DNA from: Verrucomicrobiia bacterium | GTDB lineage: Bacteria > Verrucomicrobiota > Verrucomicrobiia > Limisphaerales > UBA11358 | Length of the DNA: 64,000 nucleotides | NCBI GenBank assembly: GCA_049692125.1 | Contig: JBAVOO010000038.1 | Span: 5,588-69,587 of the forward strand | Direction of reading: 5' to 3' | In this document: one piece after another, positions 1-64,000 of the stretch | Numbering within the stretch: position 1 is the stretch's first letter | How the letters are laid out: each line of letters starts with the position of its first letter | Notes under the pieces: model-generated | What the model was told of the DNA's origin: nothing | The model's input: only the letters and a program-made list of their open reading frames with translations | Database searches by the model: none | Made by a program: the position numbers and the translations under genes

Positions 1-136
1 CCCCGGTCTGGGCGTCCTCGAAAAATATCCCGTAAAAATCGCCAGGCCGGAACAGTAACAGCGCGTCCTTGGGCGGTTCGCCTTTGCTGCGGCGATACTG
101 CGTCATCATGGGAGTCCGTTGGGCTTCGGCGGCCAT
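1..136 (-). CDS. mutS: DNA mismatch repair protein MutS, N-terminal end only (gene continues off the left edge)
   Basis: Hand translation of the minus strand from ATG at 136..134 gives [45 protein letters not shown]. This matches the conserved MutS N-terminus (TPMMxQY ... LLFxRxGDFYExFxxDA). It is absent from the ORF track because the window edge truncates it. Confidence 0.75.
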
Positions 137-347
137 CGGCGGAATATTATGCGGGAAATTTCGCCAGGTCGAAATGAAATTTCACGACTTCACCTTCCCA
201 CCGGCCGTCCAGTGCCCGCATCCGGCTCGCCGACAAATTGCCAACAATTCTGCTTTTCATTCCAGCCGAATCGGATACAAAAGCAGATGCTATGGACGAC
301 CAACGGCCAGGCATCATTAACAAACAGCGATCGAACTGGAGGACAGC

Positions 348-824
348 ATGACGGACACGATTTCCTTCAAACTCAACGACCAACCCGTCCGGTTGAAAGT
401 GGACGGCGACCGCCCGCTCCTGTGGGTGCTGCGGACGGACCTGGGGCTGACCGGTACCAAATACGGCTGCGGCGAAGGTCATTGCGGCTCCTGCACCGTC
501 CTGCTCAATCAGCGGGCGACCCGCTCCTGCCTGCTGAAGGTCAGGGACGTCAAAGACAAGGAGGTGGTCACCATCGAGGGCCTGGCTAGGGACGGAAAAC
601 TGCATCCGTTGCAAAAAGCCTTCATGGAGCACGACGGGATGCAATGCGGTTTTTGCACGCCGGGCATGATTCTCACCGGCGTCAGCCTGCTGAAGTTCAA
701 TCCGCAACCGACTGAACAGCAGATCAACCAGGGCCTGGAGCAGAATTTCTGCCGCTGCGGCGCCCAGATGCGCATCGTCCAGGCCATCCAGGCCGCCGCC
801 GCCGAAATGAAAGGTGCCCGATGA
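348..824 (+). CDS. (2Fe-2S)-binding small subunit of a two-component molybdenum hydroxylase (IorA / aldehyde oxidoreductase small-subunit family)
   Basis: 158 aa. Cys clusters CGEGHCGSCTV and CGFCTPGMI...CRCG are typical of XDH-family FeS subunits. ATGA start/stop overlap with the next gene. Confidence 0.9.
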   Translation: MTDTISFKLNDQPVRLKVDGDRPLLWVLRTDLGLTGTKYGCGEGHCGSCTVLLNQRATRSCLLKVRDVKDKEVVTIEGLARDGKLHPLQKAFMEHDGMQCGFCTPGMILTGVSLLKFNPQPTEQQINQGLEQNFCRCGAQMRIVQAIQAAAAEMKGAR

Positions 825-2995
825 ACACGAACGATTATCTGGTCGCCAATTTCAGGGACATTCACGGTTTCGAGGATTTTTACACCCAGAGCCGGCGGGA
901 ATTTTTCAAACGGACAGGCGGCGGCATTCTGGTTTTCATCACCCTGAACGATCTCCTGTTCGGCCAAGAGGAGGCCGGGCGGCCCCGCGGCGGCCGGCCC
1001 GGATTGCCCTCCGACTTCAACGCCTTCCTGCGCATCGACGAGGACGGTCGCGTCACCTGTTTGACCGGTAAAATCGAAATGGGCCAGGGACCGATCACTT
1101 CACTGCCCCAGATGCTGGCCGAGGAACTGGAAACACCACTCGACACCGTGGACATCATCATGGGCGACACTGATCTGTGTCCGTGGGACATGGGCACGTT
1201 CGGTTCGATGACGACTCGCATGTTCGGTCCGGCGCTCCAGGCGGCGGCGGCCGAGGCAAAAGTGGTCCTTTTGGAACTGGCGGCGGATTCACTCAAGGTT
1301 CCGCAAACACAGCTTGTCGCGAAGGACGGCGTCATCTTTGACCCGCAAAACCCCAAAAACCGGCTCACTTATGGACAACTGGCGAAGGGACAAAAAATCG
1401 AGCGGCATCTGCAGACCAAGCCAGCCTTGAAAGATCCCTCCCAGTACAAAATCGCGGGCAAACCGCTTACCCGCCGGGACGGGGAAGCCAAGGTGACAGG
1501 CAAGGCCCAGTACTCGGCCGACATTCGCGTGCCGGGCATGCTTTATGCCAAAATCCTGCGGCCGCCCGCGCACGGCGCCAAATTGAAGAACGTGGACACC
1601 GCACCCGCCAGGGAAATTGCCGGGGCGCAGGTCGTTCAAGACGGCGACCTGGTGGCGGTGTTGCATGAGTCGCCTGATGTGGCGGAGACCGCCCTGGGAA
1701 AAATCAAGGCCGAGTTCGATGTGCCGGAGGCGACCGTGGATGATAAAACAATTTTTGACCATCTGTTGAGCGTCGCGCCCGCGGCGAATGTTTTGAAGCA
1801 GGGGGGCGATCTGGACGAAGGCAAAAAGCTGGCCGCCAAAAAATTCGAGTCAACCTATCTCAACAGCTACGTCGCCCATTCGGCGATGGAAACCCACGCC
1901 GCCCTGGCGCAAATCGAGGGCGACAAAGCCACCGTCTGGGCTTCAACCCAGAACCCCTTTGGCGCCCGCGACCAGATTGCCCAGGCGATTGGGTTTCCCG
2001 CGGAAAAGGTCCGGGTCATCACCCCGTTCGTCGGCGGCGGGTTTGGCGGGAAAACCAACAACGCCGAGGCCGTGGAGGCCGCGCGCCTGGCCAAAGCCGC
2101 CGGCAAGCCGGTACAGGTCATGTGGACCCGCGAGGAGGAATTCTTCTTCGACACCTTCCGTCCCGCGGCCGTCGTCAAAATCAATTCCGGCGTGGAAGCT
2201 TCCGGCAAAATGGCCTTTTGGGATTACGACGTGTTTTTTGCCGGTGACCGGGGCGCCCAGCAATTTTATACCGTGCCGAATCACCGCACCGCCGCGCATG
2301 GTGGCGGCTGGGGCGGGACGAGGGGTTCGCATCCCTTTGCCACCGGCGCCTGGCGCGCGCCGGGCAACAACACCAACACGTTCGCCCGCGAATCGCAAAT
2401 TGACATCATGGCAGCCGGCGCGGGAATGGATCCGGTGGAATTCCGCCTGAACAACCTGGGCGACGCCCGGATGGTTCGCGTGCTCAAAGCCGCCGCGGAG
2501 CACTTCGGGTGGACGCCGGCGAAGGCCACCGGCAAGCGCGGTTACGGCGTGGCGTGCGGCATTGACGCCGGAACCTACGTGGCCGCCATCGCCGAGGTCG
2601 CCGTGAATGCTGCCAAGGGAACCGTGCAGGTCAAACGTGTCGTCTGCGCCCAGGACATGGGCGTCGTCATCAATCCCGAAGGCGCGAAGATCCAGATGGA
2701 AGGCTGCATCACGATGGGTCTGGGCTATGCACTTACGGAAGAGATGCATTTCAAGGGCGGCCGGGTCCTGGACACGAACTACGACACCTACGAAATCCCA
2801 CGGTTCTCCTGGGTGCCGAAAATTGAAACCGTGCTCATTGAGAACAATGAAACCGCGCCGCAGGGCGGCGGCGAACCGGCCATCATCCTGATGGGCGCGC
2901 TGATTGCCAATGCCATCCACGATGCCACCGGCGCCCGGCTGTTCCAGTTGCCCATGACGCCGGACCGGGTCAAGGCCGCGCTTCAGAAGGTCTGA
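821..2995 (+). CDS. Molybdopterin-binding large subunit (IorB / aldehyde dehydrogenase beta-subunit family), probably Tat-exported
   Basis: 724 aa. Twin-arginine motif SRREFFKRTGGG near the N-terminus. XDH-family Mo-domain blocks are present (e.g. PFVGGGFGGK). No FAD subunit is adjacent. Confidence 0.9.
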   Translation: MNTNDYLVANFRDIHGFEDFYTQSRREFFKRTGGGILVFITLNDLLFGQEEAGRPRGGRPGLPSDFNAFLRIDEDGRVTCLTGKIEMGQGPITSLPQMLAEELETPLDTVDIIMGDTDLCPWDMGTFGSMTTRMFGPALQAAAAEAKVVLLELAADSLKVPQTQLVAKDGVIFDPQNPKNRLTYGQLAKGQKIERHLQTKPALKDPSQYKIAGKPLTRRDGEAKVTGKAQYSADIRVPGMLYAKILRPPAHGAKLKNVDTAPAREIAGAQVVQDGDLVAVLHESPDVAETALGKIKAEFDVPEATVDDKTIFDHLLSVAPAANVLKQGGDLDEGKKLAAKKFESTYLNSYVAHSAMETHAALAQIEGDKATVWASTQNPFGARDQIAQAIGFPAEKVRVITPFVGGGFGGKTNNAEAVEAARLAKAAGKPVQVMWTREEEFFFDTFRPAAVVKINSGVEASGKMAFWDYDVFFAGDRGAQQFYTVPNHRTAAHGGGWGGTRGSHPFATGAWRAPGNNTNTFARESQIDIMAAGAGMDPVEFRLNNLGDARMVRVLKAAAEHFGWTPAKATGKRGYGVACGIDAGTYVAAIAEVAVNAAKGTVQVKRVVCAQDMGVVINPEGAKIQMEGCITMGLGYALTEEMHFKGGRVLDTNYDTYEIPRFSWVPKIETVLIENNETAPQGGGEPAIILMGALIANAIHDATGARLFQLPMTPDRVKAALQKV

Positions 2996-3159
2996 GTTAA
3001 AGCGGTTGATTTAATCCACCGCGGATCCGGTTTGACGTGAAGTTCGCGGCCTGGCAGGCGTGTTTCGTCCGTCCGGCCAACCCGTTTCGGCCAAAGGCGG
3101 TGTATTGAACACCGCCCGGGCAAATTAGCGCGGTGCGGCGGGCAAGTCCGGGGACTGTC

Positions 3160-3303
3160 CCCCGTAGCGCAGGTTTCCAAACCTGCTGTATCGCCGATTT
3201 CCAAATCGGCAGCGCACCGAAACTCCTGCGCCCATTGAGCCTTTCCAAGTTCGCGGATTTGGAAATCCGCGACACAGCCGACTTGGAAGTCGGCGCTACG
3301 GGG
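3160..3303. repeat. Family A multi-hairpin palindromic repeat (type copy)
   Basis: Bounded by CCCCGTAGCGC ... GCGCTACGGGG. It contains four short stem-loops: gcaggtttccaaacctgc, gccgatttccaaatcggc, cgcggatttggaaatccgcg, gccgacttggaagtcggc. Related copies lie at 16086, 16708, 21494 and 36277. Confidence 0.8.
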
Positions 3304-3386
3304 GGCAAACTGGTACAGCGGGGCGGTCATATGAAATTTTCGCTATCACCGGGGGTGTTTTCGAGTATCATGCACTCAGTCGTTTT

Positions 3387-6300
3387 ATGGCCGTCGCTTT
3401 ACAATTCATCCTGAACGGCCGGATCGTCAGGGTTGAAAATTGTTCTCCGAACACGACGCTGCTTGAATTCCTGCGTCGCGCCGGCCTGACCGGCGCGAAG
3501 GAAGGTTGCGCCGAGGGCGACTGCGGCGCGTGCGCGGTCGTCATGGTTGACCGTGACGTGCAAGGGCGGCCTTGTTATCGCGCCATCAACAGTTGCCTCG
3601 TGCCGCTCTGCCTGATGGCGGGGCGTGAAATCGTCAGCGTCGAAGGCGTCGCGTCCGGTCAAGGCCTTCATCCCGTGCAGCGGAAAATGGTCGAGTGCCA
3701 CGGGTCCCAATGCGGCTACTGCACGCCGGGGTTCATCATGTCGCTCTTTGAGGGTTATTACCGCGACGACATCCATCAGCACGACGAACTGGACGATCAA
3801 CTCAGCGGCAATCTATGCCGCTGCACCGGCTACCGCCCGATTCGCGACGCAGCCATTGAAGCGTTTTCACTTCGTAGGAGTCGAGGTAACGAGACTCAAA
3901 CTAAAAGCAAAAATGAATTGGAGACTCCTTACGTCGTCTCCTACGGTCAGGATATTTTCGCCAAACGGCTGAAAAAGGCCGGCACCGGGCCGGACGGTGT
4001 CGAGTACGAATTCGGAAATGAGAAATTCTTCCGGCCAACCTCGCTGGTCCGGCTTCTGATGTTGCTTCAGCAGTTTCCCGACGGGCAACTCATCGCCGGG
4101 GCGACGGAACTGGGCCTCGACATCACCAAGCGTTACAAGAAATTCCGGACGCTGATTTCCGTCGAAGCCGTTTCCGAGCTGAATGGCATCCAATCCACTG
4201 AAACCGAATGGCAGATCGGTGCGGCGGCGACGCTGACGCAGATCGAGGAAAAAATGGCGGCAGAATTTCCCGCGCTCGGCGACATGTTGCGCGTGTTCGG
4301 TTCGCGGCTGATTCGCAATCGCGCCACGATGGGCGGCAACCTCGTCACCGCTTCGCCCATTGGCGACAGCGCGCCCGTGCTGCTGGCGTTGGACTCGAAA
4401 GTGGTGCTTGTAGGACAGGCTTCCAGCCTGTCTCCATCTAAAACGGAAAAGTTAGAGACAGGCGCGACGCCTGTCCTCCAGGAGCGCATTTTGCCGATTG
4501 AGCAATTCTTCGTCGCCTACCGCAAAACCGCGCTTCAGCCCGGCGAGATCCTGAAAACCATCATTGTGCCGCGCGGGGTGCCAAAACCGGGACTGGCGCG
4601 TAAATGTTCGTGGTTCAAAGCGTCCAAACGGCGCGAGATGGACATCAGCACGGTGGCCGCCTGCTTCACGGTGGATCTGGACGAACAGAACGTCGTGCGT
4701 TATGCGCGTCTGGCCTACGGGGGCGTGGCGGCGATGCCCGCCCGCGCGAAGAAAACCGAGTCGGCACTGTCCGGCAAAGTCTGGAGCAACGAAACCATTG
4801 CCGGCGTGCTGCCCATTTTGCGGACGGAGTTCAACCCCATCTCCGATGTTCGCGGCTCGGCGGAGTATCGCCGCGGATTGATCACCGGCTTGCTGGAAAA
4901 GTTTTTTCACGATTCGGAGGGGCGAGTTACACGAGTCCTTGACTCAAATGGAATTGATTTGGGGCTCGCAGAGTTCGCCCCTCCGAAACAGTCAAACCGC
5001 CCTCCGCCGCACGAAAGCGGCCACAAGCACGCCACCGGCGAGGCAATCTACACGGATGATTTCGGCGCCCGAAAACAAATGCTCGAAGTCTGGCCGGTGT
5101 GTGCGCCTCATGCTCGCGCGAAAATCTTGAAGCGCGACGCTTCGGCGGCAAAGCAGATGCCGGGAGTCGCCGCGGTTTTGCTGGCGGAAGATGTGCCGGG
5201 GTTGAACGATGTCGGCGCCGTGCGGCGGGACGAAATCCTGCTGGCGGACAAGGAGGTTTTTTATCACGGCCAGATCATTGCGCTGGTTGTCGGCGAAACT
5301 CAGGAAGCCTGCCGCTCCGCCGCGGATAAAATAATTGTCGAATACGAACCGCTGCCGCCCCTTCTGAAAATCGAGGAGGCCATCGCGCACAATAGCTTTC
5401 ACACCGAGCCGAATTTCATCCGGCGCGGCGACGTTCAGGGGGCGTTAAAAAAATCTCCGCAGGTTCTTGATGGGGAATTTTACATGGCCGGGCAGGAACA
5501 TTTTTATCTGGAAATGCAGGCGGCCTGCGCGGAGCCGGGCGAGGATGGCTCGATGTTCGTGATGTCCTCGACGCAGCATCCGTCCGAGGTGCAGCACATC
5601 GTCGCACACCTGTTGCACGTGCCGGTGAATCACGTCGTCGTGCAAAGCCCCCGCATGGGCGGCGGCTTTGGCGGCAAGGAAACGCAGGCTGCCACCTTTG
5701 CCGCGCTGGCGGCGCTGGCGGCGGCGAAAACCAAACACCCCGTGCGCGTGCGCGTGAACCGCGATCTCGACATGATGATTACCGGCAAGCGTCATCCGTT
5801 TCTGGCGAAGTTCAAAGTGGGCTACAATTCCGACGGCGATTTGCTCGCGGCAAAAATCGAATTGATCTCCAACGGCGGCTGGTCCCTCGATTTGTCCGTG
5901 CCGGTGACGGACCGCGCGGTGTTTCATCTGGACAATGCGTATTTTATCCCGGCGGTTGAATTTTCCGGGCAGGTCGCCAAAACCAATCTGGCGTCGAACA
6001 CGGCATTTCGCGGGTTCGGCGGACCGCAAGGCATGCTGGTCATCGAGGAAATTATTGACCGCATTGCGCGGCGGCTCGGCAAAGCGCCGGAGCAAATCCG
6101 CGAGCGGAATCTGTATCGCGGCAATGGCGAAACGAACACGACGCATTACGGACAGGAAATCGAGGACAACCGCATCCAGCGCGTCTGGCACGAATTGAAG
6201 GACAGCACCGGGTTTGAAAAACGTCGGGGGGAAATTGCGAAATGGAATGCGGACCATCCGCATCGCAAGCGCGGACTGGCCATGACGCCGGTGAAATTCG

Positions 6301-7313
6301 GGATTTCGTTTACGATGACGCATTTGAACCAGGCGGGCGCGCTGGTTTTGATTTATCAGGACGGCACGGTGCAGGTGAACCACGGCGCGACGGAAATGGG
6401 CCAGGGGGTTCACACGAACATTGCCATGATTGCGGCCCGGGAGCTTGGAATTTCGTTGGACAACGTTCGCGTCATGCCGACGAGCACGGACAAGGTGCCG
6501 AACACTTCGGCGACAGCCGCGTCGTGCGGCACGGACCTGAACGGGATGGCGGTGAAAAATGCGTGCGAAGTTTTGCGGGCCCGGCTGGCGCCGGTGGCGG
6601 CCAAACTGCTATCCAACGCCAGCGGACGTGAAGTCACGCCGGACAAGGTCGTGTTTGCGGACAATTTTGTTTCCGCCGCTGATGTTGTTTCCGGTGCCGG
6701 ATCGGGAGAGATAAAACTCGCGTTCAAGGAAGTTGTGGTCCCCGCACACATGCAGCGCATCAGCCTGTCTTCCACTGGGTTTTATCGCACGCCGGAAATC
6801 CATTACGACCGCGCAAAGGGCAAGGGCAGACCGTTCCATTATTTCGCGGTCGGCGCGGCAGTCACAGAAGTCGAGGTGGACGGGTTCACGGGCATGACCA
6901 AAATTTTGCGCACGGATATTTTGCACGACGCGGGCGACTCGATTAATCCGGGTATCAATCTTGGCCAGATTGAAGGCGGCTTCGTGCAGGGCGCGGGCTG
7001 GCTGACGTGCGAGGAGTTGGTTTGGAACGACCAGGGCGTTTTGCTGACACACTCGCCGGACACCTACAAAATTCCCGCCGTTGGCGACCGGCCGCTGGAG
7101 TTCAACGTGCAATTCCTCAAGAACGCGACCCAACCCAACACGATTCACGGCAGCAAAGCCGTCGGTGAGCCGCCGTTGATGCTGGCGATTTCCGTGCGCG
7201 AGGCGATCCGCGATGCAGTGGCAGCGTTTGGCTCCGGCCAAGGCGAAATTGCGCTCGCCGTGCCGGCCACCGGTGAGGCGATTTGGATGGCGATTCAGAA
7301 ACAACGAAAATGA
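3387..7313 (+). CDS. xdh: Xanthine dehydrogenase, single polypeptide (2Fe-2S + FAD + molybdopterin domains; XdhA-XdhB fusion)
   Basis: 1308 aa. N-terminal CAEGDCGACAV and CGYCTPGFIMS...CRCTGY FeS motifs; FAD domain (ATMGGNLVTASPIGD); Mo domain (QSPRMGGGFGGKET, GATEMGQG, KAVGEPP). The ORF is continuous. Confidence 0.92.
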   Translation: MAVALQFILNGRIVRVENCSPNTTLLEFLRRAGLTGAKEGCAEGDCGACAVVMVDRDVQGRPCYRAINSCLVPLCLMAGREIVSVEGVASGQGLHPVQRKMVECHGSQCGYCTPGFIMSLFEGYYRDDIHQHDELDDQLSGNLCRCTGYRPIRDAAIEAFSLRRSRGNETQTKSKNELETPYVVSYGQDIFAKRLKKAGTGPDGVEYEFGNEKFFRPTSLVRLLMLLQQFPDGQLIAGATELGLDITKRYKKFRTLISVEAVSELNGIQSTETEWQIGAAATLTQIEEKMAAEFPALGDMLRVFGSRLIRNRATMGGNLVTASPIGDSAPVLLALDSKVVLVGQASSLSPSKTEKLETGATPVLQERILPIEQFFVAYRKTALQPGEILKTIIVPRGVPKPGLARKCSWFKASKRREMDISTVAACFTVDLDEQNVVRYARLAYGGVAAMPARAKKTESALSGKVWSNETIAGVLPILRTEFNPISDVRGSAEYRRGLITGLLEKFFHDSEGRVTRVLDSNGIDLGLAEFAPPKQSNRPPPHESGHKHATGEAIYTDDFGARKQMLEVWPVCAPHARAKILKRDASAAKQMPGVAAVLLAEDVPGLNDVGAVRRDEILLADKEVFYHGQIIALVVGETQEACRSAADKIIVEYEPLPPLLKIEEAIAHNSFHTEPNFIRRGDVQGALKKSPQVLDGEFYMAGQEHFYLEMQAACAEPGEDGSMFVMSSTQHPSEVQHIVAHLLHVPVNHVVVQSPRMGGGFGGKETQAATFAALAALAAAKTKHPVRVRVNRDLDMMITGKRHPFLAKFKVGYNSDGDLLAAKIELISNGGWSLDLSVPVTDRAVFHLDNAYFIPAVEFSGQVAKTNLASNTAFRGFGGPQGMLVIEEIIDRIARRLGKAPEQIRERNLYRGNGETNTTHYGQEIEDNRIQRVWHELKDSTGFEKRRGEIAKWNADHPHRKRGLAMTPVKFGISFTMTHLNQAGALVLIYQDGTVQVNHGATEMGQGVHTNIAMIAARELGISLDNVRVMPTSTDKVPNTSATAASCGTDLNGMAVKNACEVLRARLAPVAAKLLSNASGREVTPDKVVFADNFVSAADVVSGAGSGEIKLAFKEVVVPAHMQRISLSSTGFYRTPEIHYDRAKGKGRPFHYFAVGAAVTEVEVDGFTGMTKILRTDILHDAGDSINPGINLGQIEGGFVQGAGWLTCEELVWNDQGVLLTHSPDTYKIPAVGDRPLEFNVQFLKNATQPNTIHGSKAVGEPPLMLAISVREAIRDAVAAFGSGQGEIALAVPATGEAIWMAIQKQRK
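3874..3944. repeat. Family C palindromic repeat inside xdh (FeS/FAD interdomain region)
   Basis: Termini gtaggagtcgaggtaacgagactc ... gagactccttacgtcgtctcctac. A related copy in opposite orientation lies at 36346-36417. Encodes ...RRSRGNETQTKSKNELETPYVVSY.... Confidence 0.7.
4410..4479. repeat. Family A-like two-hairpin repeat inside the xdh FAD domain
   Basis: Sequence gtaggacaggcttccagcctgtc ... gacaggcgcgacgcctgtcctcc. The caggctttccagcctg-type hairpin resembles the one at 16091. Encodes ...VGQASSLSPSKTEKLETGATPVLQ.... Confidence 0.6.
4916..4984. repeat. Family B repeat (GGAGGGGCGAG ... TTCGCCCCTCC) forming the XdhA/XdhB linker
   Basis: 69 bp. The inverted termini and the internal ggctcgc(a/g)(g/a)g box are shared with the copies at 32665-32770 and 34544-34621. 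Confidence 0.7.
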
Positions 7314-7355
7314 TTTTGTTTTCGCGGTGATCCGTTAGTAACGTGCCAGTCAATT

Positions 7356-8633
7356 ATGAATAAAAGCTTGGCGCACGAACTCGTTTCCAAATTTGTCCAA
7401 AGCTACGATTCGACGGCCAAAGATAAGATTTGGCAGAAGCAAAGTGCTGATTTCAGAGAGTTCTGGTCACAGCGGGTGCTTGCGCCGGGAAAGGAAACAA
7501 TTTCCGATGTCGACTGCGACGCAATCATTCGCATTCTCGACTTTAATGGAAAGGGCAAACCAAAGGGCAGTGAGGTTGTTGCCAAAGTGATGGTTTCCCA
7601 AAACGTCTGGCGGAAACTTTTTAACATTCTTCACTCCGATAAAAAGCTCGCAAGTTTGGTGGATTCGATTTTCAAGGAGGCCAACATTGACCGTAAGGCT
7701 CAATTAATTGATGAGCTTTATGCCGAAAACGCAACCGGGAAAAATTGGCTCACTGGTGAAAGTGGAAATGTACTGAACGCGCTGCTCGCAGCGTATGACC
7801 CAGTTAAGAATTTGTCGGCAGTATCAATCAAGCACCGAAAAGCTCTCGTGGACTTTCTGGAGATAAAGTCGCCTTTTGATTGGACTTCGGCTTCGATTGG
7901 AAAGCGGATTTCACATAGTAATGAATCCATTCAAGAGGCCACTCGTGCTCTTGGTCTGACCGGTTCTGCGCGGACACTATACCGGTTTTTGTATTCGGAA
8001 CCGGTCTCGAATCTCTGGCAAGACACCATCAAGCGAGGAGGCAAACAAGTGATTGTCACTGTTCCTCAAAAAACCGACGCCGAAGAAATGCAACCGGCGA
8101 ACAAAGGCGAGATACGGGAATCGCTGCAAATACAAGCCATCCTAGCAGACATTGGATCAAAAATGGGATTTCAAATCTGGCTGCCTCCTTCAGACCGTGG
8201 CAGAGTGCTGACAAAATGGACACCGAAGCCGGGTATGCTGCTTGAAGAACTTCCGGTCACATTCAATCCGACCACAATGAGAACCATCGAACAGATTGAC
8301 GTGCTTTGGCTCAAAAGAGCAGAAATTGTCAGAGCGTTTGAGGTCGAACACACAACATCAATTTATTCTGGGATTCTCCGCATGGCGGACTTGCTGGCGA
8401 TGCAGCCCAATATCACAATTAAGTTGCACATCGTTGCTCCGGCTTCAAGGCGGGACAAAGTTTTCCAGGAAATTGGCCGGCCTGTTTTCGCCGCGCTGGG
8501 AGGACGTGCGCTGCCGGAAATTTGCACTTTTCTTTCATACGAAAGCCTGACGGATTTACACGAACAAAAACATCTGGAGCGTTTGTCGGACAAGGTGCTT
8601 GAGGATTACGAAGACAAATCACAGGAAGCGTAA
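7356..8633 (+). CDS. Hypothetical protein with a C-terminal PD-(D/E)xK-like nuclease signature; low-GC orphan
   Basis: 425 aa clean ORF. The C-terminal block QIDVLWLKRAEIVRAFEVEHTTSIYSGILRMADL looks like a restriction-endonuclease-fold core (D ... ExE). A hand count of the first 100 nt gives about 42% GC, clearly below the neighbours. Confidence 0.6.
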   Translation: MNKSLAHELVSKFVQSYDSTAKDKIWQKQSADFREFWSQRVLAPGKETISDVDCDAIIRILDFNGKGKPKGSEVVAKVMVSQNVWRKLFNILHSDKKLASLVDSIFKEANIDRKAQLIDELYAENATGKNWLTGESGNVLNALLAAYDPVKNLSAVSIKHRKALVDFLEIKSPFDWTSASIGKRISHSNESIQEATRALGLTGSARTLYRFLYSEPVSNLWQDTIKRGGKQVIVTVPQKTDAEEMQPANKGEIRESLQIQAILADIGSKMGFQIWLPPSDRGRVLTKWTPKPGMLLEELPVTFNPTTMRTIEQIDVLWLKRAEIVRAFEVEHTTSIYSGILRMADLLAMQPNITIKLHIVAPASRRDKVFQEIGRPVFAALGGRALPEICTFLSYESLTDLHEQKHLERLSDKVLEDYEDKSQEA

Positions 8634-8657
8634 CGCATTACCTGTTTTGCCCTACCA

Positions 8658-10058
8658 ATGCTCGAAAGATTTTTCAAGCTTTCGCAAAACCAAACCACGG
8701 CGCGCACGGAAATCCTCGCGGGTGTCACGACGTTCCTGACGATGGCGTACATCATCGTCGTGCAACCGGCGGTGTTGTCGGGCGCCATGTTCGGGGCGCC
8801 GACGGGCATGGACTTTGGCGCGGTAACCACGGCCACGTGTCTTGCCGCCGCGCTGGCCACGGCGCTCATGGCGTTGCTGGCGCGTTATCCCATCGCGCAG
8901 GCGCCGGGCATGGGCGAAAATTTCTTCTTTGTGTTTTCGGCCATCCCCGCCGCCGCCGCCGCCGGTTTCACCAACAGCTGGCAGGTGGCGCTGGGAACAG
9001 TTTTTGTATCGGGGATTTTATTTTTGATTCTGTCGCTCGCCGGTCTGCGCGAAATGATTTTCAACGCCGTCAGCCCCAGCCTGAAATGCGCGATAGCGGC
9101 GGGGATCGGCCTGTTCATTGCGTTCATCGGGCTGCAAAACGCCGGCGTCATCATCAAAGACCCCGGCTCGGCGGTGAAGTTGAACACGCACTTCGCCTCG
9201 CCCGACCTGATTGTGTTTTTCGCCTGCCTGCTGACCACGGCAGTGCTACACGCCCGCAAGGTCCGCGGTTCGATCCTGTGGGGCATCGTCGCGGCCACAG
9301 TGCTGGCGGTCGCACTCAAACTGGCCCTGCCGCCGTCCGGCTCTCCGCTGGTCGCCAATTCGATGCTGGTGAAACAATTTGTTTTTGCGAGGGCCGTCGT
9401 CGCCGTGCCGCCGTCGCTCGCGCCGACATTTTTCCAGATGGACATCCTGCACGCGCTGTCGCCGAAAATGTTGCCGTTCGTTTTTGTGTTTCTGTTCATG
9501 CTCACCTTCGACGCCATCGGCACGCTGATTGGCGTTTGCGAACAGGCCGGCTTCATGCGCGACAACAAGCTGCCGCGCGCGAAGCAGGCGATGGTGTCCG
9601 ATGCCGTGGGCACGGTGGCGGGCGCGGCGCTGGGCACCAGCACGGTGACGAGTTTTGTCGAAAGCGCGGCGGGCGTGGAACAGGGCGGACGCACAGGGCT
9701 GACCGGTCTGATCGTGGCCGCGCTATTTTTGCTGGCGCTGTTTTTCAGTCCGCTGATTGCCATGATCGGCAGCTATCCGCCCATCACCGCGCCCGCGCTC
9801 GTCATCGTCGGCGCCATGATGGCGCAAAATGCCGCCCGGATTGACTGGAAAGATTACACGGAATCCGTGCCCGCGTTCCTGGTGATGATTGGCATTCCGC
9901 TGTCATATTCGATTGCCGACGGCCTCGCGCTGGGTTTCATCAGCTACCCGATCATCAAACTTTTCACCGGACGCGGGCGCGAAGCGGGCTGGCTGACTTA
10001 CCTTCTCGCCATCGTGCTCGTGTTGTATTTCATTTTTGTGCGGAGCCGGATGGGCTGA
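8658..10058 (+). CDS. NCS2/AzgA-family purine permease (adenine/guanine/hypoxanthine)
   Basis: 466 aa. MLERFFKL...TTARTEILAGVTTFLTMAYIIVVQP and ...GTSTVTSFVESAAGVEQGGRTGLT... align closely with my recollection of E. coli GhxP/AdeP-type permeases. Confidence 0.92.
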   Translation: MLERFFKLSQNQTTARTEILAGVTTFLTMAYIIVVQPAVLSGAMFGAPTGMDFGAVTTATCLAAALATALMALLARYPIAQAPGMGENFFFVFSAIPAAAAAGFTNSWQVALGTVFVSGILFLILSLAGLREMIFNAVSPSLKCAIAAGIGLFIAFIGLQNAGVIIKDPGSAVKLNTHFASPDLIVFFACLLTTAVLHARKVRGSILWGIVAATVLAVALKLALPPSGSPLVANSMLVKQFVFARAVVAVPPSLAPTFFQMDILHALSPKMLPFVFVFLFMLTFDAIGTLIGVCEQAGFMRDNKLPRAKQAMVSDAVGTVAGAALGTSTVTSFVESAAGVEQGGRTGLTGLIVAALFLLALFFSPLIAMIGSYPPITAPALVIVGAMMAQNAARIDWKDYTESVPAFLVMIGIPLSYSIADGLALGFISYPIIKLFTGRGREAGWLTYLLAIVLVLYFIFVRSRMG

Positions 10059-10128
10059 GATTCATTGCGTTCGGCTTGCAAATCTGAAACGCGGCGTTAC
10101 GCTGATGTATGGAAGTGTGTTATCGGCC

Positions 10129-10386
10129 ATGACCATTAACATTCCAGATGAGATCGCAAACGAATTGGGAACGGCTGCGCGTGACGTGGAGCGCCACGTG
10201 GTGGAAGCGGTCGCGATCGAAGGCTACCGAAGTGGACGGTTTTCCATCGGCTTCATCGGGAGGATACTGGGCTTGAGTTTATGGGACGTGGAAAAATTTC
10301 TTGATCGGCACGGCGCGCGGCATCCTTACACCGCAGACATGCTGCGGGAAGACCGCAATTCGCTGGGCCGGTCTTCCACTCCATGA
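10129..10386 (+). CDS. UPF0175-family antitoxin-like protein
   Basis: MTINIPDEIANELG...VVEAVAIEGYRSGRFSIGFIGRILGLSLWDVEKFLDRHG fits UPF0175. Alternative starts exist at 10105 and 10036. It overlaps the next gene by 4 nt. Confidence 0.7.
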   Translation: MTINIPDEIANELGTAARDVERHVVEAVAIEGYRSGRFSIGFIGRILGLSLWDVEKFLDRHGARHPYTADMLREDRNSLGRSSTP

Positions 10387-10859
10387 TGCTCGTCGTTGCC
10401 GACACGAGTCCGGTGCGCTACCTCGTTTTAGTCGGAGCGATGGATTGCCTGCCCAAACTTTACGATGCGGTTGTGATTCCACCGGCAGTACGGGCGGAGC
10501 TGGCGCATCCGGCTGCGCCGGAAAAGGTTCGCGCTTGGATTTCAACTCCGCCGGCGTGGCTTTCAATAAAAACTCCCGCGAAAATCCAAACCGATTTGAA
10601 CTTGGGCCTCGGTGAACTGGAAGCCATCGCACTGGCAGCCGAACTTCACGCGGCGGCCTTGCTTCTGGATGATCGTCACGCGAGAGAAGTTGCAATAGCA
10701 CAAGGGTTGTGCGTGGCCGGAACGGTGGGTGTTTTGGAAAAAATGGCCGCTGCCGGTCTGATGGACCTGCGAGTCATCCTGGAGCGATTGCGCCAAACCA
10801 ATTTTCGGGGTGACGAGCGGCTTTTTATTGACGCGCTTGCGCGTTTCGAGAACAAATAA
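10383..10859 (+). CDS. DUF3368 / PIN-like nuclease (toxin partner of UPF0175)
   Basis: 158 aa. N-terminus MMLVVADTSPVRYLVLVG...LPKLY..VVIPPAV..EL is typical of DUF3368 PIN-fold proteins, which are usually paired with UPF0175. Confidence 0.75.
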   Translation: MMLVVADTSPVRYLVLVGAMDCLPKLYDAVVIPPAVRAELAHPAAPEKVRAWISTPPAWLSIKTPAKIQTDLNLGLGELEAIALAAELHAAALLLDDRHAREVAIAQGLCVAGTVGVLEKMAAAGLMDLRVILERLRQTNFRGDERLFIDALARFENK

Positions 10860-10862
10860 TTC

Positions 10863-12575
10863 ATGCGGAATATTCAACAAAAACTCGGCATTGCCCGGGG
10901 CGAACAGCCGGCGGAGCTGCTCTTCAAAAACGCCCGGCTCGTGAATGTCTTGAGCGGCGAGATTCATCCCGCAAACGTGGCGGTGGATGACGGACGGGTC
11001 ATCGGCATCGGCGATTACCGGGCGCGGCGGGTGATTGACCTGCACGGCTCGTATCTGGCGCCGAGTTTGATTGACGGGCATTTTCATGTCGAAAGCTCGA
11101 TGCTGACCGTGCCGGAATTCGCGCGGGCGGTCGTGCCGCATGGCACGGGCGCCGCGGTGATTGACCCGCATGAATACGCCAACGTGCTCGGGCTCGATGG
11201 CATCCGCTACGTTTTGGAGTCGTCAAAAAAACTGCCGCTGGATTTTTTCATCATGTTGCCGTCGTGCGTTCCAGCGACGCCGTTGGAGACGGCGGGCGCG
11301 CGAATCACGGCGGATGATTTGCGATTGATGATCGGCGACGAGCGCGTCGCGGGAGTGGGCGAGATGATGAATTTCCCCGGTGTTTTTCTCGGAGCCAAAA
11401 GCGAGCTGGCCAAGATTGACGCGGGCAAGGGCAAATGCGTGGACGGGCACGCGCCCGGCCTGCGCGGAAAAAATCTCAACGCCTATGTGCTGGCCGGCGT
11501 GCGCTCGGACCACGAATCCGTCGAGGTCGGGGAAGCGAAGGAAAAGCTGCGCCTCGGCATGCACGTTCTGTTGCGCGAAGGCAGCACGGAGCGGAATCTG
11601 GCGCACCTGCTGCCGCTCATCAATGCGCACAACGCGCAAAACTGCTCCTTCGCCACCGACGACAAGCTCGCCGGCGACCTGGTGAACGAAGGTCACATTG
11701 ACCATTGCGTGCGCAAGGCCATCCGGCTCGGCCTGCCGCCCATCAGCGCGCTGCAAATCGCCACCATCAACACCGCGCGGCATTACCGTCTGCAAAACCT
11801 CGGCGCCATCGCCCCGCGCTTCTGGGCGGACTTCATCGTGTTCGACGACCTGAAAAAGTTTTCCGTCCGCCAGGTTTACAAAAAGGGCGCGCTGGTTGCG
11901 GAAGACGGGCGTTATCTGGGCCGGACGCCGGCCAAAATCGGCCTGCCCCGCAGCACCATGAATATGCGCTATCAACCGGGCGACTTTCGCGTCCGGGCCG
12001 GTGGTGGAAAGAAAATCAAGGTCATCGAAATCGTACCGCAGCAGATTGTCACCCGGACCGCCATCGTCACGCCGAAAGTTGAAGGCAGTGAAGTTGTTGC
12101 CGATACGGGGCGCGACATTCTCAAGCTCGTCGTGGTGGAACGGCACCGCGCCACGGGCAACGTCGGCGTCGGCTTCGTGCGCGGTTTCAAGCTCAAGCGC
12201 GGTGCAATTGGCTCAACCGTCGCGCACGACGCGCACAACGTCGTCGTTGCCGGCACAAACGACGCGGATATGCTGTGCGCCCTCCAGCAACTGGAGCGGA
12301 TGCAGGGCGGGCAGGTCGCCGTGGCCAACGGCAAAATCAAAGCGGAGCTGCCTTTGCCCATCGCGGGATTGGTATCCGACCGGCCGTTGGCGGAAGTCAT
12401 CAAAGGCATTGGGGATTTGAACGTCGCGGCCCGCGCGCTGGGCTGTAAGTTGCCTGCGCCCTTCATGAGTCTCTCGTTCCTGAGCCTTTCGCCCATTCCC
12501 GAGTTGAAGCTCACCGATCAAGGGCTGATCGACGCGGTCAAAATGCAGCGCACAGAGCTTTGGGTAAAGGCTTGA
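10863..12575 (+). CDS. ade: Adenine deaminase
   Basis: 570 aa. LIDGHFHVESSML, DPHEYANV, GHAPGLRGKNLNAYVLAGVRSDHES and REGSTERNL match the E. coli Ade family. Confidence 0.92.
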   Translation: MRNIQQKLGIARGEQPAELLFKNARLVNVLSGEIHPANVAVDDGRVIGIGDYRARRVIDLHGSYLAPSLIDGHFHVESSMLTVPEFARAVVPHGTGAAVIDPHEYANVLGLDGIRYVLESSKKLPLDFFIMLPSCVPATPLETAGARITADDLRLMIGDERVAGVGEMMNFPGVFLGAKSELAKIDAGKGKCVDGHAPGLRGKNLNAYVLAGVRSDHESVEVGEAKEKLRLGMHVLLREGSTERNLAHLLPLINAHNAQNCSFATDDKLAGDLVNEGHIDHCVRKAIRLGLPPISALQIATINTARHYRLQNLGAIAPRFWADFIVFDDLKKFSVRQVYKKGALVAEDGRYLGRTPAKIGLPRSTMNMRYQPGDFRVRAGGGKKIKVIEIVPQQIVTRTAIVTPKVEGSEVVADTGRDILKLVVVERHRATGNVGVGFVRGFKLKRGAIGSTVAHDAHNVVVAGTNDADMLCALQQLERMQGGQVAVANGKIKAELPLPIAGLVSDRPLAEVIKGIGDLNVAARALGCKLPAPFMSLSFLSLSPIPELKLTDQGLIDAVKMQRTELWVKA

Positions 12576-12639
12576 GTGCAATTGCAACGCTCCCCTCTCC
12601 GCCAACGGAGTTGGGGGAGAGGACCGAGGAGAGGTGGAG

Positions 12640-12760
12640 TTTTGGACTGCGCCGGCAGAGCACAGCGGCGACGGCGCTTTCGTGCTTGGCGGGGGCGCAA
12701 ATATTCGAAAGGTTCACTCCCAAAGCGGTGTCGCGCTTCGCTTGCCACCGCACTCCAAAA
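12640..12760. repeat. Family E repeat (TTTTGGACTGCG ... GCACTCCAAAA)
   Basis: Intergenic. The inverted termini are related to the copy at 39386-39469 (gtcttggactgcggcag ... ctggcgcactccaagac). A smaller hairpin ctcccctctccgccaacggagttgggggagagg lies just upstream. Confidence 0.6.
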
Positions 12761-12794
12761 CCTGCCGGCAATTCGGACGGTTTGAAGAAAGAAC

Positions 12795-14312
12795 TCAGTC
12801 ACGCGATTCGACCTGTTGGTTGAACTCTTCAATCAACTGGTCGAAATACGCGACTTCGTCCTCGAACAACGCCCGCCAGTATTCCGGATTCCATTGTTCC
12901 GTCAGCTCGGCTGAAGTTTTCCCCTGCTGCTCGACCCAGGTGTAATACTTGAGATTGTGAATCGCCTTGCGCTCCGGATAGGTCAGTTCCTTGAAGTAAT
13001 CCACACTCTGGTGCGCGAGCGGGCCGGCAAAGTCAGCGACCGCGTCCTGCGCGCGATATGCGCCGCGCTCGTGCTTCAATTCCTCGACGCGCGAGCCGTA
13101 AAGCTCGGTGGAGTCGGTGAACACGGTGAAAATCACATCCCGCTCGGTCAGTTCGAAATGTTTTGCGGTCTTGATGGCGGCGAGCAGGTTGCAGATGCTG
13201 GAAATGCCGAGCAGCGGCAACGATTCCAACTCTTTCGCCTTCACCCCGAGCGAGGCGAGATGTTTCTGGCCGGCGGCTTCGTTGAACACGCGGAGAATTC
13301 TCATGCAATCCTCGTCGTCAATTGCGGCGACCGCGTCAGTGTTGCGGACGTTGTGAACCCACGGGACATGTTTGTCGCCGATGCCTTCGATGCGGTGATC
13401 ACCAAAGCCGTTCATCAGCAGAGTGGGGCACTGCAATGCTTCGGTCGCGACGATCTTCAGGGCGGGATGCTGCTTCTTCAGGTAATCGCCTGCCGCGATG
13501 GTGCCGGCGGAACCGGTTGCGGAAATGTAAGCCGCTGCGCGCAACGGAGCGCGGCGTTCACGCCGCTTCACCGTCCTAGCCGAAGCGGCGTAAACGCCGC
13601 GCTCCGACGCATTAAGTTTTTGAAAAACCTCGTCAATGGCCGGGCCGGTCACGTTGTAGTGAAAGATCGGATTACCGAATTCATCGAACTGGTTGAAGAT
13701 GACGTTCAGTGGGTCCTTTTTCAGTTCCCAACATTTGTCGTAAATCTCCTTCACGTTCGATTCGCAGCCAGGCGTGGCGATGATTTCCGCGCCAATCTTC
13801 TTCAGCCACTCGAAGCGTTCACGCGACATGCCCTGCGGCAGAATCGCGATGGCCGTGCAGTCCAGCACGGCACAGTCAAACGCGCCCCCGCGGCAAAAAT
13901 TTCCCGTGGACGGCCATGCGGCCTTGTGCTTCTCGGGATCGAACTCGCCGCTCACCAATCGCGGCACGAGGCAGCCAAACGCCGCGCCGACCTTGTGCGC
14001 GCCGGTCGGGAAATATTTTCCAACCAGCCCGATGACGCGCGCCTTGACGCCGGTGATGGCCGGCGGAATTTCCAGATAATTCACGCCGCCGTAGAAACCT
14101 GTCTTCATGTCGTTCTTCCAGGTGATGCGAAAAAGATTCACTGGATTCACGTCCCACAGCCCGACGCCTTTGAGCTTTCGCTTGATGGCGGGCGGGATGA
14201 GTTCCGGATTCCGCAGTTGCTTGAACGTGGGCAACACGATGCCGCGTTTGCGGCAGCGCGCCGCGGTTTTCCTGATGACCTCCGGATGCAGACGTTTTAT
14301 GATTTTGGACAT
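12795..14312 (-). CDS. Fold-type-II PLP-dependent enzyme (cysteine synthase / Trp-synthase-beta superfamily), 505 aa, function unknown
   Basis: PLP-lysine context FPTGAHKVGAAFG and Gly-rich loop ISATGSAGTIAAG. It is longer than classical CysK/CBS cores. First gene of the yge-like cluster. Confidence 0.85.
   Translation of the reverse strand: MSKIIKRLHPEVIRKTAARCRKRGIVLPTFKQLRNPELIPPAIKRKLKGVGLWDVNPVNLFRITWKNDMKTGFYGGVNYLEIPPAITGVKARVIGLVGKYFPTGAHKVGAAFGCLVPRLVSGEFDPEKHKAAWPSTGNFCRGGAFDCAVLDCTAIAILPQGMSRERFEWLKKIGAEIIATPGCESNVKEIYDKCWELKKDPLNVIFNQFDEFGNPIFHYNVTGPAIDEVFQKLNASERGVYAASARTVKRRERRAPLRAAAYISATGSAGTIAAGDYLKKQHPALKIVATEALQCPTLLMNGFGDHRIEGIGDKHVPWVHNVRNTDAVAAIDDEDCMRILRVFNEAAGQKHLASLGVKAKELESLPLLGISSICNLLAAIKTAKHFELTERDVIFTVFTDSTELYGSRVEELKHERGAYRAQDAVADFAGPLAHQSVDYFKELTYPERKAIHNLKYYTWVEQQGKTSAELTEQWNPEYWRALFEDEVAYFDQLIEEFNQQVESRD
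13546..13605. repeat. 60-bp near-perfect hairpin inserted in frame in the PLP-enzyme gene
   Basis: Arms ggagcgcggcgttcacgccgcttc and gaagcggcgtaaacgccgcgctcc (23/24 complementary) around a 12-nt loop. Encodes roughly ERGVYAASARTVKRRERRAP on the minus strand. Confidence 0.8.
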
Positions 14313-14392
14313 GGCTCGCGAATCTTACTAAGAAACGCGGCAAAAGGGAATTGAAGAAAAGCCCCGCGAGTTTGCCGAAAAGGGAATGAGAT

Positions 14393-14428
14393 TTGCCGAG
14401 CGCGGCCAGCGGCGATTTCACGCGCCAG
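14393..14428. repeat. Direct repeat copy 1 (duplicate of the ygeW 3' end)
   Basis: ttgccgagcgcggccagcggcgatttcacgcgccag versus 14923-14960 ttgcccagcgcggccagcggcgattttacccgcgccag. There are 34 identical positions, 2 mismatches and a 2-nt indel. Confidence 0.8.
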
Positions 14429-14513
14429 TCAGTTTGGGCTTGCCCTGAACCGGCAGACTGTTATATTTGATTAGAACAAAGGCAAACCTCAACCCGCCTC
14501 AAGGCGCATTGCT

Positions 14514-14900
14514 ATGAAACAAACATTCGGACGGTTTTTGAAAACGAAGCGGCTGGCGCTCGATTTGAGCCTGCGCGAGTTCGCGCGGAAGATCGGGATG
14601 CAGCCGTCCAACTACTGCAACATCGAGAGCGACGTCCTGCCGCCGCCGCCAGCCGAAGGGCTGGAGCGCATCGGCAAGGTGCTCGGCCTGAAAAAGGGCA
14701 CGCCGGATTACGCGAAGTTCCACGATCTATCGGCGCAGGGCCGGGACGAGATTCCGGCGGACGTGGAACGGATTGTGAAGGGGAACGAACTCCTGCCGGC
14801 GATGTTGCGCACGGTGGAGTATGAGAAGGTGACAAAGGAGCAGTTGCGCGGCATCATCGAGGACCTCAAAAGTGGGCGATACAAAAAGACCAGCCGTTAA
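14514..14900 (+). CDS. XRE-family helix-turn-helix transcriptional regulator
   Basis: 128 aa. FGRFLKTKRLALDLSLREFARKIGMQPSNYCNIESD is a classical Cro/C1-type HTH. Confidence 0.8.
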   Translation: MKQTFGRFLKTKRLALDLSLREFARKIGMQPSNYCNIESDVLPPPPAEGLERIGKVLGLKKGTPDYAKFHDLSAQGRDEIPADVERIVKGNELLPAMLRTVEYEKVTKEQLRGIIEDLKSGRYKKTSR

Positions 14901-14909
14901 AGTCAGGGA

Positions 14910-16076
14910 TTACTTGATCAACTTGCCCAGCGCGGCCAGCGGCGATTTTACCCGCGCCAGGAAAATCATCGCGGCAATCACGAATGGCTTGAAGCTCGCC
15001 TCGCGGTAGGTCGCGAGGCGGTGTTTCTCAAACACAGTCGCCGACACCTCGCCCTGCGCGCAGCTCACGCCCGAGATGTCCGCGGGCAGACAGTGCAGGT
15101 AGAGCGCCTTGCCGCCTTTGGTGAGTTTCATTTTCTTTTCGTCGCATTCCCAGTTCTTGAAGCGCGCATTGTTCGCGAGACATTCCTTCTCCAGCGCCTT
15201 CAGCCCGTCGAGGTAGCCCTGTTTTAACAAGGGTGTGCGTCTCTGCATCACCGCGTAAGGCGCCCACGATTTCGGATACACTACGTCCGCGTCGCGGAAC
15301 GCGTCCTCCATGTTCGACACCACTTCAAACTTGCCGCCGCACTTCGCCGCGTTTTTTTTCGCCAGTTCAACCACGTCCGGAATCAAACCGTAACCCTCCG
15401 GATGCGCCAGCGTCACGTTCATGCCGAACCGGGTCATCAAACCGATGATGCCCTGCGGCACGGACAGCGGTTTGCCGTAACTCGGCGAATACGCCCAGCT
15501 CATGGCAATCTTTTTGCCACGTAGATTTTCCAGCGAGCCAAAATGATTCTTCAGGTGGACCAGGTCCGCCATCGCCTGCGTCGGATGGTCAATGTCGCAT
15601 TGCAGGTTGATCACGTTGGGCCGCTGATGCAGCACGCCTTTCTCGAATCCCTCCTGCACCGCGGCGGAAAACTCGCGCATGTAACGGTTGCCCTCGCCGA
15701 GATACATGTCGTCGCGGATGCCGATGACCTCCGCCATGAAGGAAATCATGTTCGCCGTCTCGCGCACCGTCTCGCCATGGGCGATCTGGGATTTTTCCTC
15801 GTCCAGGTCCGCCAGGCCCAGGCCCAGCGAATTCGCCGCTGAAGCGAAGCTGAATCGCGTGCGCGTCGAGTTGTCGCGGAAGATGGAAATCGCCAGCCCG
15901 GTGTCAAAGACGCGGAAGGACTTGCCGGCCCGATGCATTTCGGAAAACAGCTCGGCCAGCGCTACCACGGCGCGGAGTTCGTCCTCGGACTTTTCCCGCG
16001 TCAGCAGGAAATCCTTGCCGTAGCTGTTGAATTTGAGCTTTTGCAGTTCAGCCAGTTGTTGTTTCCAGATCTTCAT
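14910..16076 (-). CDS. ygeW: YgeW-type (knotted) carbamoyltransferase
   Basis: Near-collinear with my recollection of E. coli YgeW: FRDNSTRTRFSF, KSQIAHGETVRETANMISF, NLQCDIDHPTQAMADL, WAYSPSYGKPLSVPQGIIGLMTRFGM, HCLPADISGVSC. The start is set at ATG 16076 (MKIWKQQ...). The ORF-track extension to 16154 runs into repeat A2. Confidence 0.92.
   Translation of the reverse strand: MKIWKQQLAELQKLKFNSYGKDFLLTREKSEDELRAVVALAELFSEMHRAGKSFRVFDTGLAISIFRDNSTRTRFSFASAANSLGLGLADLDEEKSQIAHGETVRETANMISFMAEVIGIRDDMYLGEGNRYMREFSAAVQEGFEKGVLHQRPNVINLQCDIDHPTQAMADLVHLKNHFGSLENLRGKKIAMSWAYSPSYGKPLSVPQGIIGLMTRFGMNVTLAHPEGYGLIPDVVELAKKNAAKCGGKFEVVSNMEDAFRDADVVYPKSWAPYAVMQRRTPLLKQGYLDGLKALEKECLANNARFKNWECDEKKMKLTKGGKALYLHCLPADISGVSCAQGEVSATVFEKHRLATYREASFKPFVIAAMIFLARVKSPLAALGKLIK
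14923..14960. repeat. Direct repeat copy 2 (inside the 3' end of ygeW)
   Basis: See 14393-14428. On the minus strand this copy encodes the native YgeW C-terminus ...ARVKSPLAALGKLIK. Confidence 0.8.
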
Positions 16077-16085
16077 GTATTTGAT

Positions 16086-16194
16086 GTGGCGCAGGCTTTC
16101 CAGCCTGCGGGTTCTGGGGACTTTCCAATCCCCAGTCTCTGGAACACGGGACAAGAATGTCCCGTGAACCCGCAGACAGGAATGTCTGCGCTAC
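16086..16194. repeat. Family A multi-hairpin repeat
   Basis: GTGGCGC ... GCGCTAC. Hairpins: gcaggctttccagcctgc, ggggactttccaatcccc, cgggacaagaatgtcccg, gcagacaggaatgtctgc. Confidence 0.8.
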
Positions 16195-16217
16195 CAGAGT
16201 GAGGTTCATGGAAAGGT

Positions 16218-17711
16218 TCATGGATTAGAGGACGCTTTTGCAGACACTTTGGTTCTTTCAGGTTTTGCCGCCGCGGCAATGGCATCAACGATCTGCTGGT
16301 AGCCAGTGCAGCGGCAGAGGTTTCCTGAGATTGCCGTTCGGATTTGTGTTTCGGTCGGATGTGGATTCAGATCCAGCAGTGCTTTTGCGCTCATCAGCAT
16401 TCCCGGGGTGCAGAATCCGCAGTGGACGGCATCGCAGTCCATGAAGGACTCCTGCAAAAGGTGGAGCTTGCCGCGCTGCATGAGTCCCTCCACGGTTAGA
16501 ACGTGTCGCCCGGCGATTTGTGGCGCGAGAACCAGACAGGAGTTCACCGGCTCGCCGTCGAGCAGCACCGTGCACGCCCCACACTCGCCAATCTCGCAAC
16601 CGCTTTTCGTGCCGGTAAAACCGAGCCGGTCACGCAGCAGATCGAGCAACGTCCAATGGGCGGGAATCGCAAGTGTATGGGAGCGCCCGTTGATGGTCGT
16701 GGTAATCGTAGCGCAGACTTCCAAGTCTGCCGTATTGCTGGTTTCTAAACCCGCGAGCCGTTCGACGTGCTCTGGCGTTGCCGATTTGGAAATCGGCGGT
16801 ACAGCAGACCTGGAAGTCTGCGGTACAGCAGGTTTGTCCCGCAAGGCGGGATGCGCTACTGCGGCTTGTTCCAACGCCCGGCGCACCAGCACGGCAATGA
16901 CGGGTTCCTTGTACTCCGACGACCAGCGCCTTCCGGCCTCTTTTATCATTTGCCCGGCAACTTTCTTTCCGGCGGCGGCGAACAGCTTCACCGCCGGCTT
17001 CTCGCCGACGAGCATCGCTTCGGCGTCCGTCACTCGCTTCCACACGGGGAAGACCGAGCCGGGAACGATGCGCGCATCACCGATTCTTCCATCGTCATTC
17101 ATTTGCAGAATGGCGGCAACACTCAGCCGGGAAGTCGAGAGTGCATTGCGGCGGCCGAGCTTGATGAATGCGCTTCGGGCGTTTGCCGGCAGCTTGGAGA
17201 AGCGGACAGCCGTCAGCAGTTCATCCGGTTTCGCCCTGGTTTGATAGGGTTTGAGGAACAGTTCCGCCAGATCCAGCTCGCGGCGCCCGGTCTTCGATTG
17301 CAGGGTCACGATTGCGCCCAGAGCGATCAGGGGCGGGACGGTGTCAGCGCACGTGGCGGCGTTCATGATGTTTCCGCCGATGGTTCCGCGATTTCTGATT
17401 TGCGGTGAACCGATGGTTGAAGCGGCTGAAACGAGGCACGGAGCAAACGTTCGCAATACGTTCGAACGCAGCAACTGGCTGTGCGTCGTAAGCGGCCGGA
17501 TGAGAATGCCGCCGTCGGATTCGATGATGCCGCCCAGTTCGTTCGCGCGGGAGGTGTCGAGAAGAACCTTGGGCGGCTTCGTTGATGGGTGCCGCAACTT
17601 GATCAATAAATCAGTTCCCCCGGCAAGGACAGAAGCATCGGGACCATGCTCGGAAAGGAGGCTGCACGCCTCAGCGATGGTCGCAACCGGGATGTAATCA
17701 AAAGGTTTCAA
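16218..17711 (-). CDS. Fused FAD-binding (CoxM/YgfM-like) and 2Fe-2S (CoxS-like) subunit of a molybdenum hydroxylase
   Basis: The N-terminal part (LKPFDYIPVATIAEA...LAGGTDLL...GTIGGNI) is a FAD subunit. The C-terminal part (INGRSHTL...GTKSGCEIGECGACTV...CGFCTPGM...CRCTGY) is a FeS subunit. The likely TTG start at 17711 overlaps the upstream TGA. The ORF-track start at 17837 lies inside the upstream gene. Confidence 0.85.
   Translation of the reverse strand: MKPFDYIPVATIAEACSLLSEHGPDASVLAGGTDLLIKLRHPSTKPPKVLLDTSRANELGGIIESDGGILIRPLTTHSQLLRSNVLRTFAPCLVSAASTIGSPQIRNRGTIGGNIMNAATCADTVPPLIALGAIVTLQSKTGRRELDLAELFLKPYQTRAKPDELLTAVRFSKLPANARSAFIKLGRRNALSTSRLSVAAILQMNDDGRIGDARIVPGSVFPVWKRVTDAEAMLVGEKPAVKLFAAAGKKVAGQMIKEAGRRWSSEYKEPVIAVLVRRALEQAAVAHPALRDKPAVPQTSRSAVPPISKSATPEHVERLAGLETSNTADLEVCATITTTINGRSHTLAIPAHWTLLDLLRDRLGFTGTKSGCEIGECGACTVLLDGEPVNSCLVLAPQIAGRHVLTVEGLMQRGKLHLLQESFMDCDAVHCGFCTPGMLMSAKALLDLNPHPTETQIRTAISGNLCRCTGYQQIVDAIAAAAKPERTKVSAKASSNP
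16708..16859. repeat. Family A multi-hairpin repeat forming the FAD/FeS linker
   Basis: GTAGCGC ... GCGCTAC. Hairpins: gcagacttccaagtctgc, gccgatttggaaatcggc, gcagacctggaagtctgc, cccgcaaggcggg. Encodes ...HPALRDKPAVPQTSRSAVPPISKSATPEHVERLAGLETSNTADLEVCAT.... Confidence 0.8.
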
Positions 17712-20068
17712 TGCGCACCTCGTCCCAGCTTGCACGAGTCGCCCGCCATCGGGTCCTTCTGGAGCGAGCCGCGCGCGCCTTTCCGCGACAGCTTGTGCCC
17801 CAGCAGCACGCGCTCCAGCGTGGCCGGGATCTCGCAAATGCGTTTGCCGGTCGCGTTGTAGATCGCGTTCACGATGGCCGGCGCAGCGATCTCATTGGTT
17901 GGCTCACCCACCGATTTCGCGCCGAATGGCCCCGCGGCGTCTTCGTTTTCGACGATAATGCCCCGGATCTTCGGAACGTCCAGCGCGGTCGGGATCAGGT
18001 ATTCGTCGAAGTTGAGCTGCTTGGGAACGGCGCCCTCAAAATCGAACTCCTCCAGCAACCCATAGCCGAGTCCCATCGCCACGCCGCCATAAAACTGCCC
18101 GAGCACCGTATTCCGGTTGATCGCTTTCCCAACGTCGTGGCAGGAAACAAAATTGACAACGTTGACCTTGCCGGTTTCGGTGTCCACTTCGACCTCCGCC
18201 ACATTCGCGCCATAGACAAAAGTGAAGTAGGCCTCACCAGTTCCTGCTTTTTCGTGCCAGGAGGCGGGCGGTGCCTTATGCCAGCCAAAGCCATACATCG
18301 GCTTGCCACGGCGGAAGCACTCGGCGGCGACCTCGGCAAACGACGCCATCCGTTTCCCGTTGCTTTTCCTGACGAGGTAATTGTCGGCAAATTCGCACTC
18401 TTGCTGATCAATTTTCAGCATGTTGGATGCAACTCCGAGCAGGGTCGCCCGGACGATTTCCGCCGCTTTCCTGGCCGCCGACCCGCCCATGATCGTTCCC
18501 CGCGAAGCCACGGTCGGTCCCGAGTCCGGTACCCGGCTGGTGTTCGTGTTCAGGAAGCGAATGCGATCCATGGAAACGCCGAGCACTTCGGCAGCGATTT
18601 GCGACATCTGAGTTTGTGCACCCTGTCCCATATCCGTAATGCCGGAGGAAACAATCACGCTGCCGTCAGTCTGCACCGAAACAATCGTCCCCGCGGCGTC
18701 CACACCTTCCGCGCCCAGCGACACGCCGCGGTAGCTGCACGCCAGTCCGATGCCGCGCTTCCGGGGAGCGTCCGCCGCCCGGCGATATTTCCTCCAATTC
18801 GGTTGAAAGTTCGCTGCCGCCGCGGCTTTCGTCAGCACTTCGCTTAAACTCACGTTGTGCGTGAGTCGTTGTCCGGTGGCTGTCACCGCCCCCGACTTGA
18901 AACCGTTCTGTAATCGAATCGCCAGCGGATCTTTTCCGACTTTCTCAGCCAGCTCGTCCATCATCGATTCGATGGCAAAATTCACCTGCGGTGAACCGAA
19001 GCCGCGCATGGCGCCGGTGTAGTTGTTGTTCGTGTAAACGGCGTACACATCGGTTTTCACGTTCTCGCAGCAGTATGGCCCCGTCGCCTGCACCACCGAC
19101 CGCCACGTGACGAACGGACTCATGGAAGCATACGCGCCGCCATCCGCGATGCACCGGACTTCCATGGCCGTAATCGAGCCGTCCTTTTTGGCACCCCACT
19201 TGTAGTAGAGAACATAGGGATGCCGTTTGTACGACTCGAGCATGGACTCCTCGCGGGAGTTGACCATCTTCACCGGTTGGCCGGTCGCGCGGGCCAACAG
19301 CGCGGCGCGGCAACACATCGCCGTCATGACTTCATCTTTTCCGCCGAACGAGCCCCCCAAGGTCGCCTGAATAATCTGAACCTGGTTGAGGTCGAGCTTG
19401 AGCGCGGCCGCAACGGAGCGCCGGCTGGAAAAAAGATTTTGAACGCTGCCGGTGACGATCACTCCGCCGTGCTCATCGGGTTCGGCCAGAACGGCCTCCG
19501 GCTCGAGGTACGAGTGCTCGACAAACTGCGTTTTGAACTTCCGCTCGATGAAGAAATCGGCCCGGGCGAATCCTTTCCCGATGTCTCCTTTGCGCACCTT
19601 GTGATGGACGAACGCGTTTTTGGCGCCGTGGATTCCCGGCGCATTCGCCTTCAGCGCTGCTTCGGGGTCGGAGACGATGGGAAGCGGCTGGTAGTCAACG
19701 TCAATGAGCGAGAGCGCTTGCTCGGCGATTTCTTTCGTGCGCGCCGCGACCAGGGCCACGCCGTCTCCGAGATAGCGGACTTTGTCCACCGCCAGGATTG
19801 CCTGGTTCTTCACCACAATTCCGAAGACCTTTTCGCCGGGAATATCGCGCGCCGTGAGAACCGCTTCGACCCCCGCCAGCCGTCCGGCTTTCGAGGTGTC
19901 GATCCGCAGGATACGCGCATGAGGATGCTTCGAGCGGAGCACTTTCCCGTAGAGTTGGTGGCCGACGGTGTAATCGGCAGCGAACTTTGCCCGTCCGGTC
20001 ACCTTTCCGATGGCATCGACCCGGCGCTCTCCCTTGCCGATGATCCTGGTTTTGCCCCGGCCCTTCAT
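17708..20068 (-). CDS. Molybdopterin-binding subunit of an XDH-family hydroxylase (XdhD/CoxL-like)
   Basis: 786 aa. RVDAIGKVTGRAKFAADY, GGSFGGKDE, TDMGQGAQT and KSVGEPT are hallmark blocks. Confidence 0.92.
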   Translation of the reverse strand: MKGRGKTRIIGKGERRVDAIGKVTGRAKFAADYTVGHQLYGKVLRSKHPHARILRIDTSKAGRLAGVEAVLTARDIPGEKVFGIVVKNQAILAVDKVRYLGDGVALVAARTKEIAEQALSLIDVDYQPLPIVSDPEAALKANAPGIHGAKNAFVHHKVRKGDIGKGFARADFFIERKFKTQFVEHSYLEPEAVLAEPDEHGGVIVTGSVQNLFSSRRSVAAALKLDLNQVQIIQATLGGSFGGKDEVMTAMCCRAALLARATGQPVKMVNSREESMLESYKRHPYVLYYKWGAKKDGSITAMEVRCIADGGAYASMSPFVTWRSVVQATGPYCCENVKTDVYAVYTNNNYTGAMRGFGSPQVNFAIESMMDELAEKVGKDPLAIRLQNGFKSGAVTATGQRLTHNVSLSEVLTKAAAAANFQPNWRKYRRAADAPRKRGIGLACSYRGVSLGAEGVDAAGTIVSVQTDGSVIVSSGITDMGQGAQTQMSQIAAEVLGVSMDRIRFLNTNTSRVPDSGPTVASRGTIMGGSAARKAAEIVRATLLGVASNMLKIDQQECEFADNYLVRKSNGKRMASFAEVAAECFRRGKPMYGFGWHKAPPASWHEKAGTGEAYFTFVYGANVAEVEVDTETGKVNVVNFVSCHDVGKAINRNTVLGQFYGGVAMGLGYGLLEEFDFEGAVPKQLNFDEYLIPTALDVPKIRGIIVENEDAAGPFGAKSVGEPTNEIAAPAIVNAIYNATGKRICEIPATLERVLLGHKLSRKGARGSLQKDPMAGDSCKLGRGAH

Positions 20069-20096
20069 GTCGCCGTCCTTGAGCCAGCTTTTTTGT

Positions 20097-20243
20097 CTAG
20101 TTTCGGCATAAGCACGCTCCGCCGGGCTGGTCGCCCTCGAGCAATTGGTTGTTGGAGACTACCACTTCACCGCGAACAAGAACATGTTTAAAATCCAGCG
20201 TGCGGCTCTGGTCGACCTTTCCGTTGCGAATCAGCACCTTCAT
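20097..20243 (-). pseudogene. 48-codon stub resembling the N-terminus of a cyclic amidohydrolase (hydantoinase/dihydropyrimidinase, HyuA-like)
   Basis: Hand translation gives MKVLIRNGKVDQSRTLDFKHVLVRGEVVVSNNQLLEGDQPGGACLCRN*. Compare E. coli HyuA MRVLIKNGTVVNADGQAKQDLLIESGIV (from memory). ATGA overlap with the stop of the thrC-like gene. Below the ORF-track length cutoff. Confidence 0.45.
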
Positions 20244-21466
20244 GGCCGGGCCGCAAGTGAATCGATTCCTGCCATCGTTGGCTCCACCGAGGCTGGCAGC
20301 GGGACGCCTTTCAGGGCGGCATCCACGTCCTTCAGGCCGTGCCCCGTGATCAGCAGAACGATTTGCTCCTTCCGCCCGAGCAACCGCAATTTTCGGAGTT
20401 TTTTCAACGCAGCAACAGTTGCGGACGCAGCCGGTTCCGCAAACACGCCCGTCCTGGCAGCCAACGTGCGCTGGCCATCGAGAATCTCGTCATCGCTCAC
20501 CGTGATGGAAAAGCCGCCGCTTTCAAGGACCGCCTGGCGCGCCAGGTGCGCGTTCGACGGAATGGAAACCGAAATGGAATCCGCAATCGTATCCGGGTGC
20601 GCGGCGTTTTCGTAAATGCCGGATTCAACATAGCGGTGGATGGCGTTCGATTTCTCGGCCTGCACGCAGACAAGCCGCGGCAGTCGCGAAATCAGCCCTG
20701 CCGCCTTCAAATCGCAAAACGCCTTGTGGACGCCGCTGATGATCACGCCGTCGCCGGTAGGGACAAGAATCGCGTCCGGCACGCGCCGGTTGTTTTGTTG
20801 CCAGATTTCCAAGCCGACGGTTTTCTTGCCTTCGATGGTGAGCGGATGATACGCGGTGTTGCGATTCAGCCCGCCGCGTTTGGCCGTGTATTCAAGAGAA
20901 AGGCGGAATGCGTCGTCATACGTGCCTTTCACCGGAACGACCGTCGCGCCGTAGAGAATCATCTGGACGAGTTTGGCCTTCGGTGCGTTCTCAGGAACGA
21001 AGATGAGCGCGCGTTTGCCGGCAGCCGCGCACACGGCCGCGAGCGCGCTGGCGGCGTTGCCGGTGGAGGCGGTGACGATGGTTTTCTCCTTTAGCCGGTT
21101 CGCCTCTGCCACAACAAGGAACGACGCCCGGTCCTTGAGCGACGCGCTGGGATTCAGCCCGTCGTTCTTGAGCCAGACGTCAGCGAAGCCGAGTTCGTTT
21201 CCGAGCGCAGCGGATTGGAAGAACGGCGTGTTGCCGACTGGAATGGGCGGAAAGAATTTCTCTTCCACCGCCGAGAACAGATTCCAGTCGGGCTTTAGCC
21301 GGTTGAACTTTTTCCGTATCGCGCCGTAATCAAACCGGGCCGACAGCACGCCCACAAGCGGGATACCCGGACGATATTGCTTCGCGCAGGCCGGGCAGAG
21401 GTATCGCACCTCATCCCGCGGATAACTTTTCCCGCAGGTGCTGCACTGGTAAAGGAATTTGGTCAT
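20240..21466 (-). CDS. Threonine-synthase-like PLP enzyme with an N-terminal zinc ribbon
   Basis: YQCSTCGKSYPRDEVRYLCPAC, then NPSASLKDRAS (PLP lysine) and a fold-type-II core. The start is set at ATG 21466 (MTKFLYQ). The ORF-track extension to 21535 reads into repeat A4. Confidence 0.85.
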   Translation of the reverse strand: MTKFLYQCSTCGKSYPRDEVRYLCPACAKQYRPGIPLVGVLSARFDYGAIRKKFNRLKPDWNLFSAVEEKFFPPIPVGNTPFFQSAALGNELGFADVWLKNDGLNPSASLKDRASFLVVAEANRLKEKTIVTASTGNAASALAAVCAAAGKRALIFVPENAPKAKLVQMILYGATVVPVKGTYDDAFRLSLEYTAKRGGLNRNTAYHPLTIEGKKTVGLEIWQQNNRRVPDAILVPTGDGVIISGVHKAFCDLKAAGLISRLPRLVCVQAEKSNAIHRYVESGIYENAAHPDTIADSISVSIPSNAHLARQAVLESGGFSITVSDDEILDGQRTLAARTGVFAEPAASATVAALKKLRKLRLLGRKEQIVLLITGHGLKDVDAALKGVPLPASVEPTMAGIDSLAARP

Positions 21467-21493
21467 ATTCGCAGGACAAACGTCGCGCCTGTC

Positions 21494-21611
21494 GTAGCGC
21501 AGACTTCCAAGTCTGCTGTATCGCGGGTTTCCCAACCCGCAGCCCGCACAACATCGAACGCCCCGCCGATTTGGAAATCGGCGATACAGCAGGTTGGGAA
21601 ACCTGCGCTAC
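21494..21611. repeat. Family A multi-hairpin repeat
   Basis: GTAGCGC ... GCGCTAC. Hairpins: gcagacttccaagtctgc, cgggtttcccaacccg, gccgatttggaaatcggc, gcaggttgggaaacctgc. Confidence 0.8.
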
Positions 21612-21669
21612 GAGCGATTCTATCCGCCGCTCGGGTGTTGATGGACACGCTTTTCATTCTTCCAGTTCG

Positions 21670-22926
21670 CTAAACCTTTCCATTCAGCCTTGCAACGAAT
21701 GCCGCATAAAACGCAACCGCACCACTCAGGTGTTCGACGGGGCACGCCTCGTTGGCCGCATGGGCATGGACTTCGTTGCCCGGACCGAGGCCGAGGCACG
21801 GAATTCCCTTCATGCCGGAAATCGCCACGCCGTTCGTGCTGAACGTCCACTTGTCCACGAACGGCTTTTTGCCGAGCACGCCAGCGTAAGCTGCGACAGC
21901 GCTCTTGAGATACGGAGATTTTTCATCCAGCGCCCAGGTCGGGTAGTATTTTTCCGTCGGATATACCTTGCCCGTGTAAGCTGCTTCTTCGTATTTCAGC
22001 ACGTAAACTTTCGCATCCGGATAACCGGCGCGCCTCGCGGCGTCCTGGACTTCCGCGATGGCGCTCGCCTTCGTCTCTCCGAACGTAAGCCGCCGGTCCA
22101 GGTGAATGCCCGCCCCGTCGGCGACTGCGCACTGCGATGGGGACGAGGATTTCACTTCCGAAATCGTGACCGTACCCTTGCCGAGGAACGGATCGCGCCT
22201 GAGCCGTTCGTTGAGTTTTTCAATTTCAAGCGCAATGCGGGCAATTTTGTAAATCGCGTTGTCGCCGCGCTCCGGCGCCGAACCGTGACAGCTCTTGCCC
22301 TTCACCTCGACGCGGATTTCCATGCGACCGCGATGGCCGCGGTAGATGTTCAGGTTGGTCGGCTCGGTGATGACGACGAGTTCGGGCTTGAGCTTTTCGA
22401 CGTTCAACAGGTATTGCCAACAAAGGCCGTCGCAATCCTCCTCCATGACCGTGCCGGTGAAATAAATCGTGAACTGATCGTTCAGGCCGAGTTCCTTGAT
22501 GATCCGGCCCGCGTGAATCATCGTGGCCACGCCGCCCTTTTGATCCACCGCGCCGCGCCCCCAAATTTTCCCGGCCTTCACGAACGGCTTGAACGGATCG
22601 AAATTCCACTGCGAACGGTCGCCGGGATAAACAATGTCCACGTGGCCGTCGAAGGCGATCACCCGTTTGCCCTTGCCGATGCGGCCGATGATGTTGCCCA
22701 AGCCGTCGATGCGGATGCCATCAAAGCCGATTTTCTGCATCTCCTTTTTGATGACGGCGATGACGTTCTTTTCCTTGGAGGAGAAGGATTGGGTGCGAAC
22801 CAGGTCACACAGAAACCGTGCGGTGTCTTTCTCCATCAGCTTGGCGCGTTTTCGGATCAGGTCGTAGGTGATTGGGGCGGTTGCTTGTTTTTTGGTTTTC
22901 ATTCTCATCGTTACATTCTTTTCCAT
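21670..22926 (-). CDS. ygeY: YgeY-type M20 family metallopeptidase/amidohydrolase
   Basis: EEDCDGLCWQYL, YRGHRGRMEIRVEVKGKSCHGSAPERGDNAI and DKWTFSTNGV match E. coli YgeY almost block for block. Alternative starts lie at M7/M9. Confidence 0.92.
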   Translation of the reverse strand: MEKNVTMRMKTKKQATAPITYDLIRKRAKLMEKDTARFLCDLVRTQSFSSKEKNVIAVIKKEMQKIGFDGIRIDGLGNIIGRIGKGKRVIAFDGHVDIVYPGDRSQWNFDPFKPFVKAGKIWGRGAVDQKGGVATMIHAGRIIKELGLNDQFTIYFTGTVMEEDCDGLCWQYLLNVEKLKPELVVITEPTNLNIYRGHRGRMEIRVEVKGKSCHGSAPERGDNAIYKIARIALEIEKLNERLRRDPFLGKGTVTISEVKSSSPSQCAVADGAGIHLDRRLTFGETKASAIAEVQDAARRAGYPDAKVYVLKYEEAAYTGKVYPTEKYYPTWALDEKSPYLKSAVAAYAGVLGKKPFVDKWTFSTNGVAISGMKGIPCLGLGPGNEVHAHAANEACPVEHLSGAVAFYAAFVARLNGKV

Positions 22927-24242
22927 AAATTTTTTGCCAGCTCGCGGGCGCGGGCGTTCACGCGCCCCTCGTCGAGGTTCAGCGCGAGCTTCCGGTTCTC
23001 CATCAACACGCAGCCGCCGACGATGGTCGTATCTGCTTCCGTCTGGGAAATGCCGAACACGAGATGGCCGAACACGTTTCCACGCTCAAGCGGTGTCGGC
23101 GGGTCGTAATCGAAAATCGCGATGTCTCCGGCAGCACCTGCACAAATCTCGCCGAAGCGCAGACCGAAGATACGCCCGGCAACCTTGGGATTGTTCGCGA
23201 ACAACGCGCTCGTTACTTCGGCGAATCCAACCGACGGATTCTCCGCGCGCAAATGCTGACCCCACAGCGCGACACGCAGCTCCTCGAGCATGTTTGTGGT
23301 CATCGCATCCGTGCCGAGGCCGACGAGCACGCCGCGCTTCGCCAGTCCGATGACGTTCGCCACGCCGACGGCGTTGTTCATGTTTGATTGCGGGTTGTGA
23401 ACGACCGCGGTCCGCGTCTCCGCCAGCAAATCCATTTCGCGCCGGTTGACGTGGATGCAGTGCGCCGCGATGGAGCGCGGGCCGAGGATTTCGAACTTCC
23501 TCAAGCGCTCGACCACGCGTTTGCCACCGTGCCGCAGCGCCCAGTCCTGATCGCTCTGCGCCTCGGCGACGTGGATGTGAAAGCCGGTGTGCAACTCGTG
23601 ACCGAGGGTTGCGGCCTTTTCCATCGTGGCGTCGGAAATCGTGAACGACGCGTGCAAGCCGAAAAGCGCTTTCACGCGGGAGTCATTCTGCCGCTGGCAT
23701 TGGCGGATGAACCGCACGTTCTCCGCCAACCCCTCCTTCGCGATTCGCGCGCCGTCGCGGTCGGACAGCTCGTAGCAGAGGCAGGCACGCAGGCCGGTTT
23801 CACGCACCGCCCGCTCAATCGCGCCCAGCGAGCCGGCCACCGCGCCCGGGCTGGCATGATGATCAATCAGAGTCGTCGTGCCGTGGCGGATTGAATCGAG
23901 CAGCGCGATCAGCGCACTGTAGTAGCAATCTTCCGTGGTCAGCGCGGAATCCAGCCGCCACCAGAGGTTTTTGAGCACTTCGTTGAAATCTTTCGCGGGC
24001 TTCGTTTTTGTTAACCCGCGCGCAAAGCTGCTGTAGAAATGTGTGTGCGCGTTGATGAATCCGGGCAGGACAACCTTGCCCGTCGCATCAATGCGTTTGC
24101 CGCGGAAATTTTTGACCGCCTTCTTCGGTGCGACCTTGGCCACCAGGCCGTTCTCGATGAGAACCGAATGGCCGCGCAGAACCTTGGAGGTTTTTCCCAA
24201 GGTCAGCACCGTTCCGTTTTCGATGAGCAGGGAATTGGACAT
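22911..24242 (-). CDS. ssnA: SsnA-type amidohydrolase (aminohydrolase superfamily)
   Basis: 443 aa. PGFINAHTHFYSSFARG, LKNLWWRLD, IDHHASP, VHNPQSNMNN and LGTDA fit the SsnA family. Confidence 0.9.
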   Translation of the reverse strand: MSNSLLIENGTVLTLGKTSKVLRGHSVLIENGLVAKVAPKKAVKNFRGKRIDATGKVVLPGFINAHTHFYSSFARGLTKTKPAKDFNEVLKNLWWRLDSALTTEDCYYSALIALLDSIRHGTTTLIDHHASPGAVAGSLGAIERAVRETGLRACLCYELSDRDGARIAKEGLAENVRFIRQCQRQNDSRVKALFGLHASFTISDATMEKAATLGHELHTGFHIHVAEAQSDQDWALRHGGKRVVERLRKFEILGPRSIAAHCIHVNRREMDLLAETRTAVVHNPQSNMNNAVGVANVIGLAKRGVLVGLGTDAMTTNMLEELRVALWGQHLRAENPSVGFAEVTSALFANNPKVAGRIFGLRFGEICAGAAGDIAIFDYDPPTPLERGNVFGHLVFGISQTEADTTIVGGCVLMENRKLALNLDEGRVNARARELAKNLWKRM

Positions 24243-24246
24243 GGGT

Positions 24247-26808
24247 TCAACCTTCGTTCAGCGCGGCCAGTTCCTGCGGCGTGCGGTCGCGCATCGAGAT
24301 GGCGCCGGCAAAACATTTCTGCGCGCAGAGCGAACAGCCGACGCAGTGACTGGGGTCAAACGTCGGGACGCCGCGGCGGTCAAGCACGATGGCCTGATAC
24401 GGACAGCGCGTGCAGTTGCCGCAATGCTGGCAAAGGGCGGCGATGACTTGCGGCAGTTGCTTCGTCGGCGACAACGCCCCAAAGTCGGTGATCGGATTCG
24501 GCAGCGCCGAGCCGATGAGTTCCTTGACCGAGCCGAAGCCGCGCTCCGCCATCAGATAACTGAGACCGGAGTGAAGTTCGTCCACGTAACCGAGGCCATA
24601 TTTCATCACGGCGGTGCAGAACTGGACGGTCTGTGCGCCGAGCGCGAGGAAGTTCGCGGCGTCCCGGTAGGTCATCGCGCCGCCGTTGCCCGAGACGGTG
24701 ATGCCCGTGCTGGAAACCTTGGCGAGGGTGAGATTGCTGATCGGCAAAACACCTCCGCCGGACATGCCAATGACCACGCCTTCCTCCCAGCGGCGGTTTT
24801 CCGCTTTGCGGAACGCGAGGGACGGAAAGCTGTTGGCGAGTGTGACACCGGCTTTTTTGCCCGGGTAACGCGCGAAGACTTCCTGAATCGCCTTGATGAT
24901 CGGTTGGATGGCGGTGACTGCGGCGGTGAGCTTGAACAGCTTCGGGTTGTCGTCGTCGCTCGCTTCCATGACCCAATCAACGATCTTCGCGGTCAGGGCG
25001 GCGTTTTGCGAAACAACGTCGCCATGCGTGCCATCGCCGCCTTGCGGACAGGAGAGGCTGTATTCGACCCCCATCGCGCCGGCGTTTTGCAGCTTGCGCG
25101 TGTTGGATTGCCAGACCGCCTTGTCCGCCTTGTCGCTGCCGGTGACCGGGCCGCCGGTCGAGGCGAGCGTCAGGTGATCAGGGAATTCCTTTACGAGCTT
25201 TTTGACTTCGCGACAGACACGGTCGAGCGGATGGCCGGAGACGTTGTCGCAATTGCCGTAGGTCGAGCGCGTGAGCTCGAACATGTAGCCGGCGGGAATG
25301 TGAATCGGCACGTTATCGAACGCGGTCTTCATCACACCACCGGACCAGCCGCGCTCGTAGGCCTTGCGCATCTGCCCGTAGCCATCCGAGTGCGGCGCAG
25401 CGGAGAGCAGGAACGGCGAGAGAATCCTGCGGCCAAAAAAATCGGCAGCGAGTGGCACAGGGCGCAGCGGCACGCCAGCCAGGATGACTCGGCTCTTCGC
25501 GCGATTCTTGAACTTCGGTCGCGCTTCGCCACGAATGAACGCATCGGCTTCTGCGGCGGCGTTCTTGCCGCTGGCGACGGACTCCACCACGGTCGCCGCG
25601 CCGAGCACCACGTCGCCGGCGTGGAAAATTCCCCTGGCTTTCGTGACCGGCAGTTTGGGACGGCTGCCGATGGCGGAAATTACGAGATCGAACTCACGAA
25701 AGACCGGCGATTCCCTTTTGCTGACGATGAAATTCTCCGGTCGCGACTTTTTGCCCGGTGGCAGCATCATGCGCGCAAGGCGGAGGCCGGTGACACGTTT
25801 GCCCCGGTGAACGACGGCCAGCGGCCTGGAGCAACTGGTGATCTCAACGCCGTGTTCGAGCAACATGTCGCGCTCATATTGTGTCAGCGGCATGTCCTGC
25901 TCCCGACGGCGATAAACCAATTCAACCGACGCAGCGCCGAGCCGCCTGGCTGTCGTCGCGCAATCCGCCGCCACCGCGCCGCCGCCGAGGACGGCGACCT
26001 TTTTGCCTTTGAGTTTGAGCTGCTTCTGGTTTTCCAGAAACATCTGCCACGACAGCGTGAGTTCCTCGCCGGGAAGGTTCAGCTTGATCGGTTCAGCCAG
26101 GCCGGCGCATACGATGACGGCATCAAAATTCTCACGGAGACTTTCCAGTGTGATCTTATTCCTGGCAGGGCCGCGCGGCCGCGCGGCCTGGCCGACCGGC
26201 AGGTCGGCCCTGCCATTTTCATTTGGAACGACAATTACCCCATGCTTGAATTCGACGTTACCAAGGCTTTTGAGAAACGCGATGTCCGCGCGAACCACCC
26301 GCTGGTCCAGCCGGAAGTCGGGGATGAGATTCATCGCCCCGCCGGCCCGTTTTTGCTGTTCGAAAATCGCCACCTTGTAGCCGGCTTGCAGGAGCACGCT
26401 CGCCGCGCCCAAACCCGCCGGTCCGGCGCCGATGATGGCGACAGTTTTCCCATTCGGTTCAGCGCGCCGGAATTTCGCCATCCCGGCCTCGCAGGCCTTT
26501 TTAATGACGGTCGCTTGAACAGCGGGAATCTCAATTGGCCGGTCAAAAGTGCGCCGCGAGCATGCTTTCATGCAGAAGTAATCCGGACAGACCACGCCGC
26601 AAACCCAGCCGAGGGGGTTCGCGCCCATGATCGTCGCGGCCGAGCGCCGGAAGTCTGATTTCTCCCCAACCCGCGCCGCCATGATAAAATCCGCGGGCGA
26701 ACAGTGGGCAGGGCAGGCTTCTTGACATGGCTTTTCCTCGCAGTAAATACACCGGTCCAGTTCCGCCCGGAATTGGGCGTCGGTGAGTGAGCCGTCATTC
26801 GTTTTCAT
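24247..26808 (-). CDS. YgfK-like oxidoreductase: GltD/PreT-like FAD/NAD(P) domain fused to a PreA/dihydropyrimidine-dehydrogenase-like TIM barrel with C-terminal 2x[4Fe-4S]
   Basis: N-terminal CIYCEEKPCQEACP; VAIIGAGPAGLGAA; central DHOD/DPD-like barrel; C-terminal CQHCGNCTRCPY...CVGCSLCAQKC. The start is set at ATG 26808 (MKTNDGS). Confidence 0.88.
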   Translation of the reverse strand: MKTNDGSLTDAQFRAELDRCIYCEEKPCQEACPAHCSPADFIMAARVGEKSDFRRSAATIMGANPLGWVCGVVCPDYFCMKACSRRTFDRPIEIPAVQATVIKKACEAGMAKFRRAEPNGKTVAIIGAGPAGLGAASVLLQAGYKVAIFEQQKRAGGAMNLIPDFRLDQRVVRADIAFLKSLGNVEFKHGVIVVPNENGRADLPVGQAARPRGPARNKITLESLRENFDAVIVCAGLAEPIKLNLPGEELTLSWQMFLENQKQLKLKGKKVAVLGGGAVAADCATTARRLGAASVELVYRRREQDMPLTQYERDMLLEHGVEITSCSRPLAVVHRGKRVTGLRLARMMLPPGKKSRPENFIVSKRESPVFREFDLVISAIGSRPKLPVTKARGIFHAGDVVLGAATVVESVASGKNAAAEADAFIRGEARPKFKNRAKSRVILAGVPLRPVPLAADFFGRRILSPFLLSAAPHSDGYGQMRKAYERGWSGGVMKTAFDNVPIHIPAGYMFELTRSTYGNCDNVSGHPLDRVCREVKKLVKEFPDHLTLASTGGPVTGSDKADKAVWQSNTRKLQNAGAMGVEYSLSCPQGGDGTHGDVVSQNAALTAKIVDWVMEASDDDNPKLFKLTAAVTAIQPIIKAIQEVFARYPGKKAGVTLANSFPSLAFRKAENRRWEEGVVIGMSGGGVLPISNLTLAKVSSTGITVSGNGGAMTYRDAANFLALGAQTVQFCTAVMKYGLGYVDELHSGLSYLMAERGFGSVKELIGSALPNPITDFGALSPTKQLPQVIAALCQHCGNCTRCPYQAIVLDRRGVPTFDPSHCVGCSLCAQKCFAGAISMRDRTPQELAALNEG
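26164..26214. repeat. 51-bp GC-rich double hairpin inserted in frame in the ygfK-like gene
   Basis: Sequence ggcagggccgcgcggccgcgcggcctggccgaccggcaggtcggccctgcc, with flanking GGCAGGG/CCCTGCC. Encodes ...GRADLPVGQAARPRGPA.... Confidence 0.6.
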
Positions 26809-27039
26809 AGCCCTGATGCTGATTAACCATTTTATCCTGACATCGCAAGAACATCCCACCCACACACTTATTGCCCTTTGCTTCACTTTTCTTGTCGGTG
26901 ATGGGCGGTTTGCCGTGCCTCAGCCCGATTCGCTCTTTCAACTGCCGTTTGGATGCGGCAAGAACGGTTCCGCTCTCCCGACCGGCAAATCGCCTGCTGC
27001 CGTTGCTCTGTGATTGACAGGACGCTTCCCGAATGATTA

Positions 27040-28260
27040 GTGGTTGGCATGCCGGTCACTTTCCACGATATCCAGGAGGCGGCAAACCGGATCGCCGGCC
27101 AGGTTATTCAATCGCCCTGCCCGCGTTCCATTCCGCTGTCCGAAGCCACGGGATTAAACGTCTATTGCAAGCTGGAATACCTGCAACGCACCGGCAGTTT
27201 CAAGGAACGCGGCGCCCGCAACGCGCTACTGACGCTCCCACCGAAACAGAAAAAACACGGCGTGATCGCCGCATCCGCGGGGAATCATGCCCTCGGCCTG
27301 TCTTATCACGGCCAGTTGCTCGGCATCCCGGTTACGGTCGTGATGCCCCGCTTTGCGCCGCTGACGAAAGTGGTGAATTGCCGGCGCTTGGGAGCCACGG
27401 TCGTGTTGCACGGTGCCGATCTTGCCGAAGCGCGCCTGCGCGCGGATGAAATCGCCGGCGAACAAAGCCTCCGGTACATCAACGGATACGACGATCCCGC
27501 CATCATCGCCGGGCAGGGAACCCTTGGCCTGGAGATTATCGCGCAGGTTCCGGACGTCGAGGCGGTGATTGTTCCCATCGGTGGCGCCGGCTTGGTTGCC
27601 GGGCTGGCACTTGCAGTGAAGACCCTCAAACCACGAGTGCGGATAATCGGAGTGGAACCCGAACGCGCCGCCAGCTTCACTGCGGCTCTGGCTGCCGGCC
27701 GGCCGGTGCCGGTTGAAATTCAACCCACGCTCGCAGACGGATTGGCGGTGCCACAGGTCGGCAAACACGCCTTCGCCATCGCCCGCAAACTCGTGGACAA
27801 AACCCTGCTCGTCGGCGAGCACGAGCTGGCGCTCGCCATATTGCGTCTCTTGGAACTTGAAAAGGCGGTGGTTGAAGGAGCCGGCGCGGCGCCGCTCGCG
27901 GCCTGTCTGGCCGGTCTGGTGCCGGAACTGAAAGGAAAAAATGTCGTGCTGCCATTGTGCGGCGGCAATATTGACACTCCCATTCTCGGCCGGATCCTGG
28001 AACGGGGCCTGGCCTCGGACGGGCGGCTTTGGCGCTTCACGGCAACGATCAGCGATCGTCCGGGCGGGCTGGCGCGCTTCGCCGGACTGCTCGCTGAAAC
28101 CGGCGCGAGCATTCTGGAAATTTCCCACGATCGCGCATTCTCCAGCGATGACATCACGACGGTAAGCGTGCATTGCGTCGTCGAAACCCGGGACGCCGCT
28201 CACATGGCCATCATCCGCAAACGCCTCAATCAGGAAGGGTTTCGGGTGTCGGCGCCATGA
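27040..28260 (+). CDS. Threonine ammonia-lyase-type PLP enzyme with a C-terminal ACT-like domain
   Basis: 406 aa. KLEYLQRTGSFKERGARN, GNHALG and GGAGL fit threonine/serine dehydratases. An alternative start lies at 27049. Confidence 0.88.
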   Translation: MVGMPVTFHDIQEAANRIAGQVIQSPCPRSIPLSEATGLNVYCKLEYLQRTGSFKERGARNALLTLPPKQKKHGVIAASAGNHALGLSYHGQLLGIPVTVVMPRFAPLTKVVNCRRLGATVVLHGADLAEARLRADEIAGEQSLRYINGYDDPAIIAGQGTLGLEIIAQVPDVEAVIVPIGGAGLVAGLALAVKTLKPRVRIIGVEPERAASFTAALAAGRPVPVEIQPTLADGLAVPQVGKHAFAIARKLVDKTLLVGEHELALAILRLLELEKAVVEGAGAAPLAACLAGLVPELKGKNVVLPLCGGNIDTPILGRILERGLASDGRLWRFTATISDRPGGLARFAGLLAETGASILEISHDRAFSSDDITTVSVHCVVETRDAAHMAIIRKRLNQEGFRVSAP

Positions 28261-28308
28261 ATTTTGCGTATGCTTAATGACGTTGGATAAGTTAAAGCTC
28301 GCGGTACC

Positions 28309-29247
28309 GTGAAAACACTCGTCATCGCCATCGGCGGCAACTCGCTCATCACGAATGCGCAACACATGAGCGTGCCTGACCAGTATGCCGCCGTGGTCAA
28401 AACCGCGTATCACATCACCGACCTGCTGGAACATCGCCATCGCATCGTCATCACTCACGGGAACGGACCGCAGGTTGGTTTCATTCTGCTCCGCAGTGAA
28501 CACTCGCGCGGCATCCTGCACCAGGTGCCCCTCGATTCCATTGTCGCCGATACCCAGGGCGCGCTCGGCTACCAGATTCAGCAGGCGCTGGAGAACGAGT
28601 TCCACCGCCGCGGCTTGAAGAAATCGGTGGTGACCGTGGTGACCCAGACGCTGGTGAACCGCGACGACACTGCCTTTGCCAGCCCAGCCAAACCCATCGG
28701 TGAATTTTACACGCGCGAACAGGCGGAGGACCGGATGCGGGTTGAGAAATGGACGATGATTGAGGACGCCGGCCGCGGCTGGCGGCGGGTTGTCGCTTCG
28801 CCCATCCCCATGCGCATTATCGAATCTGGAGTCGTCAGGCACCTGGTCAAGTACGGCTATGTCGTCATCGCGGCGGGCGGTGGCGGCATTCCCGTGGTGG
28901 CAGACGAAAATGACATTCTTAGCGGAGTTGCCGCCGTGATTGACAAAGACCTTGCCTCCGCTGTGCTGGCCAGGGAAATCGGCGCCGACATGTTGGTGAT
29001 TTCTACCGCCGTCGAGAAGGTCTGCCTGAACTTCGGCACCCCCGGGCAACGGGCGCTCGACTCGATGACCGTGGCCGAAGCCAGACGGTACATGGCCGAA
29101 GGTCATTTCAAACCGGGTTCGATGCTTCCCAAAATTGAAGCATGCCTCCAATTCGTCACGAACAGCGGTCATGAAGCTCTGATTACCTGCCCCGAAGCAC
29201 TCCCAGCCGCATTGGATGGCCACACCGGCACCCGCCTGGTCCCTTAG
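28309..29247 (+). CDS. arcC: Carbamate kinase
   Basis: 312 aa with a GTG start. LVIAIGGNSL, THGNGPQVG, GGGGIPV and VIDKDLASA are carbamate-kinase hallmarks. This is the YqeA position in the yge cluster. Confidence 0.92.
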   Translation: MKTLVIAIGGNSLITNAQHMSVPDQYAAVVKTAYHITDLLEHRHRIVITHGNGPQVGFILLRSEHSRGILHQVPLDSIVADTQGALGYQIQQALENEFHRRGLKKSVVTVVTQTLVNRDDTAFASPAKPIGEFYTREQAEDRMRVEKWTMIEDAGRGWRRVVASPIPMRIIESGVVRHLVKYGYVVIAAGGGGIPVVADENDILSGVAAVIDKDLASAVLAREIGADMLVISTAVEKVCLNFGTPGQRALDSMTVAEARRYMAEGHFKPGSMLPKIEACLQFVTNSGHEALITCPEALPAALDGHTGTRLVP

Positions 29248-29462
29248 CGCCGCAACTCAAATGGGTAATTATCCAAGCCATTGTCCCTGCAATCAACGGC
29301 GCAGGATACGCCGGCAAGTTCGCCTGGCCCGATAAGCCGGGAACGGCATTCGTGAAAGACCAACAGGAAATTGCTTTTCGCGCGCCCGCTTTTACTTGAC
29401 GCGGTGCGGGTAATATTCGATTAAACATTGAGCACCATAAACAAACCTCAACCAGAACAACC

Positions 29463-30854
29463 ATGGCACTCTCGACCGCTCTCTCCGGCAATTCCAACGA
29501 TGAAATCTTCGCGTCGGACGACCTGGCCAACCCGCTTCCGAAAAAGCATTTTCCCCGCCATGAGCGGGATCCCCGGCGCATATACCAGGCCGTCCGCGAC
29601 GAACTTCTCCTGGACGGCAACTCGCGCCAAAACCTGGCCACGTTCTGCCAGACCTGGATCGAACCGGAGGTTCACCATCTGCTGGATGATTGCGTTGATA
29701 AAAACATGATTGACAAGGATGAGTATCCCCAGACCGCCGAGATCGAGAACCGCTGTGTCCACATGCTGGCGAATCTTTGGAATTCCCCTGATCCCGTCGC
29801 TTCCATCGGCTGCTCAACCACCGGTTCGAGCGAAGCCGCGATGTTGGGCGGAATGGCCATGAAATGGCGCTGGCGCGAGAAGCGCCGGGCCGCGGGAAAA
29901 TCCGTGGAACGCCCGAATCTGATCTGCGGTCCGGTGCAGATTTGCTGGCATAAATTCGCCCGTTACTGGGACATCGAACTGCGCGAAATTCCGATGGAAC
30001 AGGACCGCCTGCTCATGAGTCCGGCGGAGGTGATTGCCCGCTGCGATGAAAATACCATCGGGGTCGTGCCCACGCTCGGGGTCACTTTCGACGGACGCTA
30101 CGAACCGGTCAAAGCGGTCTCCGCCGCCCTCGATCAATTCCAAAAGGAGTCGGGGCTAGACATTCCGATCCATGTGGACGGCGCCAGCGGCGGCTTTCTG
30201 GCGCCATTCTGCGCCGCCGATCTCGAATGGGATTTCCGCCTGCCCCGGGTGAAGTCCATCAACGCCTCGGGCCATAAATACGGACTCGCCCCGCTGGGAT
30301 GCGGGTGGGTGGTCTGGCGGGAGAAAAGCGATTTGCCGGCGGATCTGGTCTTCAACGTCAATTACCTCGGCGGCAACATGCCGACGTTTGCTTTGAACTT
30401 TTCGCGGCCGGGCGGACAGATCATCGCGCAATATTACAATTTTGTGCGGCTCGGCCGCGAGGGATACACCAAGGTTCACTCCGCCTGCTATCAGACTGCC
30501 CAGTTTCTGGCCAAAGAGATCGCGGCACTCGGTCCCTTTGATATGATCTTCAGCGGCAATCCTGCGGATGGCATTCCGGCTGTCTGCTGGACGATCTCGA
30601 AGGGTAAAAATCCAGGATACACCCTTTACGATCTCGCCGATCGGTTGTGTGTGCGGGGATGGCAGGTTCCCGCCTATTCCATGCCGGCAAACCGGGAAGA
30701 CCTGGTCGTCCAGCGGATTATCGTTCGCCTGGGGGTCAGCCGCGATCTGGCCGGCCTTTTGGTGGCCAACTTCAAGGCGGCCATTGAATACCTGACCAGG
30801 CATCCGGCCAGTGTGACCGCTGGCCAGCCGGACGGCACCGCTTTCCATCACTGA
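29463..30854 (+). CDS. gadB: Glutamate decarboxylase
   Basis: 463 aa. [29 protein letters not shown] and [22 protein letters not shown] (PLP lysine) match GadA/GadB. Confidence 0.93.
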
Positions 30855-30860
30855 TTCACC

Positions 30861-32105
30861 ATGAATCGCCAGTCGAGTCTTCGGCCCTGGTTGATCTGGA
30901 CGCTTTCCGCCCTCTTCGTGGTTTTTAACTACATTCAGCAGGTCGTTCCCAATATTATTGCCGTTGACCTGAGCCAGGCGTTCAAGGCAACTGAAAGCAC
31001 CCTGGGCAACATTGCGGCCTCCTATTTCTACGCTTATGCGATTCTTCAAATTCCCGTGGGGCTGGTCGTTGATCGCTACGGCACACGCCGGCCGCTGGTG
31101 ATTGCCATTCTGGCGGCTGGCCTTGGCACGCTCGCGTTCTCCCGGGCGCAAGGTTCGGGGACTGCACAGCTTGCCCGCTTGGTCATGGGCGCAAGCTCAG
31201 CCTTCTCATTTATCGGCTGCTTGAAGCTGGTGCAGGAATGGTTTCCTCCCGCCCGATTTTCCACCCTGGCCGGGATGACCAATACCGCCGGAATGGTTGG
31301 AGCCGCCAGCGGCGCACCGGTGGCCGTTTTGGTAAATGTGATCGGCTGGCGTGCGGCGGTGGCTTGGATGGGAGGAGCAGAACTGATTCTGGCGGTTCTG
31401 GTTTTTGCGGTGGTTCGCGATCGAACGGAGGCCGTCAGCCATCCTGCGCCCGAGACTCAATCCGGGGGAATGTTTGGCCTGCTGGCCAATCGTCAGGTGT
31501 GGATCAATGCCGTGTATGCCACCAGCATCAGCCTCGTGTTTGTGGCCTTTGGCGGTCTTTGGGGCGAGTGCTATATCCGGAAGGTTTATGATTTGAGCGC
31601 GGTTGCCGCCGCCGGCATCGGGTCGCTGCTGTTCCTGGGCGGCATTGCCGGCAGCCTGTTCTTCGGTTGGTATTCCGATTATCTGGGGCGGCGAAAAACT
31701 CCGATGGTGCTGGCCGGAGTCGGGGCTTTGGCCACCATGGCTGGCTTGCTTTACCTGCCAGGGATCCCGCTGACCGGATTCAAGCTGGGGCTGTTCCTGG
31801 TGGGATTTTTTAGCAGCGCCAACATTATTTCTTACGCCGTTGCCCGTGATCTCTATCCCAAGCTGGCCGGGTTTTCGATCGGTTTCTTGAGCACTTGTTA
31901 TTTTGCCGGCAGCGCGGCGTCCCAGCCCCTGGTCGGGATGTTGCTGGAGCATGGTAACCCCGGCAGCCAAAGGGTTGCGGGGCTTGCCTCCTTGACGGCC
32001 GGCGACTATCGCCATGCCTTGTCTCCCCTCGTGGGCTTCATGCTGGTGGGATTGATTGCATCGTTGCTGGTCAAGGAAACCATGAGCGGCACGGCGCGCC
32101 GATGA
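30861..32105 (+). CDS. MFS transporter
   Basis: 414 aa with about 12 predicted hydrophobic helices. The loop motif VDRYGTRRP is MFS-like. Confidence 0.85.
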   Translation: MNRQSSLRPWLIWTLSALFVVFNYIQQVVPNIIAVDLSQAFKATESTLGNIAASYFYAYAILQIPVGLVVDRYGTRRPLVIAILAAGLGTLAFSRAQGSGTAQLARLVMGASSAFSFIGCLKLVQEWFPPARFSTLAGMTNTAGMVGAASGAPVAVLVNVIGWRAAVAWMGGAELILAVLVFAVVRDRTEAVSHPAPETQSGGMFGLLANRQVWINAVYATSISLVFVAFGGLWGECYIRKVYDLSAVAAAGIGSLLFLGGIAGSLFFGWYSDYLGRRKTPMVLAGVGALATMAGLLYLPGIPLTGFKLGLFLVGFFSSANIISYAVARDLYPKLAGFSIGFLSTCYFAGSAASQPLVGMLLEHGNPGSQRVAGLASLTAGDYRHALSPLVGFMLVGLIASLLVKETMSGTARR

Positions 32106-32288
32106 AACGAAAATATTGGTGGTTGGTGCCTGCCCCAAGACACCCCGCGCGACCGAACTGCGCCATGCTGCACTCCGCCCGGCTTGCCGCTCCATTCCGG
32201 CAGCCAAGTTTCGTCGCTCCGCAAAACTAAATGGCGGACCAACAACAGGTTCATTGACGCGGTGACATCTCCGGCCTACGTTCCGGCC

Positions 32289-32900
32289 ATGTGCGCGCGT
32301 TACACCCTCACGCTCGAACAGGCCAGACTGGTCATCGCCGGACTGGTCCACATCTTCGCCTTTGCGCCGCGCTACAACATCGGTCCCGCCCAGCGCGTGC
32401 CGGTAATTTTGGACACCGCCGAGGGCGTCAAGGCCGTGGAAATGCGCTGGGGCATCCCGTCCGCGTGGTCAAAGACGCTCCACATCAACGCGCAGGCCGA
32501 GAACATCCACCAGACCACCACCTTCAAACCGCTGCCGGGCCAGCGCTGCCTGGCGCCGATGGACGGCTTTTACGAATGGAAACCGGACAAGTCGCCCGTC
32601 CGATTCGTCCGCCGCCGGCGGGAACTCTTTTGCGTGGCTGGCCTGTGGGCGGATGATCCGTACCGGTGGGGCGAGGCTCCTGACGAGCCGCCCAAGGATG
32701 GTGGCCGCAAAGAACGGCTCGCGGGGATCAGCCTTCGCCAGGCTGCGGCGCGACAGGCGCTCGCCCCACCGAAACGGATGGAACGGCACGTTCCTTTGTG
32801 CTGCTTACCACCGCCGCCAATCTCATCATTCGGCGGCAAACGCACTTGGAGAACATCTGATCACATTTTACTGGTGGAAACTTGTGCCATTAAGCGGTGA
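32289..32900 (+). pseudogene. SOS-response-associated peptidase (SRAP/YedK family), apparently disrupted by a repeat insertion
   Basis: N-terminus MCARYTL...PRYNIGP...MRWG...NAQAENI...DGFYEW...FCVAGLW is classical SRAP. After the repeat at 32665-32770, the conserved SFVLLTTAAN block is found only in a different frame and no clear HxRMP motif is found. Confidence 0.55.
32665..32770. repeat. Family B repeat (GGTGGGGCGAG ... CTCGCCCCACC) inside the SRAP gene
   Basis: 106 bp with perfect 11-bp inverted termini. Same family as 34544-34621 and 4916-4984. Confidence 0.75.
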
Positions 32901-32939
32901 GGGAAGTTTGCTGGAAAACTATTTGAACATGGACGGAAC

Positions 32940-34022
32940 ATGCGTTTGGGGACATGTATTGCACTGTGGCTGTTGATAATCGCGCTAAAGGTTTGCGCGG
33001 ATGAAAAATTGCCGGTGCTCAAGGTGGGTAACGATGTGTTCAGCAACGTGACCGTCGTCGCCGTTACGCCCACGGACATTTACTTCACTTACCCCGGCGG
33101 GATGGCCAATGCCAAATTGAAGAAGCTCGACCCGGAGTGGCAAAAGCATTTTAACTACAACACGACCAACGCGCTGGCGGTGGAGAAAAAACAAACTGAG
33201 GCCAACGCCAAATACCATGCCCATCTCGGCAGTCACCCGGCACTGCCTCCGTCCAACGAAGACCGTCCCGCGCCGGCGAACGTCGACGCGCGCGCGACCG
33301 ATTCGACTTCGCCGCGTGTGCTTTTCATCGGCAACAGCTACACCAGCGTCAACAACCTCCCGCAGATTTTCCATGATGTTGCCGCCAGCGCGGGCCACGC
33401 GCCGTCCGAAATCAAGGCCGTCACCCCTGGCGGGGTGACATTGTATCAACACCTCAATTCTCCCGGCACGTTGAAGCTCATTGACGAAGGAAATTGGGAC
33501 ATTGTCATCCTACAGGCGCAAAGTCAGGAAGCCGCCATGTCCGAGCAATTCGAGAACATGCGCTACTATTTTCTCAAGGGTGCAGCCGGCCTTTACGACC
33601 GCATCAAGGCCGGCAGCCCGCGCGCCAAAATCATCCTCTACCAGACCTGGGCGCGTCACGCCGATTACTGGGATGACCTCAAAGCCGACAGAAGCATCGG
33701 CAACAATCCCACTGACATGCAGGCGCGCATCCGCAAATGGCATCAAAACGCCGCTGCGCAGAAAAACGACTTTATCATCGCGCCCGTCGGTGATGCGTGG
33801 GAACTGAATTACAAAAATCCGAACGCCATCCGCCTTCATGCGCACGACAATTCGCACCCTGCCTTCAACGGCTCGTACCTTGCGGCACTCGTGATTTACG
33901 GTGCCATCTATCATCATCCGCTGAACCTGAACGTCTCCTATCACGGCGATCTCAACTCCGCCGAGACGCTTTATCTTCAGACCATCGCAACGCAGACCAT
34001 GCACATAAATTTTTTGCCGTGA
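32940..34022 (+). CDS. Secreted SGNH/GDSL-like hydrolase family protein
   Basis: Signal-peptide-like N-terminus. FIGNSYT (block I-like) and HDNSHP (block V-like DxxH). Confidence 0.65.
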   Translation: MRLGTCIALWLLIIALKVCADEKLPVLKVGNDVFSNVTVVAVTPTDIYFTYPGGMANAKLKKLDPEWQKHFNYNTTNALAVEKKQTEANAKYHAHLGSHPALPPSNEDRPAPANVDARATDSTSPRVLFIGNSYTSVNNLPQIFHDVAASAGHAPSEIKAVTPGGVTLYQHLNSPGTLKLIDEGNWDIVILQAQSQEAAMSEQFENMRYYFLKGAAGLYDRIKAGSPRAKIILYQTWARHADYWDDLKADRSIGNNPTDMQARIRKWHQNAAAQKNDFIIAPVGDAWELNYKNPNAIRLHAHDNSHPAFNGSYLAALVIYGAIYHHPLNLNVSYHGDLNSAETLYLQTIATQTMHINFLP

Positions 34023-34273
34023 CCGAACATTCTCCATCCATCCGGCATTTTCCACCAGTGGTTGCCCGGAATGAAATCGTTGTGGTCGTTCACATACATT
34101 TGCCACGCGAGCTGCAACTGTTTCAAGTTGCCCAGACACTGGATACCCACAGCCCTGGTTTTGGCTCGGGAAAGAACCGGAAGCAGCAGCGCCGCAAGAA
34201 TGGCGCTGATGGCCATGACCACCAGCAATTCCATCAGGGTGAAGGCGCAGTCTTTTGGCCGCACTTTGTCCAT
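33977..34273 (-). CDS. Prepilin-type N-terminal cleavage/methylation domain protein, short (possibly truncated)
   Basis: AFTLMELLVVMAISAILAALLLP followed by the start of a DUF1559-like region. It is only 98 aa and its 3' end overlaps the convergent gene. Confidence 0.45.
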   Translation of the reverse strand: MDKVRPKDCAFTLMELLVVMAISAILAALLLPVLSRAKTRAVGIQCLGNLKQLQLAWQMYVNDHNDFIPGNHWWKMPDGWRMFGHGKKFMCMVCVAMV

Positions 34274-34413
34274 GCGACTCCATCGTATGTCAATAACAAT
34301 GACTTGTGAAGCGAATCAGGGAAATCCGGGTTGCAAACGGCATTGGCGCACTCGAAAGGGCGGTCTTAAACTTTTTCCAGACCTGTCTCCTCGTTCTGCC
34401 TGTCGCTTTCCAA

Positions 34414-34443
34414 TTTCAGCGTTTCAGCTTTCAGGATTTCAGC
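34414..34443. repeat. Degenerate tandem heptamer (N)TTTCAGC x4
   Basis: tttcagc g tttcagc tttcagg a tttcagc, read directly from the sequence. Confidence 0.5.
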
Positions 34444-34543
34444 TTTTCCCGCCCCACGCCCCATTCCTTTTCCCAATCATCCAGCGGCGTATCCCGACTT
34501 GGTTCAGATAGTGGGTCAGTTTGAACCTGGATTGGTGGGGCGA

Positions 34544-34621
34544 GACTCCCGGCGGGCCGATTTTGGCAATAAATCCCATCAACCCCGGCTCGCGAGGACG
34601 CTCGCCCCACCAAATTGACCC
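34544..34621. repeat. Family B repeat (intergenic copy)
   Basis: Sequence ggtggggcgagactcc ... ggctcgcgaggacgctcgccccacc. Confidence 0.75.
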
Positions 34622-34688
34622 ACTACCTTGGTTCATGCTTCGTTGCCATTCGCGCGGAATCGTCTAAATTTGCCGCGAGCAAAACTTT

Positions 34689-35612
34689 ATGACGCGCTTC
34701 TACGAACAACTCGTCGCGGCATTGGCGGAAAACCGGCCGTTCGCGCTGGCGCTGATTTCCGGCACGAAAGGCTCCAGCCCGCAGCGCATCGGCGCCAAGG
34801 CGCTGTTTTTCCCCGACGGAAAAATCGTCGGCACACTCGGCGGCGGCTGTCTCGAAGCCGAAGTCCACGCCCGCGCCAAAAAAGCCCTGAAGTCCGGCCA
34901 GCCCACAACGTTCGAGATGGTGCTTGATCACAATTTCGGCTGGGACGACGGGTTGATTTGCGGCGGCAGCGTGAGCGGCCTGATTTTGCCGCGCGCGGCG
35001 GAAGCGGCGGCACTCTGGCAAAAACTCGCCGCCGTCACCAAACCGGTTTGCTGGGGCGTGAAAAAAGATTTTTCCATCGCACCGGTGGAATGCGGCGGCG
35101 ACGAATGGTTTTACCAGGAAACGGTTTCGCCGCCGACGGCGCTGTGGATTGCCGGTTCCGGCCATGTCGCGCAGGCCGTCGCGCCGCTGGCCTTGCAATT
35201 GGATTTCGCCGTGACGGTTTTTGATGACCGGCCGGAACTGGCGAACCACCGGATTTTTCCGCCCGCCACGCAACTGCAAGTCGGCGGCTGGCATGAACTC
35301 TTGAAAGTGCCGTTGCCGAAATCGCCCACGTTCGGACTCATCGTCACGCGCGGCCACCAGCATGACGCGTTGGTACTGTCGGAGTGGATTCATCTTCCGT
35401 TTGTTTTTCTCGGCATGATTGGCAGCCGCCGCAAGGCGCGCATCATGCGCGAGCAGTTTTTGAAACAAAACATCGCGTCGGCCGAGCAGTTCGACCGGCT
35501 CGCCTGTCCGGTGGGCCTGGAAATCCAGGCCGTGGGCACGCACGAAATCGCCGTGAGCGTGATGGCCCAGTTCATTCAAAAACGCGCAGAATATGTTAAC
35601 CGTGACAAGTGA
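34689..35612 (+). CDS. xdhC: XdhC/CoxI-family molybdenum-hydroxylase maturation chaperone
   Basis: 307 aa. GSSPQRIGAKALF..DG...GTLGGGCLEAEV and IAGSGHVAQA...VTRGHQHD...GMIGSRRK fit the XdhC architecture. Confidence 0.9.
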   Translation: MTRFYEQLVAALAENRPFALALISGTKGSSPQRIGAKALFFPDGKIVGTLGGGCLEAEVHARAKKALKSGQPTTFEMVLDHNFGWDDGLICGGSVSGLILPRAAEAAALWQKLAAVTKPVCWGVKKDFSIAPVECGGDEWFYQETVSPPTALWIAGSGHVAQAVAPLALQLDFAVTVFDDRPELANHRIFPPATQLQVGGWHELLKVPLPKSPTFGLIVTRGHQHDALVLSEWIHLPFVFLGMIGSRRKARIMREQFLKQNIASAEQFDRLACPVGLEIQAVGTHEIAVSVMAQFIQKRAEYVNRDK

Positions 35613-35657
35613 CGAGTGACACGTGACAGGATTTCGTGTCACCTGTCACCTGTCACA
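35602..35657. repeat. Long imperfect hairpin built from GTGAC(A/C) heptad-like repeats, spanning the xdhC stop to the mocA start
   Basis: Left arm gtgacaagtgacgagtgacacg and right arm gtgtcacctgtcacctgtcac, with about 18/21 pairing. The mocA ATG (35657) follows immediately. Confidence 0.6.
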
Positions 35658-36280
35658 TGCCACCGATTAAGGATCAAACGGTATTGGGCGTGGTCATCCT
35701 TGGCGCGGGCGCGTCGTCGCGGATGGGCCGGCCCAAGCTGCTGCTGCCCTGGCGCGACACCACCATCATCGGCCATTTGCTCAAACAATGGCGCGACCTC
35801 GGCGCGGCGCAAATTGGCATCGTCCTGCGTCCACCAGACGCGCCGCTGGCTGCCGAACTGGACCGGCTGGGTTTTCCGCACGCTGACCGCATTGAAAACC
35901 CGCAACCGGAGCGCGGCATGTTCAGCTCGATTCTCTGTGCAGCAAGCTGGCCCGGCTGGAAGGATGAAATCGCCACCTGGGCCATCGTACTGGGCGACCA
36001 GCCGCATTTGCGTATGGAAATGCTGCGCCAACTGCTGGAATTTCATGGCGCGAACGCCGACGCGGTCTGCCAGCTCGAATTTGACGGGCACGCGCGGCAT
36101 CCGGTTTTGCTGCCGCGCCGGGCATTCAAGGCGCTGAAAGTGTCCCAGGCCGAAACGTTGAAGGATTTTTTGAAACGAACTTCCGTCCGCTGCCTCCGCT
36201 GTTCCGTGGATGAACCCGGTCTGGCGCTGGATCTGGATACGCCGGAGGATTACCAACGGGCAAAGGGTGCCGGCTTGTAG
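35657..36280 (+). CDS. mocA: Molybdenum cofactor cytidylyltransferase (MobA-like NTP transferase, MocA family)
   Basis: VVILGAGASSRMGRPKLLLPW, VLGDQP, GHPVLL-like block and LDLDTPEDY fit MocA/YgfJ. The TAG stop lies inside repeat A5. Confidence 0.85.
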   Translation: MPPIKDQTVLGVVILGAGASSRMGRPKLLLPWRDTTIIGHLLKQWRDLGAAQIGIVLRPPDAPLAAELDRLGFPHADRIENPQPERGMFSSILCAASWPGWKDEIATWAIVLGDQPHLRMEMLRQLLEFHGANADAVCQLEFDGHARHPVLLPRRAFKALKVSQAETLKDFLKRTSVRCLRCSVDEPGLALDLDTPEDYQRAKGAGL

Positions 36281-36329
36281 CGCAGGTTTCCAAACCTGCT
36301 GTATTGCCGACTTACAAGTCGGCAAGGCG
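36277..36329. repeat. Family A repeat, half copy
   Basis: Sequence gtagcgcaggtttccaaacctgctgtattgccgacttacaagtcggc. No matching GCGCTAC end is seen. Confidence 0.75.
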
Positions 36330-36345
36330 TTAGGAGCCTGAGATT

Positions 36346-36417
36346 GTAGGAGCCGACGTGAGGAGGCTCTGACTGAAACCCCGAATTGGAAATGAGTCTC
36401 GTTACCTCGTCTCCTAC
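36346..36417. repeat. Family C palindromic repeat (intergenic copy)
   Basis: Termini gtaggagccgacgtgaggaggctc ... gagtctcgttacctcgtctcctac. The right arm's reverse complement differs by 1 nt from the left arm of the 3874 copy. Confidence 0.7.
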
Positions 36418-36432
36418 AAAAAATGACAACGG

Positions 36433-36558
36433 ATGGTACCCGTCTGTGCGCGGGCGCTCGTCCTCGAATGGGCGGCATTGCATCGCGCGGAACTACGGCA
36501 GGCTTGGGAACTGGCCAGTCGCAATCAAGAGCCTTCCAAAATCGCACCGTTGGAGTAA
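36433..36558 (+). pseudogene. C-terminal remnant of a DUF4160-family gene
   Basis: Hand translation gives MVPVCARALVLEWAALHRAELRQAWELASRNQEPSKIAPLE*, which resembles a DUF4160 C-terminus (...EWA..H..EL...W). The expected roughly 50 N-terminal codons are replaced by the repeats at 36277-36417. Confidence 0.45.
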
Positions 36559-36567
36559 TATAAGGCC

Positions 36568-36864
36568 ATGATTCGGATCATTTCTGCCGAACCGCTGCCA
36601 CAATGCCGGTTGAAAGTCACCTTCAATGACGGCGTGAGCGGGATTTTCCCCGTTGAACCCGAACGGCGCGGCGGCGTGTTTCTGAAATTGCTTGATGCAA
36701 AAATTTTCAATGCCGTGACCGTCAATCCCGATTTCGGCTGCGTGGAATGGCCCGGGGGCGTTGACCTTTGCCCGGACACGATGCATCAGGCCATGACCGG
36801 TGCGGCAGCGGAAGCAGAACTCCATTCGCCAATGGCTTTGCGCGAAGAAAAGAAAAAACCGTAG
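36568..36864 (+). CDS. DUF2442 domain protein
   Basis: MIRIISAEPLPQCRLKVTFNDGVSGIFPVEP...FNAVTVNPDFGCVEWPGGVDLCPD fits DUF2442, the usual partner of DUF4160. Confidence 0.75.
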   Translation: MIRIISAEPLPQCRLKVTFNDGVSGIFPVEPERRGGVFLKLLDAKIFNAVTVNPDFGCVEWPGGVDLCPDTMHQAMTGAAAEAELHSPMALREEKKKP

Positions 36865-37013
36865 CTGCCGTCGTGGCGGCGTCTCGGCAGAGCGGCGCAA
36901 ACTGTGACGGGAATTCAAATGGCGGCTTTCTCCCGAAAGCCGCTACGCCGAAGGCGGACTTGTCGCGCCGAAATCGGATGAAGGCGGACGGGGCGCAGCC
37001 GCAAACGGGACGT

Positions 37014-37064
37014 GTAGTGTCGGCGCTGTGCGCCGATACGTTCGAGCCACAGGCTCGACGCTAC
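37014..37064. repeat. Family A-like degenerate copy
   Basis: gtagtg tcggcgctgtgcgccga tacgt tcgagccacaggctcga cgctac. Confidence 0.4.
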
Positions 37065-37172
37065 ATCCGCATTCCGAATTCCGCAGGGGCAACGGACTCT
37101 TTTCCTGAATCCATTTTGGGAGGACGATTGGGGCAAGGAGCGTTTGAATTGATGCAGCCGGAAGATGAGACC

Positions 37173-37572
37173 ATGAGCGACTTTCTCAAATGTGATTGTC
37201 CACACTGCGGACAGCCTATCGAATACCCGGCGGAAGGCGTGGGCCAGACCGTTCCGTGTCCGACTTGTGAAAATCCTTTTGTGTTGTTGCCCTCAAATCC
37301 ACCAACATCACTCGCGCCGGACAGCGACGCGATTTCCCCTGTGATGGCCGTGCGCAAGCACCTTGGGCGTGAACGTCATCGGCATCGTGTCGGCCAAGCT
37401 GGATGCATCGGTGGCGCGGGCGGCGAGTGGGCAGTTGCCGGAGAATGTCAATTACGCGGTAAAGAGTAGTTTTCTGTTGAGCTTCCTCGAATCCGTGCCG
37501 GAAGTTTCCGTCAAGCTGAAAGAACCCATCACGGCTGACCGGAAGTTTGAGGACGTGGTGAAATCGGCATAA
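37173..37572 (+). pseudogene. Frameshifted remnant: zinc-ribbon N-terminus plus the C-terminal tail of a trypsin-like (S1C-type) peptidase
   Basis: MSDFLKCDCPHCGQPIEYPAEGVGQTVPCPTCENPF lies in one frame. From about 37363 a second frame reads GVNVIGIVSAKL...LPENVNYAVKSSFLLSFL, which looks like the end of a serine-protease domain. The catalytic core is absent. Confidence 0.35.
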
Positions 37573-37757
37573 GACGCTGCCGTCCTTGTCCTCGTTTATT
37601 GAATAAGGAAACCAAGAACCCAAGAAGGCGGAAGCGAAGCCAGTTCATGGTTTCATGGATTCCTTATTGAATCCAAAGACGGCGCGCACGGAGTGACGCG
37701 CCCTACCTTCGTGTAGTTCGTGTGTTTCGTGGTTAATGAATTCCTTGTTCTGATCTT

Positions 37758-38732
37758 TCATCCGCCGATGGCGGTCATCGGGCGGCAGGGCTGGTATTGA
37801 TTGCGGAACTGGTGTTCCAGCGGTTTCACTCGCAGCGCGGTTTCCAGCAATTCCCGCAATGCGCCATCGCTGGCGCCGCTCCGCAACGCCGCGCGAAGAT
37901 CCACTTCGACATGGTTGCCGAGACAGGGACGCACCTTGCCGTCGGCGGTCAGCCGCATCTTGTTGCAGTTGTCGCAGAAATGCTCGTTCGTCAGCGCGCC
38001 GACGAAGCCAACCATGGCGCCGGTTTGTTTCAGCCGGAAATACTTCGCCGGCCCGTGGCCGAGACGGCACTCCGGCTGCGGAATCAATTCATCGTGCCGG
38101 GACAGGAATTGCATCACCTCGCCGCAGGGCAGGAAATTTTTCTCCGTCAAAACCTCGGTCGTCGTCAGCGGCATCAATTCGATGAGTCGCAGCGGCAGGC
38201 CGTGTTCCGCGGCGAACCGGACCAGCGGCCAGATTTCCGCCTCGTTCACGCCGCGCATGAGCACACAGTTCAGTTTCACGCGTTCAAAACCAGCGTCCAC
38301 CGCCGCGCGGATGCCGGCCAGCACGCGCGCCACGTCGCCGCCGGTGATGCGGTGGTAAATCGCCGGGTCCAGCGCGTCGAGGCTCACGTTCACCGTGCGC
38401 AAGCCGGCATCGCGCAAGGCTTTCGTGAGCGCGGCCAGCTTCATTCCGTTGGTGGAAAGCCCGATGCATTCCACGCCGGGAATTGCCGACATGGCGCGGA
38501 CGATTTCCGGCACGTCGCCGCGCACGAGCGGTTCGCCGCCGGTCAGCCGGAATTTGCGGAAGCCCAGCCCCGCCGCCACGCGCACGACGCGGACGATTTC
38601 CTCCGCCGTCAGATGGTCGGACTGGCGTTCCCAGCCCTTGTAACCCTCCGGCATGCAGTAGAGACAACGCTCGTTGCACCGGTCGGTGACCGAGATGCGC
38701 AGGTAATCAATTTTTCGTCCAAACGGATCCAT
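37758..38732 (-). CDS. moaA: GTP 3',8-cyclase MoaA (radical SAM)
   Basis: YLRISVTDRCNERCLYCMP; C-terminal CDNCNKMRLTADGKVRPCL. Confidence 0.93.
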   Translation of the reverse strand: MDPFGRKIDYLRISVTDRCNERCLYCMPEGYKGWERQSDHLTAEEIVRVVRVAAGLGFRKFRLTGGEPLVRGDVPEIVRAMSAIPGVECIGLSTNGMKLAALTKALRDAGLRTVNVSLDALDPAIYHRITGGDVARVLAGIRAAVDAGFERVKLNCVLMRGVNEAEIWPLVRFAAEHGLPLRLIELMPLTTTEVLTEKNFLPCGEVMQFLSRHDELIPQPECRLGHGPAKYFRLKQTGAMVGFVGALTNEHFCDNCNKMRLTADGKVRPCLGNHVEVDLRAALRSGASDGALRELLETALRVKPLEHQFRNQYQPCRPMTAIGG

Positions 38733-38770
38733 GCAAATTCATTTTAAACCACGAAACACACGAAAAAATT

Positions 38771-38836
38771 GGAACGCCGAGCACCGTCTCGGCTCGATTC
38801 CAATGATTTTCGTGCCGAGGCAGTGCTCGGCGCTCC
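38771..38836. repeat. Family D repeat (GGAACGCCGAGCACCG ... GTGCTCGGCGCTCC), intergenic copy
   Basis: Nearly identical core to 41225-41296. It is flanked by cacgaaacacacgaa / ttcgtgtttttcgtgg inverted motifs. Confidence 0.75.
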
Positions 38837-38871
38837 GTTCAGTTGCCTTCGTGTTTTTCGTGGTTTCCATT

Positions 38872-39360
38872 TTATTTCTCGTGCGGATCTTCGCCGCGCA
38901 AATGCGCCAGCCCTTCGCGGATGGCCGGCGCGAGAATTTCCAGGCACTCGCGCACTGCCGACGGCCTGCCCGGCAGATTCACAATCAAACACGCGCCGCG
39001 CGTCCCGGCCACGGCGCGCGACAGGATGGCCGTCTTCACCCGCGTCAGCGATTGCATCCGCATTGCCTCGCCGAAACCCGGCAGCTCTTTTTCCAGCACG
39101 GCACTGGTCGCCTCCGGCGTCACATCGCGCGCGGAAATTCCCGTGCCTCCCGTCGTCACCACCATATCACATTTTTGCACGTCGGCGAGCTTTCTCAATG
39201 CCGCCGAAATCAATTCCACCTCATCCGGCACGATAAGCGACTCGAATTTCACGGCGTCGCCGAGAAATTCGCGCAACACGTTCTCAATCTCCGGCCCGCT
39301 GCGGTCGGCGTAAACGCCCGCCGAGGCGCGGTCGCTGACGGTGAGGCGGCCGATTTTCAT
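38872..39360 (-). CDS. mog: Molybdopterin adenylyltransferase MogA
   Basis: VSDRASAGVYADRSGP, TTGGTGISARDVTPEA and PGFGEAMR match E. coli MogA. Confidence 0.88.
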   Translation of the reverse strand: MKIGRLTVSDRASAGVYADRSGPEIENVLREFLGDAVKFESLIVPDEVELISAALRKLADVQKCDMVVTTGGTGISARDVTPEATSAVLEKELPGFGEAMRMQSLTRVKTAILSRAVAGTRGACLIVNLPGRPSAVRECLEILAPAIREGLAHLRGEDPHEK

Positions 39361-39385
39361 GATTGTTCTCGACGCGCGCGATAGC

Positions 39386-39469
39386 GTCTTGGACTGCGGC
39401 AGCCCTCTGCCGCTTTGGAATCACCAGTCCGCGCGCAAAAAGCGCCAGAGGGCTGGCGCACTCCAAGAC
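39386..39469. repeat. Family E repeat (intergenic copy)
   Basis: Sequence gtcttggactgcggcagccctctg ... cagagggctggcgcactccaagac. Confidence 0.65.
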
Positions 39470-39489
39470 CTGGCGGAAGCACGAGCGAT

Positions 39490-39948
39490 TCACTCCAAGT
39501 CATGTTTCTCCTTTGTAACCACGTGTACATTTTCAATCCGCATGGTTTTGTCCACCGCCTTGCACATGTCGTATAGCGCCAGCGCGGCCACGGTCACGCC
39601 TGTCAACGCCTCCATCTCCACACCCGTCTGCGCGCAGGTCTCGGCGATGCAGATAATCTCAATTGCCACCCGTCCAACGCGAAAACTCACCTCGACATGA
39701 TCCAGCCCCAGCGGATGACAAAGCGGAATCAGCTCCGCCGTTCGTTTGGCGGCCTGGATGCCGGCGATTTGCGCCACGGTCAGCACGTCGCCCTTCGGCA
39801 AGACATTCTTTTTGAGGGCGTGAATGGTGGCTGGCGCACAAACCAGCCTGCCCTCAGCCACAGCGCGACGGCGCTGCACCGGCTTGTGGCCGACGTTGAC
39901 CATGCGCGCGCCGCCGTCGGCGTCGAGATGTGAAAATGTCTTTTTCAT
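39490..39948 (-). CDS. moaC: Cyclic pyranopterin monophosphate synthase MoaC
   Basis: MVNVGHKP...KGDVLTVAQIAGIQAAKRTAELIPLCHPL...GVEMEALT. Confidence 0.92.
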   Translation of the reverse strand: MKKTFSHLDADGGARMVNVGHKPVQRRRAVAEGRLVCAPATIHALKKNVLPKGDVLTVAQIAGIQAAKRTAELIPLCHPLGLDHVEVSFRVGRVAIEIICIAETCAQTGVEMEALTGVTVAALALYDMCKAVDKTMRIENVHVVTKEKHDLE

Positions 39949-40016
39949 TCAATTTAGGCGGTTCAGCAGCACCGCCCTGCCAACAAGGGTAGGGCGGCGC
40001 TGCCGCGCGGCCTGAT

Positions 40017-41675
40017 TTATCCGCCGCCAAGCATAGCCGTCACTGGCAAAAAATCCACCCCGGCGAATTTTTCGATTACACCCTGGTTGGCCGGCACGCG
40101 GACCAGCGCATTCGCCGCCGCCAGGCAGGTGATGTCGCCGGAACTCGCCCAGGCCAGCGGGCGCAGGCGCGGCGCGGCATCATTCCATTCCCATCGGGCC
40201 GGCCAGAGCGTATCGCGCGGGCAGGGTTTGTCGTCGAGTTTTTCAGCAAGCTGCCCGCGCAGAAATTCCGGTGGTACACCGCCGGTCAGACCCGCCAGCG
40301 CCGTGGCGACGGCAAAATGGAAACAGACGAAATGCGAGAGCGGGTTGCCCGGCAGCCCGAAGGCCACGCGCGGGCCGTTCACGCCGAAGATCAGCGGCCG
40401 GCCGGGGCGCAGGTCAATCTGGCTGAATACGATTTCAAAGCCGAGCCGCTCAAATAACGCACGGGTAAAATCGGTTTCGCCCACGCTGGCGCCGCCGGAA
40501 ACCAGCAGCACGTCGGCGTTGCCGATAGCCGATAGCCGATAGCCGATAGCCGATTTTGCCCCCTCGAAATCCTCCGGCAAATGGGTTTGCTCCAGGTCGC
40601 ATGGAAAACTCTGGAGCAGGGCGCGGATGAGGATGGAATTGCTGTTGCGAATCTGGCCCGGTTTCGGCGTTCGGTCCGGCGGCACGATTTCATCACCGGT
40701 CGTAAAATGAACGACGCGCAATCGCGGGCTGACGGACGGATTGACATTTCCCGTCGTTGCCAGGATTGCCAGCGCACCGGCATTCAGTTTTGTTCCCGTG
40801 GACACAAGCGGCTGGCCTTGCCGCACCTCCTCGCCGCGCCGCCGGACGTTTGTCGAAATCTCCTGGCGCAAGAGACGGAGTTTGTCGCCGTCGCGTTCGA
40901 CGTATTCCTGCATCACCACGCGCAGGTTGTCGCACGGCAGCGCCGCGCCGGTCGCCACGCGCACGGCTTCGCCAGGTTTGAGCGGGCGCGGTTTCCAGTC
41001 GGCAGCATGAATCGTGTCCACGACGGAAAAAGTTTTCGACTCATCATCGGCGAGGATCGCATAACCGTCGCGCGTCGAGCGGTCCACCGGCGGCAAATCT
41101 TCCGGCGCGCAAACCGTTTCGCGCAGGACGCGCCCCAGCGCCTCGGCCAACGGCGTGCGTACGGCGGGCAACGGTTGGCAACGGGAGCGGATTTCTACAA
41201 TTGCTTCGTCCAGAGAGAGCGGTTGGAGCGCCGAGCACCGGCTCGGCGTGGTTCCAATGATATTTTGATTCGTGCCGAGGCGGTGCTCGGCGTTCCGGGC
41301 GCTTCGTTTCCAAATCGGCACGTCCTGCTTGAGGCGGTCCATGAATTCAGCCAGCAACGCAATGGCCTCGCCGCGATGCGGCGACGCCACGCCGACGTAA
41401 ATGGCCGTTTCGCCGGCGGGAATGACGCCGACGCGATGAATCACCCTGGCCGCCCGGCAGGGATGGCGCGCGGAAATGTCCTGCAGCAGCCGTCGGATTT
41501 CGCGCCCGGCCATTTCGGGATAGGCTTCGTATTCGAGGGCGCGGATGGCCTGGCCGTTTTCCTCACCACGAACCACCCCGCGAAATTCAAGCCACGCGCC
41601 GGCCGTGCCGGGTTGCCCTGGCGGTGAAATATTTTCCGCGATGGGCTGGTCGGTGAATTGGATTTCGATTTCCAT
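40017..41675 (-). CDS. MoaE-MoeA fusion (molybdopterin synthase catalytic subunit + molybdopterin molybdotransferase)
   Basis: Residues 1 to about 135 are MoaE (EYEAYPEMA...HRVGVIPAGE...SPHRGEAI...DVPIWK). From LSLDEAIV...AEALGRVLRE...STRDGYA onward it is MoeA. Single uninterrupted ORF of 552 aa. Confidence 0.9.
   Translation of the reverse strand: MEIEIQFTDQPIAENISPPGQPGTAGAWLEFRGVVRGEENGQAIRALEYEAYPEMAGREIRRLLQDISARHPCRAARVIHRVGVIPAGETAIYVGVASPHRGEAIALLAEFMDRLKQDVPIWKRSARNAEHRLGTNQNIIGTTPSRCSALQPLSLDEAIVEIRSRCQPLPAVRTPLAEALGRVLRETVCAPEDLPPVDRSTRDGYAILADDESKTFSVVDTIHAADWKPRPLKPGEAVRVATGAALPCDNLRVVMQEYVERDGDKLRLLRQEISTNVRRRGEEVRQGQPLVSTGTKLNAGALAILATTGNVNPSVSPRLRVVHFTTGDEIVPPDRTPKPGQIRNSNSILIRALLQSFPCDLEQTHLPEDFEGAKSAIGYRLSAIGNADVLLVSGGASVGETDFTRALFERLGFEIVFSQIDLRPGRPLIFGVNGPRVAFGLPGNPLSHFVCFHFAVATALAGLTGGVPPEFLRGQLAEKLDDKPCPRDTLWPARWEWNDAAPRLRPLAWASSGDITCLAAANALVRVPANQGVIEKFAGVDFLPVTAMLGGG
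40521..40554. repeat. Tandem heptanucleotide GCCGATA x4.8 inside the MoeA-coding part
   Basis: gccgata gccgata gccgata gccgata gccgat, read directly. Encodes ...SAIGYRLSAIG... on the minus strand. Confidence 0.85.
41225..41296. repeat. Family D repeat forming the MoaE/MoeA linker
   Basis: 72 bp, ggagcgccgagcaccggctcggc ... gccgaggcggtgctcggcgttcc. Encodes ...RNAEHRLGTNQNIIGTTPSRCSAL.... Confidence 0.75.
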
Positions 41676-41687
41676 GTGACAAATGGT

Positions 41688-41927
41688 TCAGCCGCCGGAC
41701 ACCGGCGGAATGAGTGCAACCTCGTCGCTATCGGCAAAAATGGCGTCGGGGGCGGCGTACTCCCAATTCCGCGCCAGCCGGACATTCGGGCGATGTGCGG
41801 CCAGTGCCGGAAAACGCTGCAATAACTCGGTCCAGAGCTGCGGGGCATTGAGCGGCGACGCGGCTGCGAGTTCCACGGCATCGCAGCGGGTGGCATCCTT
41901 GAGTTGGGCAAAAAAGAGAACACGCAT
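41688..41927 (-). CDS. moaD: Molybdopterin synthase sulfur-carrier subunit MoaD
   Basis: About 79 aa, ThiS/MoaD-like, ending in ...IPPVSGG. ATG at 41927; the ORF-track TTG at 41942 is less likely. Confidence 0.85.
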   Translation of the reverse strand: MRVLFFAQLKDATRCDAVELAAASPLNAPQLWTELLQRFPALAAHRPNVRLARNWEYAAPDAIFADSDEVALIPPVSGG

Positions 41928-41938
41928 GGCCGGAGAAT

Positions 41939-42700
41939 TCAAGCAGTGGCTTCAATCAACAATTTTCCGCCGGCAAAAATCAGCACGCCCGCCAGCACCC
42001 GGCTGAAGGTGACGCTGCTCCAGCGCCGCGCGCCGAAGTGCGTGCCGAGCAGCGCGCCGATGACGGCCGGCAGCGTGAGCCAGAGCAGCGGCCCGGCGTG
42101 CGTGATTTTTTCCCAGCCCGTGCCGGCGAGTCCGGCGATGGAGTTGAGCACGATGAACCCGGCCGCGATGCCGCCGGTGGTTTTCGGTTTCACCCAGCGG
42201 AACAGATACAGCAGCGGACTTAAAAAAACGCCGCCGCCAATGCCGGTCAGTCCCGCCAGGAATCCCAGCACGGCGCCGATGAGCAGCGCCAGCGGCAGGA
42301 AAAACTCATGCAGCACCACGTCGTCGGTCTGCCAGCGCGAACGCAGGAGCAGGACAAGTCCCGCCGCCGTCAGCACCGCGCCAAGGATGATTTTATAGAC
42401 CTGCGGACTGACGTGGACCCGGCTGCCCAGCCACGCGCACGGCACCGAGACGACCGCGAACGACAGCAGCACGCGCCAGTCGAAATGTCCCGCCCAGCCA
42501 AACCGCCACCACGCGATGCCGGCGACCAGAACATTGGCAATCAACACCGCCACGCGCGCGGACACGGGTGCGACTCCAACCAGCGCCAGTGCGGCGAGAT
42601 AACCCGTTGCGCCGCCGTGGCCGACTGACGAATAAAAAAACGCCACCGCAAAGACGGCGGCGAGCAAGATGGTCCAATTAAATGTCGTCAGGTCGTGCAT
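41939..42700 (-). CDS. TauE/SafE (TSUP, DUF81) family anion permease
   Basis: 253 aa, about 8 TM segments. SSVGHGGATGY and GIGGGVFLSPLL are duplicated TSUP motifs. Confidence 0.88.
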   Translation of the reverse strand: MHDLTTFNWTILLAAVFAVAFFYSSVGHGGATGYLAALALVGVAPVSARVAVLIANVLVAGIAWWRFGWAGHFDWRVLLSFAVVSVPCAWLGSRVHVSPQVYKIILGAVLTAAGLVLLLRSRWQTDDVVLHEFFLPLALLIGAVLGFLAGLTGIGGGVFLSPLLYLFRWVKPKTTGGIAAGFIVLNSIAGLAGTGWEKITHAGPLLWLTLPAVIGALLGTHFGARRWSSVTFSRVLAGVLIFAGGKLLIEATA

Positions 42701-42736
42701 GATGATTTTGAATTATTGATTTTTCACCGTGCCAGT

Positions 42737-43678
42737 TCAACGGGAAAGCCGGTAGAAACGCTGCGGCTGGTTTGTTGTGGTGGTGTCGTCAAACTGAATC
42801 GTTCCTGCGCTGTCGGCTGTCGCCATTCCAATTGTCTGCCAGTTGGTCGTTGTCAAATCGGAACTGGCCTGCACCTGGTATTGCAAGTTCGTTCCGCCGA
42901 TGCCGGTCAAATGGAAAAGGCCATTTGTAAAATAACCGGAAAGAATTTCAAGCGGCACCGTGTTGAGTGTGGCGGTGACATGAATCAGCGGCTCGTTGCC
43001 GCGTCCGTAGCTGTAAGAATTGAACAAGTATGCAATCTGGCCGTCTGCCGCATAGAAAAGAAACGTCACGTCGCCGCCGCCCGACACGTCGGCCACGAGG
43101 TTTGTATTGAGCGGCAACGCGTAAGTGACCGGCACGTTGTTACCGGGCGGCACATAGGTGTTTGTGCAAAGGATTTCGTGCGCGCCGGACAGCAAGCCGG
43201 GAAGTGAATCGTAGGTGACTCCATCCGTTGTGGGCAGGTTCGGCGTTCCGGTTCCTTCCACCCAATCATCATTGGACAGCCATTCGATGACAAAATTACC
43301 ACCGTTGATCACGGGGAAGATCGCATTATTTGGCTGCACATTGCTCGTGCCATAGTTGCTGGTCAATTCGAGCGAAATGTTCGTGATTGTCCAGTTGCCC
43401 GCACCGTAGTTTGTGTTGAACAGGGCAACGGCATTCGAGAGGTTGAATTTGATGACGCTCTGGAATTCACCTTTCACCGACGCGGCCGGAGCGACGACCA
43501 GTGTGCCCGCTCCTCCAAAGTTTAACCCCGTCAAGTCGGCTCCTTCCGGGTTGTTCGGCGAACCGGTGGCAAGAAACGCGTCGGCGTAATCAGTGCCGAT
43601 ATAAGTGACCTGCGCCTTTGAGATCGAACCAAGGCACAGCAGCGTGATGGCAAAAACGATTGCTGGGCGGCGGCTCAT
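42737..43678 (-). CDS. Secreted protein, paralog of the next gene, with a C-terminal beta-sandwich-like tail (...RFYRLSR)
   Basis: Signal peptide. Long blocks are shared with 43675-44448 (DAFL..GSP...GAGTL.VAPA.S.KGEF.SVI.FN...YGAGNWTIT...QPNNAIF...W..EGTG). Confidence 0.7.
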   Translation of the reverse strand: MSRRPAIVFAITLLCLGSISKAQVTYIGTDYADAFLATGSPNNPEGADLTGLNFGGAGTLVVAPAASVKGEFQSVIKFNLSNAVALFNTNYGAGNWTITNISLELTSNYGTSNVQPNNAIFPVINGGNFVIEWLSNDDWVEGTGTPNLPTTDGVTYDSLPGLLSGAHEILCTNTYVPPGNNVPVTYALPLNTNLVADVSGGGDVTFLFYAADGQIAYLFNSYSYGRGNEPLIHVTATLNTVPLEILSGYFTNGLFHLTGIGGTNLQYQVQASSDLTTTNWQTIGMATADSAGTIQFDDTTTTNQPQRFYRLSR

Positions 43679-44448
43679 CTTTTTCTTTTCTGCCTGCGTG
43701 AAAATAGAAACCCGCCGAGCGATGCGGCCAGCAATGCTGCCGCGTTCGGTTCTGGAACCGGGGCTGCCGTGACCGTCAGTTCGGGGTGATTGGATGCAAA
43801 CTCTCTGGAATTGAACAGGTAACTGACCTGATTGTCTGCCGCGTAAAAATAAAGCGAAACGGCTCCTCCGGCAGCGGCGTCGGACACGAGGTTGGCGTCG
43901 AGTGACAGTGAATAATTGGCGTAAACGTTGTTGCCCGGAGGGGTGTAGGTATAAGTGCCCAGCGAGTCATAGCCGGGCGAGAGCAAGCTGGGGATTGAAT
44001 TGAAGCTCACGGCTCCGTTGGCCGCGCCGTTGCCGCCGCCCGTGCCCTCCACCCAACTGTCATTCGCCAGCCAATCAATGCCAAAGCTGCCAGCGTTGAT
44101 GGTGTTGAAGATGGCGTTGTTGGGTTGCGCGCCTTGGGTGCCGAAGTTGCTGGCCAGCGATAACGTCAAACCGGTGATGGTCCAATTTCCTGCGCCGTAG
44201 GTCGTGTTGAACTGGCTGACCGCACTGGCGGTGTTAAACATGATCACGCTGTCAAATTCGCCTTTGGCTGAAGATGCCGGAGCTATGGCGAGAGTGCCGG
44301 CACTGCCGAAATTCAGGGTGGGCGAAGCGCCCGAGAGAAACGCGTCGGCGGTGGTGGTATTGATGGTGAATGACGTGTCCGCCTTGCCGGCGAAGGGGAA
44401 GGCGAGAATTATGCCGCAGGTTGCGGCGATCAATGATTTATGTTTCAT
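43675..44448 (-). CDS. PEP-CTERM-anchored secreted protein (paralog of 42737-43678)
   Basis: Signal peptide. C-terminal VPEPNAAALLAASLGGFLFSRRQKRKR is a PEP-CTERM sorting signal. ATGA overlap with the downstream paralog. Confidence 0.8.
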   Translation of the reverse strand: MKHKSLIAATCGIILAFPFAGKADTSFTINTTTADAFLSGASPTLNFGSAGTLAIAPASSAKGEFDSVIMFNTASAVSQFNTTYGAGNWTITGLTLSLASNFGTQGAQPNNAIFNTINAGSFGIDWLANDSWVEGTGGGNGAANGAVSFNSIPSLLSPGYDSLGTYTYTPPGNNVYANYSLSLDANLVSDAAAGGAVSLYFYAADNQVSYLFNSREFASNHPELTVTAAPVPEPNAAALLAASLGGFLFSRRQKRKR

Positions 44449-44479
44449 GGTGTTTGATTTTGTTGTTGGTTTTAGGGTT

Positions 44480-45328
44480 TCATTCGTGAAGGGTTGCTAT
44501 CGGGAAAAAGAGCGGCCCCGGCCCATTGGTCTGGCAGCCAAATTCGAGCAGAAAATTCTGCACCTGGTCGGAAAGCAGGAAGTCGGACAACGCCCGTGCT
44601 CCGGCGTAATTGGCCTGCGGGAACTTCTTGGGATTGGTTTCCATGACGATGAACGGACGCCGCATGACCGGGTCGCCTTTGACCAGAATTCCCATCCCCT
44701 CCGCAGGCATCCTGCCCGTCTGTGCCGGAATGTAACCGACCACCACGTAGGCGTTGTTGGTGCGCGCAAATTGCAGGATGTTCCACTTGGAAATCGTGTC
44801 GTCCTTGAGAACCCAATCGCCTTTGGGTTCGGTGTCCGCGAGCCGCCACAAGGTATGCACCAGTTCGCGGCTGCCGATGCCTTGAAAATCCACGAAGCGC
44901 GCCTTGGCCTCGGCGATTTTGCGAAGCGCGGCAGCGCCGTTGGTCATGCCCCGGATATGTGCCGGGTCGTCCGGCGGGCCGACAATGCATAATTCATTGC
45001 GGGTCCACGGCCGCATATTGACGCCAAATCCGTCGGCGGCGAGATCGGTGGTGATGTCGCCCGAATGCATCGTGAGCAAATCCACTTTTCCCGCGCGCAT
45101 GGCGGCATCCAGGATGGGCCGCGGGCCGGTCGCCACGACTTCAACCCGATAACCGGTTTGCGCCTCAAACATTCTGGCAATCTCCGGCCACAAACCGGTC
45201 ATGGTCATGCCGCCGATAACCGCACAGCGAACGACATGATTATCAGCCGCCGGTTCAACCTTGCGGCGGCATGAAGCTGCGAGCAGCAAAGAAAATAAAG
45301 CGAAGCAAATCAGGTTTTTATTTTTCAC
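44480..45328 (-). CDS. TupA-like periplasmic oxyanion (tungstate/molybdate-type) binding protein
   Basis: Lipoprotein-like N-terminus. NELCIVGPPDDPAHIRG and RRPFIVMETNPKKFPQANYAGARALSDFLLS parallel TupA blocks as I recall them (NDFVIVGP..DPAGI.G; NPY.VI.VNP.K.P.VN). The TupA TTTS anion motif is replaced by GGMTMTG. Confidence 0.7.
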   Translation of the reverse strand: MKNKNLICFALFSLLLAASCRRKVEPAADNHVVRCAVIGGMTMTGLWPEIARMFEAQTGYRVEVVATGPRPILDAAMRAGKVDLLTMHSGDITTDLAADGFGVNMRPWTRNELCIVGPPDDPAHIRGMTNGAAALRKIAEAKARFVDFQGIGSRELVHTLWRLADTEPKGDWVLKDDTISKWNILQFARTNNAYVVVGYIPAQTGRMPAEGMGILVKGDPVMRRPFIVMETNPKKFPQANYAGARALSDFLLSDQVQNFLLEFGCQTNGPGPLFFPIATLHE

Positions 45329-45346
45329 AGGCGGTTTCTCTTTTCA

Positions 45347-46066
45347 TCAATAATTGTGGGCCGAGGCATCGCTGGCCGTGCCGGTGAGCCAGCGCACATC
45401 GGCAAGCCCCGGATCACCCACACCGCAGCCCACATACGAACCGGCAAAGGATTGCACCTGACCGGCAAGGAACAGCAAATTAATCCGGGCGGCATGGCGC
45501 GCGACGATGCTGTAAGGCTGGGCTGATGGATACGTTGAAGCGTAAGGGCCGGGAGCATCAGCCATCGCAACGACGCACGCCGGCAGCATCACATCACTGA
45601 ACTTTGTGGCCAGCGGCAGGTTCCACGGCGAAAGATTCATGTTCATTCCATAGGGCAAAAAATAAGTTCCGCCGGGATCATTGGCGGTCGGGCAAATGAA
45701 AATGGATTGGGTGTGGGCGGCGGGTTTCACATTGTTCGTGACCATTATTTGAAAAGCAAGGAGGCCAAAATACACGGGCAATGCGTTGAACCAATCATCG
45801 GGCCGGTTGATCTGAGCAAGCACTTGCACGCCTTGACCGCGCCTCGGCAGATAATCATTGTTGTCGTCGGCATACATCCCGTAAGCCAGTCCCCACTGAC
45901 ACAGGTTGCCAACACACTGGGTGGAACCCGCCTTTTCCCTGGCTTTCGCCAACGCCGGCAAAAGCATTGCGGCAAGAATGGCGATGATGGCGATGACCGC
46001 CAGCAGTTCGATGAGCGTGAACGCACGTCGGCGGGCAACTGGTTTTGGGACACACTTGTTTTTCAC
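45347..46066 (-). CDS. Prepilin-type N-terminal cleavage/methylation domain protein (DUF1559/H-X9-DG-like)
   Basis: [32 protein letters not shown]... is typical of the large PVC-clade family. Confidence 0.8.
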
Positions 46067-46087
46067 CCGGCGCGAATTACACCAGAT

Positions 46088-46113
46088 GCGTTATATTTTG
46101 TCAAATATAACGC
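46088..46113. promoter_or_regulatory. Candidate ModE operator: perfect inverted repeat GCGTTATAT-N8-ATATAACGC
   Basis: 9-bp perfect arms, AT-rich TATAT-type half sites. It lies between the modE-like gene and the first gene of the downstream Mo-related operon. Confidence 0.6.
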
Positions 46114-46145
46114 TTTGATTGTGCCTGGGGCAGGCCGGGGCAAGG

Positions 46146-46517
46146 TTATGACTTGAGGTGCGACTGCATTTTGTTCCAGGTCGCCCTTGTTGCCTTTGCG
46201 GCCTTTGCCTCCATTTGCCGGTAAAGCGCTAGCATTCGGCGTCCCGATTCCGTCAATTTGGCGCCGCCGCCGCCTTCACCGCCGTGCGCGGCGAGGACGA
46301 GCGGTTGCTTGAAGCAGCGGTTCATCGTCTGGACGAGCGACCACGCGCGCATGTAGGACATGTCCATCCGTTTTGCCGCCTGGTTGATGGAGCCGGTCTG
46401 CCCGATCAGTGCGAGCAACTCCGCCTTGCCGGGCCCCAGCGCGATGTCGCCGCCACAAACAAGGCGGAAGCGGGGTTGCACCGAACGGGTGCGGATTGAT
46501 TTTGCTTTTTTCCTCAT
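46146..46517 (-). CDS. ModE N-terminal-domain-type winged-helix regulator (no Mop domains)
   Basis: ALGPGKAELLALIGQTGSINQAAKRMDMSYMRAWSLVQTMN...GGGGAKLTESGRRML matches the ModE DNA-binding domain. It is only about 123 aa from ATG 46517. Confidence 0.75.
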   Translation of the reverse strand: MRKKAKSIRTRSVQPRFRLVCGGDIALGPGKAELLALIGQTGSINQAAKRMDMSYMRAWSLVQTMNRCFKQPLVLAAHGGEGGGGAKLTESGRRMLALYRQMEAKAAKATRATWNKMQSHLKS

Positions 46518-46907
46518 GGGCAACGCCGGCAAATTAGAACGGCCATAAATTCCCCGGTTTGCGTCGCGATTGCAAGAATTCAAATGCCGGCAGCTTTTGA
46601 CTGCCGGAACGAACCATTTTCACCTGCATTTGTTGAAACTTTCCCGGAAATAAATGTTGTGGCATCGGTCGCCATTGGCTGGCCGCGATTAAATATTATA
46701 AAAAACAAAACTTGGAGGCGTCAGTTTGCCCCCATTGGGTAAAAGCGCGCCACCTCATCATCCACCTCCACTGCTACGACGAGTCAACCCCTGATCTTCA
46801 AATAACAGATGGGATCAAATCGCGCCCCTTATCCAAGGGAGAAGGTCAGGATGAGGGCGGGCCAAAAATCCATCTTTTTAGTTTTATCTCCATTTCCTAA
46901 ATTCGCG

Positions 46908-48020
46908 TCATGTCCTCTCCATTGCGGCAGTATATGCGCCACGGCGCGCGGCGCGGTTGCATTGGGCACGATGAAGCAGAGCTTGCTGTGCCGCTTTCAC
47001 GTTGGCCTCCTTGCCCTGCCAAATCTCCAAAGCCGGTTGCTGGATGGCGCGGGCAAACGAAAACGCCAGTGCCCAAGGCAATTTCGACTTGAATCGAAGA
47101 TTCATGGTATTCAAACGGGCCGAGGCCAGTTCAGCGGATTGGCCGCCGGACAAAAATGCAATCCCCGGAACCGCCGCGGGGACGGTTCGCCATAGACTCT
47201 TCACCGTGATGTTGGCCACCTCGTCCACATCTTCCATCTCTTCCGGCTGGCGGTCGGTCAATCGCACTTGAAACTGTTGTTCACCGATGGCCGCTTCTTC
47301 CACTTCTTGATGCGGGGGACAGGTGAAGCCCGGCAGCACCATGTTGGGTTTGAGAATCATGCCTTCCAGCATCACGCGCTGTGAATTCAGTTGGTTGAAA
47401 ACGGTTCGCAGGACTTCCTCCGTCACCGCGCGGCACCGCTCCAGGGTATGGTCGCCGTCCATGAGCACTTCCGGCTCGACAACGGGAACCATGCCGGCTT
47501 CCTGGCACAACGCGGCGTAGCGCGCCAGCGCGTGCGCGTTGGCCTCGATGCAACTGCGGCTGGGAATGCCAACCCCGATGGCAATCACCGCGCGCCACTT
47601 GGCAAAACGCGCGCCCATCTGAAAATATTCCTTGAGGCGTTCACGCAATCCGTCCAGACCTTCGGTGATTTTTTCGCCGGGATGAGCCGCCAGGTCCTTG
47701 GCTCCGGTATCTACTTTGATGCCGGGAATGATTCCCGCATCGGTTAGGACTTTGAGAAACGGTGTGCCGTCCTTCTTCTGCTGTCGAATCGTTTCGTCGT
47801 AAAGAATCGCGCCACTGATGCACTCGCCGAGACTGGGTGTGGTCACGATTAACTCCCGATACGCGCGCCGGGCCTCCACCGTTTGCGGGATGTCCAGCTT
47901 CGCGAAGCGTTTGTTGCAGGTGGGATTGCTTTCATCCATCGCCAACAATCCCTTGTCGTCGGCGACCAGCGCCCTCACGTTGTCTATCAACGTTTGCGTG
48001 ATCATTTCGGATTGCTCCAT
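46908..48020 (-). CDS. fba: Class I fructose-bisphosphate aldolase
   Basis: [22 protein letters not shown] (Schiff-base Lys region) and FLSGGQS. An alternative ATG at 48005 would give an ATGA overlap with the xfp stop. Confidence 0.9.
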
Positions 48021-50371
48021 TTCCAGTTGCGGATTTCCGGCAGGTCCTCGCCGTTTTTATCAATGTATTGCTTGTGTTCGATCAGCTTGTCCTTGAGTTG
48101 CTGCTTCAAGTAGATGCCCTTGTCGCCGGTCTGCGGCAGGCGATCAATCGTGTCCATCACGAGGTGGAAGCGGTCCAGTTCGTTCAGCACCGTCATGTCG
48201 AAGGGCGTGGTGATGGTGCCCTCTTCCTTGTAGCCGCGGACGTGAATGTTGTCGTGGTTGGTGCGGCGGTAAGTCAGCCGGTGGATCAACCACGGGTAAG
48301 CATGGTAGGCGAAGATGACCGGCTTGTCCCTGGTGAAGAGCTCGTCGAAATCCATGTCGCTCAATCCGTGCGGGTGCTCGGTTGGCGGCTCCAGCTTCAT
48401 GAGGTCAACGACGTTGACCACCCGGATTTTCAGGTCGGGCAGATGTTCGCGCATGATGGATACGGCAGCCAGCGTCTCCAACGTGGGCACGTCGCCACAA
48501 CAGGCCATGACCACGTCGGGCGCAGCGCCCTGGTCGTTGCTGGCCCATTGCCAGATGCCGATGCCTTCGGTGCAATGCTTGACGGCGGCGTCCATCGTCA
48601 GCCACTGCGGCGCCGGGTGTTTGCCCGCGATCACGACGTTGACGTAATGGCGGCTGCGCAGGCAGTGGTCCATCACCGACAGCAGGCAGTTCGCATCCGG
48701 CGGCAGGTAAACCCGCACAATCTCGGCCTTCTTGTTCACGACATGGTCAATGAAACCGGGATCCTGGTGGGTGAAACCGTTGTGGTCCTGGCGCCAGACA
48801 TGCGAAGCCAGCAGGTAGTTTAACGAGGCGATCTTCCGCCGCCACGGCAGGTGCGCCGTGACCTTCAGCCACTTGGCATGCTGGTTGAACATCGAATCCA
48901 CAATGTGGATGAACGCCTCGTAGCAATTGAAGAGGCCATGCCGCCCGGTGAGCAGATAACCTTCCAACCAGCCTTCGGATTGATGTTCGCTCAACATTTC
49001 CATCACGCGCCCGGCGGGCGCGAGAAATTCGTCGTTCGGCACGGTCGCGGCATCCCATTGGCGTTTGGTCACTTCAAACAGCGCCTCCAAACCGTTGGAG
49101 AGCGTCTCGTCCGGGCCGAAGACGCGGAAATTCCGCTGCTCACTGTTCAACTTCGCCACATCGCGCAGGAAAGGCCCGAGCACATGCGTGTCGCCGATGC
49201 CGCGTATCCCCGGCGTGGGCACGGCTTCCGCGTAGTCGCGGAAATCCGGCATCCGAAGGTCGCGGAGCAGCATGCCGCCGTTGGCGTGGGGATTTGCACC
49301 CATGCGTCGTTTTCCTTTGGGCGCAAGCTCGGCCAGTTCCGGTTTCAATCGGCCTTGCTCATCGAAAAGTTCCTCTGGCCGGTAGCTCCTCAGCCAGTCT
49401 TCCAACAACTTGAGGTGTTCGGGATGGGTGGCCGGGTCGGAGAGCGGCACCTGGTGCGCCCGGAAGGTGCCTTCAACCTGCAGGCCATCAACGACTTTCG
49501 GCCCCGTCCAGCCCTTGGGTGAATTGAGGACGATCATCGGCCAGCGCGGACGCGTGAGATCACCGTGGGCGCGGGCCTTCTCCTGGATTTTTTTTATCTG
49601 CTCCACCGCGGTGTCAAGCGCGGTGGCCATGGCTTCATGCATCAGCACTGGCTCGTGACCCTCGACGAAGATGGGCGTCCATCCGTAGCCGCGGAGCAAC
49701 TGTTCCAATTCCTCGCGGGTGATGCGGGCGAGGACGGTCGGGTTGGAAATCTTGTAACCGTTCAAGTGCAGGATCGGCAGCACTGCGCCGTCGGTGGCCG
49801 GATTGAGAAACTTGTTGGAATGCCACGCCGTGGCCAGCGGTCCGGTTTCCGCCTCACCGTCGCCAACGACGCAGGCGACGACGAGATCAGGATTGTCGAA
49901 CACTGCCCCGAACGAATGGCTGAGCGAATAGCCCAGCTCGCCACCCTCATGGATCGAGCCCGGGCACTCCGGCGATGCGTGGCTGGGAATACCTCCGGGA
50001 AACGAAAACTGGATAAAGAGCTTCCGCAGCCCGGCCTCATCCTGGCTGATGTTGGGATAGATCTCACTATAAGTGCCCTCGAGGTAAGTGTTGCCCACGA
50101 CGGCCGGGCCGCCATGCCCGGGGCCGGAGACGTAAATCATGTTCAGGTCGTATTTCTTGATGACCCGGTTCAGATGCACGTAGATGAAGTTCTGTCCAGG
50201 CGTCGTGCCCCAGTGTCCCAGCAGCATGTGCTTCACGTCCGCGAGCGTGAGCGGCCGCTTCAACAGCGGATTGTCGTAAAGATAAATCTGGCCGACCGAC
50301 AGATAGTTGGCGGCGCGCCAGTAGGCATCCATCTGGTGGAGCAGTTCCGGCGTGAGTGTATTGGTTTTCAT
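48002..50371 (-). CDS. xfp: Xylulose-5-phosphate/fructose-6-phosphate phosphoketolase
   Basis: 789 aa. [37 protein letters not shown] and GDGEAETGP are phosphoketolase signatures. Confidence 0.95.
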
Positions 50372-50374
50372 GAT

Positions 50375-51583
50375 TCAATCCTTTTTGTTCACCGCGCCGG
50401 CTCCGAGAATGCGACATACCGAGCGCGCAATCATCAGTTCTTCGTCCGTGCGAATCACGCGAGCCGTGACCCGGCTGGCGTCCGTGGAAATCACCCCCGC
50501 AGTCTCCGCATTGCGTGACTCATTCAGTTCAATGCCGAGGAAGCCCAGTCCATCACAGATGCGTGCGCGGACGAGCGGCGCATTTTCGCCGATGCCTCCG
50601 GCGAAGACGAGCGTGTCCAGTCCGCCGAGCGCGGCGGCAAAGGAGCCGATCCACTTTTTCGCCTGATAACAAAACAGCGCCACGGCTTCCGCCGCCCGAA
50701 CGTCAGCGGCTTCCCGCGTGAGCAGGTCGCGCATGTCGGAGCTGGTTTCCGAAACGCCGAGCAGTCCCGACTTGTGGTTCACCATTTCGTAAAATTGTTT
50801 GGTGGTCATCTGCTCGGTTCTTGCCAGATACGGCGCCAGGCCGGGATCCAGATCGCCGGAGCGGGTGCTCATCACCAATCCCGCCGTCGGCGTGAAGCCC
50901 ATGCTGGTGTCGATGCTTTTGCCGTCGCGAACGGCAGCCAGACTCGCGCCGTTGCCGAGATGCGCAAGAATCACGCGGCCAGTCGTTGTTGCCGGGTCGC
51001 CAAGCCGCGCGAGCTCTTCCATCAGATAAGCATAGGACAAACCATGGAAACCGTAGCGTTGAATTCCCTTGGCGTCGAAGCGTCGCGGAATCGGAAAGAG
51101 CTTGGCCACGCGCGGCATGGTTTGGTGAAACGCCGTGTCGAAACAGGCCACCTGGGGCAGTTTCGGATGACGCCGGCGGAACGCCTCAATCAGTTCGATC
51201 TCGCGGGGCAGATGATCCGGGTCGTATGGCCTGATACGATGCAGTTCATCCAACAAGTCCTGGGTGACAATCTCAGGCTCGGTGTGTTTCATCCCATGGA
51301 CCACGCGGTGTCCGACAGCCCGGACCGATTCGAAACCATTCTGTTTTTCCAGCCAATCAATCAAGGAATTCGCTGCCGATTTGTGGTCGGCGGCGGCGAG
51401 GCTGAGGCTCCCCTGCCCTTTCCCGGTCGGGTCATTGAAGGTCAGATTTGTCCCGCTCAGTCCGATGCGGTCAACCTTTCCATAAAGCCCTCGCTTCAGC
51501 GGTTCGCCAACTTGATAGAGCGCGAACTTGATGCTCGACGAGCCGCCGTTGATGGTCAGGATGTGTGGGTTAGCGGGTTTCAT
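50375..51583 (-). CDS. ackA: Acetate kinase
   Basis: ILTINGGSSSIKFALY, VGHRVVHG, AHLGNGAS and FAGGIGEN. Confidence 0.95.
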   Translation of the reverse strand: MKPANPHILTINGGSSSIKFALYQVGEPLKRGLYGKVDRIGLSGTNLTFNDPTGKGQGSLSLAAADHKSAANSLIDWLEKQNGFESVRAVGHRVVHGMKHTEPEIVTQDLLDELHRIRPYDPDHLPREIELIEAFRRRHPKLPQVACFDTAFHQTMPRVAKLFPIPRRFDAKGIQRYGFHGLSYAYLMEELARLGDPATTTGRVILAHLGNGASLAAVRDGKSIDTSMGFTPTAGLVMSTRSGDLDPGLAPYLARTEQMTTKQFYEMVNHKSGLLGVSETSSDMRDLLTREAADVRAAEAVALFCYQAKKWIGSFAAALGGLDTLVFAGGIGENAPLVRARICDGLGFLGIELNESRNAETAGVISTDASRVTARVIRTDEELMIARSVCRILGAGAVNKKD

Positions 51584-52217
51584 GGATGACTCCTTCGTTA
51601 TTCTGCAATCCCAACGAAGCCAGTTTAGCGCACGTGGACCTGTAATCCGTGTGCAGAATGCTTCGAATCCCCAAACCTTCCGCGACCTGGACGAACATCG
51701 GGGTGTTTTCGATATAGACTACCTGCCGGGTTGGCGTCTGGGCGATGTCCAGCGCAAGCCGATAGATGTCCGCGTCGGGCTTGCGGACGTGGACGAAGCA
51801 GGAGGAAATAAAAGAATCCACAAACCCGTCCAGTTTGAACTTGCGAGTCCGATACGCATTCAGTTCGCGCCCTTCGTTGCTGACCACGGCGATCTTCAAT
51901 CCATGCTTTGCCTTGAGTTTGCGAACCAACTCGATCATCTGCGGATAAGGCTTGGACTGCGCAAACATGAAGCGCCGGAACTCCGCGCGGGTGAACGGTC
52001 GCTTTTGGTGGAAGACCACCCGACCCAAATATTCTTGCAGCGTGAGCTTACCCTCTTCGTAGGTGTCGAAGGTCAGGTGATGCCGATCCTCCATCTCGGC
52101 CCAGTCGAGCTTGAAATAATTCGCCGTCCGTTTCCGGGCATGATGATCCCACCCGTCGGTGAGCAGGACACCGCCAATGTCCAGGAACAATGTTGTGATC
52201 GGGATTGCTCTTTTCAT
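51570..52217 (-). CDS. HAD-superfamily hydrolase
   Basis: LFLDIGGVLLT (DxG variant of motif I), VSNEG and a C-terminal D-containing motif. 215 aa. Confidence 0.75.
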   Translation of the reverse strand: MKRAIPITTLFLDIGGVLLTDGWDHHARKRTANYFKLDWAEMEDRHHLTFDTYEEGKLTLQEYLGRVVFHQKRPFTRAEFRRFMFAQSKPYPQMIELVRKLKAKHGLKIAVVSNEGRELNAYRTRKFKLDGFVDSFISSCFVHVRKPDADIYRLALDIAQTPTRQVVYIENTPMFVQVAEGLGIRSILHTDYRSTCAKLASLGLQNNEGVIHETR

Positions 52218-52471
52218 GTGGCCGGTGGTTGGGAAGTCTGGAGAATCGGCTTCGTCATGGCCTGGTACATCATTTCCTCGCTGAGGAATGGTGAACCATG
52301 GAGTTCGTACCCGGCGTTTAATTTTTCGTTCACTTTCCGCGCCAGTTCGTCATGGGTTGCGGCATCGGCGTGAAAAGGCACCGCGATGATCATGTATTCG
52401 ATAAGAGTTTTCATGTTATCCGAGATGTAGTCACGCAATTCGCGTTGTGGTGTGTTTATCATCGTTGCCAT
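52214..52471 (-). CDS. Small conserved hypothetical protein (DUF1737-like)
   Basis: 85 aa. The block ELARKVNEKLNAGYELHGSPF resembles DUF1737. It has coupled overlaps with both neighbours. Confidence 0.5.
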   Translation of the reverse strand: MATMINTPQRELRDYISDNMKTLIEYMIIAVPFHADAATHDELARKVNEKLNAGYELHGSPFLSEEMMYQAMTKPILQTSQPPAT

Positions 52472-55005
52472 AAGATTCGTGGATCTTCCAGAGGAATTGC
52501 TACTCCGTCGTAGTGCGGTATCACTCGCGCCGTATAGTCAGTTGGTGGCCGCGCCGCAGACACTGCCGCGCTGTAAAGATAACCGCGCGACTCGCCACCA
52601 AGTTCGCGAGCGCGTTTCATTTCTTGCCGCACCGGAACGCCGCCGTTGACTCCGTCGGCGTAAAGCTCCACCCGCACGACCTTCGGGTCAAGGTCTTTGA
52701 AATAGACTTGGACCTCAAATACATGCTGGTCACCTTTGGTCTCCACTTTTAATTCGCCGAAGCGCAGCGCAGCCCATTTCTGTTCCAGACTGTGCCGCCA
52801 ATCCACCATTTGCCTGCCGACTGCGCCTTTGTTGGCAATGCGTGAAAGATAGGCAGTAGCCGCCGGGAGATAGTGTTGCTCAGTGTATTCGCACACGGCG
52901 CGGTTGGCGGAGAAGCGCGGGGTCAACCGCGCCATGCTTTCACGCATTCGCGCGACCCAGGCCGTGGGAATGCCTTTCTCGTTGCGGTTATAGAAATCGG
53001 GGATCACCTCGCGTTCGAGCCGTTCGTAGAGCGCCTCGGCTTCCGCCGCGTCCCAAGCCGGATCGTCGCCGTGTTCCTGACCGTCACCGAGTGCCCAGCC
53101 CACTTCCGGCGTGTAGGCTTCCGCCCACCAGCCGTCCAATTCCGAAAGATTGATGCCGCCGTTGACCAGCACCTTCATGCCGCTCGTGCCACAGGCCTCC
53201 CACGGTCGCCGGGGCGTGTTGATCCAGACATCCACGCCCTGCACCAGGCGTTCGGTCAAGTGCATGTCGTAGTCGGTGAGGAAAACCGCATGAGGACGAA
53301 CCTCCGGTCGGCGAATGAACTGTATCCATTTCTGAATCAGGGCTTGTCCCGCCAAATCCGCCGGATGGGCCTTGCCCGCAATGATGAGTTGCACCGGGCG
53401 CTGCGGATTGGATAACAAACGCAGCAGTCGCTCCGGGTCGTGCAGCAGCAGATTTGGTCGCTTATAGGTCGCGAAGCGCCGCGCAAAGCCCAGTGTCAAT
53501 GCGTTGGGATCAAACAGATGTTTCGCCTCCTCAACTGTCCCGGACGATGCGCCGGCGGCAGCATAGTGCCAAGCCAGACGCTCGCGGGCGTATTCAACCA
53601 GAGACTTGCTGGTGGCGATGCGAAATTGCCAAAGGCTGTCGTCGGAGACGCGGCGAATGTCCTGCTCCAAGGCTTCCGTCTTTCCCAGCCAGCGGTCTTT
53701 GCCACAGGCCTTGGTCCAAAAATCATCGGCTGCTGCCGAGTCCCACGTCGGCATGTGGATTCCGTTGGTCACATGGCCGACGGGCACTTCGTTCGCTGGC
53801 CAATTGGGAAAAAGAGGCTCAAAAAGATGCCGGCTGACTTGACCATGCAAGCGACTCACGCCATTCACCGAACCGCTGCCGCGGATGGCCAGATAGGCCA
53901 TGTTGAAACTCTCCGACGCGTCGTTCGGATTCTGGCGGCCCAAGGCCAGCAAATCATGGAGGGTGATGCCGAGCTTTTGCGTGGCATAACGACCGAGGTA
54001 TTGTTCGATGAGCGCCGGAGTGAAACGGTCAAACCCGGCGGCCACCGCCGTGTGCGTGGTAAAGAGATTCCCCGCCCGCGTGGCGGCCAGCGCCACTTCA
54101 AAAGGCTGCGCGTTCTCCTGCATGAAACTGCGGGCGCGCTCCAACACGGCAAAGGCCGCATGACCTTCATTCAAGTGACAGACTTCCGGTTTGATGCCCA
54201 GTGCGGCGAGCAGCCGCCAGCCGCCAATCCCAAGCAGCAGTTCCTGCAAGAGGCGCAACTCCGGTCCGCCGCCATACAACTCGCTGGTAATCCCGCGATG
54301 CGCGGGAAAGTTCGCCGCGTCATTGCTGTCCAGCAGGTAAAGTTTCACCCGACCGACCTGGACCTGCCAGGCGCGCAGCCAGACCGAGTATCCGGGTGCG
54401 GCGATCTCCAACCGCAACCATTCGCCGTTCGCCTGGCGTAAAGGCGTGATTGGCAACTGTCCGGGGTCGTTATATGGGTAAAGAGCTTGTTGCGCTCCGT
54501 CCTTGTCAATCACCTGGCGAAAATAGCCTTGTTGGTAGAGCAGCCCCACGCCGACCACCGGCACGCCCAAGTCGCTGGCGGCTTTGAGCTGATCGCCGGC
54601 CACATTGCCGAGACCGCCAGAGTAAATGGGCAGTGCTTCGCTCAACATATATTCCATGCTGAAATAGGCCACACACTTCAAGGGCGACTGCGGATGATTT
54701 TTTTGAAACCACGCGGGCGTTTCCGCCGCCTGATGCTTGGCTCGCAGCAGGTCATCAATGTTCTTGCGAAAGGCAGGATCGGCCAGCACACGCTGGAGTT
54801 TGTCCTTCGAGACAGTCTGCAGGACCACCCAGGGGTTTTGAGTGAACTCCCACAGCGCAGGATCAAGCTGCCGCCACACTTCGTCGGCGCAATGATTCCA
54901 CGACCAGCGCATATCCAGCGCCAGCTCTGCCAGAGAATCGAAGCCTTCAACATCCGTAGTTAATTGACAATAGATCGGCTTTCTGACAGATATTTGTTTA
55001 TTCAT
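52459..55005 (-). CDS. glgP: Alpha-glucan (glycogen/maltodextrin) phosphorylase, GlgP family
   Basis: 848 aa. LALDMRWSWNH, AYFSMEY...IYSGGLGNVAGD, FTTHT, TYKR and GTSGMK (PLP lysine). Confidence 0.92.
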   Translation of the reverse strand: MNKQISVRKPIYCQLTTDVEGFDSLAELALDMRWSWNHCADEVWRQLDPALWEFTQNPWVVLQTVSKDKLQRVLADPAFRKNIDDLLRAKHQAAETPAWFQKNHPQSPLKCVAYFSMEYMLSEALPIYSGGLGNVAGDQLKAASDLGVPVVGVGLLYQQGYFRQVIDKDGAQQALYPYNDPGQLPITPLRQANGEWLRLEIAAPGYSVWLRAWQVQVGRVKLYLLDSNDAANFPAHRGITSELYGGGPELRLLQELLLGIGGWRLLAALGIKPEVCHLNEGHAAFAVLERARSFMQENAQPFEVALAATRAGNLFTTHTAVAAGFDRFTPALIEQYLGRYATQKLGITLHDLLALGRQNPNDASESFNMAYLAIRGSGSVNGVSRLHGQVSRHLFEPLFPNWPANEVPVGHVTNGIHMPTWDSAAADDFWTKACGKDRWLGKTEALEQDIRRVSDDSLWQFRIATSKSLVEYARERLAWHYAAAGASSGTVEEAKHLFDPNALTLGFARRFATYKRPNLLLHDPERLLRLLSNPQRPVQLIIAGKAHPADLAGQALIQKWIQFIRRPEVRPHAVFLTDYDMHLTERLVQGVDVWINTPRRPWEACGTSGMKVLVNGGINLSELDGWWAEAYTPEVGWALGDGQEHGDDPAWDAAEAEALYERLEREVIPDFYNRNEKGIPTAWVARMRESMARLTPRFSANRAVCEYTEQHYLPAATAYLSRIANKGAVGRQMVDWRHSLEQKWAALRFGELKVETKGDQHVFEVQVYFKDLDPKVVRVELYADGVNGGVPVRQEMKRARELGGESRGYLYSAAVSAARPPTDYTARVIPHYDGVAIPLEDPRILWQR

Positions 55006-56696
55006 AGCTTTTTCTTTCGTTTTGGCTTGGACGGAATCCCCGGCTTCGGTCGTGACACCGCCAAAGCAGCATTGATGATTGTCTGGGCTTCCGCCAGGAT
55101 GCGGTGCAGATGCTCCTCCCCTTGGAAGCTCTCGGCGTAAATTTTATAGATGTCCTCGGTGCCGGACGGACGTGCCGCGAACCAGCCGCTTTCGGCAATT
55201 ACTTTCAATCCACCGATGGGCGCATCGTTGCCCGGCGCATGGGTTAGGATGGTCTTGATTTTTTCGCCCGCCAACCCGGTGGGCTTGACCTGCTGCGGTG
55301 AAAGTTTCGCCAGCCGCTCCTTTTGCTCCGGGGTGGCTGGGGCATCAACACGGTCATAGACAGGCTCACCCAACTCGTGCCTGAATCCGCGGTAAATCTC
55401 GCCGGGATCATGGTCCGTCCGCGCGGTGATCTCTGCAGTGAGCAAACATGGAATGAATCCGTCCTTGTCCGTTGTCCAGACGGTGCCATCCAGACGAAGG
55501 AAAACCGAACCGGCGCTTTCCTCGCCGCCAAATCCCAGCGAGCCATTGAGCAAGCCATCCACGAACCACTTGAAACCAACCGGCACCTCGAAGAGCTTCC
55601 GGCCCAGTTTGGCGGTGATCCGGTCAATCATCTGGCTGCTCACGATCGTTTTCCCGACCGCCGTCGATTGGGACCACTTTGGCCGGTTCTGAAAAAGAAA
55701 GAAAATTGCCGCACAAAGGTCGTGATTAGGCGGCAGCAATCCGTCGCCTTTGGTGACAATCCCATGCCGGTCGTGGTCGGTATCGCAGGCGAATGAGAGA
55801 TCAAAACGATCCTTCATTCCGATCAGCCGTTGCATCGCATAGGGCGAGGACGGGTCCATCCGAATCTGGCCATCCCAATCCACCGTCATGAACCGAAAGG
55901 TGGGATCAACCGTCTCGTCAACCACCGTCAGGTTCAAACCATGGCGCTCCGCGATCCGCGCCCAGTAATGAACGCCGGCACCGCCCAGCGGATCAACGCC
56001 CAGATGGATTTTCGCGCTGCGAATGACGTCCAAGTCGATGACATTGCCGAGGTCGTTGACGTAGGCGGTAAGATAGTCATGCCGATGCGTTGTCGAGGCG
56101 CGCAGGGCCTGCTCGTGGGAAATTCGTTTCACCCCTTCGAGCCGGGCTTCGAGCAGCGCATTCGCCTTTGCCTCAATCCAACTGGTAACGATGTTGTCCG
56201 CCGGCCCGCCATTCGGCGGGTTGTATTTGAAGCCACCGTCATGCGGCGGATTGTGTGAGGGCGTGATGACAATCCCGTCGGCCAGTCCCTTTTTGCGCCC
56301 GCGATTGTAAGTCAGAATCGCATGGGAAATCACCGGGGTCGGCGTGTATTCGTCCCCTTCGGCGAGCATCACCTCGACCCCGTTGGCCGCCAGCACCTCA
56401 AGCGCGGTGGCGCAGGCCGGAACGGAAAGCGCATGGGTGTCGATGCCGAGATACAGCGGGCCGGAGATATTTTGCTGCTTGCGATACAGGCAAATCGCCT
56501 GGGTGATCGCGAGGATGTGCCATTCGTTGAAAGCCAGCTTGAACGACGAGCCGCGATGTCCTGAGGTGCCAAACGTCACTCGCTGTTCCAGCACGGAAGG
56601 ATCTGGAACCTCGGTGTAGTAGGCCATGATGAGCCGCGGCACATCGACCAGTATTCCGGGTGGCGCCGGTTTTCCGGCCAGGGGACTTATTTTCAT
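55002..56696 (-). CDS. pgm: Phosphoglucomutase (alpha-D-glucose phosphate-specific)
   Basis: FGTSGHRG, ITPSHNPP, DTDHDR and GGEESAG match Pgm. ATGA overlaps on both sides. Confidence 0.93.
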   Translation of the reverse strand: MKISPLAGKPAPPGILVDVPRLIMAYYTEVPDPSVLEQRVTFGTSGHRGSSFKLAFNEWHILAITQAICLYRKQQNISGPLYLGIDTHALSVPACATALEVLAANGVEVMLAEGDEYTPTPVISHAILTYNRGRKKGLADGIVITPSHNPPHDGGFKYNPPNGGPADNIVTSWIEAKANALLEARLEGVKRISHEQALRASTTHRHDYLTAYVNDLGNVIDLDVIRSAKIHLGVDPLGGAGVHYWARIAERHGLNLTVVDETVDPTFRFMTVDWDGQIRMDPSSPYAMQRLIGMKDRFDLSFACDTDHDRHGIVTKGDGLLPPNHDLCAAIFFLFQNRPKWSQSTAVGKTIVSSQMIDRITAKLGRKLFEVPVGFKWFVDGLLNGSLGFGGEESAGSVFLRLDGTVWTTDKDGFIPCLLTAEITARTDHDPGEIYRGFRHELGEPVYDRVDAPATPEQKERLAKLSPQQVKPTGLAGEKIKTILTHAPGNDAPIGGLKVIAESGWFAARPSGTEDIYKIYAESFQGEEHLHRILAEAQTIINAALAVSRPKPGIPSKPKRKKKL

Positions 56697-57253
56697 GACG
56701 TTTTCTTTGGTGGTTTGCTTTCGAGTTCCGCCACTTTCGCCAGACGGCGACGAAAACGCTCCGCGCCGGTGAATTTCGCGGCGAGAAATGTCTGCACCAA
56801 TTCCCAGGCAAGGGCGTGACCGACCACGAGGCCGCCAAAACAGATCAAGTTCAAATTGTCATCCTCGACGCCTTGATGCGCCGAAAAGTTTTCGTGAATC
56901 AAGCAGGCCCGAACCCCCGCCACTTTGTTCGCGCAGACCGATGCTCCAACCCCGCTTCCGCAGATGCCCACGCCGCGCTCCACCATCCCGGCGGCGACCG
57001 CGCGCGCCAGCGGCACGATAAAATCCGGATAGTCATCGTCCTCTTTCGGCCGGCCATCGCCGAAGTCAACCACTTCATGACCGGCTTCGCGCAATTTCCC
57101 GGCCAGATATTCCTTCAACTCGTAACCACCGTGGTCGGCGGCGATGCCGATGCGTTTCGGTGTCTTAGGCAAGAGGGTCAAGGTATCAGCCTCGTGTGTG
57201 TTCGCATTTTCAATGGTTACGCAAAAAGTTCCTTCAGTTGGATTAAGAATCAT
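56693..57253 (-). CDS. rpiB: Ribose-5-phosphate isomerase B (RpiB/LacAB family)
   Basis: IGIAADHGGYELKEYL, GICGSGVGASVCANK and CFGG. The start is set at ATG 57253; the ORF-track start is 57301. Confidence 0.85.
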   Translation of the reverse strand: MILNPTEGTFCVTIENANTHEADTLTLLPKTPKRIGIAADHGGYELKEYLAGKLREAGHEVVDFGDGRPKEDDDYPDFIVPLARAVAAGMVERGVGICGSGVGASVCANKVAGVRACLIHENFSAHQGVEDDNLNLICFGGLVVGHALAWELVQTFLAAKFTGAERFRRRLAKVAELESKPPKKTS

Positions 57254-57254
57254 T

Positions 57255-58223
57255 TCAGCCTGATTGTTTGCCAGAACTTGATTCCAAACGTGGCTTCGCA
57301 TTTTTGGCGGCGGTCATGGCGCGATAGGTCACGGGCACCTGCCACTCGGCGTAATTCGGACTGAAGGTTTTCATGGCGCTGATGATTTGCTGGCGGAAAG
57401 TTGTTTCAATCAAATTCCCCTGTCCCGGCCAGATCTTGAAATGGACACGGACAAAATCCCAGCCGCCACCCGGCGCCGTTTCCACCGGGCCAATGACCGG
57501 CTCGCTCAAAATGATTGCGCCGAATTGAGCCCACATGCCCCTGGCGGTGTTCCCGATGGCCTGGACGGCCTTGTCCCGGTCCGCGCCCGCCGGAATCTGG
57601 ATGTCCGCATATGCAAACACCCCGCCGTGCGGAAACCGGCTGACGTTGGCAATGGTGCGGTTGGGAATGAACACAATCTGGTTGTAAAAATTGCGGAGCG
57701 TGGTGAAACGCAGGCCGATTTCCTCCACCCGGCCCATGACGACGACGGTGCCTGCAATCTCCACCATGTCACCCACGTCCATCGTGTCCGAAAAAATCAG
57801 CGTGAGGCTGATGACCACGTCCTGCACCAGTCCTTGCGAGCCGAAGCTGATGGCCAGCGCGATGATGGACGCGCTCGCCAGATAACCCGTCAGGTTCACC
57901 CCCAATTCCTCCAGCACCAGTCCCATCGCAAAAAAATACATGACGAACGTCACGCCGTTGGCGACCAGCTGGATAAGCGTGATGAATTTCGGCTGTTGCG
58001 TGACGAAATCGAGCGGGCTTTTCTGCGCGTGGCTTTTGTGGATGAGCCATTCGCTGATGTGCCGGATGGCCTTGACCGTCAGATGCACCAGCACGGCCAG
58101 GGCCACGATGAGCACCAGCCGCGTTCCGGTGGACGACTCGTGGCCGGAGAAATAGGCGTAAAGGCGGCCCATCACCGTTGTATCCGGCAGAGCCGACAAT
58201 AAAACTGGAGACCGATTTGTCAT
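57255..58223 (-). CDS. Mechanosensitive ion channel (MscS family)
   Basis: TM helices followed by GDMVEIAGTVVVMGRVEEIGLRFTTLRNFYNQIVFIPN, the MscS beta-domain signature. ATG at 58223. Confidence 0.85.
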   Translation of the reverse strand: MTNRSPVLLSALPDTTVMGRLYAYFSGHESSTGTRLVLIVALAVLVHLTVKAIRHISEWLIHKSHAQKSPLDFVTQQPKFITLIQLVANGVTFVMYFFAMGLVLEELGVNLTGYLASASIIALAISFGSQGLVQDVVISLTLIFSDTMDVGDMVEIAGTVVVMGRVEEIGLRFTTLRNFYNQIVFIPNRTIANVSRFPHGGVFAYADIQIPAGADRDKAVQAIGNTARGMWAQFGAIILSEPVIGPVETAPGGGWDFVRVHFKIWPGQGNLIETTFRQQIISAMKTFSPNYAEWQVPVTYRAMTAAKNAKPRLESSSGKQSG

Positions 58224-58313
58224 GTTTATCAGCAACCGCGCTTAACTTGCGGCAGAAAACCGGCACCGCGCGGGAATATGCGATTGTGCGGGACTTATCC
58301 CTTCACTTTCTTG

Positions 58314-59051
58314 TTATTTCTGGCCGCTCTCTTTGATCTGTACACCCAACTTTCGCTGAAGTGCCGTTACGACCACCTCTGCTGCCGCCTCGACGCTGAG
58401 CGCGGCTGTGTTGATGATCAAGTCGTGGCTCAAAGGGTCAGTCACATCGTGGCCAAAATGGCGACGGACCGACTTTACCCGCTCACGATCAATTCTTTCG
58501 ACTTCAACCCGGGCGGCCTTCAGACTCAAGCGCGCTTTGTCGGCGATCCGCCGGATGCGCACCTCAATCGGCGCAACCATCCGCACACTCAAACCGAACT
58601 GACCGGGTAAAATAAACCGTGCGGCGTGGCCGACAATGACCACGTCCCCCTGATGACCAAGCGTGAGCACCACTTGCTTCAAATAGACCAGGTAGCCTGA
58701 TGTGCCGATCTCCTGGAGATTCAGCAATTGGCCAATAATGTCCTGGATCGTTGCCTGATCACGCTCATCCAAACTCTCGATTAATTGGCGGCGAATGTGA
58801 GCCTTTTTTGCGATTTCATCCACGATTTCGTTGTCGAAAACCTGCCAGCCCAATCGTCTTCCGACCACTTGGGCAACGGCGTTCCCGCCAGCGCCCTTCT
58901 CGCGAGAAATGATCAAGTAGGGTCCATAGAACAGGTCGCCCTCCTTGCCCCGCCCGGGTCGCCGCTCACGATTTTCCAGGCGATTTTCCAGGAGTTCGTT
59001 GGCTTGAAAAACGGCGATTTGCCTTTTGATATACTCTTCAACGTCAATCAT
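58314..59051 (-). CDS. Cytidylate-kinase-like family protein
   Basis: YLIISREKGAGGNAVAQVVGRRLGWQVFDNEIV fits the cytidylate_kin2 family. The start is set at ATG 59051. The ORF-track N-terminal extension to 59426 overlaps another gene remnant. Confidence 0.7.
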   Translation of the reverse strand: MIDVEEYIKRQIAVFQANELLENRLENRERRPGRGKEGDLFYGPYLIISREKGAGGNAVAQVVGRRLGWQVFDNEIVDEIAKKAHIRRQLIESLDERDQATIQDIIGQLLNLQEIGTSGYLVYLKQVVLTLGHQGDVVIVGHAARFILPGQFGLSVRMVAPIEVRIRRIADKARLSLKAARVEVERIDRERVKSVRRHFGHDVTDPLSHDLIINTAALSVEAAAEVVVTALQRKLGVQIKESGQK

Positions 59052-59215
59052 AACAATTCTTGGAATTCTTAATTTCCGTCTGAAGCTATTATATCCGGCC
59101 GGGCGCTCAATCCAACATTTATTCCCGTGCGTTTTGGCTCTTACTTTTTTAGGCAGGACAATTATGCCGCCTCGATGGAGTACAATGATTCCGCTTTTCT
59201 GGTTGAGCGTGGTGC

Positions 59216-59461
59216 TCAAGGAATGGCCGCTGTCGTTCCCTGCGAAACATCCCAGCCGCCACCCAGCGCTTTGATCAACTGGACGCTCGCCGTCATCTGT
59301 TCCATCCGGAGGTTCATCGCCGTCCGCTGATTGGTCAACAGAGCGGTTTGCGCGGCGATCACATCGAGGTAACTGTCCAGGCTGGATTGGTATCCACGCA
59401 ATAAAATATTCCGCCGCGAACGCCACGATGAGTTAAGCGGTAACGTGTTTTCATAATTCTT
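59216..59461 (-). pseudogene. 3' fragment of an RND-efflux outer-membrane factor (NodT/TolC family)
   Basis: The tail ...LRGYQSSLDSYLDVIAAQTALLTNQRT...VQLIKALGGGW is the conserved OMF C-terminus. The open frame starts right after an in-frame TGA at 59464-59462, so more than 350 N-terminal codons are missing. Confidence 0.5.
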
Positions 59462-59630
59462 TCACGAAACCGCGAGGATAAATAAAACCGCTTCCGAAGA
59501 GGTAGCGTGCAATCAGCGAGTAAGCGCCGAGTAACGCCAAGTTCTTACGGAGTAACCAAAATGGTGTCCGTTTTGGTGTCCGTTACCCACTATCACCTGC
59601 GTAATCCGTTGCTGCACCGACAGTTAGGAG

Positions 59631-59706
<76 letters not shown>

Positions 59707-59800
59707 TAAATTATTGCAAACATTGGATATTTTTCGCTTTTGAAAATCTTATATTTTCGTGTTGCATCCTGTCGTTGCATCCCGTATATTGTTCTCTGCT

Positions 59801-61072
59801 ATGATAACACTATCCGAAACGATAACGGCAGGCGCACAAAGCCCGGTTACGAAACGCACGCCCCGTTCAACCAAGAAATCAATCTGGTGGAAGCGAGGCG
59901 AACATCTAGTCCAGCATACGCCAACGGGGACATTTTATTGCCGGTTGAAGTTCAAAGGCAAGACGATTCGTGCCAGCCTTAATACGGATGTTTTCACCAC
60001 GGCGCGGCTTCGCTTGCCGGACAAGCTCAAAGTTCTACGCAAACCAAAGGCAGAAACCGGCACGTTCGGGGATGGACGGCTCAAATACGAGGCGGAAACG
60101 CGCAACGGTTACACGTCAAAGAAAAACCGATTCGTGAAACTCGCGCCTTTGAGCATCGCCTACCGCTTGCGCTGTCTCGAATGTCTCCGGCGTTCTCTGG
60201 TCGAAACGCTGATTCATCCGGGCAAAACGTGGAAGTCATTGAGCGAACAAACCCGGCACGATGCGTTCGCCAAACTGGACGCGATGAACGCCCGCGCCTT
60301 CACCCAAGAACATTGTGGGGCTTGGCAATCTCGTTTCTCGGATTACGCGCCGTCAGTCTTTAACAACACCGTGAACACGTTTCGCCGCGTTCTCGAATTG
60401 GCCGGATTGCCACATGATGACAACCCGGCTTTCAAAATCGGGCGCAGAGACATTCTCGAAAAACCGATTCGGCTTCCGCGTCCCGAACAGTTTGACCGCA
60501 TATTGGAATTGATTGAAACCAGTGGCGCGGCACAGGCCAAAGATTGCGCCAACCTTGCCCGCTTTTTGGCTTATACCGGGGCAAGAATATCCGAAGCCAA
60601 GCAAGCTGTTTGGGGTGACGTGAACTGGCAGGAAAACACGCTCACCATTCACAGCGTAAAGGTTCGCGGAGCACATGACGGAAGCGTAACCCGCACGTTG
60701 CCGATGAATCCAGCCTTGCGCCAACATTTGGAACAGTTGAGCCAAGGCAAACAACCGGAGCCATCCGACCATATTTGCTCCGTGTTTGAATGTCAAAAGT
60801 CACTGGACAGGGCTTGCCGGTTGGCAGGCTGCAAGCGACTGGTTCATCACGATCTGAGACACTACTTTGTGACCAAGTGCCTGCAAGCCGGGGTTGGCGT
60901 GTTCACGCTGGCAAAGTGGATTGGACACCGGGACAACGGCAAATTGTTGTTAAAGGTTTATGCTCACCTGCAAGCGGAGCACTCACAACAACAAGCCAAC
61001 TTGGTTCAATTCGGGGCGACCCCGTTGCCGGAAAACGTCCCGCAGTTGCCAGCGGCTACAACCGCGAATTAA
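59801..61072 (+). CDS. Tyrosine-type site-specific integrase
   Basis: C-terminal catalytic region ...ARISEA...HHDLRHYFVTKCLQAGV...LAKWIGHRD...LLKVYAHL (R..HxxR..H..Y). ATG at 59801. Confidence 0.85.
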   Translation: MITLSETITAGAQSPVTKRTPRSTKKSIWWKRGEHLVQHTPTGTFYCRLKFKGKTIRASLNTDVFTTARLRLPDKLKVLRKPKAETGTFGDGRLKYEAETRNGYTSKKNRFVKLAPLSIAYRLRCLECLRRSLVETLIHPGKTWKSLSEQTRHDAFAKLDAMNARAFTQEHCGAWQSRFSDYAPSVFNNTVNTFRRVLELAGLPHDDNPAFKIGRRDILEKPIRLPRPEQFDRILELIETSGAAQAKDCANLARFLAYTGARISEAKQAVWGDVNWQENTLTIHSVKVRGAHDGSVTRTLPMNPALRQHLEQLSQGKQPEPSDHICSVFECQKSLDRACRLAGCKRLVHHDLRHYFVTKCLQAGVGVFTLAKWIGHRDNGKLLLKVYAHLQAEHSQQQANLVQFGATPLPENVPQLPAATTAN

Positions 61073-61228
61073 CCCCATATTTAGCATAGCGGACACCCTA
61101 AACAAACGCGCCACTCCCAAACGTGGCGTGATTTTTTGCACTGGGAACATACGAAATTGCAAAAAAAGTTCATCCGCTTCGCCTGACAGCCTTGCTCATT
61201 TTGCCGCGCGTTGCTACGCTCCGCACAG

Positions 61229-61416
61229 ATGCCAGCAACTTTCGAGGATGCTTTCGAGCGGGTGAAAGAATTGGCCGCAACTTTCAAGGCCAACGAGAAA
61301 TTTTATGTTTCGCAGCAGTATGCGCCGCGTTGGATCGCCAGATTGACGCGCTGGTGTATGAGCTTTACGGCCTTACCACCGAAGAAATTAAAATAGTTGA
61401 AGGGCTAGCCGCATGA
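61229..61416 (+). pseudogene. Deletion remnant of a type IIG/Eco57I-like restriction-modification (methyltransferase) gene
   Basis: N-terminal-like MPATFEDAFERVKELAATFKANEKFYVSQQY lies in one frame. C-terminal-like ALDRQIDALVYELYGLTTEEIKIVEG lies in another frame. Nothing lies between them. Confidence 0.45.
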
Positions 61417-62312
61417 AATTCGATTCGAGTATGATTTACGTTTTGCTGGCAGCTTTCGCGCCGATGATTGGTTTGATTGTAGTAATCATTTTTGATCGCG
61501 CATGGCGCAAAAAAAACGAAAAGCCTCCGCAAACGGAAAAACTTTTGCGTCCGCCCAGTCATTCGCTTTCGCTCCGCCTCGACAAAACCATTGACGCAGT
61601 AATGGACAATATAATTGCTGCGTGCAGTCTTTCGGCCTTTGCGGGAGCGTGTTTTGCAGCGTTTCATTCCTTGATCGTCGCCAAAGCTCCGGCTTCTTGG
61701 CTGTCAACTTGCCTTTTTATTCTCGCAGCATTCACAATTTTAAGCGCATGGGCAGCGATCAAGGCGTTTCGCGGTTTTAAGGAAGCGCAAAACATTCGTC
61801 TTGGCATTAGCGGCGAGCGGGCCGTGGCAGAGGCATTGAACGAAGCGGCGGACTCCGGCTTTCGTGCGTTCCACGATCTGCAAACCGATAAAGTTGGAAA
61901 CATTGACCATGTGGCCGTTGGCACACGTGGAGTTTTCCTGATTGAAACCAAAGCCCGGCGCAAGCGCGGCGGTAAAACTGGACAGGCAGCGCATGAAGTT
62001 CTTTACGATGGCGAAGCGTTGCAATTTCCTTTTTTCAGGGATGGCGAGCCAATTGAGCAGGCTAAACGCAACGCCGCATGGCTTTCCAATTATTTGCGGA
62101 ATAAAACCGGGGAGCCGGTGGAAGTTTTTCCGCTGGTGGTTTTGCCGGGCTGGTTTGTGAAAATATCCACCAAAGGGATTTTTCGGGTAAATGTAATGAG
62201 CGCGAATTATTTGCCGGGGTTTTTACAGCGTCAGGGCGAAAAAATTGCACCGGCACAAGCGCGGAGAATCATCACGGCACTGGATGAAAAATGCCGAGAC
62301 GTGGAATTTTAA
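61413..62312 (+). CDS. Membrane-anchored NERD-domain (nuclease-related) protein
   Basis: N-terminal TM helices, then GERAVAEALNEAADSGFRAFHDLQTDKVGNIDHVAVGTRGVFLIETKA, a NERD signature. Confidence 0.75.
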   Translation: MKFDSSMIYVLLAAFAPMIGLIVVIIFDRAWRKKNEKPPQTEKLLRPPSHSLSLRLDKTIDAVMDNIIAACSLSAFAGACFAAFHSLIVAKAPASWLSTCLFILAAFTILSAWAAIKAFRGFKEAQNIRLGISGERAVAEALNEAADSGFRAFHDLQTDKVGNIDHVAVGTRGVFLIETKARRKRGGKTGQAAHEVLYDGEALQFPFFRDGEPIEQAKRNAAWLSNYLRNKTGEPVEVFPLVVLPGWFVKISTKGIFRVNVMSANYLPGFLQRQGEKIAPAQARRIITALDEKCRDVEF

Positions 62313-62669
62313 TGAATTTATAACCGTCCAAACAGGCGGAAACGACCATCTTCCACCTGAAATCTGCGTCGTTAAGGGGAATTATGGCCGTCTTGTTAAG
62401 CCTTGCCGCGCCGGTTTTTTTCATCTAATAACTGACCGTTCGGTAAAAAATTATGTAAAAACAAAAAACTAAAACTTTAGCGCAGCTTTGGCTGCGGTCT
62501 CACTGAAAAACCGCGAACTTTTTTGTCGAGAGACCGACCTAGCGCGCGCCCAACCGGGGCGCGGCTTGGCGTATCTCTCGACGGGCGCTTCGCGGTGCCT
62601 TCAGTGGGGTGCGTTAGGTTCGCGCCCTTTGTGTTCCGTAGCGGAGTTGTGCTGAAAAAAGCACAAACC

Positions 62670-63080
62670 ATGAAAAAAATAATTGCACTCTCGCTTGTCT
62701 TTATTTCGGTAATTATCAGTGGTTGTAAGCCAAATACGCAGCCCATAGACACGCACCCAGCAAACCTTGTTGGAAAATGGAAAGCGGAGTTCACAACGAA
62801 AATCACTCCATTAATGGCTTCAGAAAGAGAAGCGAATGTCACAATCGGAATAACTACAGAAACGAATGGCTCGGCTAACTTTGAGGAAATAGAAGTAGCG
62901 CATAATCTCACTCCTCAAACTGAAACCATATCAGGGTCTTGGAAGCAGACAGGTGATTATCTGATCATTGAGAAATCCAATGGCGGGTTTGTTGCGTTCC
63001 GCATCTCTACTCAATCTACAAACCAATTAACAGTTTTTGCCCGAACGGGAAAGACGATTCAATTCAATCGAATTCCTTAA
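62670..63080 (+). CDS. Small lipoprotein, function unknown
   Basis: MKKIIALSLVFISVIISGC lipobox. 136 aa, lower GC. Confidence 0.6.
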   Translation: MKKIIALSLVFISVIISGCKPNTQPIDTHPANLVGKWKAEFTTKITPLMASEREANVTIGITTETNGSANFEEIEVAHNLTPQTETISGSWKQTGDYLIIEKSNGGFVAFRISTQSTNQLTVFARTGKTIQFNRIP

Positions 63081-63129
63081 ATTATTTGGAAAACCTAATA
63101 GCAGGCCGAGGCTGGAAAGGAATTTCTTT

Positions 63130-64000
63130 ATGAAATTAAAAAAACTGCCGCTTGCCGCATTTGCTTTTTGCGGTTTCTTCAATGCCGTTAATCCCGTCTT
63201 CGCTCAAAACTGGATTGGCACAAGTGCGCCCGGTAAAGGTTGGGTTTCCGTCGCCTGTTCTGCTGATGGAACGAAATTGGTGGCGGTGCCTGACGGTGAC
63301 TTTATTTACACCTCGACTAATTCGGGAGCAACGTGGACGGCGGCGATCACTGCGCCAAACGCCAATTGGCAAGCGGTAGCCTCATCCACGAACGGAAGTA
63401 AATTAGTGGCGGTGGTCTATTCCGGTTTGATTTACACTTCAACCAATTCGGGAGCAACGTGGACGGCGGCCACTGCGCCAAGCACAAATTGGCAAGCAGT
63501 AGCCTCTTCGGCAGACGGAAATAATTTAGTAGCTGCGGTGAGTGGCGGATTGATTTACGTCTCGAACGATTCAGGAACAACTTGGGCAGCAACCAGTGCG
63601 ACCAGCACGAATTGGGCCTCTATCGCCTCGTCAGCGGATGGAACAATGATAATGGCAGCGGTGCATGACGGTTTGATTTACAACTCGACTGATTCAGGGG
63701 CAACTTGGGCAGCAACCAGTGCGCCGAGCGACGGTTGGACTTCCATCGCCTCTTCTGCTGATGGAACCAAACTGATAGCAGCAGCATGGCAATCTGGATA
63801 TGGCGACAATCTGGTTTACACTTCAGCCGATTCGGGAACAACTTGGACAGCAACGAGTCTCGGCAGTGGTGTATGGTCTTCTGTTGCTTCTTCAGCGGAT
63901 GGAACAAAATTGGTGGCAGTATTAGGTGGACTTTATAATTTCGGCGGTCCGATCTTTGCCTCGACAAATTCGGGAGCAACTTGGGTTTTGACCGGTCCGA
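63130..64000 (+). CDS. Secreted BNR/Asp-box repeat beta-propeller protein (partial; runs off the right edge)
   Basis: Hand translation shows a signal peptide MKLKKLPLAAFAFCGFFNAVNPVFAQ. It is followed by at least 7 units of about 40 aa of the type W.S.A.SADG.KL.A....G.IY.S.(N/D)SG.TW (Asp-box SxDxGxTW). Confidence 0.75.
   Translation, partial: MKLKKLPLAAFAFCGFFNAVNPVFAQNWIGTSAPGKGWVSVACSADGTKLVAVPDGDFIYTSTNSGATWTAAITAPNANWQAVASSTNGSKLVAVVYSGLIYTSTNSGATWTAATAPSTNWQAVASSADGNNLVAAVSGGLIYVSNDSGTTWAATSATSTNWASIASSADGTMIMAAVHDGLIYNSTDSGATWAATSAPSDGWTSIASSADGTKLIAAAWQSGYGDNLVYTSADSGTTWTATSLGSGVWSSVASSADGTKLVAVLGGLYNFGGPIFASTNSGATWVLTGP

Follow-up and report, generated by a model that had tools for sequence, protein, structure and literature searches.

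Short hairpin-forming repeats lie in frame within purine-breakdown and molybdenum-cofactor genes of a soil Limisphaerales bacterium, and their presence there is real and unusually extensive. The DNA analyzed (the window, 64,000 nucleotides) matched a contig of a Limisphaerales MAG at 100% identity; approximately 15 REP/REPIN-like palindromic elements lie in the window's 3-42 kb region. Seven were in frame, distributed over five genes. A fused xanthine dehydrogenase of 1308 aa (xdh) held three of them, and a PLP enzyme, a YgfK-like protein, a FAD-[2Fe-2S] fusion and a MoaE-MoeA fusion held a single copy apiece; one copy whose length is not a multiple of three was located in a SRAP pseudogene, and the remainder were intergenic. 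All hosts of the seven in-frame copies retained an open reading frame, from which the inserts are predicted to be translated. The initial annotation had described palindromic repeats embedded in frame in genes whose ORFs stay open, and both observations held, the copies lying at or near where it had put them; the single xdh copy that it listed was present, together with two more. The elements are as follows.

3156-3307, no strand assigned: family A REPIN, intergenic, between a 724-aa Mo-subunit gene and xdh
3874-3942, plus strand: family B element, in frame in xdh, aa 163-185 (RRSRGNETQTK..ETPYVVSY; GTAGGAG...CTCCTAC)
4409-4480, plus strand: family X2 REPIN, in frame in xdh, aa 341-365 (VGQASSLSPSKTEKLETGATPVLQ), within the FAD domain
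4913-4987, plus strand: family X3 palindrome, in frame in xdh, aa 509-534 (SEGRVTRV..GLAEFAPP)
13545-13606, minus strand: family C palindrome, in frame in the 505-aa PLP enzyme, aa 236-256 (ERGVYAASARTVKRRERRA); 25-nt arms, 96% complementary
16086-16194, no strand assigned: family-A-like REPIN (GTGG.../...CTAC), intergenic, immediately before the true OTCase-like start
16706-16836, minus strand: family A REPIN, in frame in the 539-aa FAD-binding/[2Fe-2S] fusion, aa ~334-377, the inter-domain linker
21488-21617, no strand assigned: family A REPIN, intergenic, upstream of a 431-aa PALP gene
26163-26215, minus strand: family Y REPIN, in frame in the ygfK-like gene, aa 224-241 (GRADLPVGQAARPRGPA), within the Pyr_redox_2 domain
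32664-32770, plus strand: family E palindrome in the SRAP gene (GTGGGGCGAG...CTCGCCCCAC); 107 nt, not a multiple of three
36273-36420, no strand assigned: half a family A element (36273-36331) followed by family B (36347-36420), intergenic, downstream of mobA by the L001 gene calls
37598-37672, no strand assigned: family G palindrome, AT-richer, intergenic; one more copy in a metagenome contig
38769-38837, no strand assigned: family D REPIN, intergenic, between moaB and moaA
39386-39469, no strand assigned: family F palindrome, intergenic, between moaC and moaB
41223-41297, minus strand: family D REPIN, in frame in the MoaE-MoeA fusion, aa 127-151 (ARNAEHRLGTNQNIIGTTPSRCSALQ), the inter-domain linker

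Three of the intergenic elements lie within apparent ORFs and were rejected as intragenic copies. The N-terminal ORF extension containing 16086-16194 occurred in none of 39 OTCase-like orthologues, and that containing 21488-21617 (LGNPRYSRLGSLRY..) was present only in the PALP ORF of the window; because no orthologue shares these extensions, both elements were assigned as intergenic. Homology to L009 stops at 16084, before the first of them. The antisense ORF enclosing 36273-36420 was spurious, the element being downstream of mobA.

In families A, A2, X2 and Y, the hairpin units have perfectly paired 6-9-bp stems and loops of 3-8 nt. Heads reading GTAG or GTGG were found in families A, A2, B, X2, E (GTGG) and Y, the last in L011, L025 and L045, its head being mutated to GCAG in the window copy; families C, D and X3 carry GGAG where GTAG would stand, and families F and G are untagged. 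The intergenic element at 3156-3307 comprises two inverted 55-nt arms, each with two hairpin units of ~24 nt headed by GTAG/GTAT, and folds with a dG of -85.9 kcal/mol (z -9.3), while in-ORF dimers of one family measured 68, 70, 70, 74 and 84 nt end to end. Within the window, family A has four copies and families B and D two each, and only these three families had both intergenic and intragenic copies there, fewer than the five or more initially claimed. The PLP, ygfK and SRAP elements and two of the three xdh elements are single-copy in the window and are called repeats because copies occur in other genomes. Every family has copies beyond its window site, whether in the window, other genomes or metagenome contigs; family F was found in L021, L030, L036 and L085, and X3 in nine more copies in unrelated metagenome contigs.

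Linkers are poorly conserved even in eukaryotic XDH, and the segments could be envisaged as ordinary fast-evolving, low-complexity loops with chance palindromy, or as assembly artefacts. The data already refute this explanation. Intragenic and intergenic copies matched each other with BLAST E-values down to 1e-17 (self-BLAST: family A, 1e-8 to 2e-17; family D, 1e-8, with 81% identity over 75 nt between the 38769-38837 region and 41223-41297), and the first xdh insert resembled intergenic 36347-36420 in a 25-nt match (E = 4.7e-4) and in common architecture; the similarity of intragenic copies to copies elsewhere that the initial annotation proposed was thus significant, in the window, in other genomes and in metagenome contigs. 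Stems reached 25-26 bp, and folding z-scores ranged from -3.9 to -9.9 for in-frame and intergenic elements (-2.6 for the SRAP copy; family C element, dG -57.6 kcal/mol), intragenic hairpins being as stable as intergenic ones. The window contained 40 tagged hairpins versus 11 ± 3 in shuffles, and at least 120 metagenome stretches matched the exact pattern of X2. At least six independent assemblies matched at 99.2-100% over 29490-49948, the 3' third of the region concerned, which covers the SRAP copy, the MoaE-MoeA copy and several that are intergenic, so that the elements there are not an assembly artefact.

Empty alleles existed at 85-93% identity, with net differences of +57, +57 and +60 nt; since close orthologues lack the residues at the insert positions, as initially predicted, the inserts are not ordinary conserved protein sequence. 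In xdh, the family B element lies within the stretch that links the 2Fe-2S domain to the FAD domain; it was absent from orthologues P0001-P0005 and loci L007-L009 (net +57 nt), and the site was filled in 54 of 121 orthologues. The X2 element, an 18-aa insertion relative to rat XDH, which is without the segment, was missing in L008 (net +57 nt), and a different element held the site in L007, whose xdh allele is a recombination mosaic. The X3 element falls exactly on the XdhA-like/XdhB-like junction, which was filled in most orthologues by many different peptides.

In the PLP enzyme, where one site in 485 aa was variable, the family C insert was missing in L009 and L045 (~90% identical; net +60 nt) and the site was empty in ~92 of 121 orthologues. 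Family Y occupied the ygfK site only in the window, L011, L025 and L045 (GTAG...CTAC ends kept in the latter three); another family was found there in L014, L015, L017 and L023, and 47 of 56 sequences were empty. The FAD-[2Fe-2S] linker held a different element in L017 (86% identical) and was repeat-free and 13 aa shorter in L046 and L062, while in L041 the FAD-binding and [2Fe-2S] parts are two separate genes. Judged by length (at least 8 aa more than in P0164, the shortest orthologue at 525 aa), the MoaE-MoeA linker counted as filled in 119 of 120 orthologues, P0164 itself being without the insert. As initially expected, structure models placed the PLP insert in coil (AlphaFold; pLDDT <50) and MoaE-MoeA residues 120-148 likewise (pLDDT ~30), although both models were poor, with a mean pLDDT of ~60. 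Overall, the inserts were located at domain borders or in loops.

The initial annotation had given four intragenic copies lengths divisible by three (69, 60, 51 and 72 bp). Those were boundary calls; the repeat finder gave 69, 62, 53 and 75 nt, and the multiple of three lies in the net difference from empty alleles. Because the ORF must stay open, any surviving insert is net 3n, a matter of survivorship and not an element property. The family E copy, which had been associated with gene decay, did frameshift the SRAP gene: when it was deleted in silico, the Pfam SRAP match reached profile position 158 versus 136 and scored 103 versus 93 bits.

Across ~120 orthologues, the same codon positions were held by many different families, with family, phase and peptide varying freely among close orthologues; neighbour-joining trees called for at least 15-18 filled/empty changes. 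Alignment of filled with empty DNA gave neither a clean insertion junction nor a target duplication, and the alleles also diverged in 10-35 nt beside the element; as the flanks differ, simple insertion can only be a candidate mechanism. Alleles filled by different families had flanking residues in common that empty alleles did not ('VFQEL..' versus 'VFASLGK'; 'GV(I/V)V' versus 'GKAAAS'). Composite inserts were also encountered: P0245 carried a family C left arm and then an X2-type element, and P0039, P0050 and P0059 a half element followed by another family.

Family X2 was informative as to the unit of homology. Its copies were read in each of the five phases free of stops (19, 5, 10, 10 and 5 copies) but in no case in the TAG phase, and family B encoded at least three different peptides, indicating that the homologous unit is the DNA rather than the peptide. 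Among X2 elements, 31 of 133 were +/- pairs, and random positions were only 1.5 times likelier than X2 to fall in long ORFs. X2 units flanked a RAYT-like ORF in L131 and L160, metagenome contigs with no taxon assigned; this ORF matched NCBIfam NF047646 (E = 5.6e-18; 65 bits, below the curated 80-bit cut-off) and Pfam Y1_Tnp (22.3 bits against a 23-bit cut-off). Neither the window nor 1.4 Mb of related loci yielded a RAYT gene, bar one in an Opitutales locus. A complete RAYT-plus-REP unit was found in frame within a helicase ORF.

We reasoned that these are non-autonomous elements of REP/REPIN type, of which the in-frame copies are survivors in tolerant loops and linkers and the encoded peptides passengers (probability roughly 0.8). 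The elements are short G+C-rich hairpin units, usually inverted dimers of 50-150 nt, in many families in this genome and its relatives; judging from other bacteria, RAYT-type HUH tyrosine transposases acting in trans are their probable means of spread. Most copies are intergenic, but since the elements are short, G+C-rich and stop-free in five of six phases, a net-3n insertion in a surface loop or linker would leave the protein working, and surviving copies would persist as 19-45 extra residues; out-of-frame copies would kill the gene, as happened to SRAP. Different families, nested copies and footprint-like remnants at one codon position show that occupied sites turn over, and filled and empty alleles probably pass between strains by homologous recombination. 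The peptides themselves are in all likelihood neutral passengers that serve as disordered spacers.

That the peptides are instead selected, as flexible linkers for fused enzymes or through RNA hairpins that pause translation between domains, we consider improbable. Fusion junctions are precisely where three of the seven in-frame copies lie, the near-complete filling of the MoaE-MoeA linker (by length) and of the XdhA/XdhB junction in most orthologues would suit such a role, and intragenic hairpins stay very stable; yet occupants are exchanged freely among close orthologues, empty alleles are common at non-linker sites, P0164, L046 and L062 manage with repeat-free linkers, and a need for spacers would not demand these particular DNAs. 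A more serious contender, though one we do not favour, attributes the hot spots to purifying selection alone, with independent random insertions surviving only in tolerant loops, and neither targeting nor replacement in situ. The single variable site of the PLP enzyme, the position of the sites in loops and linkers, and the 1.5-fold ratio for X2, which suggests weak avoidance and strong filtering, are in keeping with it; the nested inserts of P0245, P0039, P0050 and P0059 speak against it, as do the flanking residues common across families, which suggest replacement at an already occupied site.

Beyond the REP/REPIN reading, a wider proposal is tentative and, taken as a whole, rather doubtful: resident Limisphaerales REPINs may serve as landing pads or recombination partners, such that a few codon positions of essential enzymes are continually rewritten by successive families. 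As parts of the same proposal, REPINs in short operon spacers might provide stop-free read-through DNA, which could create and then renew the XdhA–XdhB, FAD–[2Fe-2S] and MoaE–MoeA fusion linkers, and even a complete RAYT-plus-REP unit might live in frame in a host helicase gene.

Among known systems, the closest are the RAYT-associated GTAG REPs and REPINs, reportedly the subject of work by Nunvar in 2010 and by Bertels and Rainey in 2011. The present elements resemble them in their short hairpin units with GTAG/GTGG heads and 6-9-bp stems, in inverted dimers with 1-100-nt spacers, in the many families within one genome, and in a RAYT-like gene with cognate units on its flanks (here for X2 only, by a sub-cut-off match); unlike them, some families here are without the GTAG tag. 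The Rickettsia palindromic elements RPE-1 to RPE-8 (Ogata et al. 2000, cited in PMC3184786 and PMC3733652), to which the initial annotation likened the repeats, are also palindromic selfish DNA in frame in many unrelated genes whose ORFs stay open. This in-frame selfish mode stood, while family membership did not, the elements being of REP/REPIN type: RPE-4 and RPE-6 are CGTC-tagged REPs (PMC3733652), and the heads here are GTAG, GTGG or GGAG, so that, judged by the tag, the elements are unrelated in sequence to the RPEs and membership of the RPE-1 to RPE-8/CGTC super-family was rejected. RPE-1 is longer (~105-146 nt), no dedicated transposase is known for RPEs, and their hosts are reduced intracellular alphaproteobacteria, whereas the present host is free-living with a large genome.

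Other repeats fused into ORFs include Bordetella BRE, pneumococcal RUP/BOX/SPRITE and enterobacterial RU/YPAL (PMC3184786), likewise non-autonomous repeats within or fused to coding sequences. These are MITE-like, with IS-matching terminal inverted repeats and target duplications, neither of which was seen here; an IS whose ends match was likewise not seen in the window, and a MITE identity was rejected since filled-versus-empty alignments were without duplication and had replaced or diverged flanks.

The initial annotation knew of no precedent in a PVC/Verrucomicrobia genome or in Mo-enzyme genes, but a verrucomicrobial precedent exists: Opitutus terrae has the most intragenic GTAG REPs, and REP-tagged proteins of other bacteria include xanthine dehydrogenase and XdhC (Di Nocera et al. 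2013, PMC3733652). The same study recorded different REPs at about one site in Xanthomonas recB and suggested that REPs are placed in linkers or loops of proteins (PMC3733652). Common to O. terrae and the present case are in-frame copies of ~20-30 residues, sometimes two per ORF, in a verrucomicrobial host; the order (Limisphaerales) and the host genes (purine catabolism and Moco biosynthesis) differ. Large-scale same-site turnover (~120 orthologues), near-universally filled fusion junctions and a RAYT-plus-REP unit in a helicase ORF were not found in PMC3733652. Together these comparisons indicate that the phenomenon is not new for Verrucomicrobia, whereas the scale of same-position occupancy looks new.

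The in-frame palindromic repeats of the window are well supported as a real feature, and as an unusually rich case of intragenic REP/REPIN elements. Self-comparison and inverted-repeat searches identified about 15 palindromic elements, all within 3.1-41.3 kb:

3156-3307, 16706-16836, 21488-21617, 36273-36331: family A, four copies (pairwise E down to 2e-17)
3874-3942, 36347-36420: family B, two copies
38769-38837, 41223-41297: family D, two copies (E = 1e-8)
4409-4480: X2, single copy in the window
4913-4987: X3, single copy
13545-13606: C, single copy
16086-16194: A-like, single copy
26163-26215: Y, single copy
32664-32770: E, single copy
37598-37672: G, single copy
39386-39469: F, single copy

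The arm of family A reads GTAGCGCAGGTTTCCAAACCTGCT GTATCGCCGATTTCCAAATCGGC, i.e. two hairpin units of ~24 nt, with two of these arms opposed around a spacer of 24-42 nt. Several families carry a GTAG or GTGG head and a CTAC or CCAC tail; 40 tagged hairpins were counted in the window, versus 11 ± 3 in shuffled sequence. The predicted folds were very stable, at -22 to -86 kcal/mol, and z-scores ran from -3.9 to -9.9 for elements in frame or between genes, against -2.6 for the copy in the SRAP gene; the in-frame copies are predicted to fold as stably as the intergenic ones. Relative to three other loci (L011, L025 and L045), the ygfK element (26163-26215) has GCAG for GTAG in its head and CTGC for CTAC in its tail, a paired change that preserves complementarity of the outer stem. 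Repeats are spread very unevenly over the window, with the purine-catabolism and Moco clusters richest in them; no REPIN-like palindromes were found at 42000-64000, versus ~15 in the first 42 kb.

Pfam assignment of the genes revealed a purine/uric-acid catabolism cluster, followed on its 3' side by genes of molybdenum cofactor synthesis:

3387-7313: fused xanthine dehydrogenase (XDH), 1308 aa
purine cluster: permease and adenine deaminase
12795-14312: PALP enzyme (PLP enzyme), 505 aa
purine cluster: OTCase-like gene
16218-17837: FAD-binding and [2Fe-2S] fusion (FAD–Fer2), adjoining its own Mo subunit
purine cluster: YgeX-like PALP enzyme, M20 peptidase and amidohydrolase
24247-26886: YgfK-like protein
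purine cluster: PALP+ACT enzyme and carbamate kinase
3' of the purine cluster: truncated SRAP gene, xdhC, mobA, moaA, moaB and moaC
40017-41675: MoaE–MoeA fusion, also 3' of the purine cluster

Two ORFs of 665 aa and 302 aa without Pfam matches overlap with other genes or repeats and were dismissed as spurious. The relatives named at NCBI are Limisphaerales (Verrucomicrobiota). A 425-aa ORF at 7356-8633, between xdh and the permease, gave no match when scanned, and its counterpart in L007, a locus of MAG GCA_052143795.1, has a precomputed Pfam match to NmeDI_C; this is a variable slot, since the ORF is missing from locus L008 and a 164-aa ORF takes its place in locus L009. A UPF0175 gene paired with a DUF3368 (PIN-like) gene (10036-10859), likely a toxin-antitoxin module, separates the permease from the adenine deaminase; those two neighbours are 15 nt apart in L009 and ~190 nt apart in L008. 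True orthologues of the 786-aa Mo subunit and 539-aa FAD–Fer2 fusion (16218-20068) occur only in L017, L046, L062 and L041; at this position most close relatives have a different Mo enzyme (~46% identical) accompanied by a 185-aa Fer2 subunit without a FAD domain, which looks like a cassette replacement inside a conserved cluster. Further downstream, a gene of the phage integrase family and, after it, one with a NERD domain (59759-62312) may mark the edge of an integrated element, and tandem coding repeats of 123 nt (41 aa) with an 'S..SGATW' motif, resembling BNR/Asp-box repeats, occupy 63215-64000 and continue past the end of the window.

Seven elements lie in frame, spread over five genes:

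XDH site 1 (3874-3942, family B): aa 163-185, FeS-to-FAD linker
XDH site 2 (4409-4480, X2): aa 341-365, FAD domain
XDH site 3 (4913-4987, X3): aa 509-534, the exact point where R. capsulatus XdhA stops and XdhB starts
PLP enzyme: aa 236-256
FAD–Fer2 fusion: linker between CO_deh_flav_C and Fer2
YgfK: aa 224-241
MoaE–MoeA fusion: aa 127-151, between the two halves

In XDH, sites 1 and 3 fall in the two linkers that separate its domains; both linkers are unaligned in the mammalian enzyme as well. Compared with rat XDH, site 2 holds an 18-aa insertion. In AlphaFold models built on shallow alignments, the modelled inserts were in coil with pLDDT below 50 (MoaE–MoeA residues 120-148, PLP enzyme residues 240-252); both models were poor (mean pLDDT 60 and 59, respectively), so they lend weak support to the inserts being unstructured. 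Three other stretches were rejected as intragenic: 16086-16194 and 21488-21617 sit in N-terminal ORF extensions common to 0 of 39 and 0 of 50 orthologues, and 36273-36420 follows mobA and falls in an antisense ORF that is spurious. No window-specific insert was found in 16 other genes of the window, 9 of which were without an orthologue in the compared loci. The initial annotation had associated the SRAP copy with gene decay, and this was borne out: the copy is 107 nt long and SRAP sequence resumes downstream in another frame. Splicing out the element extended the end of the Pfam match from 136 to 158 of 214 profile positions (93 to 103 bits), and the gene is a pseudogene because the remaining C-terminus is missing even then.

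Comparison with close orthologues indicates that the elements are insertions. Among 120 XDH orthologues (70-92% identical), the baseline is 'IEAFAERHAKNGEDIFA' at site 1 and 'DAKVVLASESGERTLP' at site 2, and the window protein and subsets of the orthologues have 19-36 additional residues at these sites; at the DNA level, the net gain relative to L007, L008 and L009 was 57 nt at each. The PLP element (net +60 nt) is missing from L009 and L045, which are ~90% identical, and the empty form is present in ~92 of 121 sequences (the window protein plus 120 orthologues). The YgfK insert occurs in only 4 of 56 sequences, and in 47 the site is bare. The FAD–Fer2 linker of L046 and L062 is free of repeats and 13 aa shorter, and in L041 the equivalents are two separate genes with a 226-nt spacer. 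The reading that these stretches are ordinary protein sequence, which the initial annotation had set against its own proposal, fails because the repeat-free orthologues of XDH, the PLP enzyme, YgfK and FAD–Fer2 lack homologous residues. An assembly or chance artefact was likewise ruled out, on strong statistics and on identical independent assemblies, the latter for 29490-49948: this 20.5-kb stretch is 100% identical to contig JBKQVF010000095.1 of MAG GCA_052140025.1, and at least five other assemblies match it at 99.2-99.98% identity. It takes in the SRAP and MoaE–MoeA copies and several intergenic ones; the xdh, PLP, FAD–Fer2 and ygfK copies fall outside it. Between filled alleles (with the insert) and empty alleles (without), 10-35 nt beside each element also differ, and no clean insertion junctions or target duplications were found on comparing their DNA.

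The lengths of the inserts, which had been offered as multiples of three, proved uninformative, because any insert in an ORF that is still open must be 3n. As such the elements are not 3n: X2 dimers within ORFs measure 68, 70, 70, 74 and 84 nt, and the palindromes previously assigned 60, 51 and 72 bp span 62, 53 and 75 nt.

When a site was scored as filled if the insert region was at least 8 aa longer than in the shortest orthologue, XDH sites 1 and 2 were filled in 54 and 49 of 121 orthologues, the PLP site in 24 of 121 (~29 by eye) and the MoaE–MoeA linker in 119 of 120. Each hot spot holds several to many peptide types, among them short footprint-like remnants (e.g. 'CADERGSAAAFIS') and composites, such as the left arm of family C followed by an X2-type element in orthologue P0245, or half an element followed by another family in P0039, P0050 and P0059. 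Neighbour-joining trees that left out the insert columns call for no fewer than 15-18 filled/empty changes per site, versus 22-40 for shuffled states. Filled alleles of different families have flanking residues in common that are missing from empty alleles, a hint that elements replace one another at a filled site, as opposed to an empty site being hit again and again. The MAG that contains L007 matches the window at 99.98% identity in the moa region. In L007 itself, the 5' third of xdh (3303 to ~4650) is ~85-90% identical and the sequence after it, up to 9022, is 100% identical, with no insert at site 1 and a different element at site 2. The alignment shows an allelic recombination mosaic that altered the repeat content of the gene; insert states are thus carried between strains by allelic recombination.

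The elements are repeats beyond the window too, and DNA rather than peptide is their unit. The X2 unit, GTAGGACAGGC-N5-GCCTGTCTC, has matches in at least 120 metagenome stretches, often as +/- pairs 40-110 nt apart, and contigs fetched for X2 alone also carry copies of A2, B, X3, C, Y, E, D, F and G. Families C, D, B and F recur at non-orthologous places in related genomes; matches of family A in viral contigs were confined to two loci. Within long ORFs, X2 is read in every stop-free phase, giving VGQASxLSP (19 copies), DRQDACPT (10), ETGATPVL (10), RTGFQPVS (5) and RQAGSLSY (5), with 0 copies in the phase that reads the head as TAG; family B similarly yields 'RRSRGNETQ..ETPYVVSY', 'VGDEVTSL..ETPHVVSY' and 'VGDEVTSL..RLLTSSPT'. 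This pattern fits selfish DNA filtered solely for an open frame. Family counts obtained by clustering insert peptides were rejected as over-counts, because one DNA family gives up to five peptides by phase. By a proxy that requires the ORF to stay open for 100 codons or more to either side, which random positions in X2 contigs satisfy 45% of the time, 32 of 106 evaluable X2 elements were intragenic. Apparent hosts, named by eye from conserved motifs, include LeuRS, ThiC, a GlnRS-like enzyme, PheS, aminotransferases, an M20 peptidase, XseA and a Ser/Thr kinase. At a site different from that of the window's YgfK insert, five loci with Acidobacteriota and Thermoanaerobaculales orthologues (L055, L057, L059, L065 and L067) have in-frame repeat-like peptides near query position 457 of YgfK, e.g. 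'VVADHGPRTTDH', and the phenomenon therefore extends beyond Verrucomicrobiota.

In two diverged metagenome contigs, two X2 units flank a segment of ~750 nt that resembles a REP-associated tyrosine transposase (RAYT):

L131:11186-11984: RAYT-like gene with flanking X2 units
L160:10355-11171: RAYT-like gene with flanking X2 units

The segment matched the NCBIfam REP-associated tyrosine transposase model at E = 5.6e-18, scoring 65 bits where the cut-off is 80, and it scored 22.3 bits with Pfam Y1_Tnp (cut-off 23); a sequence search against PDB found nothing. This appears to be a REPtron arrangement, and in both contigs the whole unit lies in frame inside an ORF for a DinG-like helicase (980 aa in L131), the one X2 host on which Pfam was run. 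Mobilisation of the elements by a RAYT is something that we infer, because a six-frame motif scan found no RAYT in the window or the loci of close relatives; its single RAYT, in the Opitutales locus L069, has no REP link.

In a free-living bacterium, selfish hairpin DNA can sit in housekeeping enzymes far more often than the word 'extragenic' implies: about half of the window elements, and roughly 30% of X2 copies in metagenomes, are located in ORFs. The recurrently filled positions provide a natural map of the loops and linkers where XDH, YgfK, the PLP enzyme and MoaE–MoeA tolerate insertions. For annotation, such repeats lengthen predicted proteins, make false N-terminal extensions, seed spurious 'hypothetical proteins' and can confuse homology-based clustering of metagenomic proteins. 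Should a landing-pad or fusion idea be true, REPINs would be a steady supply of new linker sequence and gene fusions.

Searches found no literature on Limisphaerales repeats. In searchable papers, nothing was found that describes several families turning over at fixed codon positions in large sets of orthologues, fusion junctions that are filled in almost all orthologues, or a REPtron lying in frame. Phenomena of this kind are known, also within the phylum, from Di Nocera et al. 2013 (PMC3733652), so that the earlier impression of no precedent in PVC/Verrucomicrobia genomes does not stand. That study generalised in-frame palindromic repeats beyond Rickettsia, defined GTAG-tagged and CGTC-tagged REP super-families, and found intragenic REPs in several species, with GTAG-tagged ones most numerous in Opitutus terrae; more than half of the intragenic REPs are dimers encoding 20-30 residues, with two hits in some ORFs; linkers or loops were proposed as their locations (PMC3733652). 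By the account that PMC3184786 gives of Ogata 2000, the classic case is the Rickettsia palindromic element (RPE), which, like the window's elements, places palindromic repeats in frame in genes. The REP-tagged proteins of Di Nocera et al. include a P. syringae xanthine dehydrogenase and a Thauera XdhC (PMC3733652); in the window, xdh was hit three times.

Follow-up and report, generated by a model that had tools for sequence, protein, structure and literature searches.

A dispersed four-hairpin repeat of Verrucomicrobiota is probably a GTAG-tagged, REPIN-like element moved by a cognate RAYT transposase

The window considered here, that is, the whole stretch of 64 kb of DNA that was analysed, carries palindromic repeats both between and within its genes (Table 1). 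The element at 3164-3299 separates two co-directional molybdopterin-enzyme genes (821-2995 and 3387-7313), and the one at 21494-21611 lies between the stop codon of an M20 peptidase gene (21670) and the start of a PALP enzyme gene (21466), both of which are on the minus strand. Another element, at 16086-16194, occupies the spacer between a fused FAD/Fer2 gene and a carbamoyltransferase gene, and that at 16708-16859 lies in the linker joining the FAD_binding_5/CO_deh_flav_C half to the Fer2/Fer2_2 half within one fused minus-strand gene. The hairpin pair at 4410-4479 falls within the FAD domain of a fused xanthine-dehydrogenase-like gene, and the stop codon of a MobA-like gene (35636-36280) is the TAG (36278-36280) contained in the GTAG head of the half copy at 36277-36323.

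Table 1. Palindromic elements of the window, with strand and distinguishing features
Feature	Coordinates	Strand	Stems and remarks
Full family A element	3164-3299		Stems GCAGGT, GCCGAT, then inverted GCGGAT, GCCGAC
GTAG-headed hairpin pair, other sub-family	4410-4479	+	GACAGGCT-TCC-AGCCTGTC ... GACAGGCG-CGA-CGCCTGTC
Variant element	16086-16194		GTGGCGC...GCGCTAC, four hairpins, same build as family A
Family A element with an extra, disrupted unit	16708-16859	-	In frame inside ORF 16218-17837
Canonical 118-bp family A element	21494-21611		GCAGAC, GCGGGT / GCCGAT, GCAGGT
Left half of a family A element	36277-36323	+	Units GCAGGT, GCCGAC; second loop TTACAA
Inverted hairpin pair, GTAG...CTAC brackets	37014-37064		TCGGCGC-TGT-GCGCCGA / TCGAGCC-ACA-GGCTCGA

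A first-pass annotation had listed seven copies of a single repeat, family A, at these positions. Three of them (3164, 16708 and 21494) hold full copies, 36277 a half copy and 16086 a variant, which is the tally for the 64 kb, while 4410 and 37014 had to be reassigned to other GTAG families; the pair at 37014-37064 represents another REPIN-type family, distinct from family A. The GTAGCGC...GCGCTAC brackets ascribed to all copies do not extend to 16086-16194, the loops of which comprise 4 nt and are of the TTCC, TTCT and GGAA types. The repeat itself is real. In the window, GTAGCGC occurs 15 times against 4.6 expected, a count reached in none of 100 shuffles, GTAG-headed perfect hairpins number 12 against 1.9 in shuffled sequence, and whole elements fold at z = -7 to -8 relative to shuffles; all nine perfect stems around TCCA or TGGA in the window fall inside copies that the first-pass annotation had named. 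When the window was searched against Rfam 15, only tRNA reached the gathering score, and the element matched long-hairpin miRNA models below threshold only (39.7 bits against 200). A CRISPR-like array was considered as well and rejected, the arms having just two units and no unique spacers.

The unit of family A consists of a GTA(G/T)C head followed by an 18-nt palindrome, GCnnnnTTCCAAnnnnGC, and repeats with a strict period of 24 nt. In a canonical element, of about 118 bp, a spacer separates two units from two inverted ones; the four stems differ and follow the preferred order GCAGAC, GCGGGT, then GCCGAT, GCAGGT across the spacer. Among the matches listed from the database scan described below, the full ++-- architecture with 24-nt spacing within the arms was found in 66 of 157 unit clusters, and the length of the spacer varies by assembly, being about 24, 60 or 125-150 nt. 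The copy at 3164-3299 illustrates this build: its left arm reads GTAGC-GCAGGTTTCCAAACCTGC-T-GTATC-GCCGATTTCCAAATCGGC, the spacer measures 42 nt, the right arm reads CGCGGATTTGGAAATCCGCG-ACACA-GCCGACTTGGAAGTCGGC-GCTAC, and the four hairpins are perfect, with stems of 7-9 bp and TCCA or TGGA loops. In what had been described as a TTCCAA loop, the TT pairs with the AA, so that the stem of the actual hairpin comprises 7 bp and its loop is TCCA. The fold of the whole element is mixed, being partly one long hairpin in which the outer arms pair across rather than four independent hairpins. A GTAG-type tetranucleotide stands directly at the 5' foot of a short, perfect palindrome, and the arms are inverted, as in the definition of GTAG-tagged REPs, and the inverted pairing of units around a short spacer yields a REP doublet able to form a hairpin, the arrangement that characterizes REPINs.

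For a survey of the distribution of the family, one genome per prokaryotic species was scanned with the pattern GTAGCGCNNNNTTCCAANNNNGCNGTAT, which leaves the first stem free and the second unit unspecified. At least 120 stretches in 42 assemblies were matched, one of which (L055) looks like a chance match, leaving about 41 assemblies, and single assemblies carry at least 10-15 such stretches. Among the matches listed, almost all assemblies are labelled Verrucomicrobiota, Limisphaerales or subdivision 3. A few are labelled Bifidobacterium, Sulfotelmatobacter or Acidoferrum (L003, L005, L012, L014, L113 and others); because they share 67-80% nucleotide synteny with verrucomicrobial loci, these labels look wrong and are read as errors of the submitters rather than as spread across phyla. 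Among 2.9 million viral contigs of IMG/VR only two (L205 and L206) match the pattern, so that carriage by phages is not supported.

The freedom left by the pattern allows pairing to be assessed in unit 1, the stems of which were not specified, and in unit 2, which was wholly unconstrained. Among the matches listed, 144 of 155 unit 1 stems are fully complementary and represent at least nine types, mostly AGGT/ACCT (73) and AGAC/GTCT (48), followed by AGGC/GCCT (9), AGAT/ATCT (6) and rarer ones. In unit 2 of the same matches, all seven pairs are Watson-Crick in 112 of 154 stems, and the remaining cases mostly reflect 1-nt indels in the loop with folding retained; here pair 3 is G-C in 62, C-G in 61 and A-T in 15 stems, pair 5 is G-C in 73 and A-T in 58, and pair 6 is T-A in 112 and C-G in 17. 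At the four variable stem positions, 87% of pairs are formed in register, a figure that falls to 24-53% after displacing the partner by 1-2 nt and to 58% (2.31 of 4) after shuffling partners. The early observation that the stems differ and yet stay complementary is borne out by these counts, and the excess of pairing behind the proposed compensatory variation is genuine. The stem versions are, however, few and discrete and sit at preferred positions of the composite, and most of the stem diversity reflects four paralogous hairpin modules that are copied together rather than many independent compensatory events.

The view of the loops requires a similar adjustment. The loop is not the most conserved part of the element: in individual copies, loop differences amount to 8.8% per nucleotide against 2.3% of non-paired stem pairs. 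Within the loop, T-C-N-A, T1 and C2 hardly vary and position 3 varies freely. Separately, the commonest loop change in unit 2 (131 arms from L001-L120) is from C to T at the third loop base, which accounts for 19 of 46 loop differences and could reflect deamination of an unpaired hairpin cytosine or simply the free position.

Nucleoid proteins, gyrase and IHF-like proteins have been reported to bind the BIMEs of E. coli, and palindrome arrays such as these might likewise be double-stranded sites for a dimeric host protein of this kind, with the loop as the centre of the site. Each unit is indeed a nearly perfect 18-bp palindrome with a conserved centre, and the 24-nt spacing is regular. The centre is, however, asymmetric (CC versus GG) and the orientation of the units within elements is strictly ordered as ++--; the half-sites vary freely provided that they remain paired, which is more consistent with a hairpin than with a fixed dimer site, and no candidate protein is linked to the elements. 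We therefore consider such a host-protein site very unlikely.

The genomic context of the elements bears on whether they serve the host as RNA. By crude GC3-based gene calls around 64 canonical elements, 30 lie in co-directional, 10 in convergent and 4 in divergent spacers, and 5 are intragenic; a preference for co-directional and convergent spacers is likewise reported for REPs in Di Nocera 2013 (PMC3733652). Most copies would therefore be transcribed, and the RNA of the element folds strongly (-70 kcal/mol, z = -7), as would be expected if the host retained the elements for signals in structured RNA (stabilisers of the 3' end, sites of processing or operon attenuators) with the stems selected as RNA; secondary roles of this kind are described for REPs in PMC3733652. 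All four oriented copies of the window also face the same way relative to transcription. This strandedness, which the first-pass annotation had proposed to examine, did not hold up in the larger sample, in which the ratio was 16:9 over 25 scorable loci, not a significant bias, so that a strong transcription-strand bias was rejected. Nor is a T-run found after the elements at 3164-3299, 16708-16859 and 21494-21611 on either strand, and a reading of the elements as intrinsic terminators was rejected on this ground. G-T wobbles, moreover, account for just 5 of 21 broken stem pairs, some copies lie in frame inside genes, and the orthologous spacers of relatives are either empty or occupied by unrelated palindromes. 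Maintenance as an RNA signal thus appears unlikely.

A comparison of spacers shows that the elements are present at an orthologous site in some relatives and absent in others. The spacer between the FAD/Fer2 and carbamoyltransferase genes measures 21 nt and is empty in L203; at this place L204 has a canonical family A element and the window has the 16086-16194 variant. The M20-PALP spacer (21467-21669 in the window) is occupied by family A in the window and by another GTAG palindrome in L201, and an element present in L100 is absent from the counterpart in L034. The palindrome in the M20-PALP spacer of L201 (4950-5025) reads GTAGGGCGCGTCA...TGACGCGCCCTAC. The same spacers seem to be colonised more than once, by different REP families. 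Six near-identical strain contigs with an identical FAD/Fer2 protein showed no polymorphism at the 16086 copy, and no recent movement was caught among them; in an all-against-all BLAST of the loci, filled and empty pairs were diverged (about 80% nucleotide identity) and gave no base-exact ends or target motif. Two further observations concern the FAD/Fer2-carbamoyltransferase region. Five short-read Logan contigs of the window's strain (L210-L214) terminate inside the 16086-16194 element, and in L201 (11497-15548) a RhuM-like gene and a McrBC restriction pair are inserted, relative to the window, between the FAD/Fer2 and carbamoyltransferase genes, in the very spacer where the window has its REP variant.

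A presence/absence pattern between relatives, together with long imperfect inverted arms around a short variable core, would also be expected of a MITE, in which the arms of about 47 bp would be terminal inverted repeats read as double-stranded DNA by a DDE transposase. Direct target-site repeats are nonetheless absent at the three full copies of the window, at 3164-3299, 16708-16859 and 21494-21611, the flanks of which are cccc/gggg, ctgtc/gagcg and aatc/tgcg, respectively. The sole DDE element seen adjoining family A is an IS5-like insertion into it, not its parent, and the genes found between or beside the arms encode Y1 transposases; an origin as a MITE is accordingly extremely unlikely. 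The IS5-like element in question (1.37 kb, DDE_Tnp_1 and DUF772, ends AGCCTTTTGCAAAA...TTTTGCAAAAGGCT) was observed in three insertions, at 3662-5028 in L029 and, in tandem, at 4519-5884 and 5883-7249 in L050, each at CTGCTG/CAGCAG at the foot of an outer family A hairpin, and it looks like an insertion sequence that targets the family A REP.

The in-frame copy at 16708-16859 adds a different perspective, as it encodes about 50 linker residues (...AVAHPALRDKPAVPQTSRSAVPPISKSATPEHVERLAGLETSNTADLEVCAT...) in the flavoprotein/2Fe-2S subunit of a molybdenum hydroxylase. Among the candidates scored, 7682 proteins at E <= 1e-20 share the FAD/Fer2 fusion, with lengths of 466-542 and a hypervariable linker; the fusion is old and common. 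The linker of an 86%-identical homologue is devoid of repeat peptides, a 90%-identical homologue lacks exactly eight residues, corresponding to one 24-nt unit, and more distant homologues carry REP-derived AVSPTSKSA / AGLETCAT peptides in the linker. Since the linker exists without the repeat, or is one unit shorter, in homologues, the repeat has colonised a pre-existing linker, and the 24-nt period keeps the gain and loss of units in frame.

The first-pass annotation had also pointed to a RAYT as the possible agent of the repeat, and this lead proved correct in related genomes and metagenomes. A tblastn search for a RAYT in the 64-kb window gave none, and a motif search was carried out on six-frame translations of the loci from the matches listed. 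It yielded a single HUH...Y gene, in L113 (246 aa, 2628-3368), the product of which matches Pfam Y1_Tnp (PF01797) at 27.6 bits against a cut-off of 23 and has E. coli TnpA-REP (4ER8) as its best and only PDB match, with the HUH (NHVH) and Tyr (YIRNNP) motifs aligned. On the NCBIfam model REP_Tyr_transpos (NF047646, cut-off 80), which covers these proteins of about 240 aa from about residue 122 onward and leaves residues 1-120 largely outside, the L113 protein scores 77.8 bits, below the cut-off, and the related proteins of L130 and L148 score 90.7 and 85.2 bits. A Y1 HUH enzyme with a RAYT-type profile is thus encoded in relatives of the window's genome.

In L113 the RAYT gene sits between two complete family A elements (2452-2569 and 3366-3501), and its TAG stop codon (3366-3368) is the TAG of the downstream GTAG head. 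The stop codon lies inside the GTAG head likewise in L215 (2239-2241) and L216 (2221-2223), so that gene ends and element heads overlap both at the MobA-like gene of the window and at the RAYT gene of several lineages. With the L113 RAYT as the query, 80 homologues were retrieved with their metagenomic loci, and 33 of them are flanked at fixed offsets, upstream and downstream alike, by family A units no farther than 400 nt away. These doubly flanked loci are nearly all of the homologues at 62% identity or more, and only 27 family A units lie elsewhere in the RAYT loci; GTAG-headed hairpins of some loop class accompany almost all 80 homologues. At some loci a half element upstream is combined with a full element downstream. 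Dispersed family A copies and a RAYT of the TTCCAA clade described below coexist in the same assembly in DATMRF (L012, L018 and L091 with L113), DASTXC and DATJTK. RAYT genes flanked by REPs of a dispersed family, the configuration termed a REPtron, are therefore present in relatives, a linkage that maintenance as host RNA signals would leave unexplained.

Long-read assemblies (L215-L219), which come from the project that also produced the window, reveal arrays of elements around the RAYT gene, at 1270-2750 in L215 and 2220-2450 in L216-L219, in which either whole elements (111-nt period) or the outer unit alone (27-nt period) are repeated in tandem. Arrays of the 111-nt type comprise two elements upstream and five or more downstream of the RAYT gene, and the 27-nt arrays have three or four copies in otherwise near-identical loci of different assemblies. 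Two of these loci, L217 and L218, both from ERZ25039509, encode an identical RAYT protein and are identical in DNA over locus positions 1254-2232, with different gene neighbourhoods, and the RAYT gene of L218 is bracketed by a direct repeat of about 50 nt together with an element; this suggests either that the whole REPtron has been copied or that one assembly contains two strains. A protein database search retrieved 2131 RAYT relatives at E <= 1e-40, many of which bear the JGI name "REP element-mobilizing transposase RayT". Because the repeat breaks short-read assemblies, most of these database entries lie on contigs of just 1-2 kb.

The elements that flank more distant RAYT homologues have the same build, with GTAGC or GTATC heads and the outer stems GCAGAC and GCAGGT, and differ in their loops, which are TTCCA, TGGCA or TTGCA/TTGTA; the GCAGAC and GCAGGT stems thus recur with TTCCAA, TTCCA and TGGCA loops. 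When the loop class of the flanking hairpins was mapped onto a maximum likelihood tree of 77 RAYTs, 10 loop-class changes were required, compared with 35 for shuffled labels, and none of 200 shuffles gave a number as low. The tree contains a TTCCAA clade (n=27, support 100/98) and a TGGCA clade (n=11, support 100/97). As the flanking elements are physically linked to the gene, this clustering is partly simple co-inheritance and does not by itself prove recognition. More informative is that all hairpins of one locus share their loop class despite differing stems, and that from clade to clade the loops switch together. Selection on a folded nucleic acid or on a loop-recognising protein, as put forward in the first-pass annotation, is supported by the adjacency of RAYT genes, by the way in which loop class follows RAYT clade and by published enzymology.

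This enzymology concerns the perfect-palindrome REPs of Stenotrophomonas maltophilia and Marinomonas MWYL1, which combine a perfect stem, a short loop and GTAG and are processed by group 3 TnpA-REP (Corneloup 2021, PMC8266576). By SELEX and mutagenesis, GTAG and the loop are essential, the critical loop bases being G13 in S. maltophilia and T12, T13 and A15, not position 14, in Marinomonas; the Marinomonas SELEX indicates that the RAYT depends on three bases of the loop and on a stem that is perfect, almost irrespective of its sequence, and swapping a stem to its complement matters little, whereas a single stem mismatch kills cleavage (PMC8266576). The Marinomonas loop T-T-N-A (PMC8266576) and the family A loop T-C-N-A have the same free position. 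The verrucomicrobial RAYTs, of about 240 aa, are enzymes predicted from sequence.

Taken together, these data make it very probable that family A is a GTAG-tagged REP family in the form of a four-hairpin, REPIN-like composite, a non-autonomous mobile element moved by a cognate RAYT. On single-stranded DNA, each 18-nt palindrome, lying immediately 3' of its GTA(G/T)C head, would form a hairpin of 7 bp with TCCA as the loop, and the cognate HUH/Y1 transposase (RAYT, or TnpA-REP) would recognise head and loop from their sequence and the stem from its shape. By cleaving and rejoining the strand, the RAYT would allow the element to spread into intergenic spacers and also, with the reading frame preserved, into flexible linkers. 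A copy could be mobilised anew only if its hairpins were intact and its loop and head correct, which would account for complementary stems of several kinds around a common loop. That the RAYT binds and moves family A elements is inferred from the gene's position and from analogy with characterized enzymes, and a RAYT is presumably encoded by the window's own genome. The selection involved would most simply act on the transposability of the element itself and not necessarily on a function for the host.

Among known systems, the closest are the GTAG-tagged REPs and REPtrons (Nunvar 2010, PMC2817692; Di Nocera 2013, PMC3733652). As in family A, their short perfect palindromes are preceded by a 5' GTAG head, stems of one family vary in a complementary fashion, and units are grouped head to tail or head to head; these REPs likewise lie between co-directional or convergent genes, with some copies in frame inside genes, and flank the RAYT gene that belongs to them. 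Stems that change in a compensatory manner, units in groups, copies within genes and a case from Verrucomicrobiota, in Opitutus terrae, have already been published (PMC3733652). The Opitutus terrae family, GTAG-20, in which GTGG heads predominate, may be identical to family A. Family A differs in having two tandem units per arm, a strict 24-nt period, four ordered stems and the TTCCAA loop, and it occurs in at least 41 species-level assemblies; by contrast, many of the 24 GTAG families described in PMC3733652 do not extend beyond one species, genus or order. Judged by sequence, the defining features of GTAG-tagged REPs and REPtrons that can be assessed in this way appear to be present in family A, the cognate RAYT being seen only in relatives.

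A second relevant class comprises IS200/IS605 elements and their miniature derivatives (PATEs), which likewise rely on a Y1 HUH transposase and on sub-terminal hairpins read on single-stranded DNA, make no target duplication and give rise to short derivatives made of two ends. The RAYTs associated with family A are distinguished from these by scores of 78-91 bits on the RAYT model against 18-27 bits on the IS200 model, and the ends of the elements are GTAG-headed REPs. The REPINs of Pseudomonas fluorescens, reportedly described by Bertels and Rainey in 2011 as REP doublets that form hairpins and are mobilised by RAYTs, resemble family A in that two inverted REP-bearing arms and a short spacer constitute the replicating unit, the RAYT is flanked by the same sequence, and the copies are dispersed between genes. 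In family A, by contrast, each arm is a pair of REPs and the arms carry different stems, as a consequence of which the long hairpin is imperfect and local hairpins compete with it.

Family A stands out by its two-plus-two composite of hairpins, in which the four stems are ordered, by its breadth in Verrucomicrobiota and by the concerted loop switches between RAYT clades. We propose tentatively, as a reading with a somewhat less than even chance of being right, that the loop (T-C-N-A within TTCCAA) is a specificity code for the RAYT, that in sister clades the 4-8 flanking hairpins have all changed their loops together while the GTAGC heads and the stem set were kept, and that the stem order is selected. 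If so, the TTCCAA, TTCCA, TGGCA and TTGCA loops would form a natural series of enzyme/substrate specificity switches, the ordered four stems would be selected for local hairpin folding or for telling the left end from the right, and this REPIN lineage, found in many species-level assemblies, would have an age and a breadth unusual for its kind.

Family A belongs to a known class, and no new class of system is revealed. For genome annotation, this assignment explains a conspicuous repeat in uncultured soil and peat Verrucomicrobiota, one that annotators need to recognise, as it inflates the number of spurious ORFs, lengthens enzymes by peptide segments and disrupts short-read assembly. The many RAYT/REP pairs in which heads and stems are constant and loops differ by clade provide a test bed for the choice of substrate by RAYTs.

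Follow-up and report, generated by a model that had tools for sequence, protein, structure and literature searches.

The window analyzed here, the whole stretch of 64,000 nucleotides from a Verrucomicrobiia bacterium, contains a gene for a single-chain xanthine dehydrogenase (XDH) with a palindromic repeat in frame at the boundary of its FAD and molybdenum (Mo) parts. The question raised by this locus is whether the repeat made the single chain or was received by it. According to the original prediction, the repeat is the very linker that turned XdhA and XdhB into one protein. The features considered are listed in Table 1.

Table 1. Coordinates of the XDH gene and of the palindromic elements in the window.
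Feature	Position	Strand	Evidence
Single-chain xanthine dehydrogenase (FeS, FAD, and Mo domains)	3387..7313	+	ORF, Pfam, XdhB alignment
Third in-frame palindrome (GTAGGAGTCGAGGT...ACGTCGTCTCCTAC), GTAG-tagged	3872..3946	+	Alignment, fold
Second in-frame palindrome, GTAG-tagged REP dimer	4409..4480	+	Alignment, fold, model loop
Family B palindromic repeat copy, in frame, FAD-to-Mo linker	4916..4984	+	Fold, model R1, AlphaFold2 model
Family B copy, 106 nt, termini exact GGTGGGGCGAG/CTCGCCCCACC	32665..32770		Model R1, 47 bits
Family B copy, 78 nt, intergenic, near family consensus	34534..34611		Model R1, 69 bits

The ORF listing and the translation agree with the original prediction that the XDH gene is uninterrupted: it is one unbroken frame encoding 1308 amino acids. 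The Pfam domains Fer2, Fer2_2, FAD_binding_5, and CO_deh_flav_C were found in the N-terminal part of the protein, the last of them ending at residue 508. The C-terminal part contains Ald_Xan_dh_C, beginning at residue 550, followed by MoCoBD_1 and MoCoBD_2. This order, two [2Fe-2S] domains, FAD, and Moco, is that of the XdhAB-type xanthine oxidoreductases. The Mo part matches R. capsulatus XdhB with 586 bits, and its GGKE, DR, and GEPP motifs align to Glu232, Arg310, and Glu730 of that protein. All three of these residues, which have catalytic or substrate-binding roles in this family, are conserved. Genes for a xanthine/uracil permease and an adenine deaminase are located downstream, forming a purine-catabolism context, and the gene order of this neighborhood is identical in the loci L003, L006, and L008.

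The position of the repeat was determined from the split enzymes. Residues 349-459 of R. capsulatus XdhA (462 residues in total) align to XDH residues 408-519, and residue 4 of XdhB aligns to XDH residue 537. The Mo part thus begins like the N-terminus of a separately encoded XdhB, as had been predicted. The split relatives closest to it are nine loci with the labels Planctomycetota or Polyangiales; a frame check with tblastn showed that they are split. In these loci, the xdhA stop is located 4-8 amino acids past the LLEKFF motif and the xdhB start 4-10 amino acids before HES. Based on the alignments and on these stop and start positions, the element (residues 511-533) lies exactly at the XdhA/XdhB junction. 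The repeat was said to sit where a stop codon, a spacer, and a start codon are expected; this holds for the stop and the start but not for the spacer, since xdhA and xdhB of the split relatives overlap by 4 nt (ATGA/GTGA).

The element itself, GGAGGGGCGAG...TTCGCCCCTCC, is 69 nt long and forms 23 stop-free codons in the frame of the gene, the size and place given for it originally. It encodes the peptide EGRVTRVLDSNGIDLGLAEFAPP, with a predicted tryptic peptide VLDSNGIDLGLAEFAPPK, and contributes 23 of the approximately 29 residues of the FAD-Mo linker. The surrounding palindrome reaches positions 4913-4987. The RNA hairpin of the element folds at -42.5 kcal/mol (z = -7.1), and none of 200 shuffled sequences folds equally well. 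Like MITEs, the element has terminal inverted repeats, with arms of 11 nt, or of 26 nt with imperfect pairing. As in Rickettsia palindromic elements (RPEs), its length is a multiple of three, it contains no stop, it is located in a linker, and the catalytic residues are left intact. In the AlphaFold2 model, residues 322-344, which correspond to the element, are coil, and an unbroken coil with pLDDT below 50 runs from residue 324, within the element, to residue 373. The FAD-Mo linker is predicted by this model to be disordered.

The repeat family, herein referred to as family B, has three members in the window. The exact sequence GGNGGGGCGAG occurs five times (0.26 expected), and all five occurrences are arms of these three elements. 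The GGCTCGCRRRG box occurs four times (0.68 expected), three of them within family B elements. The family plan consists of inverted arms of about 26 nt, GGTGGGGCGAG-bulge-CGAGCCG, a variable loop between them, and the termini GGTGGGGCGAG...CTCGCCCCACC. With three copies in the 64-kb window and an arm motif found in at least 120 metagenome contigs, the family is multi-copy and dispersed; 39 complete elements were recovered. The bases before the termini are variable (CC, TT, CG), and the REP tip tag GTAG/CGTC is absent. The 106-nt copy falls inside a SRAP-domain ORF (32184..32900) or at its end.

An ungapped weight matrix of the family B arms did not recognize the inner arm of the XDH copy, because the bulge of its arms is 3 nt shorter. 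A covariance model, R1, was used instead; it was trained on 27 metagenome copies, none of them from XDH genes or from this window. All three copies in the window are matched by R1 over the full length, the XDH copy with 37.8 bits (E about 1e-6). The other two had been predicted to share its architecture, which was found for both, the second lying 10 nt away from the position first given for it (34544-34621). The XDH copy is diverged: its outer arms have 10 and 9 of their 11 positions in common with the family, and its internal bulges have 5 nt vs. 8 nt. The inner CGAGCC/GGCTCG stem and both terminal arms are nevertheless present at the family spacing. R1 also gives 25 bits to 4409-4480, a generic hairpin of another family. 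No Rfam family matches 4916-4984, the plasmid comparison gave no match, and a scan of approximately 30 window ORFs revealed no transposase, of the Y1/RAYT type or otherwise. Sliding 80-nt minimum free energies did not separate the repeat elements from GC-rich coding sequence. By its match to R1, 4916-4984 belongs, in diverged form, to a widespread family of palindromic repeats.

The 120 nearest XDH homologues (70-92% identity) are fused without exception, with lengths of 1204-1390 amino acids. Fusion was also found at all sampled Verrucomicrobiota loci, from several orders, whose junction is readable in a single frame. The family B repeat was found in 13 of 121 XDH sequences (that of the window and the 120 homologues); the remainder have a different palindromic element or none at all. 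In fused relatives at a greater distance (with the labels Chthoniobacterales, subdivision 6, Methylacidiphilales, Verrucomicrobiales, and others), most linkers have 22-34 amino acids, and the DNA of these linkers forms no hairpin (z about 0). The flanks LLEKFF... and ...RPPPHES are homologous across all fused relatives, only the linker core being swapped. As relatives without the repeat are fused and have homologous flanks, the fusion predates the insertion. The comparison with xdhAB loci of related genomes had been proposed as a check of the original prediction, and its outcome, fusion at every readable junction of the sampled Verrucomicrobiota and a repeat missing from many of them, contradicts the claim that the repeat joined the two chains. 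It is almost certain that family B did not create the XDH fusion.

The view that the repeat took the place of the stop, the spacer, and the start separating xdhA from xdhB, and thereby made the single chain, is therefore hardly credible, despite its place exactly at the former gene junction and its stop-free length divisible by three. Besides the fused homologues and loci, most of which have no family B copy, the non-palindromic linkers of the distant fused relatives speak against it, and so does the missing spacer in the split ones: with an ATGA overlap of 4 nt, one base change suffices to fuse the frames. A related view shifts the event back in time, so that an earlier stop-free palindromic element would have made the ancestral verrucomicrobial fusion and later have been replaced or eroded, the linker being repeat territory from its origin. 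Fused linkers do have at least 22 amino acids vs. about 10-12 from a simple frame fusion of overlapping genes, the window contains two independent fused enzymes (XDH and MoaE-MoeA) with palindromes exactly in the fusion linkers, and REP-type elements are normally located between co-directional genes, according to one survey (PMC3733652). However, the linkers of the distant relatives, such as Chthoniobacterales and subdivision 6, have no residual hairpin, the MoaE-MoeA fusion is common to 120 of 120 homologues whatever element is carried, and an ancestral element left no direct trace, so that this origin is improbable.

Two further alternatives concern the function of the segment. The hairpin could be kept for a role in RNA, such as an interdomain ribosome pause for co-translational folding or cofactor loading, or mRNA stability or processing, the peptide being incidental. 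A very stable hairpin exactly between folding units would fit such a role, as would the hairpins in the MoaE-MoeA linker and in both linkers between XDH domains, and in two orthologues a compensatory change has turned one G-C stem pair into A-U. Covariation is nevertheless limited to this one of 23 pairs, and selection on RNA structure is for this reason not supported. Moreover, stem decay is seen in the orthologues L078 and L080, and hairpin-free linkers occur in many others, among them every orthologue with the label Chthoniobacterales or subdivision 6. A scan of 4300-5200 for terminator-like sites gave nothing on the plus strand; the sole match in this region is on the minus strand (4476-4456), inside the second insert, and equals the chance expectation. 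Together with the lack of an Rfam match at the element, this makes an RNA role very unlikely. It is scarcely to be expected, either, that the fusion is only apparent and that two chains are produced by an internal start or by proteolysis of the linker. One in-frame TTG (4958-4960) is located within the element, and a disordered linker, as predicted, would be accessible to proteases. On the other side, neither an ATG or GTG nor a convincing Shine-Dalgarno sequence was seen on direct reading from the element to the conserved PHES motif, and a single frame is kept in well over 100 orthologues.

The 69-nt segment thus very probably belongs, as a diverged copy, to a widespread group of non-autonomous palindromic repeats of the REPIN/MITE type. 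This copy would have been inserted or swapped, in frame and stop-free, into the pre-existing and weakly constrained FAD-Mo linker of an anciently fused verrucomicrobial XDH. Its translation would give the linker 23 disordered residues, which would be tolerated, presumably without effect, because this hinge has no fixed structure. The attractive but wrong inference that the repeat was the maker of the gene fusion is thereby corrected.

The closest parallels are known from two bacterial groups. RPEs are short palindromes found in frame in unrelated housekeeping genes, with several families coexisting (PMC10969869). Like the XDH element, they add a stop-free peptide at fold-compatible positions (PMC10969869). 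The RPE host, in contrast, is an obligate intracellular alphaproteobacterium, whereas the organism studied here is a free-living, Limisphaerales-like verrucomicrobium; RPEs have about 150 nt vs. 50-110 nt for the elements described here, and the sequences are unrelated. In the survey by Di Nocera et al. (2013; PMC3733652), intragenic REP dimers encoding 20-30 amino acids reach their highest number in Opitutus terrae, a member of the same phylum. These GTAG/CGTC REPs form dimers in ORFs, sometimes twice per gene. The survey emphasizes DNA replication and repair genes, and neither XDH nor interdomain linkers were among the gene classes found in it by text search (PMC3733652). The GTAG tag of the Opitutus REPs was also found in the XDH inserts 3872-3946 and 4409-4480 and in the C and D linker classes of the XDH homologues. 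Family B, in contrast, has no such tag, and neither of its arms is self-complementary on its own. By analogy, the in-frame repeat in XDH would be an instance of the phenomenon known from Rickettsia RPEs and Opitutus intragenic REPs, and a clear free-living example of selfish palindromes written into proteins.

REPINs, which are mobilized by RAYT transposases and are typically extragenic (Bertels and Rainey, 2011; PMC3116915), share with family B the two inverted arms, the short variable spacer, the single long hairpin, and the multi-copy, non-autonomous character. Unlike REPINs, the XDH copy is intragenic, in frame, and putatively translated, and no RAYT gene was seen in the 64-kb window. Eukaryotic xanthine oxidoreductase and R. 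capsulatus XdhAB have the domain order of XDH and its conserved catalytic Glu, Arg, and Glu. In topology, the XDH linker corresponds to the FAD-Mo linker of the eukaryotic enzyme, but its sequence is unrelated and largely repeat-derived, and its length is about 29 amino acids vs. a gap of about 40-50 between the two parts that align in the rat and bovine chains. A further difference is the ATGA overlap of the two genes in split relatives.

Two more inserts were found in the same enzyme, which thus has three, one per flexible segment. The insert 4409-4480 encodes about GQASSLSPSKTEKLETGATPVLQ at a beta-hairpin tip in the FAD domain and forms a loop between two strands in the AlphaFold2 model; most homologues have a three-residue turn at this position. 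The 99-nt fold around it has -45 kcal/mol. The insert 3872-3946 encodes about LRRSRGNETQTKSKNELETPYVVSY in the FeS-to-FAD linker and is missing from the five closest homologues, identity dipping locally to 44-63%. The 102-nt fold around it has -30.5 kcal/mol.

Family B copies in seven XDH genes (70-92% identity) align over the full length, loop included, and the loops of the other two copies in the window are unrelated to the XDH loop. Family B in XDH appears to derive from one old, vertically shared insertion. Across all orthologues, at least nine palindromic peptide classes occupy the linker site, a difference from RPEs; they were recognized from peptides, and the DNA was read for five of them. 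The linker DNA of orthologues with palindromes folds at z = -4 to -10. Unrelated elements turn over fast at the same codons, and the linker is a hotspot for them. Neither a clean pair of empty and filled sites nor a target-site duplication was found at the XDH linker, the homologues holding other sequence there.

It is conceivable, though unlikely, that interdomain linkers and surface loops of Limisphaerales enzymes serve as landing pads, where palindromes of many families are swapped like cassettes by hairpin-targeted insertion or by recombination between the conserved flanks; the original linker, too, may have come from such stop-free elements when an overlapping ATGA gene pair fused. The presence of at least nine peptide classes at one XDH site points in this direction, and so do a distribution of these classes almost uncoupled from the gene tree and the similar behavior of the MoaE-MoeA linker. 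If targeted, the turnover would indicate a mechanism for generating linker diversity. Much of the interdomain linker sequence in this lineage comes from repeats, and alignment, gene trees, fixed-identity clustering, and metagenome assembly are therefore liable to confusion. Other genes are affected as well. The PALP gene has a clean 20-residue insert compared with an orthologue of about 95% identity, at which a search revealed no empty site or target-site duplication, and the DPD-like gene also contains an insert. The MoaE-MoeA linker in the window has a palindrome too, and its behavior resembles that of the XDH linker.

The uninterrupted ORF 3387..7313 (+) encodes a protein of 1308 aa carrying Pfam domains on both sides of a central linker (table). 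In an alignment to solved structures, residues 349-459 (of 462) of R. capsulatus XdhA correspond to aa 408-519 and residue 4 of XdhB to aa 537. The Mo part matched R. capsulatus XdhB with 586 bits, and the counterparts of XdhB Glu232, Arg310, and Glu730, which we take to be the catalytic residues, are retained. Genes for a xanthine/uracil permease and an adenine deaminase were found downstream by Pfam. Judged by these features, the ORF appears to be a genuine single-chain xanthine dehydrogenase (XDH) within a purine-catabolism cluster. Between the permease and adenine deaminase genes lies a UPF0175/DUF3368 gene pair resembling a toxin-antitoxin pair; at loci L006 and L008 (L numbers denote other genome or metagenome loci with XDH homologues) the two genes are immediate neighbours with nothing between them. 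Verrucomicrobia-type XDHs (63-77% identity) were also found at L009, L010, L015, L016, L018, L024, and L060. The contigs concerned bear the names Sulfopaludibacter, Acidoferrum, Bifidobacterium, Binatia, or Saccharimonadales, probably through mis-binning of MAGs.

The linker contains a 69-bp in-frame repeat of family B, as stated in the original prediction and borne out by sequence, fold, and covariance model. This element reads GGAGGGGCGAG-TTACA-CGAGTCC-loop-GGGCTCG-CAGAG-TTCGCCCCTCC and forms 23 codons. The palindrome reaches 4913-4987 and folds with -42.5 kcal/mol (z = -7.1). Exact GGNGGGGCGAG was found 5 times in the window (0.26 expected), always as an arm of one of three hairpins, and the GGCTCGCRRRG box 4 times (0.68 expected), 3 of them within family B elements. 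The two further family B hairpins had likewise been predicted, one correctly and the other 10 nt off, at 34544-34621 instead of 34534-34611. In an AlphaFold2 model of XDH aa 190-700 (mean pLDDT 67.7), the linker is a coil; model residues 324-373 are continuously below pLDDT 50, and the element occupies model residues 322-344. The copy at 32665-32770 is located inside an SRAP-domain ORF, directly past a partial SRAP match covering profile positions 1-136 of 214, in a gene whose C-terminal end it may disrupt or reshape.

As an independent check of family membership, metagenome contigs were scanned for the family B arm motif. More than 120 metagenome contigs were found among the matches listed, with at least 39 complete elements recovered from the contigs listed. 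The 39 elements listed give the consensus GGTGGGGCGAG-CGTCCTCG-CGAGCCG, a loop of 0-60 nt, and CGGCTCG-...GGA..-CTCGCCCCACC. A covariance model built from 27 of these elements, with no XDH gene or window copy among them, recovered all three window copies at full length (table), the XDH copy with E about 1e-6 in the window search. An ungapped matrix of the family fails on the inner arm of the XDH copy because its bulges are 5 nt, not 8 nt. The XDH element would therefore be a diverged family B member, an assignment well supported but not beyond doubt, because of this divergence and because an unrelated hairpin in the window reaches 25 bits with the same model.

The repeat had also been proposed to have turned XdhA and XdhB into one chain. 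All of the best 120 homologues (70-92% identity, 1204-1390 aa) are fused, their named sources being labelled Limisphaerales or Verrucomicrobiota MAGs, and a B-type linker was found in only 13 of the 121 aligned sequences (that of the window plus the best 120); the fusion thus also exists in relatives without repeat B, an outcome that the original prediction had itself named as refuting it. In genome assemblies, the junction is in a single frame in every Verrucomicrobiota locus where it is readable, including Limisphaerales, Chthoniobacterales, Methylacidiphilales, subdivision 6, and Verrucomicrobiales. Linkers without a hairpin (z about 0; 22-34 aa, e.g., FHEAPWSEATAPLPDPVIPSDRPLP) were found mostly in more distant relatives. 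A frame check showed xdhA and xdhB to be split in nine loci (among L066-L076; 53-56% identity) that carry Planctomycetota or Polyangiales labels; these are the nearest split pairs. In these loci, the start of xdhB and the stop of xdhA share 4 nt (ATGA or GTGA), XdhA ends 4-8 residues past the LLEKFF/LLAKFW motif, and XdhB starts 4-10 residues ahead of HES. These ends place the repeat exactly where a stop and a start codon are expected, as predicted. The split pairs have no spacer for a repeat to replace, and therefore a single-base change suffices to fuse the frames. In a library-wide search with a junction-spanning segment, many long proteins matched in one stretch over the junction, whereas matches to separate XdhB-type proteins (~775-840 aa) start at query residues 156-168, with 43-49% identity; this result fits the fused versus split picture. 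The original prediction is thus partly supported: its position for the repeat is correct, whereas the causal role is rejected.

In seven XDH genes (window, L001, L002, L006, L078, L079, and L080), the B copies can be aligned from end to end, including the loop, and the other two family B copies of the window have unrelated loops. This points to one old event in an XDH gene, the element having probably been inherited since. Across XDH orthologues, the same few linker codons hold at least nine classes of palindromic peptides (table), told apart by the encoded peptides, with DNA read for five classes. The flanks …GAAAAGTTTTT and CCNCCNCACGAAAGC… are homologous across all classes, and the linker DNA of the orthologues folds with z = -4 to -10. 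On a neighbour-joining tree of the 121 sequences, masked for the variable segments, 9-10 state changes are needed for the 13 linkers of type B, against 12.5 with shuffled labels, and about 59 for all classes together. Linker type is thus almost uncoupled from the XDH gene tree, though by their sequence the B copies are orthologues. The process must include either repeated replacement or recombination between the flanks, which are conserved. The linker of one homologous protein, P0039, is a composite, with the left arm of a B element ahead of a C element. From about nt 4640 to the gene end, the XDH DNA of L001 matches the window at 100% identity; upstream of this point, 150-nt segments show 44-92%, most of them 81-89%, and the values dip at the two upstream inserts. 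This step is one hint, and could reflect strain recombination or chimeric metagenome assembly.

Stop-free selfish DNA tolerated within a disordered hinge would be the most economical reading of the XDH palindrome. Preservation of the hairpin by selection for an RNA-level function is not supported and seems unlikely: compensatory change was found in only 1 of the 23 stem pairs, the stems are decaying in two XDH orthologues with the B element, the + strand of 4300-5200 gave no terminator-like site, and an Rfam search at the element gave no family. The sole terminator-like site in the scan, on the - strand at 4476-4456 within the second XDH insert, equals chance expectation. In-frame insertion of palindromic repeats is already known. 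As a tolerated selfish palindrome, the XDH element would resemble the Rickettsia RPEs, stop-free palindromes put up with inside host proteins (PMC10969869), and the intragenic REP dimers, for which Opitutus terrae, also a verrucomicrobium, has the highest number (PMC3733652). A study of its own may be worthwhile for the pattern of hotspot and turnover among the linker elements.

Features of the window and classes of XDH linker peptides
Feature	Position	Strand	Encoded peptide	Remarks
Fer2, Fer2_2, FAD_binding_5, CO_deh_flav_C	up to aa 508 of XDH	+		Pfam
Ald_Xan_dh_C, MoCoBD_1, MoCoBD_2	from aa 550 of XDH	+		Pfam
Family B, XDH linker	4916-4984	+	EGRVTRVLDSNGIDLGLAEFAPP	XDH aa 511-533; 37.8 bits
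Family B, in SRAP ORF 32184-32900 (+)	32665-32770			47 bits
Family B, third copy	34534-34611			69 bits
Second XDH palindrome	4409-4480	+	about GQASSLSPSKTEKLETGATPVLQ	GTAG REP dimer; FAD domain, beta-hairpin tip
Third XDH palindrome	3872-3946	+	..LRRSRGNETQTKSKNELETPYVVSY.. / ..NELETPYVVSY..	GTAG-tagged; FeS-to-FAD linker
UPF0175/DUF3368 pair	10036-10859	+		
PALP enzyme gene insert	13545-13606 in ORF 12795..14312	-	SERGVYAASARTVKRRERRAP	clean 20 aa; 'ERGVHAASP' family
DPD-like gene insert	26163-26215 (hairpin) in ORF 24247-26886	-	GRADLPVGQAARPRGPA	in frame; Pyr_redox_2 domain
MoaE-MoeA fusion linker	41218-41303 (hairpin) in ORF 40017..41675 (552 aa)	-	SARNAEHRLG...PSRCSALQ	
MoaA, MoaC, MoaE-MoeA cluster	37758-41675	-		
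Palindromes between cluster genes	38735-38877, 39386-39469			
GTAG-tagged REP arrays	3156-3307, 16086-16194, 16708-16826, 21492-21613			GTAGCGCAGAC.TCC..GTCTGC...
Linker class B			EGRVTRV..LAEL.PP	
Linker class C			VGDEVTSL..LLTSSPT	GTAG-tagged
Linker class D			AADVSRL..LTSAAT	GTAG-tagged
Linker class E			SLTPGFSPV..	
Linker class F			ERGVHAASP..LKSAL	same family as 13545-13606
Linker class G			RSADSLVR..ADKAVR	
Linker class H			TRVSRVGSGVAPEP..RRDAENH	
Linker class I			AAGILPA..AGRRQHA	
Linker class J			GQASRLSP..LETGATP	

Further in-frame palindromes were found in XDH and in other genes of the window. At the site of the second XDH palindrome, most homologues have a 3-residue turn, a 92%-identical homologue has a different element, and an 86% homologue has none. 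The third is missing in the five closest homologues, AERHAKNGED standing at this site in the closest ones, and was found in several homologues at about 77% identity. For the PALP enzyme gene, the reference is the L006 orthologue, with flanks about 95% identical. The DPD-like ORF (879 aa) combines a part resembling PreT (Fer4_20 + Pyr_redox_2) with one resembling PreA (DHO_dh + Fer4); L079 has a separate gene for each. MoaE and MoeA are fused in all of the best 120 homologues, with an assortment of unrelated palindromic peptides as linkers, and this linker shows the same hotspot behaviour as that of XDH. The window thus holds a cluster for molybdenum-cofactor biosynthesis along with genes of Mo enzymes. 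Some of the GTAG-tagged REP arrays overlap long ORFs of unknown function, and one array immediately precedes the start of XDH.
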